Assembly (NCBI RefSeq): GCF_003334305.1
Contig: NZ_QOWS01000003.1
Length of the DNA: 64,000 nucleotides
Source: Escherichia coli
GTDB taxonomy: Bacteria > Pseudomonadota > Gammaproteobacteria > Enterobacterales > Enterobacteriaceae
Reading direction: 5' to 3' (one strand)
Shown: positions 1 through 64,000 of the stretch, piece after piece
How the letters are laid out: the number at the start of each line of letters is the position of its first letter
How positions within the stretch are numbered: position 1 is the stretch's first letter
Made by a program: the position numbers and the translations under genes
The notes under the pieces: generated by a model
What the model was told of the DNA's origin: nothing
Databases searched by the model: none
The model's input: only the letters and a program-made list of their open reading frames with translations

Positions 1-320
1 CGCGCATTATTGCTGTGCTGGAGCCGCGCTCGAATACCATGAAAATGGGGATCTGCAAAGACGATCTGGCACCTTCATTAGGTCGTGCCGATGAAGTCTT
101 CCTGCTGCAACCGGCGCATATTCCGTGGCAGGTGGCAGAAGTGGCAGAAGCCTGCGTTCAGCCTGCACACTGGAGTGGCGATGTGGATACGCTGGCAGAT
201 ATGGTGGTGAAAACCGCTCAGCCTGGCGACCATATTCTGGTGATGAGCAACGGCGGTTTTGGTGGGATCCATCAGAAACTGCTGGATGGTCTGGCGAAGA
301 AGGCGGAAGCTGCGCAGTAA
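1..320 (+). CDS. mpl: Murein peptide ligase Mpl, 3' end only (CDS enters from upstream of the window)
   Basis: The frame is open from the window edge to TAA at 318-320. The C-terminal peptide ...MSNGGFGGIHQKLLDGLAKKAEAAQ and the position upstream of yjgA/pmbA match the E. coli mpl locus. Confidence 0.8.
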   Translation, partial: RIIAVLEPRSNTMKMGICKDDLAPSLGRADEVFLLQPAHIPWQVAEVAEACVQPAHWSGDVDTLADMVVKTAQPGDHILVMSNGGFGGIHQKLLDGLAKKAEAAQ

Positions 321-342
321 TTCGGCTTCAGCCTGATATAGC

Positions 343-448
343 ATTGCCGGATAAGGCGTTTACGCCGCATCCGGCATTTGAGCATAGTGCCTGATGCGAC
401 GCTTGATGCGTCTTATCCGGCCTACAGGTGCACCGCATCCGGCAAACC
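343..448. repeat. REP/BIME cluster (2-3 REP palindromic units)
   Basis: Contains tgccggataaggcgtttacgccgcatccggca and gcctgatgcgacgc...cttatccggcctac, the classic E. coli REP consensus, in an intergenic position. Confidence 0.8.
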
Positions 449-470
449 ATACTCACATCAACAACGAAAA

Positions 471-1022
471 TTACCCTTCATTCTCCGCCAGTTCGCGCAG
501 ATACTGGAAAATCTGGCGTGCGGATTTCGGCGGCTTATTCCCTTCTTTCTCTTTCTTCGCGTTACGGATCAGAGTACGCAGTTGCTGACGATCGGCATCG
601 GGCCACAGATTCAATACTTCAGCGATGGCGTCATCACCTTGATCGATCAGACGATCGCGCAGGTTTTCCAGTTTATGGAACAGCACCACCTGCTGGTTGT
701 GACGGTTTTTCAGCTTATCCAGCGCCTGACGAATAGGCTCTACGTCGCGCTGGCGCAGCATCTTACCGATGAGCTGCAACTGGCGGCGGCGACCTTCCAT
801 CTTAATACGCTGGGCGAGCTCAATAGCCGCGCGCAGATCCGCATCTAACGGGATCTTATCCAGCGCGTTTTTCCCCAGATCAACAATTTCCGCGCCAAGG
901 CGTTTTAGCTCCTCGGCATCACGTTTAATTTCACTTTTACTGACCCAGATAATTTCATCGTCTTCGTCTTCGATGTCATCACCGGGAACGTCGTCGAGCC
1001 AGTCTTCGGGCTGCTTAGTCAT
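471..1022 (-). CDS. yjgA: DUF615 ribosome-associated protein YjgA (DarP)
   Basis: 183-aa ORF with an acidic N-terminus ([23 protein letters not shown]). Size and synteny between mpl and pmbA fit yjgA. Confidence 0.9.
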
Positions 1023-1115
1023 CTCAGGCTCCTTAAAAAAAGAGGCTAATGTTACCAGTTAAGATGCGCACTGAAAAACGGTTCTCTGTTAGACTTCAGA
1101 GAAACTCTCTACATT

Positions 1116-2468
1116 ATGGCACTTGCAATGAAAGTAATCTCTCAAGTTGAAGCGCAGCGCAAGATTCTGGAAGAAGCAGTTTCCACTGCGCTGGAGTTGG
1201 CCTCAGGCAAATCGGACGGTGCGGAAGTTGCCGTCAGCAAGACCACCGGCATTAGCGTAAGCACGCGTTATGGTGAAGTGGAGAATGTTGAATTCAATAG
1301 CGATGGCGCGCTGGGGATCACTGTTTATCACCAGAACCGCAAAGGTAGCGCATCATCCACCGATTTAAGCCCGCAGGCCATTGCCCGCACCGTACAGGCG
1401 GCGCTGGATATTGCCCGTTATACCTCGCCAGATCCCTGTGCCGGCGTGGCAGACAAAGAGCTGCTGGCCTTTGACGCACCAGATCTCGACTTGTTCCACC
1501 CTGCGGAAGTTTCCCCGGATGAAGCCATTGAACTGGCGGCCCGCGCAGAACAGGCGGCATTGCAGGCGGACAAACGCATTACCAATACCGAAGGCGGCAG
1601 TTTTAACAGCCACTACGGTGTCAAAGTTTTTGGCAACAGCCACGGCATGTTGCAGGGTTACTGCTCTACGCGTCATTCACTCTCCAGCTGTGTAATTGCC
1701 GAAGAAAATGGCGATATGGAGCGTGATTACGCCTACACCATTGGTCGTGCGATGAGCGATCTGCAAACGCCAGAGTGGGTTGGGGCCGACTGTGCTCGCC
1801 GTACTTTATCGCGCCTGTCACCGCGTAAACTCTCCACCATGAAAGCGCCAGTCATTTTTGCCAATGAAGTGGCAACCGGGCTTTTTGGCCATCTGGTGGG
1901 GGCGATAGCGGGTGGCTCGGTTTACCGTAAATCTACCTTTCTGCTGGATTCGCTGGGTAAACAAATTCTGCCGGACTGGCTGACCATTGAAGAGCATCCG
2001 CATCTGCTGAAAGGGCTGGCGTCGACGCCATTCGACAGCGAAGGTGTGCGCACCGAGCGTCGCGATATTATTAAAGATGGCATCCTGACTCAGTGGCTGC
2101 TGACCAGCTACTCGGCGCGGAAACTGGGGCTGAAAAGCACCGGACATGCGGGCGGTATTCACAACTGGCGGATTGCCGGACAAGGGCTAAGCTTCGAACA
2201 AATGCTCAAAGAGATGGGCACCGGGCTGGTGGTGACGGAGCTGATGGGCCAGGGCGTGAGTGCCATTACCGGTGATTATTCCCGTGGTGCAGCGGGCTTC
2301 TGGGTAGAGAATGGCGAAATTCAGTATCCCGTTAGTGAAATCACCATCGCAGGTAATTTAAAAGATATGTGGCGCAATATTGTCACCGTCGGTAACGATA
2401 TTGAAACACGCAGTAATATACAGTGTGGTTCTGTGCTGTTGCCGGAGATGAAAATCGCCGGGCAGTAA
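1116..2468 (+). CDS. pmbA: Metalloprotease PmbA (TldE)
   Basis: 450-aa ORF starting [22 protein letters not shown]. The length and synteny are those of E. coli PmbA. Confidence 0.93.
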
Positions 2469-2509
2469 AAAACTGGCGCGACCTGCCGCGCTATAAACTA
2501 AAAAATTAC

Positions 2510-2632
2510 ACAAAATCATTCGCACTGCATCGAGACGGAAAGTGAATGAGGGCCGGGGAGCGTACTCGCAGTACGTGACCCGGGCGAATGAGCGTAGCCG
2601 TCGATGAGGCAGTGTGAAGGATGAAGTGTAAA
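2510..2632. repeat. Degenerate ERIC/IRU-like imperfect palindrome
   Basis: The core agtgaatgagggccggggagcgtactcgcagtacgtgacccgggcgaatgagcgtagcc parallels the ERIC consensus GTGAATCCCCAGGAGCTTACATAAGTAAGTGACTGGGGTGAGCG. The flanking arms cattcgcactgcatcgagacgg and ccgtcgatgaggcagtgtgaaggatg are inverted. Confidence 0.55.
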
Positions 2633-2647
2633 TAAAAAAGGAAGTGA

Positions 2648-3037
<390 letters not shown>

Positions 3038-3081
3038 TTCCTCATTTCCCTGTTGCCTGCACTCAGGTAACAGGGAACTTA

Positions 3082-3546
3082 TCATCGCAAATGATGCACC
3101 ACCTGATTGCTGCTGCCGCGCCAGATCAGGGAAGGGTCTTTTAAATCCTGCACAAATTTGCCGTCGACCAGTACGTTAATCAAATCAACAACCTGCATTT
3201 GCGCAGCGTTGAGTTCGTCGAGTTTATAGCCTGTCCACACCCAGATGTCTTTACCCGGACACTCGGCGCGGATGCGTTTTACCAGTTTCAGAATATCCGG
3301 CACGTTTTGCGGATGCAGCGGATCGCCGCCGGAGAGGGAAATCCCCTGGCGTTTGATACGAGTGTCATTCAGATCTTTAATGATCTTGTCTTCCATTGCT
3401 TTGGTAAATGGCTGACCAGAATTTACCCGCCATGTGCTTTTGTTATAGCAACCGGGGCATTCATGAACACACCCGGAGACAAACAGGGTGCAGCGAGTGC
3501 CGGGGCCGTTGACGATGTCGACAGGATAGTACTGATGATAATTCAT
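3082..3546 (-). CDS. nrdG: Anaerobic ribonucleotide reductase activating protein (radical SAM)
   Basis: 154 aa with a CxxxCxxC-type cluster motif (GCVHECPGCYNKSTW). It lies downstream of nrdD. Confidence 0.95.
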   Translation of the reverse strand: MNYHQYYPVDIVNGPGTRCTLFVSGCVHECPGCYNKSTWRVNSGQPFTKAMEDKIIKDLNDTRIKRQGISLSGGDPLHPQNVPDILKLVKRIRAECPGKDIWVWTGYKLDELNAAQMQVVDLINVLVDGKFVQDLKDPSLIWRGSSNQVVHHLR

Positions 3547-3571
3547 TATTTCGCCTGGCTTATCAGTCCGC

Positions 3572-3696
<125 letters not shown>

Positions 3697-3703
3697 GTGA
3701 AGA

Positions 3704-5842
3704 TTAACCTATCTGCCCATTCCCCAAATGTTTAACGCGGCGCTTAACTTCTTCCTGCTTACCAGCGTTAAACGGACGTGCATCCGGGCTACCTAAATAT
3801 CCGCACACGCGGCGAGTCACCGACACACGGGAGGCGTCATGGTTACCACATTTCGGGCAAGTGAAGCCTTTGCTGGTGCACTCGAACTCACCGGTAAAGC
3901 CACACTCGTAGCACTCATCAATCGGTGTATTGGTGCCGTAATACGGTACATGCTGATAGCTGTAATCCCAGACATCTTCCAGCGCCTTCAGGTTGTGCTG
4001 AATGTTTGGATACTCGCCGTAGCAAATGAAACCACCGTTCGCTAGCGGCGGGTAAGGCGCTTCAAAGTCGATCTTGTCGTACGGGTTCACCTTCTTCTCC
4101 ACATCGAGGTGGAAACTGTTGGTGTAGTAACCTTTATCGGTCACGCCCGGCACCACGCCAAACTCAGCAGTATCGAGACGGCAGAAGCGGTCGCACAGGT
4201 TTTCACTCGGCGTGCTGTAGAGACTGAAACCATAACCCGTTTCTTCTTTCCACTGATCCACTGCCTGGCGCAGACGTTCAACAATGGCGATACCTTTCGC
4301 GCGAAGCTGCTCGTTGTCGTAAACATGCTCGCCGCCGAACAGCGCGTTAATGGTTTCGTGGATGCCGATGTAACCCAGCGAAATAGACGCACGACCGTTT
4401 TTGAAGATTTCAGAAACATCATCGTCAGCATTCAGACGTACGCCACAAGCACCTTCCATATAGAGGATCGGGGCGACGCGCGCTTTCACGCCTTCGAGAC
4501 GAGCGATACGGGTCATCAGTGCCTTACGTGCCAGCACCAGACGTTCATCCAGCAGCTTCCAGAAGGTGGCTTCATCGCCTTTTGCTTCCAGAGCAATACG
4601 CGGCAGGTTCAGGCTGATCACGCCGAGGTTGTTACGACCATCGTGGATCTGCTCGCCGTTTTCATTTTCCCACACGCCGAGGAAGCTGCGGCAGCCCATC
4701 GGGGTTTTAAACGAACCGGTGACTTTCACTACCTGATCGTAGTTCAGGATATCCGGATACATGCGCTTGCTTGCGCACTCCAGCGCCAGCTGTTTGATGT
4801 CGTAGTTCGGATCGCCTTTTTTATGGTTCAGGCCATCGCGAATCGCAAACACCAGTTTCGGGAACACCGCAGTTTTACGGTTTTTACCAAGGCCTGCGAT
4901 ACGGTTACGCAGGATAGATTCCTGAATCAGGCGCGATTCCCAGCTGGTGCCCAGACCAAAACCAAAGGTTACAAACGGCGTCTGACCGTTGGCGGTGTGC
5001 AGGGTGTTTACTTCGTACTCCAGCGACTGGAAGGCATCGTAGCACTCTTTGATGGTACGAGAGTTTGCGTAGCCTTCGGCGTCCGGGATGTTCCACTCTT
5101 CTGCGGTCTTGCGATGTTTGTTGTAGCTGGCGGTAACAAACGGCGCCAGCACTTCATCGATACGGTTAATGGTGGTGCCGCCATAAATATGGCTGGCGAC
5201 CTGAGCAATAATCTGCGCAGTTACCGCGGTTGCCGTAGAGATCGACTTCGGCGGTTCAATCTCGGCGTTCCCCATTTTAAAGCCCTGGGTCAGCATGCCT
5301 TTCAGGTCGATCAACATGCAGTTGAACATCGGGAAGAACGGCGAGTAATCGAGATCGTGATAGTGAATATCGCCACGCTCATGTGCCTGCACCACGTCAC
5401 GCGGCAGCAGGTGCTGGCGTGCATAGTGTTTAGCCACGATCCCGGCCAGCAGGTCGCGCTGGGTTGGAATCACCTTGCTGTCTTTGTTGGCGTTTTCGTT
5501 GAGTAACGAGGCGTTGGTCTGCTCGACCAGACCACGGATCTCCTGGTTCAGGCGACCGCGTTTTTCACGTTCAATGTCGCGATCGTGACGGTACTCGATG
5601 TAAGCACGAGCCAGTTGTTTGTATGGACCCGACATCAGCTGGTTTTCAACTGCGGTCTGGATCTCGTTGATATCCACCTGGTTGCGGCCCTGCATCTGCT
5701 CGCTGACAACCGCGGCAACAGTGGCGCAATAATCGGCATCATCGACTTCCGCTGCTTTAGCTGCACGCAGAATCGCTTCTTTGATGCGCTCTGATTTAAA
5801 CGGCACTTTGCAGCCGTCTCGTTTCATCACATGCGGTGTCAT
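3704..5842 (-). CDS. nrdD: Anaerobic (class III) ribonucleoside-triphosphate reductase
   Basis: 712 aa with an N-terminal ATP-cone (MTPHVMKRDGCKVPFKSERIKEAI), a C-terminal Zn-Cys cluster (CYECGF...CPKCG) and the glycyl-radical motif RRVCGYLG. Confidence 0.96.
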   Translation of the reverse strand: MTPHVMKRDGCKVPFKSERIKEAILRAAKAAEVDDADYCATVAAVVSEQMQGRNQVDINEIQTAVENQLMSGPYKQLARAYIEYRHDRDIEREKRGRLNQEIRGLVEQTNASLLNENANKDSKVIPTQRDLLAGIVAKHYARQHLLPRDVVQAHERGDIHYHDLDYSPFFPMFNCMLIDLKGMLTQGFKMGNAEIEPPKSISTATAVTAQIIAQVASHIYGGTTINRIDEVLAPFVTASYNKHRKTAEEWNIPDAEGYANSRTIKECYDAFQSLEYEVNTLHTANGQTPFVTFGFGLGTSWESRLIQESILRNRIAGLGKNRKTAVFPKLVFAIRDGLNHKKGDPNYDIKQLALECASKRMYPDILNYDQVVKVTGSFKTPMGCRSFLGVWENENGEQIHDGRNNLGVISLNLPRIALEAKGDEATFWKLLDERLVLARKALMTRIARLEGVKARVAPILYMEGACGVRLNADDDVSEIFKNGRASISLGYIGIHETINALFGGEHVYDNEQLRAKGIAIVERLRQAVDQWKEETGYGFSLYSTPSENLCDRFCRLDTAEFGVVPGVTDKGYYTNSFHLDVEKKVNPYDKIDFEAPYPPLANGGFICYGEYPNIQHNLKALEDVWDYSYQHVPYYGTNTPIDECYECGFTGEFECTSKGFTCPKCGNHDASRVSVTRRVCGYLGSPDARPFNAGKQEEVKRRVKHLGNGQIG

Positions 5843-6002
5843 GATCGCTCCATATTTTTAAGAACAGGTTATCCACAGAAATTGGGAAAGGCGTTTTCCG
5901 GTTTTTTCGTTTCGTTTTCCGGTGCTTTCCGCAATCGCCATCCGCTTATCCACAACGCCGCACCTTTTTCGTGGGGAGCTGTAGTAGCAATTATAGTCGA
6001 TT

Positions 6003-6049
6003 AATACAACATATTGGGTTGGGACGCATTTTAAAGTCTATATATAGTG
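6003..6049 (-). promoter_or_regulatory. Tandem NrdR boxes in the nrdDG promoter
   Basis: Two 16-mers, atacaacatattgggt (6003-6018) and agtctatatatagtgc (6034-6049), fit the NrdR palindrome acaCwAtATaTwGtgt. Their starts are 31 bp apart, which is the typical tandem spacing. Confidence 0.65.
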
Positions 6050-6077
6050 CTTTGCATCAAGGATGTTTGAACTTTTT

Positions 6078-6091
6078 TTGATGTAGCTCAA
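6078..6091 (-). promoter_or_regulatory. FNR-type site upstream of nrdD
   Basis: ttgatgtagctcaa matches TTGAT-N4-ATCAA at 9 of 10 positions. nrdDG is known to be FNR-activated. Confidence 0.6.
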
Positions 6092-6193
6092 AGTAAAAAG
6101 CAGAGCGTACGGATGACGGGCGCTACAGCGTTATGTAAATTTTTTAATGAATTTGCTGGTTGAAAAATCAACAAAAACAACATGCTGACAGAC

Positions 6194-6226
6194 AAAACCC
6201 CGGAATGACAGGCATTCCCGGGGCTT
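6194..6226 (-). terminator. Rho-independent terminator after treC
   Basis: On the minus strand, the hairpin ccccgggaatgcctgtcattccgggg is followed by ttttg immediately after the treC stop. Confidence 0.75.
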
Positions 6227-6235
6227 AGCGGATAC

Positions 6236-7891
6236 TTACTTCTGTAACCACCAGACAGCCTCAAAAGGCCGTAAAGTCATGGCACAGGGTTGTGGTGAGG
6301 CTTCTTCGTAGTTATGCATCACAAGCTGCCAGTTGCCGCGCATTTGCCCTGGCTGCCAGGGTTGGATCTCACGGCTAAGGTTGGCAATGACCAGCAAGGT
6401 TTGCCCCTTCCATTCACGGCGATAGCACCACAATACAGGGCTGTTTGGCAGCAGATCCTGGTAATTGCCCCATGTCAGGATGGCTTCTTGCTTACGCAGT
6501 GCGATTAACTTTTGGTAGGTGTAAAACACCGAGGAGTCATCGGCCAGCGCGGCTTCTACGTTGATTTGTTGATAGTTATCGCCCAGGCCAATCCACGGTT
6601 CGCCAGCCGTAAACCCGGCATTATCGCCGTTGCTCCATTGCATGGGCGTGCGGCTGTTGTCACGGGATTTACTGGCGAGGATTGCCAATAACTCGTCGGC
6701 ATCACGACCATCGTTGCGCAGCTCGGCAAACATATTGAGGCTCTCCACGTCGCGATAGTCAGTAATGCGCGTGAAATGCGGGTTGGTCATGCCAATCTCT
6801 TCGCCCTGGTAGATATACGGCGTTCCCTGCATGCCATGCAGCACCATCGCCAGCATTTTTGCCGCAGGCACGCGGTATTCACCTTCATCACCAAAGCGAG
6901 AAATAATGCGCGGCTGATCGTGGTTACACCAGAACAAGGCATTCCATGCCACGTTGTGCATTCCTTGTTGCCAGTGGCGGAACAATGTTTTCAACGCCAC
7001 AAAGTCAGGTTTAGCCAGCGTCCATTTTTCACCACCGGGATAATCGACCTTCAGGTGATGAAAATTAAAGGTCATCGACAATTCACTGCCTGTCAGTGCC
7101 GCGTATCGCTGGCAATGCTCAAGGCTGGTGGAGGACATTTCACCTACGGTCATTAACCCGCGTGGCGTAAACACATCGCGGTTCATCTCGTGCAAAAACT
7201 CGTGTGCTCGTGGCCCGTCGGTGTAAAAGCGACGCCCGTCGCCATCCAGGTCTTCAGGGAAACGCGGGTCTTTGGAGATCAGATTCACCACATCCAGGCG
7301 CAACCCGTCGACCCCACGATCGGCCCAGAATTCACAGACTTTTTTCAGCTCTGCGCGTACCGCTGGATTCTCCCAGTTGAGATCCGCCTGTTCTGGTGCA
7401 AAGAGATGCAAATAGTACTGTTCGCTTTCCGCATGCCAGCGCCACGCACTACCGCCAAATTTTGAACGCCAGTTGTTCGGTGGCGTTTCTGGTTCGCCAT
7501 CGCGCCAGATATAAAACTGGCGGTAAGGGCTTTCTTTGTTCAGCGCCTCGCGAAACCAGGCATGTTGGGTAGAGGTATGGTTAAACACCATATCAAGAAT
7601 GATACGAATCCCGCGCGATTTTGCCTGCGTCACCAGTTCGTCAAAATCGTCCAGCGTGCCGTAGGTGGGATCAATCGCCGTATAGTTCGCTACGTCGTAA
7701 CCGTTATCGACCTGGGGAGAGATATAAAAGGGGGTTAGCCAGATGGCATCAACGCCCAGTTTATGCAGATAGTCCAGGCGTTGGATAACGCCACGTAAAT
7801 CGCCGGTGCCGCTACCCGTGGTGTCCTGAAAACTCTTTGGATAAATCTGGTAGATAACGCCGTTTTGCCACCAGTGGGGAAGATTAGTCAT
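6236..7891 (-). CDS. treC: Trehalose-6-phosphate hydrolase
   Basis: The ORF-track frame was trimmed to the internal ATG giving MTNLPHWWQNGVIYQIYPKSF (551 aa), a GH13 alpha-amylase-family N-terminus. The longer 600-aa extension overlaps treB. Confidence 0.93.
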   Translation of the reverse strand: MTNLPHWWQNGVIYQIYPKSFQDTTGSGTGDLRGVIQRLDYLHKLGVDAIWLTPFYISPQVDNGYDVANYTAIDPTYGTLDDFDELVTQAKSRGIRIILDMVFNHTSTQHAWFREALNKESPYRQFYIWRDGEPETPPNNWRSKFGGSAWRWHAESEQYYLHLFAPEQADLNWENPAVRAELKKVCEFWADRGVDGLRLDVVNLISKDPRFPEDLDGDGRRFYTDGPRAHEFLHEMNRDVFTPRGLMTVGEMSSTSLEHCQRYAALTGSELSMTFNFHHLKVDYPGGEKWTLAKPDFVALKTLFRHWQQGMHNVAWNALFWCNHDQPRIISRFGDEGEYRVPAAKMLAMVLHGMQGTPYIYQGEEIGMTNPHFTRITDYRDVESLNMFAELRNDGRDADELLAILASKSRDNSRTPMQWSNGDNAGFTAGEPWIGLGDNYQQINVEAALADDSSVFYTYQKLIALRKQEAILTWGNYQDLLPNSPVLWCYRREWKGQTLLVIANLSREIQPWQPGQMRGNWQLVMHNYEEASPQPCAMTLRPFEAVWWLQK

Positions 7892-7940
7892 TACGTTATT
7901 CCTGCAAATGCGAGGGGGCGCAATTGCGCCCCGAAGAAAA

Positions 7941-9362
7941 TTAAACAATATCCAGCGTGCCCAGGCGGTATTTCCGCTGATAGATAAACGAGGTGAGTAC
8001 AATCGGGATGATGATGGCGATAACCATTGCCAGCGCAAATACCTGCCAGTAGCTCGGTTGAATCGAGAGAATTCCCGGCAGGCCGCCTACGCCGATACCA
8101 TTCGCCATAACGCCGTTCAGGCCGCATAGTAATCCTGCCAGACCAGAACCAATCATCGCGCACAGCATCGGGAAGCGATATTTCAGGTTGATGCCGTACA
8201 TTGCAGGCTCAGTGACCCCAAGCCAGGCGGAGATAGCGGCAGGCACGGAGATCTCGCGTTCATTGTGCTTGCGGCTGGAAATGATAATGCCTATCACGGC
8301 GGAGCCCTGAGCGATATTCGACAGCGCAATCAGCGGCCACACTGGCGTGCCACCCATGCTTTGAATCATCTGCAAATCAATAGCAAGGGTGGTCTGGTGT
8401 ACGCCGGTGATCACCAGCGGCGCGTACAGGAAGCCAAACAATGCCGCACCAATCGGAGCAAAGCTGCCGGTCATCAGGTGACGTACCGCAAAGGCAACGC
8501 CATCGCCAATCATGCGACCAAACGGACCAATCAGCGCATGGGCGAGGAACACCGCGAGGATCAGCGAACAGACGGGCACCACCACCAGATAGAGGTAATC
8601 CGGTACGATGCGTTTAAGGCGAGTTTCAATAACGCCCAGCGCCAGCCCGGCTAACAGTGCCGGGATCACCTGCGCCTGATAGCCCACTTTGGCGATGCTG
8701 AACATGCCAAAGTCCCACACTTCCGGCAGCTGCTGCCCGAGCAGATAAGCGTTCATCAGCTGGGGGGAAACCAGTGTCACGCCAAGCACGATACCAAGGA
8801 TCGGCGTGCCGCCCATTTTTTTCACCGCTGACCAGCAAATCCCGACCGGCAGGTAGAAGAAGATCGCTTCACCGATCAACCACAGAAAATCGTAGATCGT
8901 TTGCAGGGAAGGGTACATTTGCGCCAGCGTTTGACCGTTGCTCATGGGCAAATCGCCGATCACATTACGAAAACCGAGGATCAAACCGCCGCTAATCAAC
9001 GCGGGCAGCAACGGGAAGAAGATCTCCGCGAAATGAGAGATCAACTGCTCATGCCATTTCATATTCTGCCGGGCGGCTTTTTTTACCTGCTCTTTATCAA
9101 CCTGCGCCTGTCCGGTTGACGCTATTAGTGCTTGATAGTAATCACCCACGTTGGTGCCAATCACCACCTGAAATTGCCCGGCATTGGTGAAACAGCCTTT
9201 CACCATGGGGAGTTGCTCAATTTCTTTCGGTCTGGCATTGGCCGGTTGGTTGAGGACAAAGCGCAGGCGAGTAATACAGTGGCTCACCGTCGCAATATTG
9301 CCGCGCCCGCCGACCAGTTCAATCAACCGATCGATATCCGTTTGGTTTATTTTGCTCATCAT
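7941..9362 (-). CDS. treB: PTS trehalose-specific EIIBC component
   Basis: 473 aa with an EIIB Cys motif (VSHCITRLRF) followed by a polytopic EIIC domain. Synteny is treR-treB-treC. Confidence 0.95.
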   Translation of the reverse strand: MMSKINQTDIDRLIELVGGRGNIATVSHCITRLRFVLNQPANARPKEIEQLPMVKGCFTNAGQFQVVIGTNVGDYYQALIASTGQAQVDKEQVKKAARQNMKWHEQLISHFAEIFFPLLPALISGGLILGFRNVIGDLPMSNGQTLAQMYPSLQTIYDFLWLIGEAIFFYLPVGICWSAVKKMGGTPILGIVLGVTLVSPQLMNAYLLGQQLPEVWDFGMFSIAKVGYQAQVIPALLAGLALGVIETRLKRIVPDYLYLVVVPVCSLILAVFLAHALIGPFGRMIGDGVAFAVRHLMTGSFAPIGAALFGFLYAPLVITGVHQTTLAIDLQMIQSMGGTPVWPLIALSNIAQGSAVIGIIISSRKHNEREISVPAAISAWLGVTEPAMYGINLKYRFPMLCAMIGSGLAGLLCGLNGVMANGIGVGGLPGILSIQPSYWQVFALAMVIAIIIPIVLTSFIYQRKYRLGTLDIV

Positions 9363-9427
9363 AAAGCCCCATGGCAGATGACATTTTTGGTTGGCTGCAG
9401 AATATATTGCGCGGAAAAATTTAAAAA

Positions 9428-9441
9428 CGGGAACGTTCCCG
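9428..9441. promoter_or_regulatory. Perfect 14-bp palindrome, candidate TreR (LacI-family) operator in the treB promoter
   Basis: cgggaacgttcccg is a perfect inverted repeat with a central CG, typical of LacI/GalR operators. It lies in the treR-treB intergenic region. Confidence 0.55.
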
Positions 9442-9480
9442 AAACGCAGCGAAGATCACAATTTATCGTTCAGGAAACGA

Positions 9481-10428
9481 TCAGGACAGGGTGGCGGGGA
9501 TGATGATTTGTTGCGGTTCGCTGCGCCCGGTTACCTGTGCGATCAATTGGCAGGCCGCCTGGCGTCCAGCTTCGGCGTAGCCAGGATCTACGGTGACGAT
9601 CTCCGGATGAAGGAATTTCATTAACGGCGTATTACCGACGCTCGCCAGTTGCAAGGTGTCGATGCGTTGCTCTTGCAGGTATTTACTTGCGCCAAGAGCC
9701 AGAGTGTCGGTTGCGCACAGTAACGCGGTAGTTTCAGGCGTAATCACTTTTGCTACGTTTTCATAGCCTTGCTTCATAGCAAGCCCTGGCAGAGCGGCAA
9801 CGGGATGCAGTTTATGCGCTTTGCAGAACGCCAGGTAGGCTTCGTGACGTCGCTTCCCGGTCGTCACGTCACTATGCGGCACGCCGAGATAACTGATATT
9901 GCGATGCCCCTGGTCATAGAGCCGTTGCATCAGGATCTTGATTGCCCCTTCGTCGTCATAACAGACCGAAGCAAAGCCTTTTGCGTCACGCGCCAGCAGA
10001 ACCAGCGATGACTGCCAGTGGGCTAACATTTCTTCTGTTATGCCAGTAAAACCGAACAACACTACGCCGTCGATATTACGCCGTTTCAGCACCCCCAAAT
10101 GTTCGGCAACTAATTGCGGGGAAAACTGACTTTCCATCATGATTGGGTCGTAACCTTGTTCATAGAACGCTGGCAGCATGGTTTGAACAGCGAGATTTTC
10201 TGACAACGAATCCAGGCGGGTAACAATGATGGCGACCACTTTATCGCTTTGCCCACGCATAGCGCGCGCAGAGCGGGAAGGGGAAAATCCATGCTGATTC
10301 ATCACTGCTTCAACACGCTCGCGGGTGCGCTGGCTCACGCCGCTTTCGTTATTCAGCACCCGGGAAACCGTAGATTTCCCCACGCCGCTTAAGCGCGCGA
10401 TGTCTTTGATGGTCAGCCGATTTTGCAT
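9481..10428 (-). CDS. treR: Trehalose repressor, LacI family
   Basis: 315 aa with an N-terminal HTH (LTIKDIARLSGVGKSTVSRVLNN) and a periplasmic-binding-protein-like core. Confidence 0.95.
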   Translation of the reverse strand: MQNRLTIKDIARLSGVGKSTVSRVLNNESGVSQRTRERVEAVMNQHGFSPSRSARAMRGQSDKVVAIIVTRLDSLSENLAVQTMLPAFYEQGYDPIMMESQFSPQLVAEHLGVLKRRNIDGVVLFGFTGITEEMLAHWQSSLVLLARDAKGFASVCYDDEGAIKILMQRLYDQGHRNISYLGVPHSDVTTGKRRHEAYLAFCKAHKLHPVAALPGLAMKQGYENVAKVITPETTALLCATDTLALGASKYLQEQRIDTLQLASVGNTPLMKFLHPEIVTVDPGYAEAGRQAACQLIAQVTGRSEPQQIIIPATLS

Positions 10429-10502
10429 CCTGTTGTCCTGTAACGTGTTGTTTAATTATTTGAGCCTAACTTTACCCGTGCATTCAGCAATGGGTAAAGT
10501 CT

Positions 10503-10519
10503 GGTTTATCGTTGGTTTA
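10503..10519 (+). promoter_or_regulatory. PhoP box of the mgtA promoter
   Basis: ggtttatcgttggttta is a direct repeat of GGTTTA spaced by 5 nt (consensus (T/G)GTTTA-N5-(T/G)GTTTA). It sits 12 bp upstream of a tattat -10 at 10532-10537. Confidence 0.75.
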
Positions 10520-10542
10520 GTTGCCAGCAGGTATTATATCGC

Positions 10543-10806
10543 CATAGATGCTACGAATATTATTGGATTCTCCTTATTATTTGCGGCGCTTTTTTCACTT
10601 ACCGGAGGTTATATGGAACCTGATCCCACGCCTCTCCCTCGACGGAGATTAAAACTTTTCCGGTAAGCCCGTCTTTTCACGGCGTTACCGGATGCGTAAG
10701 GCCGTGACGTTTTAACGTCCCTGCTCAGCTTTATTACCTTCAGGTAAGGCTTCGCCACGCCTGAAGACATTTCTGTACTGTTTCAGACAGTGCGGAGGGA
10801 CTCCTT
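10543..10806 (+). promoter_or_regulatory. mgtA 5' leader (Mg2+/proline-responsive attenuator region containing mgtL)
   Basis: This is a long untranslated interval between the PhoP-dependent promoter and the mgtA ATG, and it holds the proline-rich mgtL ORF. The extent is inferred from the promoter position and the known leader of about 264 nt. Confidence 0.55.
10613..10666 (+). CDS. mgtL: mgtA leader peptide MgtL
   Basis: 17-codon [20 protein letters not shown] with a GGAGG Shine-Dalgarno sequence at 10604-10608. It is the last 17 codons of the 113-aa track ORF. Confidence 0.85.
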
Positions 10807-13503
10807 ATGTTTAAAGAAATTTTTACCCGGCTCATTCGCCATTTACCTTCCCGTCTGGTTCATCGCGATCCATTGCCTGGCGCGCAGCAGACAGTGAATA
10901 CGGCGGTCCCGCCGTCCTTAAGTGCGCATTGCCTGAAAATGGCGGTGATGCCCGAAGAAGAATTATGGAAAACGTTCGACACCCATCCGGAAGGGTTAAA
11001 TCAGGCGGAAGTGGAATCTGCCCGCGAACAACATGGTGAAAATAAATTACCCGCACAACAACCGTCGCCGTGGTGGGTACATTTATGGGTCTGCTATCGC
11101 AACCCCTTTAATATTTTACTCACCATTCTCGGCGCTATTTCTTACGCCACGGAAGATTTATTTGCCGCGGGCGTTATTGCGCTAATGGTCGCTATTTCAA
11201 CGTTACTGAACTTTATTCAGGAAGCACGTTCCACTAAAGCGGCAGATGCCCTGAAAGCGATGGTCAGCAATACCGCGACGGTGCTGCGCGTAATTAACGA
11301 CAAAGGCGAAAATGGCTGGCTGGAGATCCCGATCGACCAGCTGGTGCCCGGCGATATTATAAAACTGGCGGCGGGAGATATGATCCCGGCAGATTTACGT
11401 ATCTTGCAGGCGCGGGATCTGTTCGTCGCTCAGGCGTCGTTAACCGGTGAGTCTCTGCCCGTGGAAAAAGCCGCTACCACTCGCCAGCCGGAGCACAGCA
11501 ATCCGCTGGAGTGCGACACGCTGTGTTTTATGGGCACCACCGTGGTGAGCGGCACGGCACAAGCAATGGTGATTGCTACAGGTGCCAATACCTGGTTTGG
11601 TCAACTGGCGGGGCGTGTTAGTGAGCAGGAAAGCGAGCCGAATGCCTTTCAGCAGGGGATCAGCCGCGTCAGTATGCTGCTGATTCGCTTTATGCTGGTG
11701 ATGGCTCCGGTGGTGTTGCTTATCAACGGTTACACCAAAGGCGACTGGTGGGAAGCGGCACTGTTTGCGCTTTCGGTCGCGGTAGGCTTAACGCCGGAAA
11801 TGTTGCCGATGATTGTTACCTCGACGCTGGCGCGCGGCGCAGTAAAGCTGTCGAAACAGAAAGTGATCGTCAAACATCTGGATGCTATTCAGAACTTTGG
11901 CGCAATGGATATTCTGTGCACTGATAAAACTGGCACCCTGACACAGGACAAAATTGTGCTGGAGAATCATACCGATATCTCCGGTAAAACCAGCGAACGC
12001 GTGCTGCATAGCGCGTGGTTGAACAGTCATTATCAGACCGGACTTAAAAACCTGCTCGATACAGCGGTGCTCGAAGGTACGGATGAAGAGTCAGCGCGCT
12101 CGCTGGCCAGTCGTTGGCAAAAAATTGATGAGATTCCGTTTGATTTCGAGCGTCGCCGGATGTCGGTGGTAGTGGCAGAAAATACCGAGCACCATCAGCT
12201 GGTTTGCAAAGGTGCATTGCAGGAAATCCTCAATGTGTGTTCGCAGGTGCGTCACAATGGCGAGATTGTGCCGCTCGATGACATCATGCTGCGTAAGATT
12301 AAGCGGGTTACTGATACGCTGAATCGTCAGGGGCTGCGCGTGGTTGCGGTGGCGACGAAATACCTGCCAGCGCGTGAAGGAGATTACCAGCGGGCGGATG
12401 AATCCGACCTGATCCTCGAAGGATATATTGCTTTCCTTGATCCGCCAAAAGAGACAACCGCTCCGGCACTGAAGGCATTAAAAGCGAGTGGCATTACCGT
12501 AAAAATCCTTACTGGCGACAGTGAGTTAGTTGCAGCGAAAGTGTGCCATGAAGTGGGGCTGGACGCGGGAGAGGTGGTCATTGGTAGTGATATTGAAACG
12601 CTATCTGACGACGAACTGGCAAATCTTGCACAGCGCACCACGCTGTTTGCCCGCCTGACGCCGATGCATAAAGAACGCATTGTGACCTTACTGAAGCGCG
12701 AAGGGCATGTGGTTGGCTTTATGGGCGATGGTATTAATGATGCGCCCGCCTTACGCGCTGCGGATATCGGCATTTCTGTGGACGGCGCGGTAGATATTGC
12801 CCGTGAAGCGGCTGATATCATCCTGCTGGAAAAAAGCCTGATGGTGCTGGAAGAGGGGGTTATTGAAGGACGTCGCACTTTCGCCAACATGCTGAAATAC
12901 ATCAAAATGACGGCGAGCTCCAACTTCGGTAATGTGTTCAGCGTGCTGGTGGCGAGTGCTTTCTTGCCCTTCCTGCCGATGTTGCCGTTACACTTGCTTA
13001 TTCAGAACCTGCTGTATGATGTGTCACAGGTGGCGATCCCGTTTGATAACGTCGACGACGAGCAAATTCAAAAGCCGCAGCGTTGGAATCCGGCGGATCT
13101 GGGGCGCTTTATGATCTTCTTCGGACCGATCAGCTCGATCTTCGATATTCTGACGTTTTGCCTGATGTGGTGGGTATTCCATGCCAACACGCCGGAAACG
13201 CAAACGCTGTTCCAGTCGGGATGGTTTGTGGTGGGCTTACTGTCGCAAACGCTGATTGTGCATATGATCCGCACCCGCCGTGTGCCGTTTATTCAGAGCT
13301 GTGCATCGTGGCCGTTAATGATCATGACCGTGATCGTGATGATTGTCGGGATCGCATTGCCGTTTTCACCGCTGGCCAGTTATCTGCAGCTGCAGGCGCT
13401 GCCGTTAAGCTATTTCCCGTGGCTGGTTGCGATTCTGGCAGGGTATATGACATTAACTCAGTTGGTGAAAGGATTTTATAGCCGTCGTTACGGCTGGCAG
13501 TAA
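10807..13503 (+). CDS. mgtA: Mg2+-importing P-type ATPase
   Basis: 898 aa with P-type motifs DKTGTLT, TGES, MGDGINDAPAL and 10 predicted TM segments. Confidence 0.96.
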   Translation: MFKEIFTRLIRHLPSRLVHRDPLPGAQQTVNTAVPPSLSAHCLKMAVMPEEELWKTFDTHPEGLNQAEVESAREQHGENKLPAQQPSPWWVHLWVCYRNPFNILLTILGAISYATEDLFAAGVIALMVAISTLLNFIQEARSTKAADALKAMVSNTATVLRVINDKGENGWLEIPIDQLVPGDIIKLAAGDMIPADLRILQARDLFVAQASLTGESLPVEKAATTRQPEHSNPLECDTLCFMGTTVVSGTAQAMVIATGANTWFGQLAGRVSEQESEPNAFQQGISRVSMLLIRFMLVMAPVVLLINGYTKGDWWEAALFALSVAVGLTPEMLPMIVTSTLARGAVKLSKQKVIVKHLDAIQNFGAMDILCTDKTGTLTQDKIVLENHTDISGKTSERVLHSAWLNSHYQTGLKNLLDTAVLEGTDEESARSLASRWQKIDEIPFDFERRRMSVVVAENTEHHQLVCKGALQEILNVCSQVRHNGEIVPLDDIMLRKIKRVTDTLNRQGLRVVAVATKYLPAREGDYQRADESDLILEGYIAFLDPPKETTAPALKALKASGITVKILTGDSELVAAKVCHEVGLDAGEVVIGSDIETLSDDELANLAQRTTLFARLTPMHKERIVTLLKREGHVVGFMGDGINDAPALRAADIGISVDGAVDIAREAADIILLEKSLMVLEEGVIEGRRTFANMLKYIKMTASSNFGNVFSVLVASAFLPFLPMLPLHLLIQNLLYDVSQVAIPFDNVDDEQIQKPQRWNPADLGRFMIFFGPISSIFDILTFCLMWWVFHANTPETQTLFQSGWFVVGLLSQTLIVHMIRTRRVPFIQSCASWPLMIMTVIVMIVGIALPFSPLASYLQLQALPLSYFPWLVAILAGYMTLTQLVKGFYSRRYGWQ

Positions 13504-13560
13504 AGAATAAACTGGGCACGATAGCCCCGATTCAGATTGCAGACAAAGTAAGCTTTGTTC

Positions 13561-13651
13561 ATGCCGGATGCGGCGTAAATGCCTTATCCGGCCAACAAAT
13601 TCAATAAATTGCAGGAATCACGTAGGCCTGATAAGCGTAGCGTATCAGGCG
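13561..13651. repeat. REP elements downstream of mgtA
   Basis: Contains atgccggatgcggcgtaaatgccttatccggcc and gtaggcctgataagcgtagcgtatcaggcg. Confidence 0.8.
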
Positions 13652-13708
13652 ATTTTGCGTTTGTCATCAGACTTAATCCGGGCATGATAGCCCGGATTTC
13701 CATCAAGA

Positions 13709-14095
13709 TTAGCGACGAACAGCGATCGCTTCGATCTCAATCTTCACGTCTTTCGGCAGACGGGCAACTTCAACGCAAGAACGTGCCGGGAAGGTGGCAT
13801 TGTGTTCGGTGAAGAAGGCTTCGTAGGTAGCATTAACGGTTGCGAAGTCGTTCAGATCTTTCACAAACACGGTGGTTTTAACGATGTCGCCCACTTTCAG
13901 GCCTGCGGCTTCGACGATCGCTTTTACGTTATCCAGCGACTGACGTGCCTGTGCAGCGACGTCTGCCGGTACTTCACCCGTTTTCGGATTTACCGGGATC
14001 TGACCGGAGGTGATGATCATATTGCCCAGATCAACGCCCTGTACGTAAGGACCGATAGCTGCCGGTGCATTTTCCGTCGCGATAGTTTTGCTCAT
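13709..14095 (-). CDS. ridA: Enamine/imine deaminase RidA (YjgF)
   Basis: Trimmed to MSKTIATENAPAAIGPYVQG... (128 aa), a YjgF/YER057c/UK114 family sequence. A GGAG Shine-Dalgarno sequence precedes this ATG. Confidence 0.94.
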   Translation of the reverse strand: MSKTIATENAPAAIGPYVQGVDLGNMIITSGQIPVNPKTGEVPADVAAQARQSLDNVKAIVEAAGLKVGDIVKTTVFVKDLNDFATVNATYEAFFTEHNATFPARSCVEVARLPKDVKIEIEAIAVRR

Positions 14096-14167
14096 GATTT
14101 CTCCTTTATTACAGCGGTAAAAAGTCTGGCTCATTATAGGGAGCCAGACTTTTATTACCAACCGCAA

Positions 14168-14629
14168 TTAATTGGCCAGCACCACATTATGGGAAAACTC
14201 TTTTTCACAGTATTTGCATTTGAGCGCGATGTCATTGGCGCGTTTTCGCACGGCAAAGCTGGAAGAAACCGGTTCGGCATGGCTGATACAGTTGCTGTTC
14301 GGGCAGACCAGCACATTGTCGATGCGCTCTGGCAGACTGGGGCGCGATTTACCCACCACTTCATAGTTGTCGATACGGTTAACCGTGGCTTGCGGCGCAT
14401 ACAATGCCAGTTGATCTACCTGATCTTCACTCAAAAAGGTATTTTCGATTTTGATCAGATCTTTGCGGCCCATCTCGCCAGAAGGCAAGTTCAGACCGAT
14501 GGTGATGCGCTGATCCGTTTCGGTCAGCTTGAACAGACTCAACAGCTTAAAACCGATCTGGGCGGGGATATGGTCAATTACCGTGCCGCGTTTAATAGCT
14601 TCAACCTGCAATTTATTATCGTGTGTCAT
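14168..14629 (-). CDS. pyrI: Aspartate carbamoyltransferase regulatory chain
   Basis: 153 aa starting [23 protein letters not shown], with the Zn domain CPNSNCISH...CKYCEKEF. Confidence 0.96.
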
Positions 14630-14641
14630 CTCTATTTCCCC

Positions 14642-15577
14642 TTACAGTACCAGATCGCGATTCAGAACCAGTGCCAGTAACGCCTGGCGAGCGAAAATCC
14701 CGTTGCCTGCCTGCTGGAAGTACCAGGCGTGTGGCGTTTTATCAACATCCGTCGCAATCTCATCAACACGCGGCAGCGGATGCAGCACTTTCATATTGGC
14801 TTTGGCGTTGTGGAGATCGCTGGCGCGAAGAACAAACTGCGCTTTCACGTTGGCGTACTCGGACGGGTCCAGACGCTCTTTTTGCACGCGGGTCATGTAC
14901 AGGATGTCTACTTCCGCCATCACTTCTTCAATAGAGCTGTGCAGACTCCATGCGATCCCTTTTTCATCGAGCATATCCAGAATGTATTGCGGCATTGCCA
15001 GCGCGTCCGGCGCGATGAAGTAAAAACGGTTGCCGTCGAACTTCGCTAACGCCTGAGTCAGGGAGTGAACGGTGCGGCCATATTTCAGGTCACCAACCAT
15101 TGCGACGTGGAGATTGTCCAGACGCCCCTGGGTTTCCTGAATAGTGAATAAGTCCAGCAAGGTTTGCGTCGGATGTTGGTTGGAGCCATCACCGGCATTC
15201 AGTACCGGTACATTGCCGGAAAACTCGGTGGCCAGGCGCGCCGCACCTTCCTGCGGATGACGCATCACTATCGCATCGACGTAAGTGCTGATAACCGAAA
15301 TGGTATCGGCCAGCGTTTCGCCCTTTTTACCCAGTGATGTATTGGCGCTGTCGGAGAAGCCCACCACGCTGGCACCCAGGCGGTGCATAGATGTTTCGAA
15401 AGAGAGGCGGGTACGGGTAGAGGCTTCGAAGAAACAGCTGGCAATGACTTTGTGCTTCAACAGCTCTGGTTGCGGGTTTGCTTTCAGTTTCGCCGCTGTC
15501 GCCAGCACCAGATTAAGGTCATCGCGACTAAGGTCGTTTATGGAAATGATATGTTTCTGATATAGCGGATTAGCCAT
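14642..15577 (-). CDS. pyrB: Aspartate carbamoyltransferase catalytic chain
   Basis: 311 aa starting [20 protein letters not shown], with the STRTR and HPLPR motifs. Confidence 0.96.
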
Positions 15578-15580
15578 CTT

Positions 15581-15715
15581 TTATCTCCTGACGCCTGGGC
15601 AAAAAAAAGCCCCTCGATTGAGGGGCTGGGAATGGGTGATCAACGGGAAGAAAAACGGCAGGCCAGCGTCTTTTTTCAGACGCGGTAAGACAAAATGTCG
15701 AACACACTGAACCAT
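15581..15715 (-). CDS. pyrL: pyrBI operon leader peptide
   Basis: 44-aa ORF MVQCVRHFVLPRLKKDAGLPFFFPLITHSQPLNRGAFFCPGVRR that runs across the attenuator hairpin. Confidence 0.85.
   Translation of the reverse strand: MVQCVRHFVLPRLKKDAGLPFFFPLITHSQPLNRGAFFCPGVRR
15601..15626 (-). terminator. pyrBI attenuator (intrinsic terminator inside pyrL)
   Basis: On the minus strand, the hairpin gcccctcaatcgaggggc is followed by T8. This is the UTP-sensitive attenuator upstream of pyrB. Confidence 0.85.
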
Positions 15716-15995
15716 ACATCCTCCCGGCAAATTGTCCGGCATTATACTCATCGTCAGAAGCGGTGCAAGCATTTGATGCAATATTTTGTCAGCGCAAACG
15801 GTTTATTTGAATTATAAGTCAAAATGCATGCATTTTTATTTGTTGTGATTCTGCAGGGGAACGGTCGTTCGGTATCAATAATTGCAGACATTTCCTGCTT
15901 TTTTCTTTTTCACTTTCACGCAATCAGATATGCATTTTATTCCATTCATCCGACTTATAGGGCGGAGTGTGAAAACGAACGGCTAACACTATTGC

Positions 15996-16391
15996 TTACT
16001 GCTCAGGGATGCGCGCTATCACTTTAATTTCAAAATCAAAGCCTGCCAGCCATGTAACACCTACCGCCGTCCAGTTTGGATAAGGTGGGGCGCTAAATAT
16101 TTCATTTTTCACCGTCATGATGTCTTCAAATTGGTTTTCTGGATCGGTATGGAAGCTCGTAACATCAATGATATCGTCAAAAGTGCATCCCGCAGCAGCC
16201 AGGGTCGCATGCAAATTATCAAATGCCAGTCTGACTTGTTGCTGAAAATCGGGTTCTGGTGTTCCGTCCTCTCGACTTCCTACTTGCCCGGAAACAAACA
16301 GCAAATCGCCGGAGCGAATAGCCGCAGAATAACGATGTTCAGCATACAGTGAATGTCGGCCTGCAGGGAAAACAGCGGTTCTTTCTACCAT
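15996..16391 (-). CDS. yjgH: RidA/RutC-family protein YjgH
   Basis: 131-aa ORF with YjgF-like fold sequence. The synteny fits. Confidence 0.88.
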   Translation of the reverse strand: MVERTAVFPAGRHSLYAEHRYSAAIRSGDLLFVSGQVGSREDGTPEPDFQQQVRLAFDNLHATLAAAGCTFDDIIDVTSFHTDPENQFEDIMTVKNEIFSAPPYPNWTAVGVTWLAGFDFEIKVIARIPEQ

Positions 16392-16521
16392 TTGGTTATC
16401 CTCAAGATTTACGACATGAACAGAAGATTTATATTTACCAGGAGCCGCTTTTAGCGGACGACGTGAGTAAACAAAACCCAGACATCATGGGAAATGGCTG
16501 GGCTTAATTGAGCGTAGTCGG

Positions 16522-17235
16522 TTATGCGCCAAACGCGCCATCAATGGTATGCATCGCGCCGGTAACAAAACTGGCTTCTGGCCCTGCTAACCATGCGACC
16601 ATACCAGCGACCTCTTCCGGTTGCCCATGTCTTTTGATAGCCATAAAACTATGCAACATATCGCGCATTGGCCCGTTGGCGGGATTAGCGTCGGTATCAA
16701 TTGGCCCTGGCTGGACGACGTTAATGGTGATCCCACGCGGTCCGAAATCACGGGCCAGCCCGCGCGCCATGCCTTGCAGGGCAGATTTACTGGCGGCATA
16801 AGCAGCCATGCCTGCAACAGGCATACGATCGCCATTCACGGAGCCGATGATTAAGATGCGCCCGCCTTCGGGCATCTGCCGGGCGGCTTCAACAGAGGCA
16901 TGATAAGGAGCATGAATATTGATTTTGAAAAGGCGATCAATATCGTCGGCATTCAATTCCAGGGCATCGCCAAAGACGCCAATACCTGCATTTACCACCA
17001 GGATATCCAATGCGCCGCTCTTACGAACGACATCAATGACAGCGTCTCTGTCAGTACTATCTGTGAATACTGCTGTCGCTCCAGTCTCTTGTGCCAGGTG
17101 TTCAGCGGCATCTTTCGACCCCGCATAGGTGAATCGTACATTGGCCCCATCGGTGACGAAACGACGTACGATAGCGGCACCGATACCACGACTGCCACCG
17201 AGGATGAGAACTGTCTTACCTGTAAAAGCGCCCAT
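16522..17235 (-). CDS. bdcA: Short-chain dehydrogenase/c-di-GMP-binding biofilm dispersal protein BdcA (YjgI)
   Basis: Trimmed to MGAFTGKTVLILGGSRGIGAAI (237 aa). SDR motifs GGSRGIG and YAASK are present. Confidence 0.9.
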   Translation of the reverse strand: MGAFTGKTVLILGGSRGIGAAIVRRFVTDGANVRFTYAGSKDAAEHLAQETGATAVFTDSTDRDAVIDVVRKSGALDILVVNAGIGVFGDALELNADDIDRLFKINIHAPYHASVEAARQMPEGGRILIIGSVNGDRMPVAGMAAYAASKSALQGMARGLARDFGPRGITINVVQPGPIDTDANPANGPMRDMLHSFMAIKRHGQPEEVAGMVAWLAGPEASFVTGAMHTIDGAFGA

Positions 17236-17305
17236 AAGGACTCCTTGATTTATTATGTAACATGCATTACAAAACTGTTTTAACTTTCTGTCAACAGGTT
17301 TTGTA

Positions 17306-17899
17306 ATGGTCACTAAAAAACAATCTCGCGTTCCAGGTCGTCCCAGACGTTTCGCTCCTGAGCAGGCAATCTCTGCGGCAAAAGTGCTTTTTCACCAAAA
17401 AGGTTTCGATGCTGTCAGTGTTGCTGAAGTTACTGATTATCTTGGTATTAACCCCCCGAGCCTCTACGCGGCTTTTGGCAGTAAAGCTGGGTTATTTAGC
17501 CGTGTACTCAATGAATACGTCGGTACGGAAGCTATTCCGCTTGCCGATATTCTTCGTGATGATCGTCCAGTAGGCGAGTGCCTGGTTGAGGTATTAAAAG
17601 AAGCGGCGCGCAGATATAGCCAAAACGGCGGCTGCGCTGGCTGTATGGTTCTTGAAGGTATTCATAGTCATGATCCACTAGCGCGTGATATTGCCGTTCA
17701 ATATTATCACGCCGCAGAAACGACCATTTATGACTATATCGCCAGGCGGCATCCACAAAGCGCACAATGTGTGACTGATTTTATGAGTACCGTGATGTCA
17801 GGGCTTTCTGCGAAGGCACGGGAGGGGCACTCAATCGAACAACTCTGTGCAACAGCTGCACTGGCGGGGGAAGCGATAAAAACTCTTCTCAAGGAGTGA
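17306..17899 (+). CDS. bdcR: TetR-family regulator BdcR (YjgJ)
   Basis: 197 aa with an N-terminal TetR HTH (GFDAVSVAEVTDYLGINPPSLYAAFGSK). It is divergent from bdcA. Confidence 0.9.
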   Translation: MVTKKQSRVPGRPRRFAPEQAISAAKVLFHQKGFDAVSVAEVTDYLGINPPSLYAAFGSKAGLFSRVLNEYVGTEAIPLADILRDDRPVGECLVEVLKEAARRYSQNGGCAGCMVLEGIHSHDPLARDIAVQYYHAAETTIYDYIARRHPQSAQCVTDFMSTVMSGLSAKAREGHSIEQLCATAALAGEAIKTLLKE

Positions 17900-18031
17900 T
17901 GCTGGCCTTGATCCGAAAGGCGGGAACGCGCCTGCCGATAAGTTGTGATAAGACAATAATTCACGCGTTAAGGCTAGCGGAATTGATCATCTTTTCGTAT
18001 AACGATAGAAATGAAACGTTGTTTTAATTAA

Positions 18032-18496
<465 letters not shown>

Positions 18497-18618
18497 TGAC
18501 TTTTCGCCGTAAATAACTCCAGATTTACGGCGAGTTTGTGAAAAGAGCGTTTTTTGATATTTTTTTGTGAGTAAAATTTGTAATGCTTAGACGTTCTTAT
18601 TAACTCAAGGAGTCCGTC

Positions 18619-20179
18619 ATGAGCAAAATATCAGGTTGGAATTTTTCTCAAAACATTACATCAGCCGACAATTGTAAACAAAAAAATGAAGACTTAGATA
18701 CCTGGTATGTGGGAATGAATGATTTTGCCCGAATTGCCGGAGGGCAGAATAGCAGAAGCAATATTCTTTCTCCCAGAGCATTTTTGGAGTTTTTGGCTAA
18801 GATATTTACCCTGGGTTATGTGGATTTTAGCAAACGCTCCAACGAAGCGGGTAGAAATATGATGGCTCATATTAAGTCCTCATCTTATATCAAAAATAAT
18901 GATGGTAGTGAGATAATGAAGTTTGTTATGAATAATCCTGAAGGGGAGCGAGCGGATTTATCTAAGGTGGAAATAGAAATTACACTTGCCTCAGCTTTTA
19001 ATAATGGGATTCGTGAAGGACATACAGTCATTATATTTACACAACCTGATGGTTCGACTAATCGTTATGAAGGGAAGTCCTTTGAAAGAAAAGATGAGAG
19101 TTCATTACACCTGATTACTAACAAGATTCTGGCGTGTTACCAACGCGAAGCTAACAAGGAAATAGCTCGTCTATTAAATATTCCGCAGGAGTTAAATAAT
19201 TCTCAGGACTTGAATAACTCGCAGGTGAGTTGTAAAGATTCAGTTGATTCTACGATTACGGATTTATTAGAAAAACCATTGAATAATGCATTATTAGCAA
19301 TAAGGAAAGAACATCTGCTATTAATGCCTTATGTATGTAATGAATCGATTTCATACTTGCTTGGTGAAAAAGGGATACTGAAAGAAATAGATGACCTTAA
19401 CGCAGTAAATAATTATCTTCTTAATAATAAGAAAGCTACTGACAATGAAATTAATGACATCAAAGTTAACCTGTCTCATATTCTTATTGATTCCTTAGAT
19501 GATGCAAAAGTTAACCTTACACCGGTCATCGATTCGATTCTGGAGATTTTTTTAAAATTCCCATATATTAATGATGTAAGAATACTGGATTGATGTTTTA
19601 ATAAAAGAATGCAATATTTTGGTGATTCTGAAAAGATAAAGTATGCATGCTCCGTGATAAATCATATTGATTTTAGCCGCGATCAATCTAAAGATTTTAG
19701 CTGCGATCAATCTAAAATTAAAATAGCTGAGACCTTATTTTTCAATCTCGATAAAGAACACTATAAAAATAGCCGTAAATTACAGGAATTGATTTGGGAT
19801 AAGTTGGTTGCATATGTCAATGATTTTAACTTAAGCAATCAAGAAAAATCACGCTTAATACTAAGGTTATTTGATGATGTTAAGTTGCTATTTAATGAAG
19901 TGCCTGTCAGCATTTTAGTAAATGATATTTTTTTTGAAGGATTTTTTCATGAAGCAACCTGATTTTGCTAAGTGGTATTTCTATCAATTACTTAAAGATT
20001 ATGAGGGCGAACAGCTGTATCTTAATGAGTTAGGATATGTTTATGGTAATGAAGAAAAAACAAATGAAATTGTAAAAAACAATCCGGGTTATGTCGTTAA
20101 GATTTTTGAAGAAAAGATGGTTAATGAATTAAAAATTAGAACAAGAATGATGAAAATCCTCCGGAAGATTTACGTATAG
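18619..20179 (+). pseudogene. yjgL: yjgL, disrupted (in-frame TGA at 19591-19593 plus a frame change in a T-rich tract near 19928-19947)
   Basis: Three consecutive ORFs of 324, 117 and 85 aa. The first two share a frame and are separated by a single TGA. The third overlaps the second in the +1 frame at T8/T6 runs. The region is very AT-rich. K-12 carries one long yjgL at this position. Confidence 0.65.
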
Positions 20180-20231
20180 CAATAGAAAAATATGGATGGA
20201 ATAATTGAACTATTACTGCATAAAATAATGT

Positions 20232-20263
20232 GATGCCGGGATGTTTTTGTATTTCCCGGCATC
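20232..20263. terminator. Hairpin between convergent yjgL and argI
   Basis: gatgccggga-N12-tcccggcatc is a 10-bp perfect stem flanked by T/A runs. Confidence 0.6.
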
Positions 20264-20279
20264 TTTATAGCGATATCAA

Positions 20280-21284
20280 TTATTTACTGAGCGTCGCGAC
20301 CATCACCGCTTTGATGGTATGCATGCGGTTTTCCGCCTGATCAAAAACAATGCTGGCGGCAGATTCGAAGACCTCATCAGTCACTTCCATTCCGCCATGT
20401 AGGCCAAACTCTTCCGCCATTTTCTTACCAAGCGTCGTCTGGTCGTCATGAAACGCGGGCAGGCAGTGGAGGAATTTGACCTCCGGGTTACCGGTCAACT
20501 GCATCATCTTGCTGTTCACCTGATAATCACGCAGTAATGCAATCCGTTCTGCCCATTTCTCTTTTGCTTCCCCCATCGACACCCATACATCGGTATAGAT
20601 AAAGTCAGCACCTTCAACTCCTTTGGCTACATCTTCCGTCAGCGTAATATTCCCGCCATTTTGCTGTGCCAGGGCGCGGCATTCCGTAACCAGCGCAGCT
20701 TCCGGCCAGCATGCCTGTGGCGCGACCAGACGCAAATCCAGACCGGTAAGCGCCGCAGCTTCGAGCATCGAATTGCCCATGTTGTTACGTGCGTCACCTG
20801 CATAGACCAGCGTCATTTCGTTGAATGCTTTACCGGGTAAATGCTCCTGCATGGTGAGGAGATCCGCCAGCAACTGCGTGGGGTGAAACTCATTGGTCAG
20901 GCCGTTCCATACCGGCACGCCAGCGTATTCCGCCAGTGTTTCGACAATCTCCTGACCATAGCCGCGATACTGAATACCGTCATACATGCGACCCAGCACG
21001 CGGGCAGTGTCTTTAATCGACTCTTTATGACCAATCTGACTGCCGCTTGGGCCGAGATAAGTAACGCGAGCACCCTGGTCATATGCGGCAACTTCGAAAG
21101 AGCATCGGGTACGGGTCGAGTCTTTTTCGAAGATGAGCGCGATGTTTTTACCAGTGAGTTTGGCTTCTTCTTTGCCGCTTTTCTTATCGGCTTTCAGCTT
21201 CGCGGCTAACTGCAGCAGGCTGTTGAGTTCAGCTGGCGTGAAATCGAGTAATTTCAGGAAATGCTTATGATAAAACCCGGACAT
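20280..21284 (-). CDS. argI: Ornithine carbamoyltransferase chain I
   Basis: 334 aa starting [20 protein letters not shown], with the motifs STRTR, HPTQ and HCLPA. Confidence 0.96.
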
Positions 21285-21309
21285 AGATCCCTCCTGTGGC
21301 TAACGCCTT

Positions 21310-21348
21310 AATGAATTAAAATTCAATTTATATGGATGATTATTCATT
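21310..21348 (-). promoter_or_regulatory. Tandem ARG boxes (ArgR operator) of argI
   Basis: aatgaattaaaattcaat (21310-21327) and tatggatgattattcatt (21331-21348) are separated by 3 bp. Both fit wnTGAATwwwwATTCAnw. Confidence 0.8.
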
Positions 21349-21445
21349 TGCAAGTCTAAAGCATAAATCTTTGTCACAAAGGTGGAGGCAATGTCAGTGG
21401 TGTGTGACAATAAGAGTATCGGCAGGACATTAAGAGGAATGAGCC

Positions 21446-21862
21446 ATGGCAAACCCGGAACAACTGGAAGAACAGCGTGAAGAAACACGTTTGATTATTG
21501 AAGAATTACTGGAAGATGGCAGCGATCCGGACGCGCTGTACACCATCGAACACCATCTTTCCGCAGACGATCTGGAAACCCTGGAAAAAGCAGCAGTTGA
21601 AGCGTTTAAACTCGGTTACGAAGTGACCGATCCAGAAGAGCTGGAAGTTGAAGATGGTGATATCGTGATTTGCTGCGACATCCTCAGCGAGTGCGCGTTG
21701 AATGCCGATCTGATCGATGCCCAGGTTGAACAACTGATGACGCTGGCGGAGAAATTTGACGTTGAGTACGACGGTTGGGGCACTTACTTTGAAGATCCCA
21801 ATGGCGAAGACGGCGACGATGAAGATTTTGTCGATGAAGACGATGACGGGGTTCGCCACTAA
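21446..21862 (+). CDS. rraB: Regulator of RNase E activity B
   Basis: 138-aa highly acidic protein starting [29 protein letters not shown]. The synteny fits. Confidence 0.93.
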
Positions 21863-21872
21863 TTAATTGATT

Positions 21873-21908
21873 AAAATGCCCGATAGCACACACTAGCGGG
21901 CATTTTTT
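21873..21908. terminator. Bidirectional hairpin terminator between rraB and yjgM
   Basis: aaaatgcccg...cgggcattttttt, with stem atgcccg/cgggcat flanked by A and T runs. Confidence 0.65.
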
Positions 21909-22411
21909 TAGAGTTCGCGTAGCATCCGCACTTCACAATCTACATGGCCCGTGCAGCCAAGTGCATAGTCGATATGTTGAAAACCTAAATGTTCATACAA
22001 ACCAATCGCTTCTTTCAAAAAAGCGGTCGTTTCCAGATAGCAGCGTTTGAAGCCCATCTCTCGTGCCTGCTCCATCGCCATTAAGGCCAGTTTTTTCGCC
22101 AGCCCTTTACCGCGAATAGCCGGAAGAAAATACATCTTCTGCAGTTCGCAAATGTCCGACTCACTCCCGGTTAATGGCGCAATCCCACCGCCGCCGACCA
22201 CTTCACCATCGTACTCAACCACCCAATATGCATGACCCGGCTGACTATACACTTGATACAACTCGTCCAGGTTCGGATCGGCGACGGTGTAGCCTTTATC
22301 AGCGGTAAGACCGTATTCGGCGGATACCTGACGAATGACGCGGGCGATGGCGGGATTATCCTGCTGCGTCAGGCGACGCATTACAGGTGATTGCGGCGCA
22401 ATGTTATTCAT
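21908..22411 (-). CDS. yjgM: GNAT-family N-acetyltransferase YjgM
   Basis: 167 aa with the GNAT acetyl-CoA motif ([17 protein letters not shown]). Confidence 0.9.
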
Positions 22412-22603
22412 AGTTTAACCCAATAAAAATAAAGTAATTATACATTTGTTTAATACCACTCTCTTCTTACGTGCGCAAGCGACTTATAAAGTAATAAAGT
22501 TTTTGCCAGCCTATTACTGATAAGAGTATTGTAACGTGGCAGAACATTTTACTGTCTGTATATATAAATTATATCAATGGATTTTTTAATTCAGGGAATT
22601 TTT

Positions 22604-23800
22604 ATGGCTCAAGTTATTAATGAAATGGATGTTCCGTCCCATTCGTTTGTTTTTCATGGTACAGGTGAGAGATATTTTCTTATTTGTGTGGTGAATGTGT
22701 TGTTAACGATTATAACGCTAGGTATCTATTTGCCATGGGCATTAATGAAATGTAAGCGTTATCTCTATGCTAATATGGAAGTTAACGGACAACGATTTTC
22801 TTATGGAATTACTGGTGGGAATGTTTTTGTTAGTTGTCTTGTTTTTGTTTTTTGCTATTTCGCAATCTTAATGACAGTGTCAGCAGATATGCCACTTGTT
22901 GGCTGTGTTTTGACTTTGTTACTGTTGGTTTTGCTTATATTTATGGCAGCAAAAGGACTGCGTTATCAGGCCTTGATGACCAGTCTCAACGGCGTAAGAT
23001 TTAGTTTTAATTGCTCTATGAAAGGGTTCTGGTGGGTAACCTTTTTCTTGCCGATTTTAATGGCCATTGGGATGGGGACTGTTTTCTTTATCTCGACAAA
23101 GATGCTACATGCCAATAGTTCAAGTAGTGTTATTATATCTGTGGTTCTGATGGCAATAGTTGGTATTGTTTCCATTGGTATTTTTAATGGTACTTTATAT
23201 AGCCTGGTAATGAGTTTTCTCTGGAGCAATACCAGTTTCGGTATACATCGTTTCAAGGTGAAATTAGATACTACGTATTGTATAAAATATGCCATTCTCG
23301 CATTTTTAGCTTTATTACCTTTTCTCGCTGTTGCTGGTTATATTATCTTCGATCAAATATTAAATGCGTATGATAGTTCTGTGTATGCAAATGATGATAT
23401 TGAGAATTTACAGCAATTTATGGAAATGCAACGTAAAATGATAATCGCGCAGTTAATCTATTATTTTGGGATTGCTGTTAGCACCAGTTATTTAACGGTG
23501 TCGTTGCGAAATCATTTTATGAGCAACCTGTCACTGAATGATGGGCGTATTCGTTTTCGCTCAACTTTAACGTACCACGGTATGCTTTATCGCATGTGTG
23601 CGTTGGTGGTGATATCCGGGATTACGGGCGGTCTGGCTTATCCACTGCTGAAAATATGGATGATTGACTGGCAGGCAAAAAATACGTATTTGCTGGGCGA
23701 TTTGGATGACCTTCCTTTAATCAATAAAGAAGAACAACCAGATAAAGGCTTCTTAGCCAGGATTTCACGGGGAATTATGCCTTCTTTACCATTTCTGTAA
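22604..23800 (+). CDS. yjgN: DUF898 inner-membrane protein YjgN
   Basis: Trimmed to MAQVINEMDVPSHSFVFHGTG (398 aa). It is polytopic and hydrophobic, and its coding sequence is AT-rich. Confidence 0.88.
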   Translation: MAQVINEMDVPSHSFVFHGTGERYFLICVVNVLLTIITLGIYLPWALMKCKRYLYANMEVNGQRFSYGITGGNVFVSCLVFVFCYFAILMTVSADMPLVGCVLTLLLLVLLIFMAAKGLRYQALMTSLNGVRFSFNCSMKGFWWVTFFLPILMAIGMGTVFFISTKMLHANSSSSVIISVVLMAIVGIVSIGIFNGTLYSLVMSFLWSNTSFGIHRFKVKLDTTYCIKYAILAFLALLPFLAVAGYIIFDQILNAYDSSVYANDDIENLQQFMEMQRKMIIAQLIYYFGIAVSTSYLTVSLRNHFMSNLSLNDGRIRFRSTLTYHGMLYRMCALVVISGITGGLAYPLLKIWMIDWQAKNTYLLGDLDDLPLINKEEQPDKGFLARISRGIMPSLPFL

Positions 23801-23811
23801 GAGATAAAAAA

Positions 23812-23831
23812 GGCCGGAGCATGCTCCGGCC
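23812..23831. terminator. Bidirectional terminator between convergent yjgN and valS
   Basis: ggccggagcatgctccggcc is a perfect hairpin preceded by an A-run and followed by a T-rich stretch. Confidence 0.8.
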
Positions 23832-23855
23832 TTCGTTTTCATTACTGTGTTTTGA

Positions 23856-26711
23856 TTACAGCGCGGCGATAACAGCCTGCTGTTCAATCAGCTTCGCTTT
23901 CGCTTCTGCATAGCCTTCCAGCTTTTCACGCTCTTTCGCGATGACCGCTTCCGGTGCGCGGGCGACAAAGCCTTCATTCGCCAGCTTGTTCTCGATACGG
24001 CTGATTTCGCCTTCGATCTTCGCCACTTCTTTCGCCAGACGCGCCAGCTCATCTTCTTTGTTGATGAGGCCAGCCATCGGGATCAGCAGCTCTGCGCCGT
24101 CGATGATCTTAGTAACGGAAACCGGACCTTTGTCATCGGCAGGCAGCACGGTGATGCTTTCCAGACGCGCCAGCGTTTGCAGGAAGCCACGGTTTTCATT
24201 TACGCGACGTTCTGCATCCGCGCTGCAACCACGCAGTAGCAGCTCCAGCGGTTTGCCCGGCGCGATGTTCATTTCTGCACGGATGTTACGTACCGCAACG
24301 ATCGCCTGCTTCAGCCACTCTGTGTCGGCCAGTGCGGCTTCATCAACCTGAGATGCATCGTACTGCGGGAACGGCTGCAGCATGATGGTGTCGGCAGTGA
24401 TACCGCAAAGTACTTTCACACGCTGCCAGATGGTTTCGGTGATGAACGGAATGATCGGATGCGCGAGGCGCAGCAGACCTTCCAGCACGGTCACCAGCGT
24501 ATGGCGAGTACCGCGCAGTTCGGCTTCGGTGCCACCGTTCATTACCGGCTTAGTCAGTTCCAGATACCAGTCACAGAACTGGTTCCAGGTGAACTCATAC
24601 AGAATGCCTGCGGCGATATCGAAGCGGAAGCTGTCCAGCGCTTCGCGGTACGCTTTGATGGTCTGGTTGAACTCCGCCAGAATCCAGCGATCCGCCAGCG
24701 ACAGCGTCATTTCGCCGCCGTTGAAGCCGCAATCCTGACCTTCTGTGTTCATCAGCACAAAGCGGCTGGCGTTCCACAGCTTGTTACAGAAGTTACGGTA
24801 ACCTTCCAGGCGTTTCATATCCCAGTTGATATCGCGACCGGTAGAAGCCAGCGCCGCCAGGGTGAAGCGCAGCGCGTCAGTACCGTGCGGTTCAATACCG
24901 TTCGGGAACTGCTTCTCGGTGCGCTTACGGATTTTGTCCGCCAGCTGTGGCTGCATCATATTGCCGGTGCGTTTTTCCAGCAGTTCTGGCAGCGAAATAC
25001 CGTCAACCATATCCAGTGGGTCAATAACGTTACCCTTGGATTTGGACATCTTCTGGCCTTCGTCGTCACGAATCAGGCCGGTCATGTAAACAGTGTGGAA
25101 CGGCACCTGCGGTTTGCCATTTTCATCTTTGATGAAGTGCATGGTCATCATGATCATGCGGGCAATCCAGAAGAAGATGATGTCGAAACCAGATACCATC
25201 ACGCTGGTTGGGTGGAACTGACGCAGGGCGTCGGTATTTTCCGGCCAGCCAAGGGTAGAGAAGGTCCACAGCGCAGAAGAGAACCAGGTGTCGAGAACGT
25301 CTTCGTCCTGACGCAGGACAACATCAGCACCGAGGTTATTTTCTTTACGCACTTCGTCTTCGTTGCGGCCAACATAAACGTTACCCGCTTCGTCATACCA
25401 TGCCGGGATACGGTGACCCCACCACAACTGACGAGAGATACACCAGTCCTGAATATCGCGCATCCAGGAGAAGTACATGTTTTCGTACTGCTTCGGTACG
25501 AACTGAATGTCGCCGTTCTCAACCGCTTCAACTGCCGGTTTCGCCAGGACATCGGCACGCACGTACCACTGGTCGGTCAGCATCGGTTCGATGACCACGC
25601 CACCACGGTCGCCATAAGGAACGGTCAGGTCATGTGGTTTAATTTCTTCCAGCAGGCCGAGTGCGTCAACCGCAGCAACGACCGCTTTACGTGCAGCAAA
25701 ACGCTCCAGTTTCTGGAATTCTGCGGGGATCTCGCTGGAATAAACGTCAGATTCGTTACCTTTGGTATCGAACACCTGGGCACTTTCACGGATATCGCCG
25801 TCAAAGGTCAGGATGTTGATCATCGGCAGGGCGTGACGTTTACCGACTTCATAGTCGTTAAAGTCGTGCGCCGGGGTGATCTTCACGCAGCCGGTGCCTT
25901 TTTCCATGTCGGCGTGTTCGTCGCCAACGATCGGAATACGACGGTTAACCAGCGGCAGAATGACATATTTGCCAATCAGATCTTTGTAACGCGGATCTTC
26001 CGGGTTAACGGCCACGCCGGTATCGCCCAGCAGGGTTTCCGGACGAGTAGTCGCAACCACCAGATAATCTTTACCATCTGCGGTTTTCGCGCCGTCAGCC
26101 AGCGGATAGCGGATGTGCCACATCGAACCTTTCGATTCGCGGTTTTCCACTTCCAGGTCAGAGATAGCGGTGCGCAGTTTCGGATCCCAGTTTACCAGGC
26201 GTTTGCCACGGTAAATCAGGTCTTCTTTATACAGACGAACGAAAACTTCTTTCACCGCATTGGACAGGCCTTCGTCCATGGTGAAGCGTTCACGCTCCCA
26301 GTCCACGGAGTTGCCGAGACGGCGCATCTGACGGGTAATGGTGCCGCCGGATTCCGCTTTCCATTCCCAGATTTTGTCGATGAAAGCTTCGCGGCCGTAG
26401 TCGTGACGGGTTTTACCTTCTTCTGCGGCAATCTTGCGCTCAACGACCATCTGGGTAGCGATCCCTGCGTGGTCAGTACCGACCTGCCACAGGGTGTTTT
26501 TGCCCTGCATGCGCTGATAGCGGATCATGGTATCCATGATGGTTTGCTGGAAGGCGTGACCCATATGCAAACTGCCGGTGACGTTCGGCGGCGGGATCAT
26601 GATGCAGAAACTTTCCTGGCTTTCATCGCCATTAGGCTTAAAGTAGCCCTGCTTTTCCCAGTGCTCGTAAAGCGGCTGTTCGATATCTTGTGGGTTATAT
26701 GTCTTTTCCAT
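23856..26711 (-). CDS. valS: Valine--tRNA ligase
   Basis: 951 aa with class I motifs [14 protein letters not shown] (HIGH) and KMSKS, and a C-terminal coiled coil. Confidence 0.97.
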
Positions 26712-27154
26712 TATTTCCAGGTTGCCGTATTCAGGTTGAAACCAGCCACGCGGTAGGCTTTATAGCGTTCGCGCGCCAGTTGTTTCAGAGAATCTTCATA
26801 AGGAACGAAGTCTACCACTTCTGTGAAAGCGGTGGCAAAATCTGCAAAGCTTGTTCGCAGACTAATCAATATATCGCGCGGGCTGCTGCTGCGTTTTTGC
26901 GGCCAGGCGATCTCCACCGGCGCACCGCCGCGCGGTCCTTCTCCCGCTAAATTATGCGGAACAAAGCTTTCTGCCGGACGCGCCCACAGGGCTTCATCCA
27001 GCCGGTAAGCCTGCTTTTCATCTTCACAGGCGATGAGCACGCGCTTACCACTGCGCCAACGTTCTGCGGCAATTTCACACACCAGCTGCTCAACGGCGCT
27101 TAAGCCATCGACGGTGGTGTCATTGTCCAGAAGGTAGAACGTCGCGTTTTTCAT
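26711..27154 (-). CDS. holC: DNA polymerase III chi subunit
   Basis: Trimmed to [24 protein letters not shown] (147 aa). Its TAA overlaps the valS ATG (TAATG). Confidence 0.93.
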
Positions 27155-27233
27155 AAATGGGGCTTCTTGTGGTGGATTTAAATATTGCTGCATTCCTCAC
27201 CCTAAAAGATGAGCAATGAATTTCTATTGCGCT

Positions 27234-27275
27234 CGATCGGTTCCCTCTCCCTTAGGGAGAGGGTTAGGGTGAGGG
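27234..27275. repeat. boxC-like intergenic repeat, copy 1
   Basis: cgatcggttccctctcccttagggagagggttagggtgaggg contains the hairpin ccctctccc/gggagaggg. A near-identical copy lies at 31304-31349. Confidence 0.6.
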
Positions 27276-27287
27276 TAAAACGCAAAC

Positions 27288-28802
<1,515 letters not shown>

Positions 28803-29065
28803 CTACGCTCCTGAATCTTAAAGACAACGGCGGTGGCTACAGATAGAATTGCAAGCTTTCGTAACTCATGTCCGCTGTTGCGATGACTTCGTGTTAATCT
28901 TAACGTTATTACGGCATTGGCACGTCAGAACAAAATCTGAGAGGTGAATCCGTTGAGTATAATTATCTTAGCGACGATTTCGACGACTCAAGAGAATAAA
29001 TGACGTTTAAGCCATGAAACAAGCTAAAATCCTGCAAAAGACGAGTTTTTACGGGCGTATTTAAA

Positions 29066-30166
29066 GTGATAATCATAAGATATCTGGTGCGGGAGACGCT
29101 CAAAAGCCAGCTGGCGATACTCTTCATCTTGCTTTTGATCTTCTTCTGTCAAAAGTTAGTGAGGATCCTCGGCGCAGCGGTTGACGGCGATATTCCGGCG
29201 AATCTGGTGCTCTCCCTTCTCGGGTTGGGCGTGCCGGAAATGGCGCAGCTTATCCTGCCATTAAGCCTGTTCCTCGGGCTGCTGATGACGCTGGGCAAAC
29301 TGTATACCGAAAGTGAAATTACGGTAATGCATGCCTGCGGCCTGAGCAAAGCGGTTCTGGTGAAAGCGGCAATGATCCTTGCGGTATTCACGGCAATCGT
29401 CGCGGCGGTTAACGTGATGTGGGCGGGACCGTGGTCATCGCGTCATCAGGATGAAGTGTTAGCAGAAGCGAAAGCGAACCCTGGCATGGCGGCGCTGGCG
29501 CAAGGGCAATTCCAGCAAGCGACTAATGGCAGTTCGGTGCTGTTCATCGAAAGCGTTGACGGCAGCGATTTCAAAGATGTGTTCCTCGCGCAAATTCGAC
29601 CAAAAGGTAATGCACGTCCTTCTGTGGTGGTGGCCGATTCCGGACATTTAACCCAGATGCGCGACGGCTCCCAGGTCGTCACTCTCAACCAGGGAACGCG
29701 CTTCGAAGGCACTGCACTGTTACGTGATTTCCGCATTACGGACTTCCAGGATTATCAGGCGATCATTGGTCACCAGGCGGTGGCGCTCGACCCGAACGAT
29801 ACCGACCAGATGGACATGCGTACATTGTGGAACACTGACACCGATCGTGCCCGCGCAGAACTGAACTGGCGTATCACGTTGGTATTCACCGTGTTTATGA
29901 TGGCACTTATGGTCGTACCGCTGAGCGTGGTTAACCCACGTCAGGGACGCGTACTGTCGATGCTGCCAGCCATGCTGCTGTATCTACTTTTCTTCCTGAT
30001 CCAGACCTCCCTGAAATCGAACGGCGGTAAAGGTAAGCTGGACCCGACGCTGTGGATGTGGACCGTTAACCTGATTTATCTGGCTTTGGCGATTGTTCTC
30101 AACCTTTGGGACACCGTGCCGGTCCGCCGCCTGCGCGCCAGTTTTTCGCGTAAAGGAGCGGTGTGA
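29066..30166 (+). CDS. lptF: LPS export ABC permease LptF
   Basis: 366 aa with a GTG start, MIIIRYLVRETLKSQLAILF. It belongs to the YjgP/YjgQ permease family and is divergent from pepA. Confidence 0.94.
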   Translation: MIIIRYLVRETLKSQLAILFILLLIFFCQKLVRILGAAVDGDIPANLVLSLLGLGVPEMAQLILPLSLFLGLLMTLGKLYTESEITVMHACGLSKAVLVKAAMILAVFTAIVAAVNVMWAGPWSSRHQDEVLAEAKANPGMAALAQGQFQQATNGSSVLFIESVDGSDFKDVFLAQIRPKGNARPSVVVADSGHLTQMRDGSQVVTLNQGTRFEGTALLRDFRITDFQDYQAIIGHQAVALDPNDTDQMDMRTLWNTDTDRARAELNWRITLVFTVFMMALMVVPLSVVNPRQGRVLSMLPAMLLYLLFFLIQTSLKSNGGKGKLDPTLWMWTVNLIYLALAIVLNLWDTVPVRRLRASFSRKGAV

Positions 30167-31248
30167 TGCAACCTTTTGGCGTACTTGACCGCTATATCGG
30201 TAAAACTATTTTCACCACCATCATGATGACGCTGTTCATGCTGGTGTCGCTGTCGGGCATTATCAAGTTTGTCGATCAGCTGAAAAAAGCCGGGCAGGGG
30301 AGTTACGACGCGTTAGGCGCAGGAATGTATACCTTGCTGAGCGTGCCGAAAGATGTGCAAATCTTCTTCCCGATGGCAGCTCTGCTTGGGGCGTTGCTTG
30401 GTCTTGGGATGCTGGCGCAGCGCAGCGAACTGGTGGTGATGCAGGCTTCTGGTTTCACCCGTATGCAGGTTGCGCTGTCGGTGATGAAAACCGCCATTCC
30501 GCTAGTCTTGCTGACGATGGCGATTGGTGAATGGGTCGCGCCGCAGGGCGAGCAGATGGCGCGTAACTACCGTGCGCAGGCGATGTACGGCGGCTCGTTG
30601 CTCTCTACCCAGCAAGGCTTATGGGCGAAAGATGGCAACAACTTCGTCTACATTGAGCGGGTTAAAGGTGACGAAGAGTTAGGTGGCATCAGCATTTATG
30701 CCTTTAACGAAAATCGTCGTCTGCAATCCGTACGCTATGCCGCTACTGCGAAGTTTGACCCGGAACATAAAGTCTGGCGTCTGTCGCAGGTTGATGAATC
30801 TGATCTGACCAATCCGAAACAGATCACCGGTTCGCAGACGGTGAGCGGCACCTGGAAAACCAACCTCACGCCAGACAAACTGGGCGTGGTGGCGCTGGAC
30901 CCGGATGCACTCTCAATCAGCGGTTTGCACAACTACGTGAAGTATCTGAAGTCGAGCGGTCAGGACGCTGGACGTTATCAGCTCAACATGTGGAGCAAAA
31001 TCTTCCAGCCGCTATCCGTGGCGGTGATGATGCTGATGGCGCTGTCGTTCATCTTTGGCCCACTGCGTAGCGTACCGATGGGCGTGCGTGTGGTCACCGG
31101 TATCAGCTTCGGTTTTGTCTTCTACGTACTGGACCAGATCTTCGGCCCGCTGACGTTGGTTTATGGCATCCCGCCGATCATCGGCGCACTGTTGCCAAGC
31201 GCCAGCTTCTTCTTAATCAGCCTGTGGCTGTTAATGAGAAAATCGTAA
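30166..31248 (+). CDS. lptG: LPS export ABC permease LptG
   Basis: The ATG at 30166 overlaps the lptF TGA. 360 aa starting MQPFGVLDRYIGKTIFTTI. Confidence 0.94.
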   Translation: MQPFGVLDRYIGKTIFTTIMMTLFMLVSLSGIIKFVDQLKKAGQGSYDALGAGMYTLLSVPKDVQIFFPMAALLGALLGLGMLAQRSELVVMQASGFTRMQVALSVMKTAIPLVLLTMAIGEWVAPQGEQMARNYRAQAMYGGSLLSTQQGLWAKDGNNFVYIERVKGDEELGGISIYAFNENRRLQSVRYAATAKFDPEHKVWRLSQVDESDLTNPKQITGSQTVSGTWKTNLTPDKLGVVALDPDALSISGLHNYVKYLKSSGQDAGRYQLNMWSKIFQPLSVAVMMLMALSFIFGPLRSVPMGVRVVTGISFGFVFYVLDQIFGPLTLVYGIPPIIGALLPSASFFLISLWLLMRKS

Positions 31249-31303
31249 CCAAGCAAGGGAGCGAAAGCTCCCTTTCACATTGTTGATAAAGTCAAATACG
31301 AGT

Positions 31304-31349
31304 TCGATCGGTCCCCTCGCCCCTTTGGGGAGAGGGTTAGGGTGAGGGG
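31304..31349. repeat. boxC-like intergenic repeat, copy 2
   Basis: cgatcggtcccctcgcccctttggggagagggttagggtgagggg has the same orientation and core as copy 1. Confidence 0.6.
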
Positions 31350-31366
31350 CACAGACCGCACCTGAC

Positions 31367-32869
31367 TTACCTTCTTCTTCCCCCCAGCAAACTCCCCAAC
31401 ATCCCGCGTACAATCTGATTCGTCACCTGGCGGGCGGCGCTTTTCGCCATTGTTTGCACCACACCATCTTTCTTCCCGCCGCGTGGTCCGGTAGTGCCAA
31501 ACAAAATATCCTTTAATCCACCAAGAATGCCGTCATCCACCGCCACCTCTTTCCCTTTCGCGGGGGGATTATTTTGCTGCTCGGCGCTTGCCTGTACGCC
31601 TTTTTGCAACATCTCATAGGCGGATTCCCGGTCCACCTCATCCTCGTACTTGCCATACACCGGAGAGTGATTAATCAAGCCATTACGCTCATCTTCCGTC
31701 ACCGGTCCCATCCGCGAACAAGGCGCAATCACCATCGCCCGTTCCACCACTGAAGGACTTCCTTTCACATCAAGAAACGAGATTAACGCCTCGCCGGTCC
31801 CCAGTTCCTGGATTGCCTTTTCGGTATCAAATGCCGGATTGGCCCGCATGGTTTGCGCCGCAGCTTTTACCGCTTTCTGATCTTTGGGCGTAAAAGCCCG
31901 CAAAGCGTGTTGAACGCGATTACCGAGCTGCCCGAGCACATTATCCGGAATATCAGACGGGTTTTGCGAAACGAACCAGACGCCTACGCCTTTTGAGCGA
32001 ATAAGCCGTATCACCTGCTCAATCTTATCCAGCAGTACCTGCGGTGCATCGTTAAACAGCAGATGTGCCTCGTCGAAGAAAAACACCAGTTTTGGTTTCT
32101 CCAGATCGCCCGCTTCCGGCAATTGTTCATACAACTCTGAAAGCATCCACAGCAGGCTGGCGGCGTACAGTTTCGGCATCTGATAAAGCTTCTCGGCGCT
32201 GAGGATATTGATAACGCCTTTACCGTTGGTATCGGTGCGCATCCAGTCTTTGATATCCAGCATCGGCTCGCCAAAGAAGTGTGCTGCGCCTTGCTGTTCC
32301 AGCGACAACAGTCCGCGCTGGATGGCACCAACCGATGCGCTACTGATATTACCGTACTGATTCTGGAAAGATTTGGCGTTATCGCCGATGTACTGGGTAA
32401 TCGCCCGCAGATCTTTAAAGTCGAGCAGCAACAATCCCTGATCGTCAGCAATACGGAAGATGATATTCAGCACGCCAGATTGCACATCGTTGAGATTCAA
32501 CAGCCGCGCCAGCAACAGCGGCCCCAGATCCGAAACCGTCGCCCGCACCGGATGGCCTTTCTCGCCAAAGATATCCCACACCACCACCGGATTAGCATGC
32601 GGTTGCCAGTCATTGACGCCGATATTTTTAAGCCTTGCGAGTAGTTTTTCCGATGCCGTTCCTGCCTGCGCGATGCCGGTCAGATCGCCTTTCACATCGG
32701 CCATAAACACCGGAACACCGATTTCCGATAGAGACTCCGCCAGTTTTTGCAGCGTGACAGTTTTACCCGTCCCCGTTGCGCCAGTAATCAGCCCGTGACG
32801 GTTAGCCATTCCCGGCAGTAAAAACAGTTCTGTGTCCGGCGTGCGGGCAATTAACAGGGGTTCGCTCAT
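31367..32869 (-). CDS. yjgR: DUF853-family P-loop NTPase YjgR
   Basis: Trimmed to [39 protein letters not shown] (500 aa). Walker A GATGTGKT and Walker B VFFFDEAH are present. Confidence 0.9.
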
Positions 32870-32998
32870 GAGATATCCTCCAGTTTCCTGCCTGGAGTAT
32901 AGGCAACGGCTGTGCACTCTTCACCGCTAAATTCAGCAGATTGCGAGACGCCTTCCAAAGAGATTTAAGTGCCGGGCGACAGGCACCCGGCAAAGGGA

Positions 32999-34018
32999 TC
33001 AGAAGTCGGCTTTCAGAACCACGCGATAACGCGCCTTACCGTCGCGCACATGCTGGATGGCGTCGTTAATTTTCGACATCGGGAACAGTTCGGTGGTCGG
33101 CGCAACCTTGCTGCGGGCGGCAAAACGCATCAGCTTACGCAGCTCATAAGGTGTGCCGGTTGCTGAACCAGAGACGCTGCGGTCGCCCGCAATTAACGTA
33201 AAGGCCGGAACAGACAGCGGCGTGAGAACCGCACCGACCGTATGGAAATTACCGCCATAGGTCAGCGCCTCAAAATAAGGCTGCCAGTCGAGGCTGACGT
33301 TGACGGTGTTGATAATGAGATCAAACTGCCCCGCCAGTGCTTTCAGTGCCTGCGGATCGCGGCTATTCACCACTTTATCGGCACCCATCGCCAGCACTTC
33401 CTGCTCTTTCGCCGGATTAGAACTAAAGGCTGTCACCTCGCATCCCATTGCGTGCAGAAGTTTTATAGCGATATGCCCCAGCCCGCCAATACCAATTACC
33501 CCAACGCGGCTGGTGGCAGTGATATGGTGCATCAACAGTGGTTTAAAGACCGTGATACCGCCGCACAACAGCGGCCCGGCAGACTCGATATCAATATTTT
33601 CTGGCAGCGGAATCACCCATTGCCAGTCCGCACGCAACTTCTCGGCAAAACCGCCGCGATTCATAATTGTTGGCACCGCACCTTGCTCGCAGTTGATCTG
33701 ATTACCGCTAATACAGGCATCGCAATGCCCGCAGCTGCGTGCCGTCCAGCCAATCCCGACACGCTGACCGACCTGCAAACCTTTATCCTGTGCGGCGCTC
33801 CCGAGCGCCACCACGCGACCAATCACCTCATGCCCGGCAACCAGCGGATACTGTGAAAATCCCCATTCGTTGTCGATCATCGACAGATCGGAATGGCAGA
33901 TCCCGCAGTAATCCACCTGCACTTCAACATCTTGTGGCTTCAGTTCACCGGGATCGTACTCATAAACTTCCAGTTCGCCGCCCGCTTCTTTTGCGGCATA
34001 GCATTTTATCATCGACAT
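32999..34018 (-). CDS. ahr: NADPH-dependent aldehyde reductase Ahr (YjgB), Zn-ADH family
   Basis: Trimmed to [26 protein letters not shown] (339 aa). Motifs CGICHSD, GHEVIG and GIGGLGH are present. Confidence 0.92.
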
Positions 34019-34213
34019 TTTTTGATCCTTCTCTGGTGTTGTCTGGGAAGTGTAGAGCATGGCAGGGCGGGGTGCCTGGAGTGTGACAAAGGTTACACAT
34101 CGCTGTATGCAATGCTGAAAATTTCAGCACTTAGCGAAGTGGGAGCAAGCTGGCGCTTGCATGGTGGCGTGCGCTAGGTATAATCCACAACGTTTTCCGC
34201 ATACCTCTTCAGT

Positions 34214-34298
34214 GCCGAAGTGGCGAAATCGGTAGACGCAGTTGATTCAAAATCAACCGTAGAAATACGTGCCGGTTCGAGTCCGGCCTTCGGCACCA
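34214..34298 (+). tRNA. leuX: tRNA-Leu (anticodon CAA)
   Basis: 85 nt, gccgaagtggcgaaatcggtagacgcagttgattcaaaatcaaccgtagaaatacgtgccggttcgagtccggccttcggcacca. It has an acceptor stem gccgaag/cttcggc, anticodon loop tt-CAA-aa, a long variable arm, GGTTCGAGTCC in the T-arm and an encoded CCA. Confidence 0.97.
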
Positions 34299-34499
34299 CA
34301 TCGTATGCAAATCGAGTCGCTCAAGGGCGGCTTTTTTTGTGCCTGAAATCCAGTATCCGCAAGGCTTTCCTCGCTTTTTCACTCAACCTAAGTCAACCTG
34401 ATTCAATCTACATCAACTTACTGATGCGGGTACAACTGCGGGTATTTCCCGGTTCGATTATGTTTGTACCCACACAGGGCCCTTGAAAGGATACTCATC

Positions 34500-35764
34500 A
34501 TGGCTCTGAGTGATGTGAAGGTCCGTTCGGCTAAGCCGGAAGCAAAAGCCTATAAACTTACTGACGGTGAAGGCATGGTTTTGTTGGTCACCCTAATGGC
34601 TCCAAATACTGGCGACTTCGTTATCGTTTTGGCGGTAAGGAGAAGATGCTGGCGCTGGGGAAATACCCTGAAGTCTCGCTGGTCGATGCCAGAGGTCGCC
34701 GGGATGAAGCCCGTAAGTTGTTAGCTAACGGCGTCGATCCTAGTGAGAACAAGAAAGCTGTTAAGGTAGAGCATGAGCAAGAGGTGATAACGTTTGAAGT
34801 GGTAGCCAGAGAGTGGCACGCCAGCAATCAGAAGTGGTCTGCATCGCATAGCGCTCGTGTATTGAAAAGCCTCGAAGATAATCTCTTTGCTGCTATCGGT
34901 AAGCGGAACATTGCTGATCTGAAGACTCGGGATCTGCTTGTCCCCATCAAAGCGGTGGAGTCGTCTGGGCGTCTCGAAGTCGCTGCTCGTTTGCAGCAGC
35001 ATACTACCGCGATTATACGCTTTGCTGTACACAGTGGATTAATCGACTACAACCCCGCTCAAGAGATTGCTGGTGCGGTTGCTACGGCGAAAAGACAGCA
35101 TCGTGCTGCTCTGGAACTTAACCGCATTCCTGAATTGCTTCAACGCATCTATCACTATTCTGGCAGGCCGTTAACCCGACTGGCGGTTGAACTCACATTG
35201 TTAGTTTTCATCCGTTCAAGCGAGTTGCGTTTTGCTCGCTGGTCAGAAGTTGATTTTGATACTGCCATGTGGACGATTCCGGGAGAACGTGAGCCACTGG
35301 AGGGAGTTAAGCATTCTCAGCGTGGTTCGAAGATGCGGACTCCACATCTTGTACCCTTATCTCGACAAGCTCTCACCATTCTGGAAAAAATCAAAAGCAT
35401 GAGTGGAAACCGTGAGCTGATCTTCGTTGGTGATCACGATCCGCGTAAGCCAATGAGTGAGAATACGCTTAACAAGGCCTTGCGAGTGATGGGCTATGAC
35501 ACGAAAACGGAAGTGTGTGGACATGGTTTCAGGACGATGGCGTGTAGTTCTTTGATTGAATCGGGATTGTGGTCGAGGGATGCAGTAGAGCGGCAGATGA
35601 GTCATCAGGAACGTAGCTCAGTACGGGCGGCTTATATCCATAAGGCGGAACATCTTGGGGAGCGAATGTTGATGCTGCAGTGGTGGGCTGATTATCTGGA
35701 TGCGAATAGAATGGCGGCTATCACTCCATTTGACTATGCAAAGATTAATAGTTCTTTTCGATAA
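34500..35764 (+). pseudogene. P4/CP4-57-type tyrosine integrase with -1 frameshift near 34589-34591
   Basis: The N-terminus MALSDVKVRSAKPEAKAYKLTDGEGMVLLV (frame of 34500) continues only in another frame as (H)PNGSKYWRLRYRFGGKEKMLALGKYPEVSLVDAR..., which joins the 372-aa ORF. Catalytic HGFRTMA and RAAYIHKAEH are present downstream. Confidence 0.8.
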
Positions 35765-35820
35765 TTCTATCTAAGTATATGAATATTAACTGTTTTTTAA
35801 TTAAAGGCTTATAACTGAGA

Positions 35821-35850
35821 AGCCTCCGCCCTAATGGGGAGAGGCTTTTG
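35821..35850 (+). terminator. Putative terminator after the integrase gene
   Basis: agcctccgccctaatggggagaggct hairpin followed by tttt. Confidence 0.55.
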
Positions 35851-35965
35851 TCTTAACTCAATCAAGAAGGAAATCGTTATGTAAAACTTTATTTTTTTGT
35901 CCGGTATGTGAACGGAAGTGTTAAATATCCACTATGCCTTGTTCGCGCAATGGTCATCCTTTCAA

Positions 35966-37435
35966 TCAAATAACTCCAAGCTTTGCATACAATTCTTTTT
36001 TCTCTTTCATGCTGTTATCCAATGGTGCTACTCGCAATGCCGCTTTCAAATAAGCCGCAGCACCAGAGTAATCACGCATTTGCTCGCAAACTAAAATGAG
36101 TTGGCTTAACACATGGAACTTCATTGGAGTTGTTTGGTTTACTTTCTCCAATAGTACTCTTGCTTCAGAATATTTCGCTTCAAGGCCAAGGATAGATGAT
36201 TCTAAATACATGGTGGCCGCGTTTTCTGCTTCAGCTTGCTTTCGTTGCAACAGCCAGAAATTTGCTTGACTGATATTGCGTAACTGTAGGTTTGCCTTAA
36301 CTATCAACTCGAACAAAGCTGCTGGTTGAGTCAATTTACCCTCAAGTAAGATCGCTTTATTATCTTCTACAACTTTTTCAAAGTCGAATAAGCGATTGGC
36401 GCGATACAAGGCAATAAGTTGCTGATGTAAAGCTTGTAGATCTTTACTGCGGCTATACTCCTGCGACGCTAATTGAGCAGCTTTTTGGTAAGATTGATCG
36501 GACATTGCTTCAAGTACCGCACTTGACCAGTCCTGAGCAGGTTTAGTTTGAAAAACGGGAGCAATAGCACCAACTTTTAATTGCTTAGTGGCAGCAGAAT
36601 CAAATGCATGAATTAAGTCGGAAATAGTGGAAAAGCGATCCTCCGCTCGTTTTTGTAAACAAGTAAGAACCACTTGTTCCAGGTCCGTATGAATAGAGCT
36701 ATTAATCTCTGTCGGAAGCTTGAAAGGTGCGTGGCGCTGAACTTGTGCTGGCGTATCATGGGGCAGCTTTCCTGTCAGCAGCTGGTATAGCAAAACACCT
36801 AAGCTATAGATGTCGCCCAATAGTAGCTCTTCCAGGCTGCCTCTACGGCTATCGACGTTGGAGAACTCTGGGGCCGAATACAGCACAGTCCCGCCATTTT
36901 CACGGGTACGAACGTAAATTTCTTCTGGTAAAGCTGAGCTGCCAAAGTCCGTCAACTTCACCAGGTCCCGCTCTCCAACCAAAATGTTATGTGGCTTAAT
37001 ATCTCCATGAGATATTGGTACTGGTAATTCGGCCAAATAATGCACAGCACAGAGCACTTGACGATATATTCTGAACAACCGTTCATAGGTCTGGCCAAAA
37101 TTACGCTGCCTGTCATCGAGCTTTTGCGCCAGGGTTTGGCTGGGAAAATACTCCATTTCAATATAGAACCATTCATTATCTATACGGCCCATATCAAAAA
37201 TTTGCACAATATTTTCGTGCGGCTCGACGTTTAAAAGCTCTTTACCTTCGGCAAGCTGACGGTCTTCCCGAGTAATATCCTTAGGGATTTTTACTGCGAC
37301 AATTTTTCCATCTTTCAGGCGTTCCGCCCGCCATACCCAGCCATGGCTGCCATCACCAAGGCATTCAAGTAACAGGTATTTGTCACCAAGGCGTTTATTC
37401 GTCCCTGGCAAAAAATGTGCTGATTTTATATTCAC
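35966..37435 (-). CDS. Hanks-type Ser/Thr protein kinase with C-terminal helical (TPR-like) repeat domain; last gene of the nine-gene operon
   Basis: 489 aa with a GTG start overlapping the upstream stop (GTGA). Kinase subdomains are LGDGSHGWVW (Gly loop), VAVKIPK, HGDIKPHNILV, DFGSS, LYSAPE and DIYSLGVLLYQLLTG. The last roughly 200 aa are alpha-helical repeats. Confidence 0.85.
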   Translation of the reverse strand: MNIKSAHFLPGTNKRLGDKYLLLECLGDGSHGWVWRAERLKDGKIVAVKIPKDITREDRQLAEGKELLNVEPHENIVQIFDMGRIDNEWFYIEMEYFPSQTLAQKLDDRQRNFGQTYERLFRIYRQVLCAVHYLAELPVPISHGDIKPHNILVGERDLVKLTDFGSSALPEEIYVRTRENGGTVLYSAPEFSNVDSRRGSLEELLLGDIYSLGVLLYQLLTGKLPHDTPAQVQRHAPFKLPTEINSSIHTDLEQVVLTCLQKRAEDRFSTISDLIHAFDSAATKQLKVGAIAPVFQTKPAQDWSSAVLEAMSDQSYQKAAQLASQEYSRSKDLQALHQQLIALYRANRLFDFEKVVEDNKAILLEGKLTQPAALFELIVKANLQLRNISQANFWLLQRKQAEAENAATMYLESSILGLEAKYSEARVLLEKVNQTTPMKFHVLSQLILVCEQMRDYSGAAAYLKAALRVAPLDNSMKEKKELYAKLGVI

Positions 37436-37974
37436 ATCAACACCTCATAGTGAATTCTGTCCAAAACAATCATGTTCAGGTTTTTGATAAATAAAAAGCG
37501 ACTAAATACCACCTCAACATCAGGAGCGGCGATTACTTGGGTACCCGTGGACGAAGTAAAACCCATACGGCATATGTCTTTCAGTTTTTGAGTATCAGGT
37601 ACACCTACTAAGCCTTGGCTCCAGGCACTGAGGACCAGGGTTTTGGGGCAATGATTCCAGCGCTGTGCTGCTTCCAGTAAGTTTTTTAATTTTTCTTCCA
37701 GCTTTTGCTGCCCCTTCGCTGAACCATCAAAGCGTTCAAATTCGATTAAACACACAGGCGATGCAGAAGATTTATGAAACCAGCCCGAGTCAGAGCGAAT
37801 ATCAGCACCAAATGTCCCTGGAGCCGGGCATTCCACTACCGCCATAAATGACTGTTCATGCCCGAATGTATTCCAAACGCTACAGCCCAGGCTGTGGACC
37901 AATACATCCTGGTCCAATAGCTTACCGCTTGCTAAAAGTGGAAATGTCTCATTTACCCAGGCAACTTCAGGCAT
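37432..37974 (-). CDS. Hypothetical protein (about 180 aa); a possible nuclease-like fold is speculative
   Basis: The ATG at 37974 is preceded by AAGGTG, which overlaps the HerA-like stop (TAAGGTGCCTATG). The track GTG start at 38031 is less likely. The only hint of a PD-(D/E)xK-type site is ADIRSD...CLIEFERFDG...K. No motif was confidently recognised. Confidence 0.55.
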   Translation of the reverse strand: MPEVAWVNETFPLLASGKLLDQDVLVHSLGCSVWNTFGHEQSFMAVVECPAPGTFGADIRSDSGWFHKSSASPVCLIEFERFDGSAKGQQKLEEKLKNLLEAAQRWNHCPKTLVLSAWSQGLVGVPDTQKLKDICRMGFTSSTGTQVIAAPDVEVVFSRFLFIKNLNMIVLDRIHYEVLM

Positions 37975-37981
37975 AGGCACC

Positions 37982-39667
37982 TTAGCCACTGAAAGAGCCC
38001 CAAACACGCAGTACCTCTGGTGATTCACCACCGTGAATTAATGCCTTACTACCAACTTTAACAAGCAGTGGTGCAGGGATTGAACGACCACACACCAAAG
38101 CTTCACCGGTTGATAAACTCGGGAGTTCCTCCAGATCAGCTTTGCTCACCATATCTGATGCTTTAGCTATAAATCGTTGATCGTCAGGGTTCTTTAAGCG
38201 CATCGTAATTAGCGTATTGCACTGAGAGGTCACATCTGAATCTAATTTCGATGGACGCTGGCTCACAATGCCAAATCCAACGCCAAATTTACGACCTTCA
38301 CCAGCGATCTTTTTAATAATGCGGTGACTGACTGCGTTGCCGCCGGCCGGGGCAAAATTATGACCCTCTTCGTAAATGATAAAGCATGGGCGCAGCGGGT
38401 CCGTTTTGCTCGAGGCTGCTTTTAATATTTCACTAGATAACAGTGCACAAATGACTTGCTTAGCGGTATCACTCAAACCTTGTAAGTCAACAACGACTAA
38501 ACGCCCCTGTTGATTGCTCGGGCGACCCACCATTTTGTAAATATCAGTTGGCTCAGCCATTGTTGCGCTGTAAAAACTTTTAGCTTCATTAAGCACACGT
38601 GAAAGCTTCATCGAGGCGACGGCGGCACTACGGCCTGATAACGCCTTCGCCTCAGCTTCAGAAAGGTCGTCCCACTCTTTTAACTCTTCAATACCATCAC
38701 CTAATAAGAAGCGTAGGCGGTTAATATCTCGTGGCTCAGTCTTATCTGCAGAGCGCCAATAACGAATTGCAACATCGAGTACTCGTTGCTGCGGTTCCGT
38801 TAAGCCAGGTAATATTTCAGCAATATCGTCCATTTCAAAATGGTCAAACTGAAGCGCTAATGGCGTATTCTTACTGGCGTATTTATGTTTAAAAGATTCA
38901 TGCTGCGGCGAGTAAACCTGAATACCTGCACCGGCGGCTTGCAGCTTTTCAAAGGTCTGTTTTATCAGTGGCAGTGCTTCTTGATCACGCTTATCGTCAG
39001 TGGCTTCTAAGAAGCTTGAGAATTGCAGATTACCGCCAGCGAGGGCTTTACCGTATTCACCATGTGGGTCAAATACTACTACCGTACCGTTATTAACCGC
39101 AACTAAACGCTCAATAATGCGGCCAACTGTATAAGACTTACCTGAACCCGTCATTGCCAGAACAGCCAAATGCTCAGTGACCAACTTGTTCACGTCAATA
39201 AAAACAGGAACTGTATTCTCACCTTTGTCGTAGCCTACTAAGTTACCTAAGTGCAAACTGGAGTGTTCATTAAATTCGTAAAAATCACTCAAAAACTGAA
39301 AATCGACGGTTTCAACAGCGGTACCCGGGTTAAGCGGGCGACGTGGAATTTTGATTTGACGAGTAACAGGATCGCGGTAACCAACCAGCTCGACCTGAGC
39401 AAACATATTCTCACCAGTTACATTCGCACCGGGCAAAAGCTCAAGCTCGGTTACACCATCGCCAAAGCCGGCGTTATAGAGCATATTAGTACGGCTTATC
39501 TTGGTCACTCGCCCCAGTACGGCGACTTGCCCCTCATCTTTGCGTTCCTGGTGCATAATGCGTACAAACTCACCACGGCGTACTGAAAACGAGTCTTGTA
39601 CAACCATAGTTAACTGACTGGCATCACCAGTGTTACCGACTAATTTACCTAAAACTTTATAAGCCAT
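37982..39667 (-). CDS. HerA/FtsK-like (DUF87-type) P-loop ATPase
   Basis: 561 aa with an N-terminal barrel-like segment, Walker A LAMTGSGKSYTV and Walker B-like PCFIIYEEGHNFAP, the typical HerA arrangement. The start overlaps the upstream gene by 11 nt. Confidence 0.8.
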   Translation of the reverse strand: MAYKVLGKLVGNTGDASQLTMVVQDSFSVRRGEFVRIMHQERKDEGQVAVLGRVTKISRTNMLYNAGFGDGVTELELLPGANVTGENMFAQVELVGYRDPVTRQIKIPRRPLNPGTAVETVDFQFLSDFYEFNEHSSLHLGNLVGYDKGENTVPVFIDVNKLVTEHLAVLAMTGSGKSYTVGRIIERLVAVNNGTVVVFDPHGEYGKALAGGNLQFSSFLEATDDKRDQEALPLIKQTFEKLQAAGAGIQVYSPQHESFKHKYASKNTPLALQFDHFEMDDIAEILPGLTEPQQRVLDVAIRYWRSADKTEPRDINRLRFLLGDGIEELKEWDDLSEAEAKALSGRSAAVASMKLSRVLNEAKSFYSATMAEPTDIYKMVGRPSNQQGRLVVVDLQGLSDTAKQVICALLSSEILKAASSKTDPLRPCFIIYEEGHNFAPAGGNAVSHRIIKKIAGEGRKFGVGFGIVSQRPSKLDSDVTSQCNTLITMRLKNPDDQRFIAKASDMVSKADLEELPSLSTGEALVCGRSIPAPLLVKVGSKALIHGGESPEVLRVWGSFSG

Positions 39668-40814
39668 TATTCAATCCCTCATCGAGGCCTGCCAACCACC
39701 CTGCCTCAATATCATTATTCTTTAGTGCCTGGTGTAAACCCTGGCGATAAAACGTAGCAAATTTAGGTAAAATACCAAGCTGTTGATAACCAAGTAATTG
39801 TGGCAACGGCATTGCATTACCTTTGTTTTGCATATCCAGCACCATCAGGCGAGAGGCAACTAAATCGAGATCAGCACTTTTCCATTCTGGTTCGTCACCC
39901 GCTAATTGCACCATTTTTATCTGTCCACCTCGGGCACTACGGAAGTGAAAACCAATTAGACCTTGCTTAGCTTCAATATTGGGTTCAATGCGCTTTTCTT
40001 GTTCAGACAAACGAAATGCGATGGTGCGCGAATAGTTGCCTAAAATGCCATTGATAAATCGCAAATCTCCCACGCCAACCAAACTTTCATCCAGTCCTTC
40101 CAGATTTTGCATCAACTCTTTAGAAAACCCATCAGATGCTAAAATTTGTTTGCGTCCTTGTTCGGTACGTAAATCTTGTTTGGCGATACTTACAATGGCA
40201 CTAAAGCGCTCAGCCAAAATGCTCGCAAGTACTACACCATTTTGATTCCAGGGAAAAATTCTGGAGCGATGGTTTTGCCAAAAAGTTTCTATCACTTGTC
40301 TGGTTTTTTCGTACTCTTGTTTATGACGGACATTTCTCTCCAGCGGAGCCATATCCCGTGCTAAAAACAACGGCGTATCCAGCAAAATTAAATCGCCAGG
40401 CTCATAACCTAAAAGTTTTTTCTCAACTAACTGATAAGCCTGACGAATTTCAATTAAATCAAGCCGTTTACGCTGAGCTTCAAAATCAATATCATCCAGT
40501 TCTGATACCGAGTCGCTACCCACCGTGCTGACTTTATTGTCATCTATTAACAAATCTGTGCGCACTGCTGCACTGGCATAAATAAAACCACCCAATACCT
40601 TGTCTAAGCACGATTTAGTCGCAATACCGGCTACGCGTAAATTAACAATTGTGGGCTTGGGGACCGCTTTCACTAAGCCAGCATCACGGAATAGCGGCGC
40701 CACTTGCTCAATATCACGGACCTGTTTAAGCAAGCGTCCTGCACTTCCCGGTAAGCGAAGCTGGCTATCGATGGCGAGCGATTGCGCTAAATTCATCGTT
40801 TTGTTCTCATTCAT
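39657..40814 (-). CDS. Hypothetical protein (about 385 aa) in the nuclease-partner slot upstream of HerA
   Basis: The ATG at 40814 lies 2 nt after the upstream TAA. There is no clear catalytic motif. LILLDTPLFL faintly recalls the NurA hhhDGxL motif. The gene position matches NurA, DUF4297 or SIR2 partners in HerA systems. Confidence 0.5.
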   Translation of the reverse strand: MNENKTMNLAQSLAIDSQLRLPGSAGRLLKQVRDIEQVAPLFRDAGLVKAVPKPTIVNLRVAGIATKSCLDKVLGGFIYASAAVRTDLLIDDNKVSTVGSDSVSELDDIDFEAQRKRLDLIEIRQAYQLVEKKLLGYEPGDLILLDTPLFLARDMAPLERNVRHKQEYEKTRQVIETFWQNHRSRIFPWNQNGVVLASILAERFSAIVSIAKQDLRTEQGRKQILASDGFSKELMQNLEGLDESLVGVGDLRFINGILGNYSRTIAFRLSEQEKRIEPNIEAKQGLIGFHFRSARGGQIKMVQLAGDEPEWKSADLDLVASRLMVLDMQNKGNAMPLPQLLGYQQLGILPKFATFYRQGLHQALKNNDIEAGWLAGLDEGLNNGL

Positions 40815-40816
40815 GC

Positions 40817-41665
40817 TTATAGCGTTCCTGTGTGTAGCTGCTCGCCAAGTAATGGGGCATAAGCCCAATATTGCGAGGCTTGTAGGCATGTTTTACCGGT
40901 AGCTGTTATGCCCGCGTCGTCGATAAAATCGTGCTGCCGCAACATCTCACCCCGCTTGACAATATCAAGGCTATTAACATCAAACATCAGCTTAACCGCA
41001 TTATGCTCAGACAACGCTTGTAAGTTCATGCCACCGCCAGCGTAGAGTAATAGCAATACAACTAGATCGTGCTTATCTGGCGTGTAGTCAGTTGATGGCG
41101 CTTTAGGTTCGATTATTCGTTCAGCAATGCCTGCATGGTCCACAAACCAATTCAACCAGCTCACCAGGAGCTCACTATGATCGAGTAAAGTCAGCGACCA
41201 CAAAGGTAACGTGGTAAAGGCTAATAGCCCACTGTTGCTGTGTTTTCGTATGTAGCGGGTATGCACTACATCACCGGCCTGGTGCTGGTAGCGATCTGCG
41301 CTGCCAGTAAAGCCAGCAATAGCCTGGTCTGTTTCACTGGCTAGCAAAGCGGTTAGCCCCGGTTCCTGCCCCCTCAAGCTCGCTGGTACTAACTGCCAAT
41401 CCAGTGGATAGGGCAATTGCGCTAATAAGGTAAATTGTTCTGCTTTCAGGTTTATTACCAAAGCGGCACAACCTGCCTGCATAGCCCAGTGATACAGGTG
41501 CTGCATAGTATTAGCGTCAGTCAACTCTTCTGCTTGCACTATTAACAAACCGCTGGCTGGCGGCGAGCTAATCCAATCCTTCATTAAGGGGGTAGCCCCC
41601 GCAACAGTTTGCAAAAAACGGCCTTTACGATTACTGGCCAGTGCCGCAGATAAATAACGACTCAT
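40817..41665 (-). CDS. Hypothetical protein (about 282 aa)
   Basis: The ATG at 41665 is preceded by a GAGGTGA Shine-Dalgarno sequence that overlaps the TAG of the 1428-aa gene. No recognisable motif. Confidence 0.55.
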   Translation of the reverse strand: MSRYLSAALASNRKGRFLQTVAGATPLMKDWISSPPASGLLIVQAEELTDANTMQHLYHWAMQAGCAALVINLKAEQFTLLAQLPYPLDWQLVPASLRGQEPGLTALLASETDQAIAGFTGSADRYQHQAGDVVHTRYIRKHSNSGLLAFTTLPLWSLTLLDHSELLVSWLNWFVDHAGIAERIIEPKAPSTDYTPDKHDLVVLLLLYAGGGMNLQALSEHNAVKLMFDVNSLDIVKRGEMLRQHDFIDDAGITATGKTCLQASQYWAYAPLLGEQLHTGTL

Positions 41666-41675
41666 CGCGTCACCT

Positions 41676-44600
41676 CTACAAACCAGTGGCAAAGGTAAGG
41701 CGCATTTTTACAATGCCTTTGTCTACAAGTCCTTTCTGTTGCTCAGGTGTTAACACGGGTTCCTGATTTTGGCTCAAAGCCTTATAAATCGGTTGCCAAT
41801 CCGCCAGTGTTAAGCCTGTATCATTTAATATTTGCTCACCTTGACTCTGCCATTTGGCCTGGGTGCTTTCACACACCTGTTGAAGTTCTCTGACACCCAA
41901 ATTGCTCACATCCTCCAGAGTCAACGCTGCTGGTTCCGCTTGCTTTTGAGAAGCCAATAGCGGTTTTAATAACGGCAGCCAGCTGTTTACCTGTGCGATG
42001 GAGTTGCGTCTTACTTGGTTTAGACGCTCTTCAATTTTAAGTAGCTGGCCTTGAATCGGTGTAAGTTGACCGCGTGCCGGTTTTAAAAGCTCTTCTGGTA
42101 AATCCCGTAACGATGAAAACTGCCCATTGCGCAAACTGTTTTGCATACTTTGACGCTTGCTCTCTGCATCACTGGGGAGATCGGCAATAGCATCTTCAAT
42201 GAGCTGTAATTTCATTACCAGTTTTGGTAGCTCTGCAATGTCATCGGCGAACTGATACTCAGCCGTGGCGCTACTAAGCCATTCTTGCAGTTGTTGTGCA
42301 CGTAGTTTTTGCTCTGTGAGGTTATTAACCAGCTTACTAAATCGTTCTTTGCAGTTGCGGTAGCTGGACAAAATATGCCCCTGAATCTCCGCTATCGGCA
42401 ACTGTTGATCATTGTGCAGGTTTAAACCCACTTCTTGCGCTAAGGCTGAAAGCTTGTCATGCGCTCTACCTAAATCGAGTTTACGCAGGTAATGCAGTAA
42501 GGTATCGCTATCTGCTTGCTGCTCTTTTCGGCCAGTGGCACTGCTGGTATCGTCTTTTAACGCTCCATCTAAAATATGACCTATGGTGCGCAGCGTGTTG
42601 GTGTACAGACGTTTCGGAAAATTCGTCAGCGGGGCACACTCTGTTTCAACATCTATGATTAAATCAACGAGTCGGTTGTTGATACGCTCAGCGCTGCACT
42701 CAACAAACTCGGCAAATAAACAGGCCTGTTCAATCCGTTGATAAAGCGAGGTCGTTTTGTCTTCTAAGCTGAGAATATGGGCATCTTTTAGCATAGGCCT
42801 GGAACTATTAAGCGGTTTAACCTTTGCTACCAGCTCCAGCACTTCAGCGCGTTTGTGGATAAGCCCTGCCAATACTTTCGTGTCGTTGGCCTCGACCATA
42901 TCAGCCAATTGTTCTTCTTGCTGTTTGAGCACGTTAAATAGCGATTGTGCTTTTTCCAGCTGCTCTTTAGCTTCCACGGTGACGAAACCCAGCTTATTTT
43001 TACCCAGTGGCGCGAACATTTCATTAATGCGTGCATAACCATACACGCGGCTCATGACTTCCACATTGGCTGCATAGCTGCCCATATCGTTACCACGGAA
43101 CCAGTTTTGCGCTTCTCTAATGGCATTTTCTAAGCGGGAGCGCGGGTAGTGCTCCCAAATTGCCTGTTTTTCTGTTGGATTGGTTAAAGTGAGTAAGTTC
43201 AGCTCTCCACACCACCACATCCAGTCATTAAACACGCCTTTGGCGGTAACACTCGTTTCAGCCACATAGGCGAAATAAAACTGTTGCTTAAAGCCTTCGA
43301 ATTGCCACTTGTGCTTTTTATTAGGGTGAGCAATACGGGCTAAAAATAATGGGATCTGCGCCTGGCTTCGCTGCACATTATTAAGTTCAGTAAATAGCCC
43401 GGCATGTTCATCGGCAGTGTAACCTTTGGCAATATAGCTGCCCGGCACCTTAAGTTTATCCAACAAGCTGCTCAGCTCATTCACTGGCACGCCGTGTTGC
43501 TGCTGTAAATCGAGAATGCCATTTAACTCAGGGTGAGCAATGGCCAGCTGATACCAGCCTTTAAACAACAGGTCTCGGTCATTCGGTGATAATTTACCAT
43601 CTACCTTTAACGGCCAGGCAATTAAACCGCGCTGCTGCAAACGCTGGCGCCACTTGTGAATGGCATCCGTGGCAAAGGTTGTCAGGGCATGCAGCTTGTT
43701 TTTGAATTTCGCGGTAAAGCTGTCGGCAGTTAAATTCACGCCGTGCAACTGACATGCTGCCAAACTTAAGCCAATACGCTCTAACTGGTCTGCTTCGCTT
43801 GGGTTGACATAATGCAGCAGTATCGCATCACGCAACTCATTTCTTTCATCCAGTCGGCTGTATTGCTCCATGAGATGTGCAGAAGCAGTTAACGCTAATA
43901 CTGGCGTGCGACCATTTTGGTGGCTGTGGTTTGCCGCAAAGGTGTGAAGATTGTTCAGCTCAATTAGGTTGCTGACCCAGGCAAACAAGGCTTTACCTTC
44001 TGGGTGAAGCTTAAATCCATCCAGGGTAAGTAAACCACCCTGGCGGCCACGGGGCTCGGTTAAAATGGCCAAAGGTGCATCGTCGCTGCCCGCTTTATTA
44101 CTCAGCAAGTTTTCATCATAGGTCCAGTTGTTATCAAGTAATCTCACAAAGCCCGTTACACGGGCTAATGCCTTGATGAGCGGCTTCTGGCTACTTTGTT
44201 TGCTAAGTTCACTCATTGCCTGTTCATGAGCGTCGCCCATGGCGGGATCTTTAAAAATCAGTGAGTTTTGCTGGGCACTGCGATAGCGCAAATCCAGGCG
44301 CAGTAACATCGCCACACTGGGGCCAATATGCGTTGCTTCGCTGGCGTCCAGTTCGGTAGTTTCACCCACTAGCTTGTGCCATAAGGCATCGGCAGCGAAT
44401 TCAATCGCTGGGTGGTCATACAGCAAGCTGAGTAAGTATTTAAACTCACCTTTTGACAGAGGTAGTAATACCGCGCCTTTATCGCCGCTTGCGGCTTGTT
44501 CTTTAATTGAAAAAGTACGCAGGTTATCCAGCAAAGTATCTAAGTTCAGCGCTTGATCTACTGCAGGGTAGTACCATTCATCTTTATCGCGGCGGAATTT

Positions 44601-45962
44601 GGCTTGCTCCAGGGCTTGTCGGCACTGTAGGCGGTCAATGCTCAGTTTGCGGTAATGAGCGGCTATGGGTTCCAGATCTTCGTTTTTCAGCGCCAGCAAT
44701 TCTGTGGCATAGCCCATTTCAGCTAAGCGCACGGGTAATTGGCCGTAGAGCAAACTACGACATTCGGTCAATAGTGCCTGGTCGCGAGTTTGAATGCCTT
44801 CTATCGCGCCTTTATCCAGCACATGCCTGGCTACGCGGCCAGAGCCTGCCAGCACAGCTTCAAATAAATCGCCCACATCCTTGATACTGCGGCCTGCTTG
44901 TTGGTATTGGCTCAGCACTGCATCCACATTAGCCATGACCACGTTAAACCAACCGAAGTTGGCACCACTCATGGCGTATGCAGCTTCCACTAAACCAGCA
45001 GGGTAATTAAAACCCAGCTTGCCGTCTTTTAAGAGGCTTGCCACATAGTCTGATACATCGGCAAAGGCATTATGCTCAAGTTCCACTAACTCAAAGCGGC
45101 GTGCGACCGATTGAATTTCGCGCAATTGCTGGCCAAGCAGTGGTGAACACAGCGCTACATAGCGCAACCATGGAAGTTTACGGCGAGGGTCTTCCTCTTT
45201 AATTGCTTTACCAATCAGGCGAATGGCCTGGCCATCGAGGCGTTTATTTTGTTCATCTTCCAGGCCAAAGGTGGCGGCTTCTGCAACGGTTTCCAGCTCA
45301 TCCAGCACCACCAACATATACTGCACGCCAAAGCTCTTTAATACTTTATAGGCGGCTTGCACCAAACTGACTACCAGCGTTTGGTCAGTATAGAGGTCTT
45401 CTTCGCTGTGGTTGGCGTTCAGCTGTAAGGCATCTGCTAACAGTTCAGATTTAAAGCCAAATGGCATTAAGCGTTCATAGGCTTGTTTGGCAATTTCACT
45501 TTGAATCGATCCATCAAAGGTTTGGGTGGCCAGTGGTAATAGCGCCTGATATAAACCAAAAGCAAACCAGTTATCCGAGTTTTGATAATCTGATGCCACT
45601 TGCGAGTAGCGAATGTAGAGCGCCAGGTATTTGTCTTGCGTGTCGCGATTAAACAGCTGCTTATCGTGCAGTTGGCCTTGTTCGTCGCGGACAAACCAGC
45701 CCCTTGAACAGTCGTTAATTTGTGCAACCAATTCATGGCCTAAACGTGATTTACCCCGACCCCATTCGGCTTCGACGGCAAACACATGGGCAAAGCGATC
45801 ATCGTCGTGATCCACCGTATGCAAAAAGGTTTGAAAGCGTTTAAAAAAGCGGCTCTGGCCCACTAACGGGTCGCGAGGTGGATAATCTGATACGCCCGTC
45901 GCCGCCCAGCGATGTTGTTTTGCCAGGCTATCAACCATCTGTTCGTTTAATTCAAAACTCAT
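41676..45962 (-). CDS. Giant (1428 aa) P-loop NTPase with long helical C-terminal region
   Basis: Walker A-like EAEWGRGKSRLGHE sits near residue 65 and Walker B-like YMLVVLDELE near residue 215. The remainder is helix-rich with no motif I can name. Its ATG overlaps the upstream TGA (ATGA). Confidence 0.7.
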   Translation of the reverse strand: MSFELNEQMVDSLAKQHRWAATGVSDYPPRDPLVGQSRFFKRFQTFLHTVDHDDDRFAHVFAVEAEWGRGKSRLGHELVAQINDCSRGWFVRDEQGQLHDKQLFNRDTQDKYLALYIRYSQVASDYQNSDNWFAFGLYQALLPLATQTFDGSIQSEIAKQAYERLMPFGFKSELLADALQLNANHSEEDLYTDQTLVVSLVQAAYKVLKSFGVQYMLVVLDELETVAEAATFGLEDEQNKRLDGQAIRLIGKAIKEEDPRRKLPWLRYVALCSPLLGQQLREIQSVARRFELVELEHNAFADVSDYVASLLKDGKLGFNYPAGLVEAAYAMSGANFGWFNVVMANVDAVLSQYQQAGRSIKDVGDLFEAVLAGSGRVARHVLDKGAIEGIQTRDQALLTECRSLLYGQLPVRLAEMGYATELLALKNEDLEPIAAHYRKLSIDRLQCRQALEQAKFRRDKDEWYYPAVDQALNLDTLLDNLRTFSIKEQAASGDKGAVLLPLSKGEFKYLLSLLYDHPAIEFAADALWHKLVGETTELDASEATHIGPSVAMLLRLDLRYRSAQQNSLIFKDPAMGDAHEQAMSELSKQSSQKPLIKALARVTGFVRLLDNNWTYDENLLSNKAGSDDAPLAILTEPRGRQGGLLTLDGFKLHPEGKALFAWVSNLIELNNLHTFAANHSHQNGRTPVLALTASAHLMEQYSRLDERNELRDAILLHYVNPSEADQLERIGLSLAACQLHGVNLTADSFTAKFKNKLHALTTFATDAIHKWRQRLQQRGLIAWPLKVDGKLSPNDRDLLFKGWYQLAIAHPELNGILDLQQQHGVPVNELSSLLDKLKVPGSYIAKGYTADEHAGLFTELNNVQRSQAQIPLFLARIAHPNKKHKWQFEGFKQQFYFAYVAETSVTAKGVFNDWMWWCGELNLLTLTNPTEKQAIWEHYPRSRLENAIREAQNWFRGNDMGSYAANVEVMSRVYGYARINEMFAPLGKNKLGFVTVEAKEQLEKAQSLFNVLKQQEEQLADMVEANDTKVLAGLIHKRAEVLELVAKVKPLNSSRPMLKDAHILSLEDKTTSLYQRIEQACLFAEFVECSAERINNRLVDLIIDVETECAPLTNFPKRLYTNTLRTIGHILDGALKDDTSSATGRKEQQADSDTLLHYLRKLDLGRAHDKLSALAQEVGLNLHNDQQLPIAEIQGHILSSYRNCKERFSKLVNNLTEQKLRAQQLQEWLSSATAEYQFADDIAELPKLVMKLQLIEDAIADLPSDAESKRQSMQNSLRNGQFSSLRDLPEELLKPARGQLTPIQGQLLKIEERLNQVRRNSIAQVNSWLPLLKPLLASQKQAEPAALTLEDVSNLGVRELQQVCESTQAKWQSQGEQILNDTGLTLADWQPIYKALSQNQEPVLTPEQQKGLVDKGIVKMRLTFATGL

Positions 45963-47260
45963 AACGACGATCCTTGAAGGTTTATTCTATTGGCGGCGCG
46001 TTTTTTATTGGCATAGCAGTTTTGCGCCAGTTGCTTAATGGTCCGTTGTAACGTTTGGCTTTTGTAGCCAAATAGTGGTGCTAACGGCAGGCTATAACAG
46101 GCATCGCTGAAGCTTGTATGAATTCGATATTGGCCGGCCTCTCCACGACCCGCCTCGGTAAATTGCCAGATTTTTTTTGCCAACAATTCGGCAATGAATG
46201 AGCTCAGGACGCGGTTTAGGCGGTTGATGCTTTCCGTGTTCGCATCGAGTGCCGGGTAGAGGGGTATATTGAGCTCACCGAGCAGAAGCACAAGAAACTC
46301 GGCCAAACTACCCAGACTCACCTCATCACCTTCAATGCCCTGTACCGCCACATTTATTTGACCGGGGGCAAAGGCATTTTGCCCGGCAGGTAAGGTGAGC
46401 AACAAACCGCCACGTTGCTCGGCAGCCCAGGCATCTTGCACAAAGATAATTAGACTGAGTAAAAATAACCAGGGCTGTTGGGCGAATAGCTCGGTAAGCG
46501 GCATGTTGTCATGACCCGAGCGGGACACCAATAACCAATCGGCATTGGGTTTAAGGTTATGTTCATCAAGCAAGGTATTAGGGAGTGCTAACAACCGCCC
46601 ACTACACCAGTTATTTGTCAGTTGTTTTGCGGTGACATCCACCGCTTGTATAGGTGCCGGTGGTTCATTTTGTTCGCTCACGGTAAACAAGGTATAGCTG
46701 GTGCGCAAAATACGACATAGCGCGGGAATGGCAGCATTGTCGTTTAGGCTATGACCGAGCAAATCGCGTTCGGTTTGTGCCAGAGGGCCGGCAATGATTT
46801 GCGGCGTGGTGGCAGTGCTTTCCAGCTGGGCTAAGACCCATTCACTGGCATTGCCCAGTTGCTGAATGAGTTTAACCAATACCATTGTGTCACTCATCGT
46901 GCCTGCTTCCTGGCAGCGAGCGGCGGCTAAATTGATCCAATGTTGGCGAACATCTGGGTTTAAGCCCAACAACGCTAATTGCCATTCACCTGACTGGCTT
47001 AAATCGTTAAAGGCATCAAGCAATGGTGCAGTGAGGCTAAAGGCGCTAACGATATCCGTTTCAGCGTCGTTCTTTTTCGGCTGTATTATTGGTTGTAGCA
47101 GTGACCTAAGGGCAGGCACAGCCGCCAATAACAATGCTGCTTTGTTGGCGTTCAAACCACCTTGTTGCCAAAGCTGCAGGCAGAGGTTAAGTGCCGCTTC
47201 GCTATTTACGGGGTCGTTATATTGCCTGGTTGTACTGCTGTCCGTGCCCCTTGTCTCCAT
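45959..47260 (-). CDS. Hypothetical protein (433 aa)
   Basis: The ORF starts 2 nt after the S-subunit TAA and ends in an ATGA overlap with the giant NTPase gene. No recognisable motif. Confidence 0.6.
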   Translation of the reverse strand: METRGTDSSTTRQYNDPVNSEAALNLCLQLWQQGGLNANKAALLLAAVPALRSLLQPIIQPKKNDAETDIVSAFSLTAPLLDAFNDLSQSGEWQLALLGLNPDVRQHWINLAAARCQEAGTMSDTMVLVKLIQQLGNASEWVLAQLESTATTPQIIAGPLAQTERDLLGHSLNDNAAIPALCRILRTSYTLFTVSEQNEPPAPIQAVDVTAKQLTNNWCSGRLLALPNTLLDEHNLKPNADWLLVSRSGHDNMPLTELFAQQPWLFLLSLIIFVQDAWAAEQRGGLLLTLPAGQNAFAPGQINVAVQGIEGDEVSLGSLAEFLVLLLGELNIPLYPALDANTESINRLNRVLSSFIAELLAKKIWQFTEAGRGEAGQYRIHTSFSDACYSLPLAPLFGYKSQTLQRTIKQLAQNCYANKKRAANRINLQGSSL

Positions 47261-47262
47261 CT

Positions 47263-48738
47263 TTACTCTTCAGCCTCCGCTTGCGCCGCCTCTTCCAGCA
47301 AACTGTATAACTCATCCACATCGCTAAATAGCGGTGTGGCACCTTCAATGGCATAACCCTCAGCGCTCAGTTTGCTTAAAATCGCTTGATCAAAGCTGCT
47401 GTCGCCATCTTCCAGGGCTTGTTGGGCCTGGATTAGTTGTTGCTCAGTCAGTTGGCCTTCGATTAATGACTCAACTAGAGTTTTGGCAGATGCTGTTAAC
47501 TTTTTTGCATATGCTGCCGTAGTAACGGCTAGTCTCAGCTTACTTCCTATTTCTCTATTCTTCGCTATGTCAATCGGAATCAGAATATTTAACAGGTTTT
47601 CTGAAGTCACTTTTGGTACAACGCTGCCAGTAGTCACACCTTTCCAACACGGAAAGTGTTTATCCAGGAACCTACAAATAGACTCAATATCATATTCATC
47701 TTTTACCTTTAAAACCCAAACATGGTTGTTTGCCCAAAACTTTCCATCAGCTACATTTGCACAGCCAATAGAGCCATCTTGCGCAATAATCAGATATTTA
47801 CCGTTGAAATTGAATTCGGTATGAGTATCTATTGGACCTGATGCGCCATAGTAAAAATATGGTCCGGGTACTCTGTCTTCCGATTTAATAGGGTCGCCAC
47901 ATTTGCATTTACTAATGAAATTAGATAGTTTTGATGAATTCCTAAAGGTCATTTGACTATCGGCCGCACGTGCAAACTCAGGAGCTAAAGACACTGCTGA
48001 TAATACCTGTTGTTTCATTCTTCTAGGTTTCAATGTTAATGAATCAACAAGGTTGAAGTGAAATAAATCTTTAATTTTTCTATCAGCCATTCCTTCAAGT
48101 CGTTTCGCCCAAGCGCGTAACTGCTCGGCTTGGCGAACTTTATCCCCGATGTATTTTTGGGCTAGAGGTAAAACTTTAGGAACCGCTAGCGAGCGGACAC
48201 TTGGGAAGTCAATTGCAGGGCGAGTTGCGCCATATGCTTCCTTCCAGATCGCTACTTGTCCGGTTTTGCTATTCAAATATGCCACCAAGAAATAGGCGTC
48301 AACTTTTTTGGGATCGGGCTTGAATCTGACTGAGTGCTGACTAATGTTGGCCGGTAGATGTTTAGCTGACACAACAGCCGATTTACCAAATTTTGCACCA
48401 GTAATCGTAAGTAAAACGTCGCCATCCACTAATCGGCTGCGCTTTAATTTTTCATCATCTTCATCGTTAATAAAAACAGCTTCTTCAGCTTGCAAGAACA
48501 TTTCTTCAACTTCAGAAGTGCGATAAAACTTAACACGGCCTTTTTCTAAATAATTTGCTCCTAAAGGTGTTGCGCCACTAGCCACCCCGCGCTTTGAATC
48601 AATTACCGCTTCTAGGGGCAAAGCACCTAGGTTGTCTTTTATCTTATTAATTTGTCTTTCAAATCGCGGTTGATAGTGCCAAGGATCAATCCGCCTTTCA
48701 GACAATTGTTCGGGTGTTCTTTTAAAAATAGTTGCCAT
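47263..48738 (-). CDS. Type I-like restriction-modification specificity (HsdS-like) subunit with two target-recognition domains
   Basis: About 491 aa. TRD1 carries RIDPWHY..., GDVLLTITGAKFGKSAVV and NISQHSVRF. A conserved helical spacer (QKYIGDKVRQAEQLRAWAKRLE) follows, then a second TRD (YYGASGPI...IIAQDGSIG...NNHVWVLK) and a C-terminal helix plus acidic tail. The ATG overlaps the methyltransferase TGA (TGATG). Confidence 0.8.
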   Translation of the reverse strand: MATIFKRTPEQLSERRIDPWHYQPRFERQINKIKDNLGALPLEAVIDSKRGVASGATPLGANYLEKGRVKFYRTSEVEEMFLQAEEAVFINDEDDEKLKRSRLVDGDVLLTITGAKFGKSAVVSAKHLPANISQHSVRFKPDPKKVDAYFLVAYLNSKTGQVAIWKEAYGATRPAIDFPSVRSLAVPKVLPLAQKYIGDKVRQAEQLRAWAKRLEGMADRKIKDLFHFNLVDSLTLKPRRMKQQVLSAVSLAPEFARAADSQMTFRNSSKLSNFISKCKCGDPIKSEDRVPGPYFYYGASGPIDTHTEFNFNGKYLIIAQDGSIGCANVADGKFWANNHVWVLKVKDEYDIESICRFLDKHFPCWKGVTTGSVVPKVTSENLLNILIPIDIAKNREIGSKLRLAVTTAAYAKKLTASAKTLVESLIEGQLTEQQLIQAQQALEDGDSSFDQAILSKLSAEGYAIEGATPLFSDVDELYSLLEEAAQAEAEE

Positions 48739-50885
48739 CACTCACCCCGCTTATAAGCCGATACAATCTTATCCAGATCGTTTGCGACACCGGCGTTATA
48801 GTCTTCGATATTGTTTTTCACCACATAACCCAATGTTTCAGCCACTGCCATAAACACGTCGGTTTGTGGCTCGGGCAAAAATTGCTCTGGCTGGTTGGGG
48901 TTAGCATGGCGTTTTTGTAAATACAAAATCGAGGTTTTGGCCCCCGTACCGGAGAGTTTAAAGCAGTCGCTCGGCAATGAAATTACTGCTTTTACAATAG
49001 CTTTACCGCCAACAAACTCGCCGGTTTTTTCGTCTTTTTTCCCCATAATGTACTCACGGACATAACGGTCGCCGGAGTTACATAAAATACCATCAGGCAG
49101 CACTATTAACAGGCGGCCACCGGGTTTAAGCAGTTGCAGGCAGCGGTCGATAAAAAGTACTGCTGGGTCAATAGTGGCACCTACCGGTTGCCAGTTGCCC
49201 TTGCTATCGGGCTTGCTGCCCAGCGCGAGCCCTGCGGTTGTAGGCTGCAGGCTGTAAAACGGCTTTTTATCAGTCCCGCCCGTTCTGCGCAAATCGGTAC
49301 GGTAGCCCGCCCATTTAGGCTCGCCGTTTTCATCCAGCTCTAAATCACCGATATCCTGCCACTTCATTTTCACGTGGTCATACCAGGCGTTGTAGCTATC
49401 AACGACTTTTTTGGTCGGACGAAAACCACCGAGCACTTGCTCCATATTGGCTTCGTAATTGGCTTTTGAGTTTTGACCATTTTTGCCTTTATCAAATTTA
49501 GGCGTACCGAACGGCGGGTTGGTGCAAATCAGGTCAAAGCTATTCGGCTTCAGAGCGTTAGTAGTGAGTGAGTTGTCGGTATAAAAAATCTGCGCTTTGG
49601 GGGCACCTTGCAATGCCATATTCACGCGGGCCAGCATTACCATGCGTGGTGCAGCATCGGCACCGGTAAATGCACAGTCGCGTAATTTTTGTTTCAATGA
49701 TTCTTTTTTATCGTCGGCCAGCACCAGCTTAAAATCGATCCATTTATCAATCTGGCTTAACGCCACCGAGCCAAAACCAAAGGAGCCACAGGTGGGGTCG
49801 CAGAAACGAAAATCGCCATTGGCTAAGCGCGATCGCATTTCATCGTCATCGTCGATGTCGTGCATAGCAATTTCTAGCATGGCCTGTTTTACTGGGTTTG
49901 GTGTTAAATAAACGCCAAGGCCACCTTTGGATTCAAAGTTAGCGCGTAGGAATACATCAAACACTCTGCCTAGTAAATCTCCTGACACATCAGCCAACGT
50001 GCCGTGTTCTTTCGCGATTTTACCGTCGTTGGTTTTTACCGGACCCAGGTTTTGTATTGCTTCCAGCAAATCCTGATAGTTTTTCGCAACAGACAGTCGC
50101 AGGTGTGTTTCTTTACTAAAGATGGGGTTACGTGAGCCATCATCTGAGATCACAACGTAGTTTTCGTGGCTTTTAAATTCCTCAAAGGCGGCTTTGATTT
50201 GGGCAACGGCTTTATCGCCGTGGCTCTCCACATATTGCCAATCAAAGACATCACGAAAACGCAGGGTATTTCCCTCATCATCTTTAAAGGTAAGGTCTTC
50301 ATCGTGATGCAGGCGGAAAGTTTCTAAAAACAGAAGCTTAGCTACTTCTTCAATAATGTCGTTCTTGTCGTTTACCTTGTCTTTGGTAACGCGATAAACA
50401 TTTTCATGGAAGGCATCAAATCGCTGCATTAAGCGTGTATAAACACGCATCGACCAGCGAAAGGTTGGATCACGCTCCATGCGATCAAAGCTACGTAATT
50501 CTTCCAGACCAGGCAGGGTATCTGCACCGTGGGTACCGTCAGATCCATCGGCACCGAACAAGGCCAAAATACGTTGGTTCAAGCCATCGTCCACAACGGC
50601 ATATACTGGCCAGTCACCTTCGATATCACTTAACAGCTGATAGGCTAAATCATCAAACTTTGCAGTGTCAGCGGCGTATTCCCAATGGCCTTCTGTCAGC
50701 GCAATCAACATGACTGGTGGCGTTAAGTTGCCTTCAACCAGGCCTTGAATGAGACCAGCCTTGGCGAATTCATGCTCGGGTAATTCGACCAATGGCTGAG
50801 TAAACTCGGAGTGCTGTTTGACCAGTTTATTGAACAGTGCTTCTAGCTGCTGTTGCGGGTCTTGTTTTTTTGCTTCTTTTGCCAT
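48738..50885 (-). CDS. N6-adenine DNA methyltransferase (gamma class, HsdM-like) with N-terminal extension of about 330 aa
   Basis: 715 aa with motif I FCDPTCGSFGFG, motif IV LICTNPPFG, and an HsdM-like segment DLLGRVFDVFLR...GVYLTPNPV upstream. Confidence 0.85.
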   Translation of the reverse strand: MAKEAKKQDPQQQLEALFNKLVKQHSEFTQPLVELPEHEFAKAGLIQGLVEGNLTPPVMLIALTEGHWEYAADTAKFDDLAYQLLSDIEGDWPVYAVVDDGLNQRILALFGADGSDGTHGADTLPGLEELRSFDRMERDPTFRWSMRVYTRLMQRFDAFHENVYRVTKDKVNDKNDIIEEVAKLLFLETFRLHHDEDLTFKDDEGNTLRFRDVFDWQYVESHGDKAVAQIKAAFEEFKSHENYVVISDDGSRNPIFSKETHLRLSVAKNYQDLLEAIQNLGPVKTNDGKIAKEHGTLADVSGDLLGRVFDVFLRANFESKGGLGVYLTPNPVKQAMLEIAMHDIDDDDEMRSRLANGDFRFCDPTCGSFGFGSVALSQIDKWIDFKLVLADDKKESLKQKLRDCAFTGADAAPRMVMLARVNMALQGAPKAQIFYTDNSLTTNALKPNSFDLICTNPPFGTPKFDKGKNGQNSKANYEANMEQVLGGFRPTKKVVDSYNAWYDHVKMKWQDIGDLELDENGEPKWAGYRTDLRRTGGTDKKPFYSLQPTTAGLALGSKPDSKGNWQPVGATIDPAVLFIDRCLQLLKPGGRLLIVLPDGILCNSGDRYVREYIMGKKDEKTGEFVGGKAIVKAVISLPSDCFKLSGTGAKTSILYLQKRHANPNQPEQFLPEPQTDVFMAVAETLGYVVKNNIEDYNAGVANDLDKIVSAYKRGE

Positions 50886-50935
50886 GATGTTTTCTAAAAT
50901 CCTTTAATACAGCCAATGGTTACTACAAATGCCGG

Positions 50936-51322
50936 CTAATTTATCAGTACCAGCAAGGGGCCTTTAATCTCTATCTGCGCGTGCTTCTGTGCCAGTTTGC
51001 GTATCTGCTGTTCACTGGTCGTAATACCAGCAGGGAGCTTTTTCAGTACTTGTGCAAGGGGCATGCGCCCACCAGCTTGATGCAACAATGATACCAAATG
51101 TGCCGCGATATCAGGTATAACCTGGTACGTTGCCGTTGTGGGCCCTTTTAGATGATTACTTTGAGGCAATGAGGCAAGCCATAGCGAAACTTGAGACTGG
51201 CTAAAGCCAAGTGTTTGCCAGAGGGTTTGGTTCTCATTAAATACAACGGCGGCGCTTCTGGGAGTTGCTGTTTGCTGAGTTATTAGTTGTTCCAGGCTTT
51301 GTCGCTGGTATTCATGGGTCAT
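50936..51322 (-). CDS. Hypothetical 128-aa protein translationally coupled to McrC
   Basis: Its ATG overlaps the McrC TGA (ATGA). No motif was recognised. It ends 50 nt upstream of the methyltransferase ATG. Confidence 0.55.
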   Translation of the reverse strand: MTHEYQRQSLEQLITQQTATPRSAAVVFNENQTLWQTLGFSQSQVSLWLASLPQSNHLKGPTTATYQVIPDIAAHLVSLLHQAGGRMPLAQVLKKLPAGITTSEQQIRKLAQKHAQIEIKGPLLVLIN

Positions 51323-52662
51323 CTCATGCCTCCACTATAGGATACTGAAGCAGCCATCCGATCCAGTTTGGGGCTCATTGTACAGGACACGTCATTCGGC
51401 CACATCATCCTCTCACCGCGTTTTGCCATTATCCGGTATGGCACAACCCATAATTTTAAAGTCTCCGAGAAAGCAAAATGCTGCGCTATAGGTTGGCTAA
51501 AGTCATCATGCGCAGGGTAAATCAGATACATTTCGCCATTCCCACCAAGATATTTTTGTCCGTAGGCAAACATTTGATAGAAGTCAGCTTGTGCCAGTCC
51601 ATAGAGTGATTTTGTCTGCTGGCTGCTATTCACCAGCTTCCATTTTGTATCCATCACCATTTCGGTTTGAACTGGTTTGTGTGATTGAATCAGCAAGTCG
51701 GGGCGAAGCTTAAAGCAATCTTTAAGTCCATGCTTTACCAAAGAATAAGTTGCTGCTTGAGGTAAAACTTTGAGGTGAGGTGGTAACTCGTCGGGTAGGG
51801 TCTGTGCCACAAAGGATTCAAATACCGCTTCCATAGGGAACAAAAGTGATATCGCTTTGGTGTTTCCCTGCAAAGCACTCGGGCTCATTCCCCTCAGGAT
51901 CAATTGCGCCCATGCCATTGGCTCGTTGTAATGAGCCATACCACGCTCGAGGCGTAAGTTGTTTATATCACGTTCAATATCCCGGCTAAGTGGAATACCG
52001 TCAAACGCAAAACGCAGTTCGTAAAGCCAGCGTTGATTATCTGATGACAGCTGCAGACTAAGAAGCTTATCTAGTGCGGAGTGTAAGAGCCGATTGGCTG
52101 CACAATCAGGCATGTAGTCATCATAATCGACACAAAACTTATGGCGATTCACCGCGTTATGTCGCAGCTGTGCAGAAAGCATCAGCTTGCCCTTCATAAA
52201 AGCCAGATTACCTTGCTTGCTCACATAGTCGGAGCGTAAACCCTGTTTAAGCAATTGGCTGACGCTATGCAAAAACTGGTTAATAAAAATCTCAAGCAAA
52301 GGCATACGCTGAGCCTGAAGAGTGGCTTGCTGGGTTTGAATATGTCGGAACCCAGGCAGATGGCTTAGCATCGTCAGCAATGTTTGACGTGCATTAGCCG
52401 CTGTGAGGTTTTTACCAACCTTGGGCAGTATCTCAAGCTGGAAACCGTGAGGTGTTGAAAGCATCCCTGCGTAGTTTTGAACCTGAAGCAATTTGAAGCC
52501 TGAGCGAGAGGTGAGTTTGAGGAACTGGCTCCCTTGATTACTTGCCAGGCTAAGCGCTTCTAAATAATTAAAGACCTGTGGAGGCACCGGTTTTGCGCCA
52601 ACTGAAGCCGCTTTTCCACTCCCCAAGAGGTCATATTCAAAAACGGAGATAACTTCACCCAT
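51319..52662 (-). CDS. McrC-like endonuclease subunit
   Basis: 447 aa immediately downstream of, and overlapping, the McrB-like gene. The PD-(D/E)xK-type motif RPDLLI...EMVMDTKWK resembles the McrC catalytic core. Confidence 0.75.
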   Translation of the reverse strand: MGEVISVFEYDLLGSGKAASVGAKPVPPQVFNYLEALSLASNQGSQFLKLTSRSGFKLLQVQNYAGMLSTPHGFQLEILPKVGKNLTAANARQTLLTMLSHLPGFRHIQTQQATLQAQRMPLLEIFINQFLHSVSQLLKQGLRSDYVSKQGNLAFMKGKLMLSAQLRHNAVNRHKFCVDYDDYMPDCAANRLLHSALDKLLSLQLSSDNQRWLYELRFAFDGIPLSRDIERDINNLRLERGMAHYNEPMAWAQLILRGMSPSALQGNTKAISLLFPMEAVFESFVAQTLPDELPPHLKVLPQAATYSLVKHGLKDCFKLRPDLLIQSHKPVQTEMVMDTKWKLVNSSQQTKSLYGLAQADFYQMFAYGQKYLGGNGEMYLIYPAHDDFSQPIAQHFAFSETLKLWVVPYRIMAKRGERMMWPNDVSCTMSPKLDRMAASVSYSGGMR

Positions 52663-54730
52663 GATTTACTGCCTGCTCATCAAGGGGAGTCTGTTGGGGC
52701 TGATAAATTGAACGATAAGCCTGTGGAATATTCCAGATCTCTTGATCGAAATCTTTGAGCTCATAAGCTGTTGATTGCTGATCATGGCGTCGTAAACCAT
52801 GGTTGTTACCAAAAAGCGTATCGAGATCGTCGGTTTTCTCAATCACGAATTGCAGGTTGTCGTCTTGCTTTTGATTGTCTGCCAGCACCAACCGGATCTT
52901 GTTCCAGTCATCGAAAAAGTATTCCTGTAAAAGCGGAATGATCTTTTTCTGGAATGCGATCTTCAATTGTTTAAACGCAGCTTCTTCATCACCGGCATCG
53001 AGTGCATTTTTTACCGGCATAAAGAACGCATGCCCCAGCGTATGTTCACGATCGTAAAGAGCCTCGATGCGGCTATTGAGTTTCTCTAACAACGACTCGA
53101 GCTCTATGCCTTTCACCTTAGCTTCACTCAGTAAAGAGAGATCAGGCATCATTTCGACAAAGTCAAAGCGACGGCGCAAAGCCGTGTCCATCAGAGCTAA
53201 AGAACGGTCCGCTGTATTCATGGCTCCGATGATATCGACATTGCCGGGTACGCTGAAGTGATCACCGCTATAAGCCAGTTGCAGGCTCATCGCATTGGGC
53301 ATGCCTGCACGCTTGTCTACTTCAATGAGTGAGATTAGTTCACCAAAGATCTTGGATATGTTACCGCGATTGATCTCATCAATGAAAATGGCGTAGCGAT
53401 GTCCTGGATCGGCATTCGCACGTTGGCAAAGGCGCATAAAGATACCCGGCTCAATGGGATAAGAGATATTGCCACTCTCGTCAGAGCGAGCGCGTATACC
53501 TTCAATAAATTCTTCATAGCCGTAAGATTGGTGGAACGTAACCACCGCAAAACGCTGGATGGCTTCGGCAGATTTAGGGCCACGTTTAAGTTCGGCGTAG
53601 AGCTCTACCAAATCCTCCACTTGCTCGAGCTGTGAATCAACTAGAAACCATTCGCTGTTATCTGTTTTGTTAAATACGGCAGGCTCACGCCGATTCTTAT
53701 AATCAACGGTTAACGACTCGGGAACTGTATAGGATTGCAAAGCTGCCCAGGCAGTATTCGATAGATTGCCATTACGACCGTTTAATAATGCCTTACGTTG
53801 AAACCACATATGTTCAATAATTTGGCGAACTTTCGCTCGTTTCCCAAGATCGAGCAGCACCAGCGTTATAACCTGCATCCAGTTCAACGATTCAAGGCGA
53901 GAATCCAGCCAGGCATCACGATCAGCGGGAACAGCATGAGAAGTGTACTCTTTCATTTTTTGCTGCAACCTGAAGGTCTTGCCAGTGCCAGGGGGGCCAA
54001 AGAAGATCACGTTAGTTGGTGAATGTAGGATGATCTTGTTCTCGATGGGCTCACTGCGGGTTATGGATGTAGTGCTAGCTACTTTCTCCTGCTTTTGTTC
54101 ATTATCGCGTTCACGGAGCAATTCATAGAGATGCCAGATGGCCATATTCACATAATAAGGATCTGTATCAGGAGATTGGGCGTGTATGGCTTGTTTCAAT
54201 TCATAGTTTTTCTGTAACCAATTTCCGGTCAGTACCAAACCGAGATGGAAGTGCTGATTTAAGAATTCTGCTGCTTTATTAAAAGCATTCTCATCCACAG
54301 TACTGGTGTAGTTTTCTGGCGAGAACGCGGCAAAGACGCGATTTCTCAAACTCCAATACATACGCTTGAGAAGTCCGTTTTCTTTAGCTTGTTGAAGTGC
54401 ATTGCCAACATATTGGTAAGTTTCTTCATCCGGCTGTTGCCGAATTCGTTCAGTTAGTTCTCTAAGCAGTGGCAGGCTTTGCTGATATTCTGCTAAGGAT
54501 GGAACGCCCTGGCGAATACTTGCAATGCCGTTGTCACGCTCATACCAAAGCTGTTTGACCAGACCATCTGTTGCAGGCTCAGCAAAAGTTGAGGTTTGCT
54601 GTAGCAAAGTCGTAAATGCACGGTATCGCTGATACCATCTGGAAGCTGTGTAATTTTTATCTTTCGCCAGGGCATCAATCAATTCACTAATCGTTAGCCT
54701 ACCTGCTTCGACACTATCTACAAGAGTCAT
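52655..54730 (-). CDS. McrB-like AAA+ GTPase subunit with non-K-12 N-terminal domain
   Basis: 691 aa with Walker A FFGPPGTGKT, the McrB signature FIDEINRGNISKIFGELISLIE, and IIGAMNTADRSLALMDTALRRRFDF. The first roughly 230 aa are unrelated to what I recall of the EcoKMcrB DNA-binding domain. Confidence 0.85.
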   Translation of the reverse strand: MTLVDSVEAGRLTISELIDALAKDKNYTASRWYQRYRAFTTLLQQTSTFAEPATDGLVKQLWYERDNGIASIRQGVPSLAEYQQSLPLLRELTERIRQQPDEETYQYVGNALQQAKENGLLKRMYWSLRNRVFAAFSPENYTSTVDENAFNKAAEFLNQHFHLGLVLTGNWLQKNYELKQAIHAQSPDTDPYYVNMAIWHLYELLRERDNEQKQEKVASTTSITRSEPIENKIILHSPTNVIFFGPPGTGKTFRLQQKMKEYTSHAVPADRDAWLDSRLESLNWMQVITLVLLDLGKRAKVRQIIEHMWFQRKALLNGRNGNLSNTAWAALQSYTVPESLTVDYKNRREPAVFNKTDNSEWFLVDSQLEQVEDLVELYAELKRGPKSAEAIQRFAVVTFHQSYGYEEFIEGIRARSDESGNISYPIEPGIFMRLCQRANADPGHRYAIFIDEINRGNISKIFGELISLIEVDKRAGMPNAMSLQLAYSGDHFSVPGNVDIIGAMNTADRSLALMDTALRRRFDFVEMMPDLSLLSEAKVKGIELESLLEKLNSRIEALYDREHTLGHAFFMPVKNALDAGDEEAAFKQLKIAFQKKIIPLLQEYFFDDWNKIRLVLADNQKQDDNLQFVIEKTDDLDTLFGNNHGLRRHDQQSTAYELKDFDQEIWNIPQAYRSIYQPQQTPLDEQAVNHG

Positions 54731-54899
54731 CGTGACTTTTCCTCTGTTGTGACATTACTTATTTTTTAATTAATATGAGGTATTCTAACTATATTGAGTT
54801 AATCGTTGTGACAAGTGCCTGTTATATATACAACTATCTGTTAACTCAGCTCTAATTTAAATACAATGTAAGGTTGTAGGGTGAATGCTGTTATCAACC

Positions 54900-55772
54900 T
54901 CACCCCCTAAAAACCTCTTTCCGATGCCACTCTACAAACACCTCATAAGGGTAATTTTTACGCACCTGCGGCAACGCAATAGTTTTCCCGTCAAAATCCC
55001 AGAATAATCTCTCAACGATCCCTCCGCCGTTTACCGCATCTGATACCAGTACCCGCATATTTTCATCCAGGCCAATCGATCCTTTATCAAAGGCTTTATG
55101 GTGAATTGCGCAAAGCGCCAGGCCATTAGGAATTTCACAAGGACCTCCTTGCTGTTTCCATTTTATATGCGCCGCTTCCAACGCTACGGTGGTGTCGTCG
55201 TGGCGCATATTAAAGCCACATATCGCGCACTGGTAGTTATAAGCGCGTAATACATTTTTGCGAAATAAAGGGTCGCGCTGTTTACGGATTTGCTGGAGAT
55301 CAAAACCCAGCTCGTCAGCAATTTCTTCCTGAATACTCTCGGTGAAGTGCGCTTCGAGTATCTGTTGCGCCAGAGTATTGATGAGTTTTTTATTGCCGGT
55401 TACCAGGGCGTAGTGCTGTTCATCGAAACCGCCTGCAACGTGGTATTCGTTCAGTTCCTTCACTGGCGGTTGTCGGCTGCTCCCTGCTGTTGAGCAAAGC
55501 TCGGCATTGTGTAATTGCCAGAATCCGTCGCCTTGTAATCGCCAGAACGGCATATCAGGTCGGTAATGTGAACGCTGTGGCCCAAAACGTTCCAGTAAAC
55601 TGTGCAGAGGTTCGTAGATTTCCGATCCATAATCGAAAAGGCGTGGATGTCCATTCAGGTATCCCGCTAATACGTATAGCAATAACAATGGCTTATGCGG
55701 CGCGCGCTGTTCACCTTTGTGCCAGATTTTTATGTTGGCAATTGCCTGCTGTAGCGATTTACTGGAAGCCAT
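54900..55772 (-). CDS. HNH_2-family endonuclease with N-terminal putative DNA-reader domain (candidate modification-dependent nuclease)
   Basis: The C-terminus has CAICGF...LEAAHIKWKQQGG...NGLALCAIHHKAFDKG, an HNH with a Cys pair. The preferred ATG at 55772 (MASSKSLQQA...) has an AGGGA Shine-Dalgarno sequence. The track ORF extends to 55829. Confidence 0.75.
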   Translation of the reverse strand: MASSKSLQQAIANIKIWHKGEQRAPHKPLLLLYVLAGYLNGHPRLFDYGSEIYEPLHSLLERFGPQRSHYRPDMPFWRLQGDGFWQLHNAELCSTAGSSRQPPVKELNEYHVAGGFDEQHYALVTGNKKLINTLAQQILEAHFTESIQEEIADELGFDLQQIRKQRDPLFRKNVLRAYNYQCAICGFNMRHDDTTVALEAAHIKWKQQGGPCEIPNGLALCAIHHKAFDKGSIGLDENMRVLVSDAVNGGGIVERLFWDFDGKTIALPQVRKNYPYEVFVEWHRKEVFRG

Positions 55773-55983
55773 TGATATCCCTGGCAGTGAAATAATTGCG
55801 ATCATGCTCGCAAATTTTCGGCTGTTCAAGCCTGCAAGTGAAGATATATTACTTTGATCTCATTTGTTTTTTTGCTGCCTGTGTACCCTAATTGCCATGC
55901 GATGTTGCACCGACGCAAACCACCTTTTACGCCGGAGGAGTTAAAAGCGTTGATGGATGCGAATAAATCAAATTAATGAACGC

Positions 55984-56964
55984 TCACTTTTCGCGCCAAA
56001 ACTGCAAAATTGCTTCTACAAACCTGTCAGAAATAACCCCCCGACGGGCTGCCGTGCTGAAATGACTGCTTCGCAGTGCCGTCGTCCAGTTCTCCGGTGA
56101 CCGGTACGCTGAACCGTAATATCCCGTGCTTAAATCGTCCGGGTCTTCATCAGGCGCGTTCGTCAGTCCTCTTTCACCTTGTTGCTGGAAGTCGACGAAA
56201 ATAATATTGGCTAAAACATTATTTTGATAATTGCCATAAATAGCTTCATACGAATGCGGGAAATTTTCTTTCCAGTACCAGGTGGTATCGCCGCAAAACC
56301 ACGGCGCGTCAGTAATATTATTAAGCTGAGAATGGTATTGTTTTAGATCCCTACGAAAGGCTTCAACCATATGATTAAAGTGTTGAGGGTGTGACGCGTA
56401 GTCACTGGTCATTAAGTCAAATTCGCCTTGCATCCAGCATACGCCGAGGAATTTGTTCTGCGGATTTTTTGCCAGTGCGGCTCGCGTTCTGCTGACTAAA
56501 TCCTGGTATAGCGGAGTATCCGATCCCCAACGACAAGCATCATGGCTGGCTCCGTGCCGTTCTGAATATGTCCCTTCGCTGCCCGCGATAAAAGCCGAGC
56601 CGCCACGACAACATGGAACGATGAGAACCCCTGCATTATCAGGAATAGAGGGCAGTAATTTCCGTGCAATATGCAGTGCCTGGCCAACGGTGCCGTACTG
56701 TGTTTGATGATTCGTTGCCAGAGGATGGTGATAACCCTGCATATCCTGAACATCGTGTGGGCAGTGAGTCAGTGGAATAATGTCGTTAAAGTGACATGAC
56801 GGGCCTCCGGGATGCGTATGCGCAAATCTCGCTAATTGTTTAATTCTGGGATGAGGCGCATCTTCCCTGTCCGGTAATGGCAGTCCTTCGCCATACGCCA
56901 TGGCATTAGACTGACCAGCAACGGTAAGAACATAGTAATAATCGGGCGATATTATTGCGTTCAT
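55984..56964 (-). CDS. nanS: 9-O-acetyl-N-acetylneuraminate esterase NanS (YjhS)
   Basis: Trimmed to MNAIISPDYYYVLTVAGQSNAMAYGEG (326 aa), which carries an SGNH-like GQSN motif. It lies downstream of nanM/nanC. Confidence 0.88.
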   Translation of the reverse strand: MNAIISPDYYYVLTVAGQSNAMAYGEGLPLPDREDAPHPRIKQLARFAHTHPGGPSCHFNDIIPLTHCPHDVQDMQGYHHPLATNHQTQYGTVGQALHIARKLLPSIPDNAGVLIVPCCRGGSAFIAGSEGTYSERHGASHDACRWGSDTPLYQDLVSRTRAALAKNPQNKFLGVCWMQGEFDLMTSDYASHPQHFNHMVEAFRRDLKQYHSQLNNITDAPWFCGDTTWYWKENFPHSYEAIYGNYQNNVLANIIFVDFQQQGERGLTNAPDEDPDDLSTGYYGSAYRSPENWTTALRSSHFSTAARRGVISDRFVEAILQFWREK

Positions 56965-57028
56965 ATAAATTTCGCGTAATTGAAATGACAAATTGATAGC
57001 AGGGCCCCTTTACCGGGGCCCTGAAGCG

Positions 57029-58135
57029 TTAATTTTGTACTGTGACTTTATTATCCTTCACAGAGATCAAAACTGAATCCGTCACCGCTTTGCCGCCTGC
57101 AGTTTCACCGCCAATAATCAATAGACTATTATTCCAGGGCAATGATACTCCGTAGGCCCGACCTTGCGATAATTCACCCGATTTATCCCATTTCCCGTTA
57201 TGCCAAAGATGAATATCAGTGCTATATGATTTTTTTAGGCCTTCATGCGCATAGTTCTTACCGTTCTGGTAATTTTCTCGTGAACCTTTGAATCCGGCCC
57301 CTCCGGCAAATATAAGAGAATCATTGCTTATCCCCGCAAAACCGCCAGCGACGCCATCTGGTGATGAGACGGGAGCAAGCTTATTCCATTTTAAATTATT
57401 ACCGGTGAAATCAAGTTCAAATACGGCATCCGTTCGCAATCCTGGTTTGGCTTCGCCATTAATAAGCCAGGTTTTATCACCTTTATTCACAAGCGCCGCA
57501 CCAGCCGTTCCGTACCAGGGAGATTCGCCAGCGTAACTCCATTGCTGTGTTGAGGGATCAAAAGACAACAGAAACTTATTGAAGAAATAATCTTCTGCTT
57601 TTTTGTCAAAATAATGGGCATTGATCTTGTCTATAGTTGCTGAATCTTTTCCAGCCTCGTTGAGATCTTCAAAATAGCCATTGAAGATATTCTGGTTAAC
57701 ACCGCCAGTAACATAAGCCTTGCCGTTGTGTACAAAAGTCACATGACCCGCCATGCCCATCGGTGCATGCGACATCAATTTAACCCAACTATTGGTTTTG
57801 GGGTTGTATTTGTGTACGTCATTAAATACCTGAGTCAAGCCCTTGCTATTTTTGCCAATGCCGCCAAACACATACAGATTGCCATCAATAAATGCCGAGG
57901 TTGCTTGATCTCTTGGTCCACCAGGGAATGCAGCTAACGCTGTCCATTTTTTATCTTTGGCCTGTGTATCCAGCTTGTACCATGCCGTACCTGCGCTACC
58001 TAAACCAATGTAGACAGTGTCGTTATCAATTGCTCCGGTACCACTTTTAAATGGCACAGGAGTTTCAGGTAATACAGACGCGTTTGCGGCAAATGAAGCC
58101 ATCATGATAGCAAGCGCCGTTATTGTTTTATTCAT
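57029..58135 (-). CDS. nanM: N-acetylneuraminate mutarotase NanM (YjhT), Kelch-repeat beta-propeller
   Basis: Trimmed to MNKTITALAIMMASFAANASVLPETP (368 aa, with a signal peptide). Repeated GG/W Kelch-like blades are present. Confidence 0.9.
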   Translation of the reverse strand: MNKTITALAIMMASFAANASVLPETPVPFKSGTGAIDNDTVYIGLGSAGTAWYKLDTQAKDKKWTALAAFPGGPRDQATSAFIDGNLYVFGGIGKNSKGLTQVFNDVHKYNPKTNSWVKLMSHAPMGMAGHVTFVHNGKAYVTGGVNQNIFNGYFEDLNEAGKDSATIDKINAHYFDKKAEDYFFNKFLLSFDPSTQQWSYAGESPWYGTAGAALVNKGDKTWLINGEAKPGLRTDAVFELDFTGNNLKWNKLAPVSSPDGVAGGFAGISNDSLIFAGGAGFKGSRENYQNGKNYAHEGLKKSYSTDIHLWHNGKWDKSGELSQGRAYGVSLPWNNSLLIIGGETAGGKAVTDSVLISVKDNKVTVQN

Positions 58136-58154
58136 TGTGACTGTCTCCTGTCTA

Positions 58155-58871
58155 CTACAGTTTAAATGACACACCAATGCGATAACTGTTTTCCGATAAA
58201 TTATCTCTGCCGTTGTAAACACCCTGACGGTCCAGGTAGTCATATTCTATGTATGGCGTAATATCGGGCGTCATATGGTATTGTAGAACAAATGCATTTT
58301 CCGTCGCCCATTTCTTATGGTTTGCATAGCGATAATCGTTCTGTTTGCTGTATAGCGTCGTTTGCCATGCGAAGGTGAAATCACTATTAATATGGTAAGT
58401 GACATATCCATCCCAACGATGAACGTTATCACGAGACATATCACCGGATAAGTCTTGTTGTCGGTAAGCTTTCCAGTCGTAACGATAGCGAATGCCAAAA
58501 TTAAGATCTTTTGTCGCGTCCCAGGACAGTTTTACGTAGGGTCCGTAGCGTGTGCCGTTGCTGCTAAAATGCGTTAACATTCCCGGGCGCACCGTCCATT
58601 GATCATCAAGTTTAATCGCGTAATTAACTTCAACCTGAACATCATTGAGTGCGGCATTTTCCTTTTTATTATCATGAATGGTATTCCAGGTATTACTTTC
58701 CATGCTTGCCCACCATCCATTTTGCCATCCCTCACTGACTTTGAGTCGAGTCTCATAGGCGTGGCTTCCACTACGATATCCACCACGTACGTCCAGTGTT
58801 GCAGCCTGAGAAATTAATGGTGACGAAAAGCACAGTAATAATACGCCAGAAAGTATTTTAGCCTTTTTCAT
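58155..58871 (-). CDS. nanC: N-acetylneuraminic acid outer-membrane channel NanC (KdgM family)
   Basis: Trimmed to MKKAKILSGVLLLCFSSPLISQAATLDVRGGY (238 aa). It shows a beta-barrel alternating pattern and a C-terminal ...YRIGVSFKL. Confidence 0.9.
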   Translation of the reverse strand: MKKAKILSGVLLLCFSSPLISQAATLDVRGGYRSGSHAYETRLKVSEGWQNGWWASMESNTWNTIHDNKKENAALNDVQVEVNYAIKLDDQWTVRPGMLTHFSSNGTRYGPYVKLSWDATKDLNFGIRYRYDWKAYRQQDLSGDMSRDNVHRWDGYVTYHINSDFTFAWQTTLYSKQNDYRYANHKKWATENAFVLQYHMTPDITPYIEYDYLDRQGVYNGRDNLSENSYRIGVSFKL

Positions 58872-59287
58872 AAATTTCACTCATTTGTAGGATACAGAAA
58901 GCAATACAAAGCCCGCATAAACAATTAGCATTTATGTTGTGTAGTATTTTTTGCCAGGCTTATAGTGTCTTTGGCAACCGATAGCTGTATTTTATATTTT
59001 TTGTATAATGTCTCCTGTGAAAAATCTCTTTCCACATTATTTAAATAAACAGAGAGCCAGATTAAATACTTGAGTATAAAATCTCTGCTGATGTTTAATT
59101 GATTTGAATGTTCGTAAGCTATATCACTTACTCAATTCATTTTACCCAGAGTCATAAAATAGAGTGTCTGTTGATCTCATTTTCATATTCCTTTCAGACT
59201 GAAGTGCATTTTCATCACCCGATGAGAAAGAACTGAAGTGATGTTTGCCATAGATTACGAGATGCCCAGTCTCATTGCCTATCGTGG

Positions 59288-59310
59288 TGCACCTTTATAC
59301 CTGTTATACC
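59288..59310 (-). promoter_or_regulatory. NanR operator (GGTATA repeats) in the nanC-fimB intergenic region
   Basis: The minus strand reads tGGTATAacaGGTATAaaGGTgca, two exact GGTATA hexamers plus a partial third. The same repeat type is known at nanA and in the nanC/fimB control region. Confidence 0.75.
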
Positions 59311-60324
59311 AGATCAAAAATCACGCAATCCATACAACGAAACCAGATTTGCAATTCGTGTCACAAAATATGTCGATCTTTTTCTAAGAAGAAGATGCCA
59401 TGTGAAGCCAGACGAACACTTGCGGAGGCCTTCACAAACCAAAGATTGTTGTTTAATTGTATGTTTTATAAGTAATTTATTTAAAGTATAAACAAGGAAA
59501 GATTTGCAAGCTAACTCAGTGAGCGTGGTGAAAATCAGTGTTTACCCGCCATCAGGCTGAGCATAATTCTCATCATGAAATATGTTTCCTGGTTTGTGGC
59601 TTGTAACTGGTCACTTCTGAAGTCGATCTGGAGAGGCTTGTTGATGTTGGTGTTTTCAGGATGATGTTTCACTTAGTTTGTTTGCCGTATCGCCCGGCGA
59701 ATGGCTGTGATTGAGGAAGGTTTAAGTCGTAGTGACCAAAGCTATATTTACCAACGAATGTAGATGAAAAAATCATCTCCTGCGTTCCCCATATCTCCAG
59801 GATAAAAAGGAATGTAACAATCTCATGGCGTAAGCTGACGAATCAGCCAGGAATAATCGCTAGGGACCTAAGAATTAGCATGATAATAGCCACTAAGAAA
59901 TTACTGCGCTCCATGAAATAGCCATTTTGTGGCAAATGGAGTTGACTAATAATGTCATATGTGAGACGGCTAGTTGAACGAATATTAAATTTTGCTGAAT
60001 TTTTTATGTTGATTTTACTTGTTACAGAACATATCACATGATATATAGATAAGATTAGTTGCATTAATGATGAGGGTTATTATTAGATTCGTATCCGATT
60101 GATAAATATATAAAGGTACATAGCATGCAAGAGCATGGCGTTTGTATGGCAACGTTATTATAATTAACTGTTGCTACTCCATTTAAGTTCACTCAGAAGA
60201 ACTGGTCCACTTACGTTAGTTATTAAGCAAACGTTCGCTTTTATAAACATAATCAGGATAAAAATGTTGGATTATTGCTAACCCAGCACAGCTAGTGCGC
60301 GTCTGTAATTATAAGGGAAAAACG

Positions 60325-60927
60325 ATGAAGAATAAGGCTGATAACAAAAAAAGGAACTTCCTGACCCATAGTGAAATCGAATCACTCCTTAAAGCAGCAA
60401 ATACCGGGCCTCATGCAGCACGTAATTATTGTCTGACTTTGCTTTGTTTTATTCATGGTTTCCGGGCGAGTGAAATTTGTCGATTGAGGATTTCGGATAT
60501 TGATCTTAAGGCAAAGTGTATATATATCCATCGATTAAAAAAAGGCTTTTCAACAACGCATCCGCTATTGAACAAAGAAGTTCAGGCTTTAAAAAACTGG
60601 TTGAGTATCCGTACTTCGTACCCGCATGCTGAGAGCGAGTGGGTATTTTTATCTCGTAAGGGAAATCCGCTTTCTCGGCAACAGTTTTACCATATTATCT
60701 CGACTTCCGGTGGTAATGCCGGGTTGTCACTGGAGATTCATCCGCACATGTTACGCCATTCGTGTGGTTTTGCTTTGGCGAATATGGGAATAGATACGCG
60801 ACTTATCCAGGATTATCTTGGGCATCGCAATATTCGTCATACTGTCTGGTATACCGCCAGCAATGCAGGGCGTTTTTACGGCATCTGGGATAGAGCCAGA
60901 GGACGACAGCGTCACGCTGTTTTATAG
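60325..60927 (+). CDS. fimB: Type 1 fimbriae switch recombinase FimB (tyrosine recombinase)
   Basis: Trimmed to MKNKADNKKRNFLTHSEIESLL (200 aa). The catalytic segment is HMLRHSCGFALANMGIDTRLIQDYLGHRNIRHTVWYT. Confidence 0.95.
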   Translation: MKNKADNKKRNFLTHSEIESLLKAANTGPHAARNYCLTLLCFIHGFRASEICRLRISDIDLKAKCIYIHRLKKGFSTTHPLLNKEVQALKNWLSIRTSYPHAESEWVFLSRKGNPLSRQQFYHIISTSGGNAGLSLEIHPHMLRHSCGFALANMGIDTRLIQDYLGHRNIRHTVWYTASNAGRFYGIWDRARGRQRHAVL

Positions 60928-61404
60928 AGATAGTTGAGATACCAGGGATGGTGTTAAAAACTACATTATTCTTACGATATATCAAAAATGATTAACCATT
61001 TATTAATTGATGTTATTGTAAGTGTGATTATTAATTTTCATAATAAACATTAAGTTAACCATATCCATACAAAATACAATGGTTTATGTTCTTCAAAATA
61101 AATAAACAAAATCATTCATAAATTTACACATCACTTAAATTCTCCTGTTTCCGCACTTTTTTCTTTATTTTTTAAGCAACTGGAAGTTAATCCACTGCAA
61201 TCTATTGTTATATTGAATCAAATCAATGAAAATAGATGTTATCACATCAGTGATATTTTATTTTTGTATGATATTTAATGTAATTGACTGATAGCCACAT
61301 CACTTCGTGTGTGGTTATCTTTTTATCTATTGGGCTAATTTTGACCGATTGAGGTTTCCTATAGGTATTCATTCAAATATATCTCAGTTAGGAGTACTAC
61401 TATT

Positions 61405-62001
61405 GTGAGTAAACGTCGTTATCTTACCGGTAAAGAAGTTCAGGCCATGATGCAGGCGGTTTGTTACGGGGCAACGGGAGCCAGAGATTATTGTCTTATT
61501 CTGTTGGCATATCGGCATGGGATGCGTATTAGTGAACTGCTTGATCTGCATTATCAGGATCTTGACCTTAATGAAGGTCGAATAAATATTCGCCGACTGA
61601 AGAACGGATTTTCTACCGTTCACCCGTTACGTTTTGATGAGCGTGAAGCCGTGGAACGCTGGACCCAGGAACGTGCTAACTGGAAAGGCGCTGACCGGAC
61701 CGACGCTATATTTATTTCTCGCCGCGGGAGTCGGCTTTCTCGCCAGCAGGCCTATCGCATTATTCGCGATGCCGGTATTGAAGCTGGAACCGTAACGCAG
61801 ACTCATCCTCATATGTTAAGGCATGCTTGTGGTTATGAACTGGCGGAGCGTGGTGCCGATACCCGTTTAATTCAGGATTATCTCGGGCATCGAAATATTC
61901 GCCATACTGTACGTTATACCGCCAGTAATGCTGCTCGTTTTGCCGGACTATGGGAAAGAAATAATCTCATAAACGAAAAATTAAAAAGAGAAGAGGTTTG
62001 A
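61405..62001 (+). CDS. fimE: Type 1 fimbriae switch recombinase FimE (ON-to-OFF)
   Basis: 198 aa with a GTG start, MSKRRYLTGKEVQAMMQAVCYG. It is a paralog of FimB (HMLRHACGYELAERGADTRLIQDYLGHRNIRHTVRYT). Confidence 0.95.
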   Translation: MSKRRYLTGKEVQAMMQAVCYGATGARDYCLILLAYRHGMRISELLDLHYQDLDLNEGRINIRRLKNGFSTVHPLRFDEREAVERWTQERANWKGADRTDAIFISRRGSRLSRQQAYRIIRDAGIEAGTVTQTHPHMLRHACGYELAERGADTRLIQDYLGHRNIRHTVRYTASNAARFAGLWERNNLINEKLKREEV

Positions 62002-62048
62002 TTTAACTCATTGATAATAAAGTTAAAAAACAAATAAATACAAGACAA

Positions 62049-62362
62049 TTGGGGCCAAACTGTCCATATCATAAATAAGTTACGTATTTTTTCTCAAGCA
62101 TAAAAATATTAAAAAACGACAAAAAGCATCCAACTGTTTGATATGTAAATTATTTCTCTTGTAAATTAATTTCACATCACCTCCGCTATATGTAAAGCTA
62201 ACGTTTCTGTGGCTCGACGCATCTTCCTCATTCTTCTCTCCAAAAACCACCTCATGCAATATAAAAATCTATAAATAAAGATAACAATAGAATATTAAGC
62301 CAGCAAATAAACTGAAAAAGTTTGTGCGCGATGCTTTCCTCTATGAGTCAAAATGGCCCCAA
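62049..62362. promoter_or_regulatory. fimS: fimS invertible element (314 bp) bounded by 9-bp inverted repeats
   Basis: IRL ttggggcca lies at 62049-62057 and IRR tggccccaa at 62354-62362. The span is exactly 314 bp, between fimE and fimA. Confidence 0.93.
62068..62097 (-). promoter_or_regulatory. fimA sigma70 promoter inside fimS, currently pointing toward fimE (phase OFF)
   Basis: The minus strand reads TTGAGA (62097-62092), an 18-nt spacer, then TATGAT (62073-62068), next to IRL and directed away from fimA. Confidence 0.6.
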
Positions 62363-62481
62363 ATGTTTCATCTTTTGGGGGAAAACTGTGCAGTGTTGGC
62401 AGTCAAACTCGTTGACAAAACAAAGTGTACAGAACGACTGCCCATGTCGATTTAGAAATAGTTTTTTTAAAGGAAAGCAGC

Positions 62482-63030
62482 ATGAAAATTAAAACTCTGG
62501 CAATCGTTGTTCTGTCGGCTCTGTCCCTCAGTTCCGCAGCGGCTCTGGCCGATACTACGACGGTAAATGGTGGGACCGTTCACTTTAAAGGGGAAGTTGT
62601 TAACGCCGCTTGCGCAGTTGATGCAGGCTCTGTTGATCAAACCGTTCAGTTGGGCCAGGTTCGTACCGCTAGCCTGAAGCAGGCTGGAGCAACCAGCTCT
62701 GCCGTTGGTTTTAACATTCAGCTGAATGATTGCGATACCACTGTTGCCACAAAAGCCGCTGTTGCCTTCTTAGGTACGGCAATTGATGCTACGCATACTG
62801 ATGTACTGGCTCTGCAGAGTTCAGCTGCGGGTAGCGCAACAAACGTTGGTGTGCAGATCCTGGACAGAACGGGTGCTGCGCTGGCGCTGGACGGTGCGAC
62901 ATTTAGTTCAGAAACAACCCTGAATAACGGAACCAACACCATTCCGTTCCAGGCGCGTTATTTTGCAACCGGTGCCGCAACCCCTGGCGCAGCTAATGCG
63001 GATGCGACCTTCAAGGTTCAGTATCAATAA
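62482..63030 (+). CDS. fimA: Type 1 fimbrial major subunit FimA
   Basis: Trimmed to [23 protein letters not shown] (182 aa). It has a Cys pair (AACAVDAGS...LNDC) and the C-terminal ...[10 protein letters not shown]. Confidence 0.94.
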
Positions 63031-63094
63031 CCTACCCAGGTTCAGGGACGTCATTACGGGCAGGGATGCCCACCCTTGTGCGATAAAAATAACG

Positions 63095-63634
63095 ATGAAA
63101 AGGAAGAGATTATTTCTATTAGCGTCGTTGCTGCCAATGTTTGCTCTGGCCGGAAATAAATGGAATACCACGTTGCCCGGCGGAAATATGCAATTTCAGG
63201 GCGTCATTATTGCGGAAACTTGCCGGATTGAAGCCGGTGATAAACAAATGACGGTCAATATGGGGCAAATCAGCAGTAACCGGTTTCATGCGGTTGGGGA
63301 AGATAGCGCACCGGTGCCTTTTGTTATTCATTTACGGGAATGTAGCACGGTGGTGAGTGAACATGTGGGTGTGGCGTTTTACGGTGTCGCGGATGGTAAA
63401 AATCCAGATGTGCTTTCCGTTGGAGAGGGGCCAGGGATAGCCACCAATATTGGCGTAGCGTTGTTTGATGATGAAGGAAACCTCGTACCGATTAATCGTC
63501 CTCCAGCAAACTGGAAACGGCTTTACTCAGGCTCTACTTCGCTACATTTCATCGCCAAATATCGTGCTACCGGGCGTCGGGTTACTGGCGGCATCGCCAA
63601 TGCACAGGCCTGGTTCTCTTTAACCTATCAGTAA
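63095..63634 (+). CDS. fimI: Fimbrin-like protein FimI
   Basis: Trimmed to [23 protein letters not shown] (179 aa). The C-terminal [10 protein letters not shown] is a pilin-like beta strand. Confidence 0.9.
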
Positions 63635-63670
63635 TTGTTCAGCAGATAATGTGATAACAGGAACAGGACA

Positions 63671-64000
63671 GTGAGTAATAAAAACGTCAATGTAAGGAAA
63701 TCGCAGGAAATAACATTCTGCTTGCTGGCAGGTATCCTGATGTTCATGGCAATGATGGTTGCCGGACGCGCTGAAGCGGGAGTGGCCTTAGGTGCGACTC
63801 GCGTAATTTATCCGGCAGGGCAAAAACAAGTGCAACTTGCCGTGACAAATAATGATGAAAATAGTACCTATTTAATTCAATCATGGGTGGAAAATGCCGA
63901 TGGTGTAAAGGATGGTCGTTTTATCGTGACGCCTCCTCTGTTTGCGATGAAGGGAAAAAGAGAGAATACCTTGCGTATTCTTGATGCAACTAATAACCAA
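63671..64000 (+). CDS. fimC: Periplasmic fimbrial chaperone FimC, 5' part (runs off the window)
   Basis: A GTG at 63671 opens a frame that stays open to the window end. It reads (M)SNKNVNVRKSQEITFCLLAGILMFMAMMVAGRAEAGVALGATRVIYPAGQKQVQLAVTNNDENSTYLIQSWVEN..., a PapD-like chaperone N-terminus. It is absent from the ORF track because there is no stop in the window. Confidence 0.9.
   Translation, partial: MSNKNVNVRKSQEITFCLLAGILMFMAMMVAGRAEAGVALGATRVIYPAGQKQVQLAVTNNDENSTYLIQSWVENADGVKDGRFIVTPPLFAMKGKRENTLRILDATNNQ

Follow-up and report, generated by a model that had tools for sequence, protein, structure and literature searches.

The leuX–nanS interval

In the Escherichia coli DNA analysed here (a stretch of 64,000 nt, hereafter the window), the interval between leuX and nanS covers 34299–55983 and measures 21,685 bp, compared to ~40.1 kb for its K-12 counterpart. 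The flanking genes are yjgR-ahr-leuX on the left and nanS on the right. The leuX gene is the same as that of K-12 as far as its CCA end, the two sequences diverge from there on, and the island starts directly 3′ of that end, at 34299. The features of the interval and its borders are listed below.

34214..34298, + strand: leuX, tRNA-Leu(CAA), the hotspot anchor (ARAGORN; Rfam tRNA)
34276..34298, no strand assigned: leuX 3′ end, the attachment core reused by incoming elements
34500..35764, + strand: P4-family tyrosine integrase, frameshifted pseudogene (Pfam Arm-DNA-bind_3, Phage_int_M, Phage_integrase)
35966..37435, – strand: Ser/Thr protein kinase, last of ten genes (Pfam Pkinase 2e-34; PADLOC mad6 1e-45)
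37432..37974, – strand: 180-aa conserved hypothetical protein (colinear homologue in 54 loci)
37982..39667, – strand: HerA-type hexameric translocase/ATPase (Pfam DUF87 1e-44; HAS-barrel)
39657..40814, – strand: predicted NurA-like nuclease (overlaps the HerA gene by 11 nt)
40817..41665, – strand: 282-aa hypothetical protein (25–91% identity across loci)
41676..45962, – strand: 1428-aa P-loop NTPase with Walker motifs, signature protein of the system
45959..47260, – strand: 433-aa hypothetical protein (colinear in 56 loci)
47263..48738, – strand: Type I-like specificity (S) subunit (Pfam Methylase_S; PADLOC Specificity_I 8e-164)
48738..50885, – strand: HsdM-like N6-adenine DNA methyltransferase (Pfam N6_Mtase; PADLOC MTase_I 1577 bits)
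50936..51322, – strand: 128-aa protein opening the ten-gene core (ATGA overlap of its start codon with the stop codon of McrC)
51319..52662, – strand: McrC-family nuclease subunit (Pfam McrBC 2e-96)
52655..54730, – strand: McrB-family AAA+ GTPase (Pfam AAA_5)
54900..55772, – strand: SBD-HNH endonuclease, PT-DNA dependent as judged from its family (NCBIfam PT-DNA_restrict; Pfam HNH_2)
55872..55976, + strand: C-terminal fragment of another HNH endonuclease gene (PGAP 'HNH endonuclease, incomplete' in A7 and W)
55984..56964, – strand: nanS, the right flank (intact 326-aa ORF)

The K-12 segment from intB to the yjhR-nanS spacer (record positions 4497924–4536267) has no match anywhere in the window, a single 77-bp repeat excepted. 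Thus, as originally predicted, the KpLE2 cargo of 38 kb (IS elements, nanXY, fec, yjh, sgc, topAI) is entirely absent. What this island has in common with KpLE2 and other P4-integrase leuX islands is the insertion site, a related integrase and an SBD-HNH gene or relic beside nanS. The island had also been described as replacing KpLE2. The two do occupy the same site, but alternative occupancy of a hotspot is the better description: only 1 of 5426 complete genomes has leuX and nanS no more than about 1.3 kb apart, and by this distance test the site is almost never empty.

The 14 island genes differ from 26 core genes in GC content (0.468 versus 0.521), GC3 (0.452 versus 0.573) and similarity to local core codon usage (0.551 versus 0.690), with Mann-Whitney P values of about 1e-5. 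The predicted AT-richness of the island relative to the core is therefore evident. It does not extend to a contrast with the right flank, where the GC content of nanS, nanM, nanC, fimB and fimE (0.452) is as low as that of the island, and hence composition does not mark the right edge.

A broken integrase and a reused attachment core

The integrase gene expected immediately after leuX is there as an integrase-family ORF, but in this strain it is a pseudogene. Relative to the intact allele of strain NCTC9088, one T is missing at about 34588 (a 1-bp deletion), and PGAP labels the gene 'frameshifted' in the identical strain A7. E. coli W, like NCTC9088, has an intact integrase. Integrases of this type target the 3′ end of leuX; this one shares about 75% nucleotide identity with intB of K-12. 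The allele was found in 272 records (271 genomes), with the frameshift in 104 of them and the frame kept in 163. Because the frame is intact in ~60% of carriers, the island may retain its mobility elsewhere.

Neither an attR nor any other second copy of the leuX core was found in the window when up to three mismatches were allowed, and the best gapped local alignment of the core downstream in the window was no better than that of shuffled cores. In other strains, the core has been reused by elements that arrived later. NCTC9088 has a P4-like satellite inserted between leuX and the island, with a degenerate copy of the leuX 3′ end (TTTGAGTCCGGCCTTC-GCACCA) at its right end. In E. coli W, the sequence homologous to the island begins at 34281, behind another inserted, CP4-like element. 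Of the features by which tRNA-associated islands are recognized, then, tRNA adjacency, atypical composition and sporadic distribution are seen here, and a functional integrase and attL/attR direct repeats are lacking from this window. The full locus is present in 207 of the 5426 genomes.

An older resident beside nanS

The HNH nuclease that had been predicted corresponds to an SBD-HNH endonuclease. This protein scores 437 bits over residues 6–289 against NCBIfam NF045808 (PT-DNA_restrict; cut-off 180), a full-length match. Its gene is complete in 1310 of the 5426 genomes and gives some match in 4937, such that 91% carry it whole or as a relic. The neighbouring HNH fragment (55872..55976) has no counterpart in K-12. 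Collinearity with K-12 was expected to return at nanS (55984). At high identity (98.3% DNA) it does, from 55981 onward, but K-12 similarity resumes already at 55505, because the HNH gene survives in K-12 as a relic of its 5′ end (88% identical, matching 55505–55752 and 55813–55872). The SBD-HNH gene is an older resident of the site, outside the block that is common to other genera.

A twelve-gene block of McrBC and a ten-gene system

A tightly packed block of 18.9 kb (about 35890–54800) occupies the minus strand between the integrase and the SBD-HNH gene. Its gene order is McrB, McrC, 128-aa protein, N6-adenine methyltransferase, S subunit, 433-aa protein, 1428-aa NTPase, 282-aa protein, NurA-like nuclease, HerA, 180-aa protein and kinase. 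The largest intergenic gap is 50 nt and five junctions overlap, spacing which suggests that the block is transcribed as a single operon.

Both members of the anticipated McrBC-like module are present, an McrB AAA+ GTPase and its PD-(D/E)xK partner McrC, the combination that defines this group of Type IV enzymes. McrB contains Walker A (at 245), Walker B (at 448) and NTAD (at 505) motifs, and McrC a candidate D...D-x-K motif at residue 315. The likeness to K-12 McrBC lies in the GTPase core and the McrC nuclease. For McrB, the NCBIfam match is limited to residues 389–612 (148 bits, cut-off 637), with ~125 residues between Walker A and the remaining AAA+ match, and profile searches found no domain in residues 1–230; McrC scores 95 bits against the K-12 McrC model (cut-off 338). 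Because both proteins fall below the K-12 equivalog cut-offs, they are assigned to McrBC at the family level only. McrBC is carried by 1015 of the 5426 genomes. A recurrent branch in which McrBC is linked to methyltransferase genes has been described (Bell et al. 2024, PMC11090510), and McrBC is joined to a methyltransferase operon here as well.

That operon, originally counted as nine genes, comprises ten conserved ones. The additional gene, encoding the 128-aa protein, lies upstream of the methyltransferase gene in 41 loci of other species, with or (mostly) without McrBC, and is colinear there with the other nine; the McrBC allele found in ST131 and Nissle lacks it. This conserved neighbourhood assigns the gene to the ten-gene operon rather than to McrBC. 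Profile searches gave winged-helix hints for the protein, all sub-threshold. The ten-gene core is colinear in about 50 loci of Proteobacteria, Cyanobacteria, Acidobacteria and Fibrobacter.

The methyltransferase has an NPPF motif at residue 456. At the DNA level, the match to E. coli W, Pantoea, Ewingella and Rosenbergiella is interrupted in the adjacent S gene (within about 47490–48740), and three coverage classes (100, 96 and 92%) are seen among E. coli carriers. This pattern indicates that the target-recognition domains of the S subunit are swappable and have been shuffled, as in restriction systems. The 1428-aa NTPase has 467 homologues, nearly all of about the same length. Its GxGKS (residues 68–72) and VLDELE (219–224) motifs are invariant. 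It has no match in Pfam, PADLOC or NCBIfam; a model of its N-terminal part was of poor quality, and fold comparison with it gave no match. The 180-aa, 282-aa and 433-aa proteins likewise match no family in these searches, and a PDB profile search with the 433-aa protein was also empty. The gene for the 282-aa protein is the fastest evolving of the ten.

HerA is the most conserved, with 73–99% identity across loci. The product of the overlapping gene is predicted to be a NurA-like nuclease, its UniRef homologues being titled 'NurA domain-containing protein'. The AlphaFold2 model of this protein, which is of moderate quality (pLDDT 72.8, pTM 0.75), was compared to the PDB with Foldseek, and all ten of the ten best matches were NurA, including 2ygk (E 6e-10) and HerA–NurA complexes, with TM values of 0.4–0.55. 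Invariant residues include acidic ones such as D146 in LILLDTP, and a homologue with 68% identity occurs in P. aeruginosa. By prediction, then, a HerA with HAS-barrel and DUF87 domains stands beside a NurA-fold nuclease. The kinase contains the motifs GDGSHGWV, VAVK, HGDIKPHN, DFG and APE.

Every intact ORF of the island had been called defence-like. All 13 intact ORFs on the minus strand are indeed defence-associated, but five island ORFs have no recognizable domain and earn that description only because they are members of the operon.

Relationship to known defence systems

The last ten genes constitute, by their order, a 'MADS-like' methylation-associated system, to which McrBC, a Type IV system, has been joined at the front in the Enterobacterales version. 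MADS-like denotes an untested putative 11-gene system of Pseudomonas aeruginosa (Maestri et al., preprint 10.1101/2023.03.30.534895, supplementary notes), and our use of the label is based on gene order as given in those notes rather than on the prototype sequence. The methyltransferase, S subunit, ATPase, HerA and kinase match positions 3, 4, 6, 9 and 11 of Madl1–11 when Madl1 is counted as missing, and hypothetical genes are interspersed among the named ones in that description, as they are here. Loci in Pseudomonas share this order. Madl1 is a WYL/HTH regulator, in whose position McrBC is found in this island; WYL genes lie upstream in five related loci. No experimental characterization of the ten-gene system was found in the literature.

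We consider it very unlikely that the operon is canonical MADS (mad1–8), BREX type 2/Pgl or an ordinary Type I restriction-modification system. MADS, which has been validated in P. aeruginosa, shares with the ten-gene system self-marking by methyltransferase plus S subunit, a Ser/Thr kinase, a HerA-like ATPase and location in a defence hotspot. Among curated models, MADS6, MADS2 and MADS5 match the kinase, methyltransferase and S subunit best, respectively, but the scores are far below the NCBIfam cut-offs (117 versus 460, 112 versus 720 and 90 versus 400 bits). Nothing in the island matches Mad3 (AbiEii/Toprim), Mad4 (DUF4276) or Mad7 (DptG-like); the ten-gene system has the NurA-like nuclease and the 1428-aa NTPase instead. 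Mad6, Mad7 and Mad8 are mandatory for MADS under the authors' MacSyFinder model and the NCBIfam equivalogs, and searches of PADLOC and NCBIfam gave no match to Mad7. HerA matches mad8 at only 7e-26, behind eight generic HerA models, and is closer to the repair type, its best NCBIfam match being double-strand-break-repair HerA (200 bits). As for BREX type 2/Pgl, the kinase domain alone matches PglW, and PglZ, BrxC and PglX were not found with Pfam or PADLOC. M-like and S-like genes are present, with very high PADLOC scores for the MTase_I and Specificity_I models, yet the island contains no HsdR (ResIII helicase-nuclease) for a Type I system.

HerA–NurA is classically a DNA end-resection machine, known from archaea and Deinococcus. 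The adjacent and overlapping HerA and NurA-fold genes resemble that complex; the difference is that the pair here is embedded in a methylation-associated operon. Given this resemblance and the repair-type HerA match, the HerA, NurA and kinase genes might be thought to serve host DNA repair or signalling, which would make the island not purely defensive, but that is highly improbable: in about 50 loci these genes are kept colinear, as a single operon, with those for a methyltransferase and S subunit, and this operon is sporadic (about 4–5% of E. coli genomes), foreign in composition, situated beside tRNA or tmRNA genes near integrases, transposases, DarT, AbiEii-type ATPases and Mrr, and subject to what looks like restriction-type shuffling of S-subunit recognition domains. 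Defence systems in which HerA is paired with an effector are known (HerA-Sir2 and HerA-DUF4297 pairs). The predicted NurA-like nuclease, paired with HerA, is the likely effector of the system; no description of a HerA–NurA pair in this role was found in the literature searched.

Distribution of the parts

The original prediction implied a single integrase-borne element. Could the interval be one intact integrative element, bounded by attL and attR and able to excise as a unit? The integrase abuts leuX, its allele and the ten-gene operon co-occur almost one-to-one (271 and 268 genomes), and its frame survives in most of the allele records. Moreover, a P4-type integrase is also found beyond the kinase gene in related loci of Ewingella and Pseudomonas; in the latter, the same gene order is followed by the Type IV enzyme Mrr and the integrase. 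Against this, the integrase is frameshifted in this strain and no attR lies anywhere downstream in the window. SBD-HNH and McrBC are much wider in distribution than the integrase. The block, carried by about 4–5% of complete E. coli genomes (the laboratory strain W included), is 90–96% identical in DNA in Pantoea (96.2% and 90.1%), Erwinia (96.0% and 90.5%), Ewingella and Rosenbergiella, and homology to these genera ends at 54756–54804, short of the HNH gene. In Pantoea agglomerans, the 96% identical block abuts leuX without an integrase, and in Erwinia it sits at tRNA-Arg. We therefore regard the single-element reading as improbable; these comparisons point to a mosaic rather than one element.

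Occurrence of the block at non-tRNA locations without an integrase had been named beforehand as an observation that would contradict a tRNA-anchored island. Outside E. coli this is partly the case, in that the P. agglomerans copy has no integrase and no tRNA lies within 10 kb of most of the more distant homologues of the locus. Other ten-gene loci do lie beside tRNA or tmRNA genes, and integrases, transposases and further defence genes (DarT, AbiEii-type ATPases, Mrr) occur near related loci. For the strain studied here, leuX adjacency, the GC difference and the ORF content uphold the description of a tRNA-anchored, compositionally foreign island with wholly defence-associated cargo.

A probable layered occupant of a defence hotspot

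In the available portions of two published reports, leuX is listed as hotspot #37 of E. coli and as a site given over to defence systems (Hochhauser et al. 2023, PMC10121019; PMC12707154). The interval studied here has the leuX anchor, an arm-type integrase at the left end, defence systems as cargo and a site that is almost always occupied, all as described there. The integrase is a pseudogene in this strain, and the majority of hotspot instances in those portions lack a recognizable mobile element. The MADS-like, McrBC and SBD-HNH cargo, three DNA-restriction systems in all, is not among the systems that they name for the hotspot.

Taken together, our data make it probable that 34299–55983 is this strain's occupant of the leuX defence hotspot, a layered island that can no longer move here. 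One layer would be the P4-family integrase, inactivated by the 1-bp deletion and left without a right-hand att repeat. A second would be the 18.9 kb block of McrBC and the ten-gene MADS-like system, and a third the older resident by nanS, consisting of the SBD-HNH Type IV endonuclease and the fragment of another HNH gene.

A plausible scheme for the cargo is as follows. Host DNA would receive an m6A mark, placed at a bipartite site by the methyltransferase and S subunit. Incoming DNA that lacks the mark would be recognized with help from the 1428-aa NTPase, a role suggested by its Walker motifs only, and then passed to the HerA–NurA translocase-nuclease and degraded, with the kinase acting as a regulator of degradation or as a back-up effector. 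McrBC and SBD-HNH, if their specificities follow those of their families, would attack DNA with foreign base or backbone modifications. With these activities added to those of the ten-gene system, the invaders covered by the island would thus include unmodified, base-modified and phosphorothioated ones.

A bolder version of this scheme, which we think rather unlikely, is that in Enterobacterales the twelve-gene block is one integrated machine and not a pair of adjacent systems. Translational coupling would link McrBC to the gene that opens the core; McrBC would sense foreign modifications, the methyltransferase, S subunit and large NTPase would sense missing m6A, and both would feed a shared HerA–NurA engine gated by the kinase. 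If true, the integrated block would be a HerA–NurA-based type of restriction system that is new to the experimental literature.

Because leuX has already been published as defence hotspot #37, the island-level reading is not new, and it adds little beyond one more occupant of that site. The locus does illustrate how such a hotspot builds up, with an old resident at one edge, new elements arriving at the tRNA end and, between them, a block exchanged among genera. The cargo is more useful: a ten-gene methylation-associated system that ranges from Proteobacteria to Cyanobacteria, in which the predicted NurA–HerA pair provides a concrete, testable effector candidate.

Gene content and composition of the leuX–nanS interval

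The segment 34000–56500 is identical (100%) to the corresponding region of E. coli strain A7 and is covered over at least 80% of its length in 207 of 5426 complete E. coli genomes. Gene content was assigned from the PGAP annotation of A7 and from our own ORF and domain scans, which were concordant.

Features of the leuX–nanS interval
34214–34298: leuX, tRNA-Leu(CAA), the sole tRNA in the window (ARAGORN)
34500–35764, plus strand: tyrosine integrase
Minus strand, first seven of 13 intact ORFs: Ser/Thr kinase, 180-aa protein, HerA, 385-aa protein, 282-aa protein, 1428-aa protein, 433-aa protein
Minus strand, remaining six intact ORFs: Type I-like S subunit, N6-adenine methyltransferase, 128-aa protein, McrC, McrB, HNH endonuclease
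Between the HNH endonuclease and nanS: 105-bp fragment of a second HNH gene

The twelve genes from kinase to McrB are tightly packed, with no intergenic gap above 50 nt and with the McrC stop overlapping the start of the 128-aa gene. A promoter and terminator scan returned fewer sites than in shuffled sequence. In an Rfam scan, the tRNA was the sole RNA family found in the island; outside it, the matches (naRNA4 at 345–422, the magnesium riboswitch of the mgtA leader at 10598–10713, and Ysr276 at 28047–28241 in the pepA region) are ordinary for E. coli.

The island had been judged AT-rich by eye, and this was upheld once GC, GC3 and codon usage were computed. Values for the 14 island genes (GC 0.468, GC3 0.452, codon similarity to the local core 0.551) are lower than those for 26 upstream core genes (0.521, 0.573 and 0.690, respectively), with Mann–Whitney P values of ∼1e-5 for each measure. 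The island originally proposed at 34214–55983 is real and compositionally foreign, and its cargo is purely defence-associated. Because nanS, nanM, nanC, fimB and fimE, at GC 0.452, match the island in AT-richness, the right boundary cannot be placed by composition.

Comparison with K-12

In MG1655, the leuX–nanS interval spans ∼40.1 kb and contains intB, IS2, IS4, nanXY, IS911/IS30/IS600, fec, IS1, yjhU-I, sgc, yjhPQ-topAI and yjhR. When the entire MG1655 locus was compared with the window by BLAST, zero matches were seen beyond the integrase until the yjhR–nanS spacer, bearing out the proposed absence of the K-12 KpLE2 cargo. The further idea that collinearity resumes at nanS needs qualification, since K-12 keeps a relic of the HNH gene next to nanS. 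This relic comprises the 5′ end of the gene and its upstream region, with 88% identity to window positions 55505–55752 and 55813–55872.

Several features of the flanks were also recorded. PGAP calls nanS (55984–56964) an incomplete pseudogene in A7, W and NCTC9088; its window copy is an unbroken ORF of 326 aa with 97% identity to K-12 NanS. At 31367–34018, ahr directly follows yjgR, with none of the intervening idn (L-idonate) genes of K-12, and K-12 idnD/idnK sequence has zero matches across the window. Across the window, AT content peaks between tabA and argF (18619–20208; GC 0.31 at 19–20 kb), where PGAP annotates a frameshifted 'DNA-binding protein' gene with an internal stop. A7 gene coordinates are shifted by 1 bp upstream of 17236–18044, indicating a single-base indel between the window and A7 near bdcR, a gene marked by PGAP as frameshifted in A7.

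A conserved unit of ten genes

A search with the 1428-aa protein recovered 467 homologues, nearly all of equal length and unannotated, and 59 loci were obtained when each species was represented by a single genome. Gene content and order are conserved in about 50 of these 59 loci. The 128-aa gene always lies directly before the methyltransferase gene, and McrBC is missing from most loci, so the conserved unit consists of ten genes, rather than the nine originally counted in the methyltransferase operon.

Within the 59-locus scan, McrBC lies in front of the ten-gene unit in four genera only: Ewingella, Pantoea, Erwinia and Rosenbergiella. DNA identity between these four genera and the window is 93–96% from the kinase gene to the S gene and 81–92% from the methyltransferase gene to McrB, and homology stops at 54730–54804, short of the HNH gene. 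It is also interrupted within the S gene, in E. coli W as well as in the four genera, a pattern expected if target-recognition domains had been swapped. The block lies at leuX in Pantoea, where the integrase is absent, and at tRNA-Arg in Erwinia. Elsewhere it is found at tmRNA, tRNA-Val or tRNA-Ser, and most loci have no tRNA within 10 kb. Downstream of the kinase gene, 7 of the 69 ORFs examined encode tyrosine integrases; others encode transposases, DarT or AbiEii-type ATPases.

Many non-enterobacterial loci have a conserved gene of ∼460–570 aa directly upstream of the 128-aa gene, overlapping or abutting its start (homologous loci L026, 2799–4502; L028, 3096–4601; L034, 2870–4399; and ∼11 others). 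This ∼460–570-aa gene matches no Pfam family and occupies the position taken by McrBC in E. coli and by a WYL gene in other loci. A sequence relationship to McrC or McrB was rejected, as there is zero sequence similarity to either.

It had been suggested that searching other species would locate a donor lineage. Across the clade to which the E. coli version belongs, block GC is 0.458–0.472 in all sampled hosts, whether the flanks are GC-richer or GC-poorer. Since block GC is the same whatever the GC of the host flanks, assignment by GC was rejected and no donor can be named. A plasmid search returned block fragments only, and a plasmid-borne block was likewise rejected.

Relationship to MADS and other systems

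In PADLOC and NCBIfam searches, the kinase, the methyltransferase and the S subunit are, among named families, closest to MADS components, with scores far under the curated cut-offs, and mad3, mad4 and mad7 have zero matches in the island. Canonical MADS, in which loss of mad5 alone is reportedly lethal, was rejected on both grounds. Membership tests disposed of BREX type 2 (no PglZ, BrxC or PglX) and of ordinary Type I restriction-modification (no HsdR).

A better fit is the second, putative system of P. aeruginosa termed MADS-like. According to the MADS preprint (10.1101/2023.03.30.534895), its WYL regulator, methyltransferase, S subunit, ATPase, helicase/translocase and kinase occupy positions 1, 3, 4, 6, 9 and 11, and the islands that carry it also hold a Type IV restriction enzyme and an integrase. 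Gene order in the window matches all five enzyme positions, and a WYL gene lies upstream in 5 related loci. The order recurs in Pseudomonas contigs whose homologue of the 385-aa protein is 67% identical; there, genes for Mrr and a P4-type integrase come next. Because the order fits, relatives have WYL genes and the Pseudomonas loci are alike, we have filed the operon as MADS-like, an assignment made by gene order and by the description of the P. aeruginosa prototype.

A candidate HerA–NurA effector

The 385-aa protein is encoded by the second most conserved gene, which overlaps that of HerA by 11 nt. In profile searches against the PDB, neither this protein nor the 433-aa protein gave a significant match. 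The ten top-ranked PDB hits of an AlphaFold2 model of the 385-aa protein (pLDDT 72.8, pTM 0.75) are all NurA nucleases, solved HerA–NurA complexes included (best E 6e-10), and several homologues are named 'NurA domain-containing' in UniRef. The NurA link comes entirely from this fold comparison and these names; the protein, predicted to be a NurA-like nuclease, is a candidate effector. The island HerA is nearer to repair-type HerA than to the HerA of Sir2 or DUF4297 defence pairs, and the literature searched contains no description of a HerA–NurA pair as a defence effector.

In the 1428-aa protein, the Walker A and B motifs are invariant. The AlphaFold2 model of residues 1–640 (pLDDT 63.7) is poor precisely at the conserved P-loop regions, and Foldseek found nothing for it below E = 0.78. 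The kinase has a full set of catalytic motifs, and the NPPF motif is present in the methyltransferase. For the small hypothetical proteins, the McrB N-terminus and the kinase C-terminus, low-stringency Pfam searches gave sub-threshold winged-helix and TPR hints only.

McrB resembles its K-12 counterpart over the GTPase core only, and its first 230 residues match no family. In this protein (52655–54730), Walker A lies at residue 245 and the remaining AAA_5 match begins at residue 389, with ∼125 residues between. A methyltransferase-associated branch was already noted in a census of McrBC systems (PMC11090510). The HNH protein scores 437 bits, past the cut-off of 180, against the NCBIfam family of phosphorothioated-DNA-binding restriction endonucleases.

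From these components we infer a putative defence mechanism. The methyltransferase and S subunit would mark self DNA, and unmarked DNA would be recognised and degraded by HerA–NurA, the large NTPase and kinase perhaps serving as sensor or regulator. McrBC and the SBD-HNH endonuclease may restrict DNA bearing foreign base or backbone modifications.

Mobility and the leuX hotspot

An integrase gene does directly follow leuX, as proposed, but it is a pseudogene, lacking one T at ∼34588 relative to the intact copy of NCTC9088; E. coli W, too, has an unbroken integrase. Alleles were typed with a 61-nt probe over the lesion site, which matched 272 records from 271 genomes; 104 records carry the frameshift and 163 are in frame. 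The lesion is therefore real and inherited, yet lineage-specific. No downstream copy of the leuX 3′ end was found by pattern search (≤3 mismatches) or by general repeat search, and gapped local alignment against 35.8–64 kb with shuffled controls revealed no attR. With the integrase broken and attR missing, the island is fixed in this strain.

Its parts are unevenly distributed among the 5426 complete E. coli genomes. This integrase allele occurs in 271, the methyltransferase operon in 268 (any match) or 207 (nearly complete), McrBC in 1015 as two main allele classes, and the HNH gene in 1310 (complete) or 4937 (some match). The island is a mosaic, layered occupant of a hotspot.

Other strains show reuse of the leuX site. 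In ST131, McrBC is 95% identical and lacks the accompanying 128-aa gene; it lies within a far larger leuX island, along with yjh and sgc genes of the K-12 type. A P4-like satellite has inserted between leuX and the island in NCTC9088, and the right edge of the satellite carries a degenerate tRNA 3′-end copy. E. coli W has a CP4-like element between leuX and the island, and homology to the window begins at 34281, within the tRNA 3′ end. As a separate observation, the McrBC allele in the O25b:H4 ST131 locus L062 (15329–23350) adjoins an Eco31I-family Type IIS restriction-modification system with two methyltransferases.

A chimeric leuX+nanS query matched both genes within ∼1.3 kb in 1 of the 5426 genomes. 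This sole near-adjacent case, Nissle 1917 (NZ_CP007799.1, 4974690–4976859), has an IS630-family transposase between the two and has the appearance of a deletion variant or of a difference between assemblies. Another Nissle assembly (NZ_CP058217.1) contains, somewhere in the assembly, a McrBC homologue broken by an IS3-family element.

In two published reports (PMC10121019, PMC12707154), leuX is 'hotspot #37', a position devoted to defence systems, with 31 system types and, beyond an integrase, usually no recognisable mobile element. The leuX anchoring, defence cargo and site reuse seen here agree with those descriptions. As the hotspot is already described, the island-level claim is ordinary; it is the cargo, rather than the island itself, that deserves follow-up.

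Follow-up and report, generated by a model that had tools for sequence, protein, structure and literature searches.

The 64,000-nucleotide stretch of E. coli DNA that we analysed (the window) carries what is probably an E. coli representative of the MADS-like family, with a core of ten genes and a variable upstream gene, whose most likely role is methylation-based defence against foreign DNA. Nine co-directional minus-strand reading frames occupy positions 35966-50885, just as RefSeq annotates them in an identical E. coli locus; a tenth lies just upstream. In transcription order, followed by the island boundary, the features are:

51319-54730, minus strand: McrB (52655-54730) and McrC (51319-52662); Pfam McrBC E=1.9e-96, AAA_5 E=8.7e-15
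50936-51322, minus strand: u128, tenth conserved gene, 128 aa; homology to the reading frame 5′ of the methyltransferase
48738-50885, minus strand: HsdM-family N6-adenine DNA methyltransferase (M), 715 aa; Pfam N6_Mtase E=5.8e-22
47263-48738, minus strand: Type-I-like specificity (S) subunit with two target-recognition domains (TRDs), 491 aa; Pfam Methylase_S, PADLOC Specificity_I
45959-47260, minus strand: u433, fast-evolving, 433 aa; positional conservation
41676-45962, minus strand: giant ATPase, 1428 aa; Walker A/B motifs
40817-41665, minus strand: u282, fast-evolving, 282 aa; positional conservation
39657-40814, minus strand: predicted NurA-fold nuclease, 385 aa; structure model, gene overlapping the HerA gene by 11 nt
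37982-39667, minus strand: full-length HerA hexameric translocase ATPase, 561 aa; Pfam DUF87, HAS-barrel
37432-37974, minus strand: u180, putative nuclease, 180 aa; motif
35966-37435, minus strand: Hanks-type Ser/Thr kinase, 489 aa; Pfam Pkinase E=2.1e-34
about 34500-35764, plus strand: frameshifted tyrosine integrase; RefSeq annotation, Pfam Phage_integrase; island boundary (34214-35764)
34214-34298, plus strand: tRNA-Leu(CAA); ARAGORN; island boundary

The initial annotation had described nine tightly packed minus-strand genes, and we found all of these reading frames at the lengths given, read back every junction string that it quoted and measured gaps of -11 to +10 nt between neighbours. 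The M and S genes meet at TGATG (48736-48740, -1 nt), S and u433 at TAA-N2-ATG (47260-47265, +2 nt), u433 and the 1428-aa gene at ATGA (45959-45962, -4 nt), and the latter and u282 at TAGAGGTGA… (41665-41678, +10 nt). Further downstream, u282 and the 385-aa gene are joined by TAA-N2-ATG (40814-40819, +2 nt), the 385-aa and HerA genes share the overlap ATGGCTTATAA (39657-39667, -11 nt), HerA and u180 meet at TAAGGTGCCTATG (37972-37984, +7 nt), and the GTG start of the kinase gene overlaps the u180 stop in GTGA (37432-37435, -4 nt). No promoter or terminator signals stand out in the sequence of the locus.

This ten-gene order is shared by about 45 of 51 species-level loci, drawn from Gamma- and Betaproteobacteria, Desulfobacterota, Fibrobacter and Blackallbacteria, with the giant protein 39-98% identical. 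It persists even where u180 homology can only just be detected, in a very distant relative. An order that recurs in about 45 species, with protein identity as low as 39-50%, is not a product of chance. The proposal of a single conserved, translationally coupled, methyltransferase-led multi-enzyme unit is thereby upheld, with a conserved core of ten genes in place of nine, the 128-aa gene at 50936-51322 having been overlooked. This gene starts at an ATG that overlaps the McrC stop codon (ATGA) in the window, ends 50 nt from the methyltransferase start, and is homologous (23-96% identity) to the reading frame that directly precedes the methyltransferase in 42 fetched loci. Searches of Pfam, PADLOC, NCBIfam and PHROG returned no match for u128, a small protein that probably binds DNA or serves as an adaptor.

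The gene 5′ of u128 varies among loci, being HTH_17, a gene for a protein of about 500 aa, or McrBC. In the window, the Type IV restriction pair McrB-McrC lies directly upstream of u128, co-directional with it and translationally coupled to it. McrBC occupies this place only in E. coli and the Enterobacterales loci L005, L009, L010 and L016, and is a lineage-specific neighbour outside the conserved core. Together with the integrase and a phosphorothioate-dependent HNH endonuclease (SBD-HNH), it accompanies the locus in a defence island at tRNA-Leu. At least 80% of the 15-kb query is covered in 207 of 5426 complete E. coli genomes. E. coli W is a carrier, and every protein of its locus is at least 98.7% identical to ours except S (36%) and u433 (94%). 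In other species, Fic and YhcG nuclease cargo is found between S and u433, and insertion of such cargo is typical of restriction-modification (R-M) loci.

Profile and motif searches confirmed the domain calls made earlier for the methyltransferase, S subunit, HerA, kinase and P-loop giant. The methyltransferase carries DPTCGSFGFG (residues 363-372) and NPPF (456-459), has an N-terminal extension of about 300 aa and an insertion after NPPF, and matches the PADLOC MTase_I model PDLC03023 end to end with 1577 bits. Methylase_S is found in two stretches of the S subunit, which matches Specificity_I with E=7.7e-164. E. coli loci that otherwise hardly differ have exchanged its TRDs, both being replaced in the E. 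coli W allele. The S allele of the window is covered to at least 80% in only 36 complete genomes, as against the 207 with that coverage of the 15-kb query. Judged from these alleles, S specificity is diversifying among E. coli loci.

Conservation across the system is highest in HerA and the 385-aa protein, with HerA in first place (74-100% identity). HerA has a Walker A motif, GSGKS, at residues 174-178 and matches DUF87 (E=1.2e-44), HAS-barrel (E=8.8e-7), NCBIfam helicase_HerA (E=6e-59) and the PADLOC models HerA (E=1.2e-56) and mad8 (E=6.6e-26). A structure model of moderate confidence (pLDDT 77.6) suggests a NurA fold for the 385-aa protein, a similarity that sequence profiles did not detect. 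The initial annotation had counted this protein among four lacking a recognisable motif; another of the four, u180, has a nuclease-like motif. Profile searches of all nine proteins also agreed with its statement that HsdR is missing, finding neither an HsdR-like nor an SF2 helicase domain.

Within u180, P50, D62, W65, E78, E80, R81 and K95 are invariant and E48 and R60 nearly so among 31 representatives that are 22-44% identical, and by this motif only it is probably a PD-(D/E)xK-type nuclease. It has no Pfam or PDB match, and its relatives amount to only 67 cluster representatives among 1.84 billion proteins, full-length ones being mostly about 190-215 aa. The kinase has a complete set of motifs: the G-loop GDGSHG (27-32), VAVK (46-49), HGDIKPHN (143-150), DFG (163) and APE (188). 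Its C-terminal domain is helical and TPR-like, with a distant homologue giving faint TPR matches. The 1428-aa protein has a KAP-like P-loop NTPase at its N terminus (Walker A GRGKS, 68-72; Walker B LVVLDE, 217-222), then a large body that is part α/β and part helical, and a helical bundle or coiled coil at its C terminus; its KAP match is below the Pfam threshold and its N-terminal ATPase part folded poorly (pLDDT below 50). The u433 gene is kept in position in 50 loci (28-94% identity) and u282 in 49 (26-92%). No match to u433 was found in Pfam, PDB, PADLOC or PHROG, and none of significance to u282 in family or PDB searches. Compared with E. coli W, u433 stands out at 94% identity against at least 99.6% for its neighbours.

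We propose that M and the two-TRD S subunit would form a Type-I-like recognition complex that places m6A on bipartite host sites, as their domain assignments suggest, and that the same module would recognise unmethylated sites on incoming DNA. In place of HsdR, the HerA translocase and NurA-fold nuclease would destroy unmarked DNA. We infer this effector function by analogy with the HerA-NurA pairs of archaea and Deinococcus and with TdpAB. The KAP-like ATPase, u433 and u282 may couple site recognition to the loading or activation of HerA-NurA, and u180, with its D…ExE…K motif, may act as a second nuclease. The Hanks kinase with its TPR-like tail could regulate the system or back it up, in the manner of Pgl, PglW or MAD6, and u128, like the small HTH_17 protein in other species, is a candidate regulator.

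Kinase-driven abortive infection or growth arrest could instead be the main output, in a Pgl-like manner. M·S and the giant ATPase would then sense unmethylated DNA, the kinase would phosphorylate host or phage targets, and HerA-NurA would sense or process DNA ends rather than kill phage DNA. In favour of this, no catalytic motif is missing from the kinase, which also bears a TPR-like domain for interactions, shows good conservation (44-96% identity) and is encoded at the end of the operon in every case. Its best PADLOC kinase model is mad6 (1.2e-45), while PglW and MkoA match less well; canonical MADS, moreover, loses protection when its kinase is deleted. We nevertheless consider this reading rather unlikely, as a NurA-fold protein, the nuclease-like motif of u180 and a DNA translocase exceed what a sensor needs, and the roughly 100-fold restriction of unmethylated plasmids by MADS points to direct DNA targeting in a related system.

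Methylation-based defence by one integrated system must also be weighed against two readings that deny it. The locus could be a chance juxtaposition of an M+S pair, either orphan or derived from Type I, a HerA-NurA module and a PD-T4-6-like kinase that brings about abortive infection by itself. Such a reading accommodates the match of annotated components to families that work alone elsewhere (PD-T4-6 kinase models reach 1e-39), the higher scores of generic HerA models than of mad8, the strong matches to MTase_I and Specificity_I, the insertion of cargo between S and u433, and the changing gene upstream of u128. It is made quite improbable by the conserved ten-gene order, by nine-gene junctions that are all overlaps or gaps of 10 nt or less, and by the absence, contig ends excepted, of any fetched locus with the HerA-NurA-u180-kinase block but no M gene. 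Moreover, in all three distant contexts the u180 gene overlaps both of its neighbours, and the single long contig among them has the same operon. We give very little credence to a role outside defence, in mobile-element maintenance or DNA repair on integrative islands, with HerA-NurA resecting ends and an orphan methyltransferase in epigenetic regulation. A spread over 207 of 5426 complete genomes with swapped S TRDs indicates diversifying, R-M-like specificity rather than housekeeping repair, the neighbours are restriction systems (McrBC, SBD-HNH, Mrr), and experiments have established the related MADS as a defence system. These points stand against the classical role of HerA-NurA in double-strand-break resection, the archaeal origin of the closest HerA matches on plasmids (one encoded near NurA and SMC-domain genes) and the constant proximity of integrases.

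Like Type I R-M (HsdRMS), the locus has an HsdM-family γ-class m6A methyltransferase, a two-TRD HsdS and TRD swapping between strains. It is not a complete Type I system, as HsdR, with its SF2 motor and PD-(D/E)xK nuclease, is absent from the operon; the methyltransferase also exceeds a typical HsdM by about 200 aa, and eight other conserved genes accompany M and S. BREX type 2/Pgl resembles the locus in having a methyltransferase alongside a large P-loop ATPase and a Ser/Thr kinase, and our kinase weakly matches PglW models. We rejected this identity because profile searches found no PglZ, BrxC or BrxL, extending to BrxC what had been noted earlier for PglZ and BrxL. The BrxC in question is BrxC/PglY (DUF499); BrxA and BrxB are missing too, and the methyltransferase is HsdM-type with a separate S subunit rather than PglX.

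HerA-NurA is classically a double-strand-break resection machine, known as complexes from archaea and Deinococcus. In the phosphorothioate-sensing TdpAB, whose TdpA is HerA-like, a HerA/NurA-type pair carries out the restriction in a system based on modification. The pair described here has a methyltransferase and an S subunit as companions in its ten-gene operon, and not Mre11-Rad50 or a phosphorothioate-synthesis gene, and the 385-aa protein has no detectable profile similarity to NurA. The tdpABC cluster is described in PMC12914056.

Canonical MADS (mad1-mad8, P. aeruginosa SMC4386), reported by the authors who named MADS-like, methylates a bipartite site, TCAGNNNNTCC, restricts unmethylated phage and plasmid DNA (plasmid transformation about 100-fold) and loses all protection on kinase deletion. 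Each of the two systems keeps in a single operon the genes for an N6-methyltransferase with its S subunit, for a Ser/Thr kinase and for a HerA-like ATPase, and the PADLOC models mad2, mad5, mad6 and mad8 all match the corresponding E. coli proteins. We rejected identity with canonical MADS because NCBIfam scores lie far under the cut-offs (MAD2 111.6 versus 720, MAD5 90 versus 400, MAD6 116.9 versus 460) and MAD3 (AbiEii/ATPase/Toprim), MAD4 (DUF4276) and MAD7 (DptG-like) have no counterpart. The E. coli locus instead encodes the predicted NurA-fold nuclease, the KAP-like ATPase of 1428 aa, u180 as a putative nuclease, and three more proteins of unknown function.

The closest description is that of the 11-gene MADS-like system madl1-11 of P. 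aeruginosa, named in the MADS paper (Maestri et al., bioRxiv 10.1101/2023.03.30.534895; Cell Host Microbe 2024). Its order is a regulator, x, the N6-methylase madl3, the S subunit madl4, x, the ATPase madl6, x, x, madl9 (a helicase/translocase with DptH/HerA similarity), x and the kinase madl11, with several proteins listed as hypothetical and without prediction (10.1101/2023.03.30.534895). Gene for gene, this is the order of the E. coli locus, in which u128 is likely the madl2 equivalent. The locus, first annotated as undescribed, therefore has a described relative, and the resemblance to MADS suggested at that stage pointed in the right direction. In the literature covered, with the MADS paper in its preprint form, we found no account of MADS-like methylation, restriction or phage protection. 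The preprint makes no NurA, KAP or nuclease assignments. MADS-like has an upstream regulator, whereas the E. coli locus has no WYL or HTH regulator gene and carries McrB-McrC in that place. Pseudomonas, P. aeruginosa included, has homologous loci whose proteins are about 27-87% identical to those of E. coli depending on the gene; these loci adjoin a Type IV enzyme (Mrr) and an integrase, which fits the island as published. By its gene order as described and by these P. aeruginosa homologues, rather than by the authors' sequences, the E. coli locus matches MADS-like.

From the window sequence we reproduced all nine ORFs with their lengths, as well as the eight junction strings given in the initial annotation, whose observation of a tightly packed minus-strand operon is thereby confirmed. 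Gaps between genes are -1, +2, -4, +10, +2, -11, +7 and -4 nt. The order is an HsdM-family methyltransferase (M, 715 aa), a two-TRD specificity subunit (S, 491 aa), a 433-aa protein (u433), a 1428-aa P-loop protein (the giant), a 282-aa protein (u282), a 385-aa protein (u385), HerA, a 180-aa protein (u180) and a kinase. The count of nine needed revision: a 128-aa ORF (u128) upstream of M is kept with the other nine, and the conserved core is ten genes. The operon belongs to an island inserted at a tRNA-Leu(CAA) gene, across which GC content falls from ~0.54 to ~0.46. A frameshifted integrase is followed by the operon, McrC, McrB and a phosphorothioate-dependent SBD-HNH endonuclease, and then by the core genes nanS, nanM, nanC and fim.

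Features of the island and its flanks in the window.
31367-32917: yjgR, core genome just beyond the island
34214-34298: tRNA-Leu(CAA), island insertion site
35966-50885, minus strand: the nine genes from M to the kinase
41676-45962, minus strand: the giant
45959-47260, minus strand: u433
50936-51322, minus strand: u128
51319-52662, co-directional with the operon: McrC, of a Type IV McrBC pair directly upstream of u128
52655-54730, co-directional with the operon: McrB
54900-55829: SBD-HNH "phosphorothioated DNA-binding restriction endonuclease", flanking the island

The McrC stop codon overlaps the start of the u128 gene (ATGA), and therefore one transcript of 13 co-directional genes may be produced. 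In promoter and terminator scans, promoter-like sites were less numerous than in shuffled controls, and no operon boundary was obvious. Linkage to McrBC was confined to Enterobacterales relatives (L005, L009, L010, L016 and E. coli W). An SBD-HNH gene is also noted at L064 21159-22034. E. coli W carries two of them at this tRNA-Leu hotspot, along with a second island whose genes include a complete HsdRMS set and those for a WYL protein, AbiEii and CbtA/YeeU. YjgR, a "HerA-like C-terminal domain" protein, is unrelated to the island HerA, and the two could be confused in automated scans.

We scanned one genome per species, giving 51 loci, and checked the gene order by tblastn with the window proteins. 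The ten genes were intact in about 45 of the 51, the remainder being interrupted by contig ends. Clustered at 90% identity, homologues of the giant form at least 467 groups, and all those named at source are "hypothetical" or "uncharacterized". In Desulfonema limicola and Pseudomonas veronii the same nine genes occur in the same order, and directly upstream of the methyltransferase both also have a 132-133-aa ORF that is homologous to u128 (29-42% identity). A relative at the very limit of u180 detection (E=5.9e-5) encodes in order proteins of 344, 1339, 282 and 383 aa, HerA, a u180-like protein and a TPR-containing kinase. HerA is the most constant component, and the S subunit is a mosaic across loci.

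Identity to the window protein across loci.
HerA: 74-100%
u385: 49-98%
Methyltransferase: 47-97%
Kinase: 44-96%
u180: 40-97%
Giant: 39-98%
u433: 28-94%
u282: 26-92%
u128: 23-96%

The gene preceding u128 varies among a coupled HTH_17 gene, a ~500-aa protein, an HTH_31 protein and, in the window, McrBC. The HTH_17 protein, of 60-89 aa and translationally coupled to u128 in some members, is absent from the window; it is probably a regulator equivalent to madl1 of the MADS-like system discussed below. The second, a conserved protein of ~480-540 aa that Pfam does not match, directly precedes u128 in 13 loci of one subclade, often overlapping it by 4 nt, and is possibly an eleventh component specific to that subclade.

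Genes found upstream of u128 in homologous loci.
L004 4453-4719; L008 4339-4521; L011 4435-4623; L023 3345-3554: HTH_17 (MerR/excisionase-like) protein, coupled to u128
L028-L031, L033-L036, L039, L041, L043, L044, L050 (for example L030 3096-4601): ~480-540-aa protein

A plasmid tblastn with the giant gave no match, and the family therefore seems to be chromosomal or island-borne. Two loci from metagenome-assembled genomes of distant phyla, L006 (a Candidatus Sumerlaeota contig) and L054 (Terriglobales), are 74-86% identical to the gammaproteobacterial version and could be recent horizontal transfers or binning contaminants. The window is E. coli chromosomal DNA. Within the species, the 14.9-kb query was 100% identical in strain A7, at least 80% covered in 207 of 5426 complete genomes and matched at any length in 268.

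The methyltransferase has an N6_Mtase domain (PF02384, E=5.8e-22), NPPF at residues 456-459 and the AdoMet motif DPTCGSFGFG, and S contains Methylase_S (PF01420) in two TRD-type stretches. The whole system, with McrBC and the HNH enzyme alongside, is present in E. coli W (ATCC 9637). Every protein is at least 98.7% identical between this strain and the window except S and u433. S is only 36% identical, with both TRDs replaced and the C terminus kept. The window S allele is at least 80% covered in 36 complete E. coli genomes, compared with 207 for the 15-kb query; many genomes have in common with it one TRD or only the conserved parts. Such reshuffling of TRDs in a locus that otherwise hardly changes is the hallmark of an active Type-I-like recognition module, and we take it as evidence that specificity is under selection. 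A literature search for an E. coli W methylome found none.

The u433 proteins of the window and E. coli W (L065 5982-7268) are 94% identical, which makes u433 the sole non-S protein to differ appreciably. The divergence is concentrated in the first 40 residues (75% identity), with 80% around residues 120-160, and the adjacent S C terminus is identical; diversifying selection, or co-variation with S, may be the cause. The interval between S and u433 has received Fic, IS66 and YhcG nuclease genes in other species, resembling the insertion hotspots of Type I restriction-modification (R-M) loci.

Cargo between S and the u433 homologue.
L036 5999-8760: Fic/DOC protein and two ORFs without assignment
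L025 2422-8851: IS66 and a YhcG/DUF1016 PD-(D/E)xK nuclease

HerA has a HAS-barrel (PF09378, E=8.8e-7) and DUF87 (PF01935, E=1.2e-44), and its best NCBIfam model is archaeal HerA (helicase_HerA, E=6e-59, below the equivalog cut-off). A tblastn of HerA against plasmids found distant HerAs only, among them SIR2-HerA and one from an archaeon whose gene lies close to that of a NurA. The adjoining u385 has a NurA (RNase-H-like) fold, detected by fold comparison alone, and its family has many invariant Asp, Glu and His residues. Alignment of the u385 profile with annotated archaeal NurA by hhalign was negative (probability 0.1), and u385 had no significant match in Pfam, NCBIfam, PADLOC or PHROGs. 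On the modelled fold, we assign u385 as a putative NurA, which would make the pair a HerA-NurA effector. For the giant, KAP (PF07693) was the top match in 11 of 12 homologues (best E=2.4e-4; window protein 11.9-14 bits against a cut-off of 20), and we call it a candidate KAP-like ATPase. Residues 1-300, which hold Walker A and B, are its most conserved part and the worst predicted by AF2 (pLDDT 32-60, helices instead of the P-loop alpha/beta fold), likely because the alignment is too invariant to carry covariation.

The kinase has all Hanks motifs, a non-RD HGD catalytic loop and a helical C-terminal domain, with faint TPR matches in a distant homologue. The u180 family has 67 representatives among 1.84 billion proteins, the full-length ones mostly ~190-215 aa. 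Across 31 members of 22-44% identity, P50, D62, W65, E78, E80, R81 and K95 are invariant and E48 and R60 nearly so. The E…D…ExE…K spacing suggests a PD-(D/E)xK-type active site and hence a putative nuclease; BamHI uses D-ExE. Nor did Pfam, NCBIfam, PADLOC or PHROGs significantly match u128, u433, u282 or u180, and profile HMM searches of PDB sequences with u433, u282, u180, u385 and the giant gave noise only (for example a haemagglutinin coiled coil and the RNA polymerase alpha C-terminal domain, E>0.1). Thus, of the four proteins first described as lacking any recognizable motif, u433 and u282 are, like u128, still without assignment, whereas u385 has its NurA fold and u180 its nuclease-like motif.

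These domain and fold assignments, the conserved gene order, the TRD swapping and the defence-island context can be read together. M·S would methylate host DNA, and unmethylated sites would license the HerA-NurA motor-nuclease, and possibly u180, to degrade foreign DNA. The KAP-like giant, u433 and u282 could couple recognition to effector loading, and the kinase might regulate the system or provide a second layer. A more far-reaching interpretation, to which we give somewhat less than an even chance, is a distinct class of methylation-dependent restriction in which HsdR is replaced by HerA-NurA, licensed by a KAP-like giant whose body has an unassigned fold and gated by a Hanks kinase. Such a class would stand mechanistically apart from canonical MADS, BREX and Type I R-M, with u433 and u282 acting as adaptors or as decoys for phage inhibitors.

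The complete Hanks motif set would also suit a system in which the kinase drives abortive infection, a reading that we consider unlikely when set beside the DNA translocase and the two putative nucleases. That independent modules came together by chance is less probable still: the cargo between S and u433 attests to insertion at homologous loci, and the ten genes nonetheless keep their order across species. HerA-NurA is otherwise familiar from DNA-end resection, as would befit a repair or maintenance module outside defence; alongside the McrBC and SBD-HNH neighbours, we regard this as very improbable.

The finding is genuine and not trivial. E. coli W, a common laboratory strain, has a complete copy whose S allele differs, which makes methylation, restriction and kinase signalling directly testable by standard genetics. 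New here are the ten-gene core, the putative NurA assignment, the motif-level call of a u180 nuclease and the KAP-like call, as well as the breadth of conservation, the S-allele diversification in E. coli and the presence in E. coli W. If the proposed mechanism holds, it would describe a second design of restriction enzyme, in which a Type-I-style pair of methylase and specificity subunit works with HerA-NurA in place of HsdR. It would also be the first component-level reading of MADS-like, a family widespread in Proteobacteria and beyond whose mechanism is unpublished: ten core genes, two putative nucleases, two ATPases and one kinase. Provisional names could be given to five "hypothetical proteins" that recur in the sequences of several thousand isolates of E. 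coli and its relatives.

Among known systems, Type I R-M shares the HsdM-family methyltransferase and two-TRD HsdS, but we rejected it because there is no HsdR (SF2 motor plus nuclease domain). The absence of HsdR agrees with the initial annotation: ResIII, Helicase_C and HSDR_N are absent from every operon gene, and none was seen in homologous loci. The statement there that PglZ is missing was also borne out, PADLOC and Pfam giving no match to PglZ, BrxC or PglX. BREX/Pgl fails on the PglZ phosphatase, the BrxC/PglY (DUF499) ATPase and the PglX-type methyltransferase, and the kinase domain alone weakly matches PglW (9.8e-20). MANTIS/Gao_RL (four genes, different components), BREX-related capture systems (PglZ, DUF6079, STAND, GNAT, TGT) and the HerA/FtsK capture systems of Rakesh et al. 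2024, whose architecture is not this one, were rejected. Johnson et al. 2022 mentions none of these components, and a literature search on the RefSeq protein accessions of the locus found no mention. Elsewhere, TdpA is presumably HerA-like. The fold match and the description of the tdpABC cluster (PMC12914056) support TdpAB as an earlier case of a modification-dependent system whose restriction arm includes a subunit with the NurA fold.

Canonical MADS (mad1-8 of P. aeruginosa) places m6A at TCAGNNNNTCC, is evaded by epigenetic escape phages and restricts unmethylated plasmids ~100-fold, and deletion of its S gene alone is lethal (10.1101/2023.03.30.534895). The PADLOC mad2, mad5, mad6 and mad8 models match the window M, S, kinase and HerA. 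The mad2 and mad5 matches are much weaker than those of generic MTase_I and Specificity_I, and mad8 (E=6.6e-26) is bettered on HerA by eight generic HerA models (best 1.2e-56), with no NCBIfam MAD8 match listed. NCBIfam scores were 111.6 bits against a cut-off of 720 for MAD2 (NF047738), 90 against 400 for MAD5 (NF047740) and 116.9 against 460 for MAD6 (NF047741), or 16-25% of the equivalog cut-offs. MAD7 (DptG-like), mandatory in the authors' MacSyFinder model (10.1101/2023.03.30.534895), had no match in the nine proteins at E<=0.001 (PADLOC) or E<=0.01 (NCBIfam). MAD3 (AbiEii/ATPase/Toprim) and MAD4 (DUF4276) had no PADLOC or NCBIfam match, and Pfam found no AbiEii, Toprim or DUF4276. Canonical MADS is ruled out because MAD2, MAD5 and MAD6 score far below cut-off and MAD3, MAD4 and MAD7 are unmatched.

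The same preprint names an 11-gene MADS-like system in 10 of 444 P. aeruginosa islands, which also carry a Type IV enzyme and integrase, and contains no functional test of it (10.1101/2023.03.30.534895). Its genes are annotated as madl1 WYL/HTH, madl3 methylase, madl4 S, madl6 ATPase, madl9 helicase/translocase with DptH similarity and madl11 kinase, with four hypothetical (10.1101/2023.03.30.534895). The order methylase, S, x, ATPase, x, x, HerA-type translocase, x, kinase is that of the window, and all annotated positions coincide. The candidate counterpart of madl2, the second small gene, is u128; the window differs at madl1, having no WYL or HTH gene and McrBC in that place. Our homologous loci include one P. 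aeruginosa assembly (L059) and Pseudomonas islands beside Mrr and integrase. Because component positions coincide and homologous loci occur in Pseudomonas, we place the locus, matched to the authors' loci by gene-order description, in MADS-like as its E. coli representative. The architecture was therefore already named, and the system is neither undescribed, as first proposed, nor categorically new. The likeness to MADS suggested at that stage fails for the canonical models, which score far below cut-off, but holds for the MADS-like gene order.

Follow-up and report, generated by a model that had tools for sequence, protein, structure and literature searches.

The window analysed here, a 64,000-nucleotide stretch of Escherichia coli DNA (contig NZ_QOWS01000003.1), carries a tightly packed minus-strand operon of nine genes at positions 35966–50885. 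In order of transcription these encode a DNA methyltransferase, a specificity subunit, a 433-aa protein, a large P-loop NTPase, a 282-aa protein, a NurA-like protein, a HerA-family ATPase, a small predicted nuclease and a Ser/Thr kinase; five of the nine are labelled 'hypothetical' in RefSeq. The last four genes (35966–40814) had been described in an initial annotation as a HerA sub-module. These four minus-strand open reading frames and the motifs quoted for them (GSGKS, IIYEEGH and LILLDTPLFL) were found where reported, and the RefSeq annotation of an identical locus in E. coli has all four coding sequences at these lengths. All four are conserved in at least 45 species, which indicates that they are real genes. 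The boundaries proved too narrow, as the conserved unit extends upstream to 50885, and the supposed sub-module is instead the 3′ half of an operon that also contains the HsdM/HsdS pair and a 1428-aa NTPase.

By their coordinates, neighbours among these four genes overlap by 4–11 nt or are separated by gaps of at most 7 nt. The 3′ end of the NurA-like gene extends 11 nt into the start of the HerA gene, and the start codon of the kinase gene overlaps the stop codon of the nuclease gene. A promoter and terminator scan returned no more sites than in shuffled sequence.

Conservation and genomic setting

A collinear set of these nine genes was recovered at 49 loci spread over several bacterial phyla, the hosts being Enterobacterales, Vibrio, Pseudoalteromonas, Psychrobacter, Acinetobacter, Pseudomonas, Methylococcales, Betaproteobacteria, Desulfobacterota, Fibrobacter, Blackallbacteria and Sumerlaeota. 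HerA, the 180-aa predicted nuclease and the kinase are found together in all 45 loci that are long enough to judge, and 43 of 44 loci have the upstream trio; the loci fetched from relatives stop at the methyltransferase gene. The presence of the kinase in 45 of 45 loci indicates that it is not a chance neighbour, and its placement in the same unit as HerA, for which independent acquisition had been named as the alternative to be checked, is upheld. Among the Pseudomonas loci, L051 carries all nine genes, and their products match those of the window operon exactly or closely in length; L023 and L048 (both in the 49-locus set) encode proteins with 27–87% identity to the window proteins; P. aeruginosa is named by NCBI as the source of the orthologues P0118, P0205 and P0210. 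The flanking genes differ between loci, with Mrr in Pseudomonas, CBASS in L058 and McrBC in E. coli. In the window, the methyltransferase gene is preceded by a 128-aa open reading frame that has no Pfam match and overlaps McrC. A distant variant (L056), which is probably archaeal and is newly described here, retains the genes for the ATPase, the NurA-like protein, HerA and the nuclease and combines this HerA core with other methyltransferases and no kinase.

The operon adjoins tRNA-Leu (leuX) and an integrase, a site which corresponds to E. coli defence hotspot 37 (PMC12707154), and the block is present in 268 of 5426 complete E. coli genomes (approximately 5%). A possible reading of such an island is that it stacks independent systems, namely an orphan M/S pair of Type I, two or three genes forming a HerA system akin to HerA–DUF4297 or SIR2–HerA, and a stand-alone defence kinase. 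Two-gene HerA systems and single-gene kinases are known as autonomous defences, and the L056 core occurs with other methyltransferases and without the kinase. However, the order and content are invariant in 45/45 and 43/44 loci across phyla with differing flanks, and start and stop codons overlap throughout. Furthermore, no HsdR (SF2 motor plus nuclease) was found in the operon using Pfam, PADLOC or NCBIfam, and neither HerA partner matched DUF4297 (Cap4-like) or SIR2 in Pfam or PADLOC. In our view these observations make a stack of separate systems distinctly improbable.

Methyltransferase, specificity subunit and large NTPase

The 715-aa product of the first gene (48738..50885, minus strand) is an HsdM-like N6-adenine DNA methyltransferase, matching Pfam N6_Mtase (5.8e-22) and, over its full length, PADLOC MTase_I (PDLC03023). 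It also matches PADLOC mad2 (2.2e-20), and scores 112 bits against NCBIfam MADS2, for which the cut-off is 720. The gene keeps its place at the 5′ end of the cassette, with a median identity of 70% in distant loci. The second gene (47263..48741, minus strand) encodes a 492-aa HsdS-like Type I specificity subunit, with matches to Pfam Methylase_S (3.2e-19), PADLOC Specificity_I (7.7e-164) and mad5 (6.3e-16); its score as a mad5-type subunit is also below the NCBIfam equivalog cut-off. No gene of the cassette varies more (median identity 28%), as expected from swapped target-recognition domains. An HsdM-family methyltransferase with a two-TRD HsdS that is hypervariable between strains is likewise the arrangement of Type I restriction–modification systems.

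The third and fifth genes encode fast-evolving proteins. That of 433 aa (45959..47260, minus strand) has no Pfam, PADLOC or NCBIfam match, but occupies the same slot in 43 of 44 loci with a median identity of 35%. That of 282 aa (40817..41665, minus strand) has no family match and none in the PDB by profile search; its gene always lies between those of the NTPase and the NurA-like protein (median identity 30%), and a gene of similar size fills the slot in L056 and L058.

Between them lies the gene for a 1428-aa P-loop NTPase (41676..45962, minus strand) with a KAP-type N-terminal domain, containing Walker A (G68-RGKS) and Walker B (V218-VLDELE) motifs, and a long helical or coiled-coil region. 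Pfam KAP_NTPase is matched below threshold in 20 of 22 orthologues (best 1.5e-4), and a homologue is retained in the kinase-less L056 (phmmer 2e-17). The only PDB matches of its profile, to the influenza HA2 coiled coil, were treated as compositional. Searches of the PDB with single sequences likewise gave no match.

HerA and the NurA-like protein

The 561-aa HerA-family hexameric ATPase/translocase (37982..39667, minus strand) matches Pfam DUF87 (1.2e-44) and HAS-barrel (8.8e-07), with Walker A at G174-S-G-K177-S and Walker B at I430-IYEEGH, which includes Glu433 and Glu434. It is the best-conserved protein of the cassette, with 79–100% identity across phyla. PADLOC mad8 matches residues 148–550 (6.6e-26), with generic HerA models scoring higher (up to 1.2e-56). 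The closest solved chains are a 'DNA helicase' (PDB entry 9x1l; 4.4e-48) and Sulfolobus HerA (PDB entry 4d2i; 6e-33), both of which rank ahead of defence HerAs.

The gene directly upstream (39657..40814, minus strand) encodes 385 aa from its ATG; the reading frame is open to 40889, which would give 410 aa. Its orthologues carry the title 'NurA domain-containing protein' in UniRef, and its family profile, searched against all PDB sequences, matches only S. solfataricus NurA (PDB entry 2ygk; E = 0.44). The 385-aa protein itself matches no Pfam family, NurA (PF09376) included. The NurA model is matched below threshold in three of 31 family members, the best with 19.5 bits (E = 7.4e-4) against a cut-off of 21, and another member gives 0.024 over profile positions 73–247 of 254. 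An hhalign comparison of the family with a single Sulfolobales NurA gave E = 0.0057 with a probability of 6%, covering the C-terminal part only; this weakness reflects the use of one sequence on the NurA side. A metagenome scan for NurA yielded only two Sulfolobales genes, which are near-identical, and a word-indexed search seeded with S. solfataricus NurA fragments found no homologues. The four lines of evidence are weak but concordant, and on these sequence comparisons we regard the protein as a probable sub-threshold relative of NurA, an assignment that is new here.

The motif L142-ILLDTPLFL contains the only conserved acidic residue of the family, Asp146, which is kept in at least 90% of members and matches the aspartate of the NurA 'hhhhDGSL' strand. 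The position aligned with the motif I aspartate of S. solfataricus NurA (Asp58) is Ala, Ser or Thr in almost all members, in a stretch that scores only 0.5 bits. The protein thus probably lacks a canonical NurA active site, the first catalytic aspartate apparently being absent. AlphaFold2 with a 40-sequence alignment gave a model with pLDDT 45.5, for which the Foldseek matches were noise.

The archaeal HerA–NurA pair, which is also found in some bacteria (PDB entries 4d2i and 2ygk), has the same arrangement of a HAS-barrel HerA directly after an overlapping NurA-like gene. This likeness, together with the ranking of the HerA nearest to HerAs of HerA–NurA type, would suit a housekeeping pair for end resection or repair with no role in defence. 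There is no Mre11/Rad50 in the operon, however, and the pair shares it with a methyltransferase/S pair, an extra nuclease-fold protein and a kinase, in an RM-like setting on an integrase-bearing island at tRNA-Leu that is found in a small minority of E. coli genomes. The NurA similarity is sub-threshold, and the first catalytic NurA aspartate is apparently not conserved. We therefore consider a housekeeping role to be highly improbable.

The predicted nuclease

The gene following that of HerA (37432..37989, minus strand) encodes a protein of 180–185 aa. From its ATG the gene spans 37432–37974 (180 aa), and the frame stays open as far as 38031, which would give 199 aa; homologues of 185 aa favour a GTG start at 37989. 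No Pfam family is matched. Structure prediction, which the initial annotation had proposed for both partners of HerA, gave no usable fold for the 385-aa protein, but for this one gave a restriction-endonuclease-like domain with pLDDT 90, having the αβββαβ core fold of the PD-(D/E)xK superfamily and BamHI/OkrAI/NucC-like nearest folds. Residues Glu48, Asp62, Glu78-x-Glu80, Lys91 and Lys95 are invariant, even in homologues with 21–25% identity, and map to strands 1–3 and the following helix of the model. The ExE third motif presumably resembles that of BamHI. The protein thus looks like a restriction-type nuclease. The earlier statement that a clean nuclease motif is absent from both partners does not hold for the 180-aa protein, with its confident fold and invariant E..D..ExE..K set. 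The description of a defence-type HerA flanked by non-standard partners is borne out, as by Pfam and PADLOC neither is a standard NurA or DUF4297 protein.

HerA–DUF4297 and SIR2–HerA systems similarly place an effector next to a HerA in a defence island. The DUF4297 effector is likewise a PD-(D/E)xK-type nuclease. In contrast to these systems, the nuclease-fold protein of the window is a single domain of 180 aa and seven more genes are obligatorily linked.

The kinase

The last gene (35966..37435, minus strand; GTG start) encodes a 489-aa Hanks-type Ser/Thr kinase (Pfam Pkinase 2.1e-34). The residues Lys49, His143-Gly-Asp145, Asn150, Asp163-FG and Ala188-PE are invariant in 17 orthologues, with Lys147 also in the loop, and a TPR-type match covers residues 400–473 in the C-terminal region. 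The best PADLOC model is mad6 (1.2e-45), whereas the score against NCBIfam MADS6 is 116.9 bits for a cut-off of 460, so that the kinase is a mad6 homologue and not an equivalog. Many PADLOC models of the stand-alone PD-T4-6 defence kinase match with values of 1e-39 to 1e-25, and the kinase domain matches PglW at about 1e-19.

These matches raise the question of whether the kinase is the true effector, acting through abortive infection like Stk2 or PD-T4-6, with the HerA, NurA-like and nuclease proteins sensing or processing invading DNA; the kinase would then act on a wide range of host or phage proteins by phosphorylation and so shut down the cell. The invariant catalytic residues, the TPR-like interaction domain and the position of the kinase as the last gene, translationally coupled to that of the nuclease, would all agree with such a role. 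On the other hand, in the variant L056 the genes for ATPase, NurA-like protein, HerA and nuclease persist without a kinase, which suggests an independent output of the core. The conserved restriction-endonuclease-type catalytic set favours DNA cleavage as an effector step, and the canonical MADS system described below resembles methylation-escapable restriction. We thus consider it unlikely that the kinase is the effector.

Comparison with MADS and other defence systems

The combination of HerA with a Hanks kinase had not been recognised as a described one, but this pairing is already known from MADS, which has a Mad6 kinase and a Mad8 HerA-like ATPase. The exact gene order has also been given before, as a 'MADS-like' operon of P. 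aeruginosa described bioinformatically in the Supplementary Notes of Maestri et al. (bioRxiv 10.1101/2023.03.30.534895). This comprises an N6-methyltransferase (Madl3), S subunit (Madl4), hypothetical protein, ATPase (Madl6), two hypothetical proteins, helicase/translocase (Madl9), hypothetical protein and kinase (Madl11), which equals the content and order of the window operon; the first, second, fourth and last genes of this operon are the equivalents of Madl3, Madl4, Madl6 and Madl11. The MADS-like operon has two extra 5′ genes, Madl2 and a WYL-HTH regulator (Madl1), whereas the relatives' loci compared here end at the methyltransferase. Four of its proteins were left without a prediction; two of these are assigned here, as restriction-endonuclease-fold and NurA-like proteins, the former assignment also being new.

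Canonical MADS comprises mad1–8 (Maestri et al. 2024, Cell Host Microbe 32:1412; bioRxiv 10.1101/2023.03.30.534895). It behaves like a methylation-escapable restriction system, in which experiments have shown the kinase and the HerA-like gene each to be needed for defence (bioRxiv 10.1101/2023.03.30.534895). As in the window, an N6-methyltransferase, an HsdS-like subunit, a Hanks kinase and a HerA-like ATPase are found in one operon, and the PADLOC models mad2, mad5, mad6 and mad8 match the respective window proteins. The Mad2/Mad5-type methyltransferase and S subunit and the Mad8-type HerA are thus present, although the NCBIfam MADS2/5/6 scores are far under their cut-offs. Mad3 (AbiEii/OLD-Toprim ATPase) and Mad4 (DUF4276) have no PADLOC, Pfam or NCBIfam match in the operon. 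When the five unassigned proteins were searched against PADLOC with E values up to 10, a single negligible match was returned and none to Mad7 (DptG-like). In place of Mad3, Mad4 and Mad7 the window has the KAP-type NTPase and the 433-aa, 282-aa, NurA-like and small restriction-endonuclease-fold proteins. Mad6, Mad7 and Mad8 are mandatory in the MacSyFinder model of the MADS authors (bioRxiv 10.1101/2023.03.30.534895); with no Mad7 homologue found, the operon fails this rule and is likely to be missed by MADS-specific models.

BREX type 2 (Pgl) also combines methylation-linked defence with a Ser/Thr kinase and a large P-loop ATPase, but is without the HerA, NurA-like and restriction-endonuclease-fold proteins; PglZ, PglX and BrxC/PglY have no PADLOC match in the operon. 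Three further identities were rejected: MANTIS/Gao_RL, the components of which differ; BREX-related capture systems with HerA/FtsK, the PglZ, DUF6079 and STAND NTPase of which are absent here; and DndFGH, as there are no DptF/G/H-type matches.

Proposed working

In our view, the flagged genes are likely to be the restriction/effector half of a nine-gene, methylation-based anti-phage/anti-plasmid operon of MADS-like type. We infer that an integrase-bearing island brought the operon to the leuX hotspot. The HsdM-like methyltransferase and HsdS would mark a bipartite host sequence with m6A, and the KAP-type NTPase of 1428 aa, together with the 433-aa and 282-aa proteins, would help to recognise incoming DNA that lacks the mark. 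HerA, as a hexamer seated on the NurA-like protein in the manner of the archaeal HerA–NurA complex, would load on this DNA and translocate it at the expense of ATP. Cutting would fall to the small restriction-endonuclease-fold protein and not to the degenerate NurA-like protein, so that the HerA motor and mini-nuclease would stand in for HsdR. The catalytically intact TPR-bearing kinase may gate or reinforce the response by phosphorylation.

More tentatively, and with considerable doubt, the KAP-type NTPase, the protein of about 290 aa, the degenerate NurA-like adaptor, the HerA hexamer and the BamHI-like mini-nuclease might form an ancient five-gene core, a new ATP-driven restriction motor of bacteria and probably archaea. 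Its NurA scaffold would have ceded cleavage to the restriction-endonuclease-fold subunit, and in bacteria the motor would have taken the role of HsdR alongside a Type I M/S pair and have become subject to a Hanks kinase. If the arrangement of HerA motor, NurA-like adaptor and restriction-endonuclease-fold blade is correct, it would show how a restriction–modification system can exchange its motor-nuclease subunit for another machine. The operon joins Type I-like epigenetic self-marking, HerA/NurA DNA-end machinery and eukaryote-like kinase signalling, which are usually separate fields, and it does so in dozens of distant species as well as in E. coli. The conserved residues described above offer concrete point-mutant targets for the restriction step of MADS-type systems.

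Operon structure and conservation

The four genes at 35966–40814 lie on the minus strand exactly as they were initially annotated: a 489-aa Hanks kinase (35966–37435), a 180-aa protein (37432–37974), a 561-aa HerA (37982–39667) and a 385-aa protein (39657–40814). RefSeq lists the same four CDSs at an identical locus of strain A7. The motifs quoted for them are also present, beginning at Gly174 (GSGKS) and Ile430 (IIYEEGH) of HerA and at Leu142 (LILLDTPLFL) of the 385-aa protein. A GTG codon at 37989 would give the 185-aa form of the 180-aa protein seen in homologues. Together the four genes form the 3′ end of nine minus-strand genes which overlap or lie no more than 10 nt apart. The operon opens with an HsdM-like N6-methyltransferase (48738–50885) and an HsdS specificity subunit (47263–48741); a 433-aa protein is encoded between HsdS and a 1428-aa P-loop protein (41676–45962), and a 282-aa protein between the latter and the 385-aa, HerA, 180-aa and kinase genes, in that order.

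A profile of the 385-aa protein, run against a single genome from each species, recovered 49 loci. They come from Enterobacterales, Vibrio, Pseudoalteromonas, Psychrobacter, Acinetobacter, Pseudomonas, Methylococcales, Betaproteobacteria, Desulfobacterota, Fibrobacter, Blackallbacteria and Sumerlaeota. Wherever a locus extends far enough, tblastn with all nine proteins finds the same genes in the same order: 45 of 45 loci have HerA, the 180-aa protein and the kinase, and 43 of 44 have the three upstream genes. Only in a Desulfobacteraceae MAG (L028, upstream of 8402) does a locus with sufficient upstream sequence lack the 433-aa gene together with most of the match to the NTPase; this copy may have been rearranged or have decayed. 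The flanks vary, E. coli having McrBC, Pseudomonas Mrr and a distant homologous locus (L058) CBASS. The 45/45 presence, the fixed order and the differing flanks indicate that the kinase is an integral member of the HerA unit and no chance neighbour. That the region is a stack of independent systems is a reading which, set against the constant gene order, we consider improbable.

Conservation within the operon is very uneven. Median identities in distant loci are 85% for HerA, 70% for the methyltransferase, 65% for the 385-aa protein, 58% for the kinase, 52% for the NTPase and 49% for the 180-aa protein, falling to 35, 30 and 28% for the 433-aa protein, the 282-aa protein and the S subunit, which evolve fastest. 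Across phyla (L002–L050) HerA retains 79–100% protein identity with the product of 37982–39667, while its operon neighbours drop to 26–60%; this one subunit is either unusually constrained or has recently spread by horizontal transfer.

Relationship to MADS

The methylation-associated defence system MADS comprises mad1–8, encoding an HTH protein, an N6-methyltransferase, an AbiEii/OLD-type ATPase, a DUF4276 protein, an S subunit, a kinase, a DptG-like protein and a HerA-like protein, of which mad2–4 and mad6–8 are each needed for defence (bioRxiv 10.1101/2023.03.30.534895; published as Maestri et al., 2024). For mad5, lethality on deletion has been reported. PADLOC MADS models match four of our nine proteins: the methyltransferase (mad2), the S subunit (mad5), the kinase (mad6, its best model, 1.2e-45) and HerA (mad8). 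No PADLOC match to mad3, mad4 or the mandatory mad7 was found in the operon, which therefore is not a canonical MADS by the authors' own rule, and the NCBIfam MADS2/5/6 scores are far under the equivalog cut-offs.

The gene order agrees with that of a P. aeruginosa 'MADS-like' operon described bioinformatically in the Supplementary Notes of the same work, with Madl3 a methyltransferase, Madl4 an S subunit, Madl6 an ATPase, Madl9 a helicase/translocase, Madl11 a kinase and four proteins without prediction (bioRxiv 10.1101/2023.03.30.534895). Orthologues laid out alike are found in Pseudomonas, P. aeruginosa among them. No other paper in the literature searched mentions this variant in a phage context. 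The operon is a variant relative to MADS whose layout was noted before as 'MADS-like', and represents in E. coli a variant noticed earlier without characterization. Since MADS combines a HerA-like ATPase with a Hanks kinase, the suggestion in the initial annotation that this combination is an undescribed architecture does not hold, and the unit is larger than was proposed; that the kinase belongs to it and that the HerA partners are not standard ones both stand.

HerA and its partner proteins

Pfam places HerA in DUF87 (1.2e-44) with a HAS-barrel and the kinase in Pkinase (2.1e-34), and assigns no family to the 385-aa or 180-aa protein. HerA is closest to HerAs of the HerA–NurA type (9x1l, 4.4e-48; 4d2i, 6e-33), with defence HerAs behind. 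This likeness would fit a repair HerA–NurA pair, but embedded as the two genes are in a conserved operon with a methyltransferase and an S subunit, we give that explanation very little credence.

For the 385-aa protein the tests linking it to NurA are weak singly and concordant together. Its AlphaFold2 model has a pLDDT of only 45.5 and the Foldseek matches of this model are noise. Several 385-aa orthologues in UniRef are named 'NurA domain-containing protein'. An exhaustive profile search recovered just 123 cluster representatives, some at 20–28% identity. Against 177,635 PDB sequences, at E values up to 10, a profile containing these members gave a sole match, to S. solfataricus NurA (2ygk, E 0.44); it is very unlikely that a chance match would land on the expected partner family. 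NurA is also the most frequent Pfam family among members (3/31; best score 19.5 bits, cut-off 21, E 7.4e-4), a second member matches it at 0.024 over profile positions 73–247 of 254, and hhalign aligned the C-terminal 77 columns with a Sulfolobales NurA from a metagenome (E 0.0057). The closeness of HerA itself to the HerA–NurA class points the same way. The only conserved acidic residue, Asp146 (LILLD), corresponds to the 'hhhhDGSL' strand of Sulfolobales NurA; nearly every member has Ala, Ser or Thr at the position aligned with NurA Asp58, where the alignment is weak. From these sequence comparisons we take the protein to be a diverged NurA-like protein whose nuclease role may have been lost.

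In the 180-aa protein Glu48, Asp62, Glu78, Glu80, Arg81, Lys91 and Lys95 are invariant even in homologues at 21–25% identity, and map to strands 1–3 and the following helix of the predicted structure. The D..ExE arrangement presumably recalls BamHI. The model points to the PD-(D/E)xK superfamily, a fold-level assignment with no close solved relative. DUF4297 was ruled out, there being no Pfam or PADLOC match.

The 1428-aa protein carries both Walker motifs, A and B, and 20 of 22 orthologues match the KAP family of P-loop proteins at sub-threshold scores. HA2 matches of its C-terminal part, which is coiled-coil-like, were rejected as spurious. PADLOC gave no match for the 433-aa and 282-aa proteins, and a PDB search with the 282-aa profile was empty.

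Proposed mode of action

The mechanism that we infer would begin with the methyltransferase and S subunit marking self DNA. The NTPase and the fast-evolving proteins would help to recognize unmarked DNA, which HerA, seated on the NurA-like protein, would translocate and the REase-fold protein would cut, so that HerA and the REase-fold protein would replace HsdR. The kinase, which keeps all Hanks catalytic motifs in 17 orthologues and carries a TPR-like tail, might gate or reinforce the response. A rival reading, in which the kinase is an abortive-infection effector, we regard as unlikely.

Distant variants

A metagenomic locus (L056) whose NurA-like protein represents the family at 21% identity encodes a 1332-aa NTPase homologue, a 297-aa protein, the NurA-like protein, HerA and a 180-aa homologue; the locus contains no kinase, and two N6_N4 methyltransferases replace HsdM/S. 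It is probably haloarchaeal, judging from its neighbours Cdc6_lid and DUF8012. L058, with a NurA-like member at 25% identity, has the full bacterial layout including the kinase–TPR protein. The core therefore consists of the NTPase, the ∼290-aa protein, the NurA-like protein, HerA and the REase-fold protein, and the Type I M/S pair and kinase are clade-specific additions, invariable within that clade. On L056 and a second metagenome contig, L057, this kinase-less variant occupies about 2000–16400 and has upstream two genes, of 571 and 458 aa, without family assignment. In L058 a CBASS-like set (patatin, SMODS cyclase, E1/E2-like) comes directly after the operon, at 15316–19026, along with an Mrr-type nuclease; these neighbours confirm that it lies in a defence island.

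Chromosomal setting

The window is E. coli chromosome: one side carries lptFG, yjgR and ahr, the other nanC/nanM and fim genes. Of 5426 complete E. coli genomes 268 have the block; strain NCTC9088 is an example of a carrier. The block adjoins leuX, a tRNA-Leu(CAA) gene (34214–34298, plus strand), a site that a recent review names E. coli defence hotspot 37 (PMC12707154). Together leuX and the P4-type integrase after it span 34214–35764 (plus strand); the integrase has a truncated arm-binding domain, and because RefSeq records its gene as frameshifted the island may no longer be mobile. Some 3 kb from the island is the core-genome gene yjgR (31367–32917, minus strand; 'helicase HerA-like C-terminal domain-containing protein'), so the window contains two HerA-superfamily ATPases in unrelated contexts.

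Directly upstream of the operon is an McrB-family (691 aa) and McrC-family (447 aa) pair (50936–54730, minus strand), and next comes a 128-aa ORF that has no Pfam match and begins within the end of the McrC gene; in other species the nine-gene cassette is not accompanied by any of these three as a conserved neighbour. A 309-aa HNH_2 protein (54900–55829, minus strand), a 'phosphorothioated DNA-binding restriction endonuclease' in RefSeq, looks like an orphan Type IV enzyme, as the ORFs catalogued at 34–64 kb include no dnd/ssp modification genes. Elsewhere in the window, G+C content is low over 18001–24000 (0.37–0.47; surroundings about 0.52), which suggests a further segment of horizontal origin.

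Follow-up and report, generated by a model that had tools for sequence, protein, structure and literature searches.

Kinases recur in systems which exclude phages by means of methylation, such as those of PglW and Mad6, and the question raised by the locus described here is why restriction-like systems need them. The window, i.e. the whole stretch of 64,000 nucleotides which we analysed (Escherichia coli, contig NZ_QOWS01000003.1 of assembly GCF_003334305.1), is the leuX island of this species. It holds a ten-gene cassette which offers a compact and tractable case of the question: a small kinase of two domains, 489 amino acids long, coupled to an apparent nuclease effector.

The kinase gene (RefSeq WP_001022619.1, "serine/threonine-protein kinase") occupies 35966..37435 on the minus strand, with 489 codons and a stop, and is the final gene of the cassette. 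These coordinates had been given correctly in the first-pass annotation, but the strand of the reading frame had to be corrected to minus: the frame is open over its 489 codons when read from 37435 down to 35966, and we rejected the plus-strand reading of 35966-37435, which is full of stops. The annotation had also placed a GTG start inside the upstream stop, and this is what we find. The GTG at 37435-37433 and the TGA which closes the preceding gene, p180, at 37434-37432 overlap by 4 nt as GTGA, and together with a GAGG at 37446-37443 they form a translational coupling signal (37432..37446, minus strand). An RTGA overlap of 4 nt and the GAGG are kept in 38 of the 45 related loci; in the others the two genes overlap by 1 nt or stand 1 nt apart. 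Two other starts were rejected: the ATG at 37437 is directly followed by TGA, and the TTG at 37440 lies in the frame of the upstream gene. In a scan for promoters and terminators around the kinase gene, the sites were no more numerous than in shuffled sequence.

The Hanks kinase domain covers residues ~20-285 (36581..37378, minus strand). Pfam Pkinase (PF00069) matches the whole domain with 119.5 bits (E 2.1e-34) for a cut-off of 31.7, which is far beyond chance. All the Hanks subdomains had been called readable from the translation, and every motif quoted in support is indeed there. The G-loop is LGDGSHG (G27, G29 and G32), the VAVK-type lysine is K49 in IVAVK and the glutamate of alpha-C is E63. 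The catalytic loop is HGDIKPHN (D145, K147 and N150), of the Ser/Thr type by its DIKPHN; it is followed by DFG (D163), SAPE (E190), GDIYSLG (D208, the aspartate of subdomain IX) and R267, the arginine of subdomain XI. This full catalytic set is invariant in 118 close homologues and also in an alignment of 61 sequences; for the G-loop, K49, E63, D145, K147, N150, D163, D208 and R267, the invariance spans a divergence down to 50% identity. The activation segment DFGSSALPEEIYVRTRENGGTVLY.APE is nearly invariant.

The replacement of HRD by HGD, already pointed out before our analysis, is a property of the whole family: the HGD loop is present in 118 of 118 members, in 45 of 45 related loci and also in remote relatives which share 30-44% identity. 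Among the nearest kinases outside the family, 82% have HRD, and HGD is rare. Because the arginine of the RD motif is missing, the kinase is predicted to need no phosphorylation of its activation loop. Judging from these residues, the gene product is a catalytically competent non-RD Ser/Thr kinase with a complete catalytic set. In the AF2 model of the protein the N-lobe is poor (pLDDT 34-64) and, with a pTM of 0.51, the geometry between domains is unreliable; when this whole model was compared with the PDB by Foldseek, kinase domains alone were returned.

The C-terminal part, in which TPR-type repeats had been suspected, did turn out to be a TPR domain (residues ~302-489; 35969..36532, minus strand), with five helix-turn-helix repeats and a capping helix. 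It is modelled by AF2 as 11-12 helices at pLDDT ~90. Among 61 members of the kinase family, Pfam TPR_14 matches 51 and TPR_19 matches 48; the E. coli kinase itself, with 14.3 bits for a Pfam TPR threshold of 23.5, falls short. Tandem helix-turn-helix repeats of ~34 residues, as defined by profiles or structures, are thus present in this tail. The tail evolves faster than the rest of the protein, its median identity to the query being 43% vs 74% for the kinase domain, and these figures fit a picture in which a conserved catalytic core would be joined to an adaptable docking surface.

The other nine genes of the cassette all lie on the minus strand, and RefSeq labels six of the ten proteins "hypothetical". 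The first conserved gene encodes p128 (WP_000148644.1; 50936..51322), possibly a small wHTH protein, which is found in each locus reaching far enough upstream. It is followed by an HsdM-like N6-adenine DNA methyltransferase of 715 aa (48738..50885; Pfam N6_Mtase, PADLOC MTase_I 1577 bits) and by an HsdS-like specificity subunit (47263..48738; Pfam Methylase_S, PADLOC Specificity_I 7.7e-164). The target-recognition halves of the latter are variable, and its coverage is only partial, both in other E. coli genomes and in the other loci. Then come p433 (WP_000450024.1, hypothetical; 45959..47260), which is kept in the cassette across loci, and p1428 (WP_000007267.1; 41676..45962), a P-loop NTPase of 1428 aa with invariant Walker motifs (A, AEWGRGKS; B, VVLDE) and a long helical C-terminal part. 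The fast-evolving hypothetical protein p282 (WP_000092642.1; 40817..41665; 25-91% identity) and the conserved hypothetical protein p385 (WP_001004904.1; 39657..40814; 57-97% identity across loci) precede a HerA-type hexameric translocase (37982..39667), recognized by Pfam DUF87 (1.2e-44) with a HAS-barrel and by PADLOC HerA (1.2e-56) and mad8 (6.6e-26). HerA is the best conserved protein of the cassette, with 79-99% identity. Next to it stands p180 (WP_001115385.1, "hypothetical"; 37432..37974), and finally the kinase.

For the six unannotated proteins, no usable match came out of PADLOC, NCBIfam and Pfam, even with E allowed up to 10: p385, p282 and p433 had no family match, and the only traces were faint wHTH-type matches for p128 and a faint KAP_NTPase match for p1428 (E 0.14). 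Nor did the Pfam, PADLOC and NCBIfam scans detect any FHA domain, phosphatase or other phospho-reader in the cassette, so that a phospho-signalling circuit is incomplete on paper, which speaks against a role of the kinase in regulation.

Searches of the PDB with sequence profiles of p1428 and p180 yielded chance matches only. Fold comparison, in turn, gave p180, an orphan by sequence, a restriction-endonuclease fold of the PD-(D/E)xK type. The protein carries a BamHI-like D…ExE site whose acidic residues are invariant. It is probably a nuclease effector, whose translation is coupled to that of the kinase. One of the six "hypothetical" proteins of the cassette now has a fold and a likely function, and with a nuclease fold next to it the coupled kinase is most likely to have another role than the one first supposed.

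We then considered how constant this arrangement is. All 39 informative loci from other species carry the cassette with its genes co-oriented and in one fixed order which ends with the kinase: p128, methyltransferase, specificity subunit, p433, p1428, p282, p385, HerA, p180, kinase. These loci belong to Gamma- and Betaproteobacteria, Desulfobacterota, Fibrobacter and candidate phyla. The terminal position proposed by the first-pass annotation therefore holds in the window and in all these loci. The linkage to the upstream genes, which it had put at eight, holds as well, though their number is nine, and homologues separated from them, which it had envisaged, were not met with in any informative locus. 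Within E. coli, the kinase is identical or near-identical in 249 records, and the cassette is present in ~4% of complete genomes, including that of the laboratory strain E. coli W. In ~38 E. coli genomes the part from the methyltransferase to p1428 is deleted and the full-length kinase gene is kept (in strain 165 the kinase is 100% identical), from which it follows that the kinase is not toxic alone. Among the plasmids searched, one only, NZ_CP098193.1 of E. coli, carries a member of the kinase family (two pieces with 68% identity), and none gave a Mad6-annotated sequence with which to compare the catalytic loop. In a mirror-tree analysis all the cassette proteins co-vary (r 0.75-0.97). The co-variation of the kinase is strongest with p1428, a weak preference which we take as a lead only.

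What, then, does the kinase do? By analogy with related systems and from its setting in an island, we infer that the cassette defends against phage. We consider it rather probable that the kinase is an integral, regulatory subunit of a Type-I-like, methylation-based defence cassette of ten genes, and that by docking through its TPR domain it licenses restriction by HerA and the nuclease. The methyltransferase and the specificity subunit would mark self DNA and recognise unmodified target sites. The non-RD kinase would be controlled through the docking site of its TPR domain, which would bind either a partner from the cassette or a ligand specific to infection. Once docked, it would phosphorylate one or several proteins of the cassette, the best candidates being the co-translated p180, HerA and p1428, and this phosphorylation would license HerA and the nuclease to restrict DNA which is not methylated. 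Within this licensing model, we infer which proteins are the substrates, which way the regulation runs and what the TPR domain binds. Its more specific form is offered tentatively, as one possibility: the kinase and its TPR domain would act as a checkpoint which, when unmethylated DNA or a phage protein held by the TPR domain is recognised, activates the nuclease driven by HerA. If this were true, restriction licensed by phosphorylation would be a regulatory principle not known from any restriction-modification-like system, and it would explain why kinases recur in Pgl, in MADS and in this cassette.

A second explanation is that the kinase is a stand-by effector of abortive infection of the Stk2 type, whose TPR domain would sense a phage protein and which would then phosphorylate many host proteins and stop growth, as a second layer for cases in which restriction fails rather than as a regulator of restriction. 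The tail evolves at about double the rate of the catalytic domain, as a surface directed at phage proteins would be expected to do; add-on effectors typically stand at the end of an operon, as this kinase does; the cassette shows no dedicated substrate or phosphatase; and for systems containing HerA it has been proposed that S/T/Y kinase domains fused to DndF serve as suicidal co-effectors. However, add-on effectors are usually interchangeable and this kinase is never replaced or missing in the 39 loci; its translation is coupled to that of the nuclease, and its distances co-vary tightly with those of the core proteins. In MADS, moreover, deletion of mad6 leads to the loss of phage resistance and leaves a viable mutant (Maestri et al., bioRxiv 10.1101/2023.03.30.534895), and a defence abolished by the loss of the kinase alone is a poor fit with a mere back-up. 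We therefore hold this explanation to be unlikely.

Still less likely, in our opinion, is a control of modification, in which the kinase would phosphorylate the methyltransferase and specificity subunit, or p1428, and switch the system between methylation and restriction. Self DNA would in this way be protected after replication or after acquisition of the cassette, in a manner comparable to the alleviation of Type I restriction or to the interplay of PglW and PglX in Pgl. Such a role would agree with the fact that more than one methylation-based system has a kinase (Pgl/BREX type 2, MADS and the present cassette) and with the partial co-variation of the kinase, which is stronger with p1428 than with HerA or p180 and is the strongest that it shows. 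But a kinase required for protective methylation only should give autoimmunity when deleted, and the mad6 deletion is viable while defence is lost; furthermore the genes to which the kinase is physically coupled are those at the 3' end, for HerA and the nuclease, and it persists in the E. coli genomes devoid of the methyltransferase, the specificity subunit and p1428. As for a pseudokinase serving as a non-catalytic scaffold, in which only the TPR domain and the kinase fold would matter for the assembly of a complex, it is suggested by the frequency of non-RD loops in pseudokinases and atypical kinases and by the poorly modelled N-lobe, but it is very improbable given that all the residues of phosphotransfer are invariant down to 50% identity and the activation segment almost so.

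The licensing reading, which we prefer, can be compared with known systems. PglW of Pgl (BREX type 2) is likewise a Ser/Thr kinase within a methylation-based phage-exclusion operon, but it is a multidomain protein of ~1400 aa, against 489 aa here. The NCBIfam PglW model gives 66.7 bits on our kinase, well under its cut-off of 990, which leaves the kinase outside Pgl, and no homologue of PglX, PglY or PglZ and no Pgl/Brx match was found among the other cassette genes with Pfam, PADLOC and NCBIfam. Stk2 of Staphylococcus and PD-T4-6 are also Hanks kinases implicated in anti-phage defence; they are, however, stand-alone genes of abortive infection, and ours is always part of the ten-gene cassette (39/39 loci). 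The PADLOC models of PD-T4-6 do match the kinase at 1e-39, but we rejected this family assignment, as the same HMMs also catch housekeeping kinases of the PknB/PASTA type. For the mechanism, the likeness is with PknG of Mycobacterium and Corynebacterium, which has the same layout, its kinase core lying between a conserved N-terminal segment and a TPR domain at the C terminus, and which is likewise a non-RD kinase. Its activation loop is permissive without phosphorylation, and its TPR scaffold couples the detection of a signal to the selection of substrates. PknG differs in being a metabolic regulator and not a defence protein, in its much larger size, in the rubredoxin domain which it has in mycobacteria and in its FHA substrate. 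The likeness is an analogy of mechanism and not a membership.

PglW and Stk2 had been put forward as the precedents of this kinase; closer ones exist, namely Mad6 of MADS and, if gene order is the guide, the MADS-like kinase Madl11. Mad6 is the best match of the kinase in the defence database (PADLOC mad6, 1.2e-45), a match limited to the kinase domain (residues 8-319 against model positions 41-351 of 659). MADS was reportedly demonstrated experimentally in P. aeruginosa SMC4386, by Maestri et al. in Cell Host Microbe in 2024 (32:1412). As in our cassette, a Hanks kinase shares an operon with an N6-methyltransferase, an HsdS-like subunit and a HerA-like ATPase, but the gene order differs. The NCBIfam equivalog MAD6 gives 116.9 bits on the kinase for a cut-off of 460, and MAD2 and MAD5 give 111.6 bits for 720 and 90 bits for 400 on the methyltransferase and the specificity subunit, all of them too low for MADS. 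HerA of the cassette scores less with PADLOC mad8 (6.6e-26) than with the generic HerA models (1.2e-56) and has no NCBIfam MAD8 match. Counterparts of Mad1 (HTH), Mad3 (AbiEii/OLD-Toprim), Mad4 (DUF4276) and Mad7 (DptG-like) were absent from the PADLOC, NCBIfam and Pfam searches of the six unannotated proteins with E up to 10. The cassette is related to MADS but does not belong to it. The analogy with MADS gives no mechanism either, as its own mechanism of restriction is listed as unknown in a 2026 review.

A search of the literature for another name of this cassette gave nothing beyond the MADS preprint. The Supplementary Notes of this preprint describe a MADS-like system of 11 genes from defence islands of P. 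aeruginosa, predicted in silico only, with a WYL-HTH protein first, a methyltransferase third, a specificity subunit fourth, an ATPase sixth, a helicase/translocase ninth and a kinase eleventh (Maestri et al., bioRxiv 10.1101/2023.03.30.534895). Compared with this published description, our cassette has the same order of methyltransferase, specificity subunit, large ATPase, HerA-type helicase/translocase and terminal kinase, with unannotated hypothetical proteins in between (five here vs four reported), and Type IV restriction genes adjoin both. The E. coli cassette differs in lacking the WYL/HTH first gene, a McrBC-like pair abutting p128 instead; in a Pseudomonas locus of this cassette, a WYL gene does lie directly upstream of p128 (L023:3636-4598, WYL 6.2e-12). 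The neighbour upstream of p128 varies in other taxa. By gene order and domain content, then, and as far as a comparison with the published description goes, the cassette fits madl2-madl11 of the MADS-like system, with the kinase as Madl11. The kinase is real and conserved, and its kind was already noted in that system. The published MADS-like description mentions neither the non-RD loop nor the TPR tail, nor a nuclease fold for the tenth protein; they are reported here for this cassette, the nuclease fold of p180 being new in this analysis.

No open frame was found on the plus strand of 35966-37435, and the minus strand is open over 489 codons; the structural interpretation that the first-pass annotation gave to this stretch is correct, with the gene now placed on the minus strand. 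As had been proposed, the kinase starts by a GTG (37435-37433, minus strand) lying inside the upstream stop: it has two bases in common with the TGA of the upstream reading frame (37434-37432), which gives GTGA, and a GAGG (37446-37443, minus strand) is found 7 nt upstream of it. A neighbouring ATG was rejected as the start, since a stop follows at once, and so was a neighbouring TTG, which belongs to the frame of the upstream gene. The Hanks motifs announced at first are all found in the minus-strand product (LGDGSHG, IVAVK, E63, HGDIKPHN, DFG, SAPE, GDIYSLG and R267), which matches Pfam Pkinase at 2.1e-34 (119.5 bits for a cut-off of 31.7) and whose closest solved structures are the bacterial kinases PknB, Stk1 and StkP. 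Both the DIKPHN loop and the P+1 loop, GT..Y.APE, are of the Ser/Thr type. By its sequence the protein has all the features of an active Ser/Thr kinase, and none that marks a pseudokinase.

A search covering 5.8 billion proteins delimited a compact family of proteins of about 490 aa, which can be aligned over their whole length at 58-96% identity and were found in Enterobacterales, Vibrio, Shewanella, Acinetobacter, Pseudomonas, Methylocaldum, Paraburkholderia and numerous metagenomes. When the library is clustered at 50% identity, the family accounts for only about four full-length clusters, after which the scores fall to those of generic kinases. The only plasmid copy in PLSDB (NZ_CP098193.1, 352-1807, on a 192-kb plasmid of E. 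coli) is 68% identical, is in two pieces and lies right at the beginning of its record. The G-loop glycines, K49, E63, H143, G144, D145, N150, D163-F-G, P189-E190, D208 and R267 are invariant in the 118 aligned members, K147 being kept in 117 of them. Because H143, G144 and D145 never vary, HGD is a fixed trait of the family, and the non-RD catalytic loop noticed in this one protein extends to all 118 members and to the kinases of the related loci that we compared (45/45). HGD is also present in distant relatives at 30-44% identity; the nearest kinases outside the family have HRD in 82% of cases. The activation segment DFGSSALPEEIYVRTRENGGTVLY.APE is nearly invariant in the family, and so is a 19-residue N-terminal extension. 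Non-RD kinases are generally independent of activation-loop phosphorylation and are controlled by localisation or by partners.

We modelled the kinase with AlphaFold2 from an alignment of 61 sequences (mean pLDDT 77.6, the N-lobe being poor). Residues 300-489 reach a pLDDT of about 90 and form 11-12 helices, arranged in five helix-turn-helix units of about 34 residues and a capping helix, the last units carrying the TPR signature A20/A27/P32; the suspected TPR-type tail is thus recovered. TPR domains serve to dock proteins. This tail diverges about twice as quickly as the kinase domain (median identity to the E. coli protein of 43% vs 74%). Within the kinase domain (36581-37378, minus strand), two segments, residues ~59-97 (alpha-C to hinge) and 165-182 (activation segment), have a pLDDT below 50 despite very high conservation, which may reflect a shallow in-family alignment or a real conformational plasticity.

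The window is chromosomal, and the kinase gene is identical in many complete genomes of E. coli. It is the first gene of the island from the side of leuX (tRNA-Leu(CAA), 34214-34298) and of the integrase, towards which its transcription runs. Together, leuX and the tyrosine-recombinase gene after it occupy 34214-35764 (plus strand); RefSeq marks the recombinase gene as frameshifted, and the island has probably lost its mobility in this strain. Nine further genes lie upstream of the kinase on the same minus strand, with overlaps or gaps that nowhere exceed 50 nt: p180 (37974..37432; these names give protein lengths in aa), whose stop overlaps the kinase start, a HerA-type ATPase (DUF87 1.2e-44 and HAS-barrel), p385, p282, p1428 (41676-45962), p433, an HsdS-like subunit (47263-48738), a 715-aa HsdM-like N6-adenine methyltransferase and p128 (50936-51322). 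Six of the ten products are named "hypothetical protein" in RefSeq. The Walker A (AEWGRGKS) and Walker B (VVLDE) motifs of p1428 are invariant, with a faint KAP_NTPase match; for its remaining ~1200 residues, mostly helical, no relative was found in Pfam or the PDB. The first conserved gene of the cassette, p128, has only faint matches of winged-helix type (DUF7343, RP-C N-terminal) and may encode a small DNA-binding regulator. Directly upstream, a McrB-family/McrC-family pair, whose McrC stop overlaps the p128 start, accompanies an HNH endonuclease binding phosphorothioated DNA (51319-55829, minus strand), so that the leuX island stacks three restriction-type modules. Of 5426 complete E. coli genomes, 207, among them E. 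coli W, carry at least 80% of the operon. Where E. coli operons are otherwise 99% identical, the HsdS-like gene alone differs (the query being covered to 92-96%, in 2-3 pieces), and across species it matches by halves only; this suggests swapped target-recognition domains and several specificities.

Run against a single genome of each species, a profile of p1428 gave 41 loci, which span Gamma- and Betaproteobacteria, Desulfobacterota, Fibrobacter, Sumerlaeota and Blackallbacteria. In all 39 loci with enough flanking DNA, tblastn finds the ten genes in the same order and orientation, the kinase coming last at 50-96% identity. The linkage to the upstream genes, whose absence elsewhere the first-pass annotation had named as refuting its reading, hence holds, like the terminal position, wherever it could be read, and it could not be stronger. 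Conservation is highest in HerA (79-99%) and lowest in p282 and p128, and the S subunit varies by halves, as target-recognition-domain swapping predicts. The McrBC pair adjoins the cassette only in Enterobacterales and Erwiniaceae (loci L007, L011, L012 and L018); elsewhere the upstream neighbour varies. Directly upstream of p128 lies a DUF1016/YhcG PDDEXK nuclease gene in L029 and L044, and in L026 a gene for a 724-aa HTH_31 protein. The overlap RTGA between p180 and the kinase, after a GAGG, is found in 38 of 45 loci. The same series of upstream gene sizes, ~426/1428/275/380/561(HerA)/192, and a kinase start 4 nt before the upstream stop are shared by the homologues of Pseudomonas monteilii, Methylocaldum and Paraburkholderia, three kinases at 58-59% identity. 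An exploratory mirror-tree finds co-variation among all proteins of the cassette (r 0.75-0.97); for the kinase it is tightest with p1428 (r 0.97, partial r ~0.45), which is only a lead.

The partner of this overlap, p180, comes from an orphan family of 92 proteins, which are all named "hypothetical" and show no Pfam domain. It has a nuclease fold. The invariant residues E49, D59/D63, E79-F-E81-R82 and K92 (alignment numbering, native + 1) would sit at the active site of this fold, resembling a BamHI-type D…ExE, if we map residues to strands from the secondary structure. With this fold, the 3' end of the cassette reads as HerA motor, small nuclease and kinase-TPR. The kinase does not separate from the cassette and is translated together with the nuclease-fold p180.

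About 38 complete E. coli genomes have a decayed cassette, in which the segment from the MTase to p1428 is lost and the kinase gene is full-length. In strain 165 (L001 14892-15760, corresponding to window ~41676-50885), the deletion has joined the first part of the MTase gene to the last part of the p1428 gene; p282, p385, HerA, p180 and the kinase remain intact and identical, the kinase at 100%. This means that the kinase is not toxic alone and that the 3' module does no harm when the recognition module is missing; the module is evidently tolerated without the methylase.

The top PADLOC match of the kinase is mad6 of MADS, the methylation-associated defence system (1.2e-45, covering the kinase domain only); the MTase, the S subunit and HerA match mad2, mad5 and mad8 more weakly. 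MADS is an eight-gene methylation-based defence experimentally shown in P. aeruginosa, where deletion of mad6 abolishes protection and leaves the mutant viable (Maestri et al., bioRxiv 10.1101/2023.03.30.534895). By analogy, this argues for a role of our kinase in restriction and not in protective methylation. We infer that the MTase-S module would write and read the self mark, that the kinase would dock through its TPR on a cassette partner or an infection cue, and that, once docked, it would phosphorylate p180, HerA or p1428 and so license cleavage. In PknG, a C-terminal TPR links the detection of a signal to the choice of substrate, and the activation loop needs no phosphorylation to be permissive. 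The cassette was found to contain no FHA domain, phosphatase or other phospho-reader, which counts against licensing.

The main alternative is an abortive-infection effector of the Stk2 type for which the TPR would receive the trigger. The rapid evolution of the tail and the last place in the operon would suit it; however, the kinase is never exchanged or lost, and the MADS kinase-deletion phenotype fits it poorly. Control of methylation by the kinase is disfavoured, as the MADS kinase deletion is viable and as the kinase is physically coupled to the HerA/nuclease end. A pseudokinase scaffold is essentially excluded by the invariant catalytic residues.

The cassette, preferably read as a restriction system licensed by its kinase, is not MADS itself: the NCBIfam equivalogs score far under their cut-offs (MAD6 116.9 vs 460, MAD5 90 vs 400, MAD2 111.6 vs 720), and no counterpart of Mad1, Mad3, Mad4 or Mad7 was found in it with PADLOC, NCBIfam or Pfam. 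A 2026 review gives the restriction mechanism of MADS as unknown. Literature searches returned no other name or functional study of the cassette, and the published description that it matches, position by position if p128 is counted as Madl2, is that of MADS-like, a second, in-silico-only system of eleven genes in P. aeruginosa islands (supplementary notes of bioRxiv 10.1101/2023.03.30.534895). There, Madl1 is an HTH-WYL protein, Madl3 an N6-methylase, Madl4 a specificity subunit, Madl6 an ATPase, Madl9 a helicase/translocase and Madl11 a protein kinase; four more hypothetical proteins, the p180 counterpart among them, are without prediction, and Type IV restriction genes adjoin (same source). 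MADS-like begins with Madl1, whereas the E. coli cassette has no WYL gene; in a Pseudomonas sp. MAG (L023, 3636-4598, plus strand) a WYL-domain gene (WYL 6.2e-12) lies directly upstream of p128, which fits Madl1. We therefore file the kinase as the putative E. coli counterpart of Madl11, by gene order and described domains and not by sequence comparison. What is added here is that the non-RD loop is shared by the whole family, that the tail has a TPR fold, that translational coupling to p180 is conserved, that p180 has a nuclease fold, and that the cassette is widely distributed and present in tractable E. coli strains; the function of the kinase is directly testable. Its kind is not new: the kinase belongs to an already noted system, MADS-like, and is related to a proven one, MADS.
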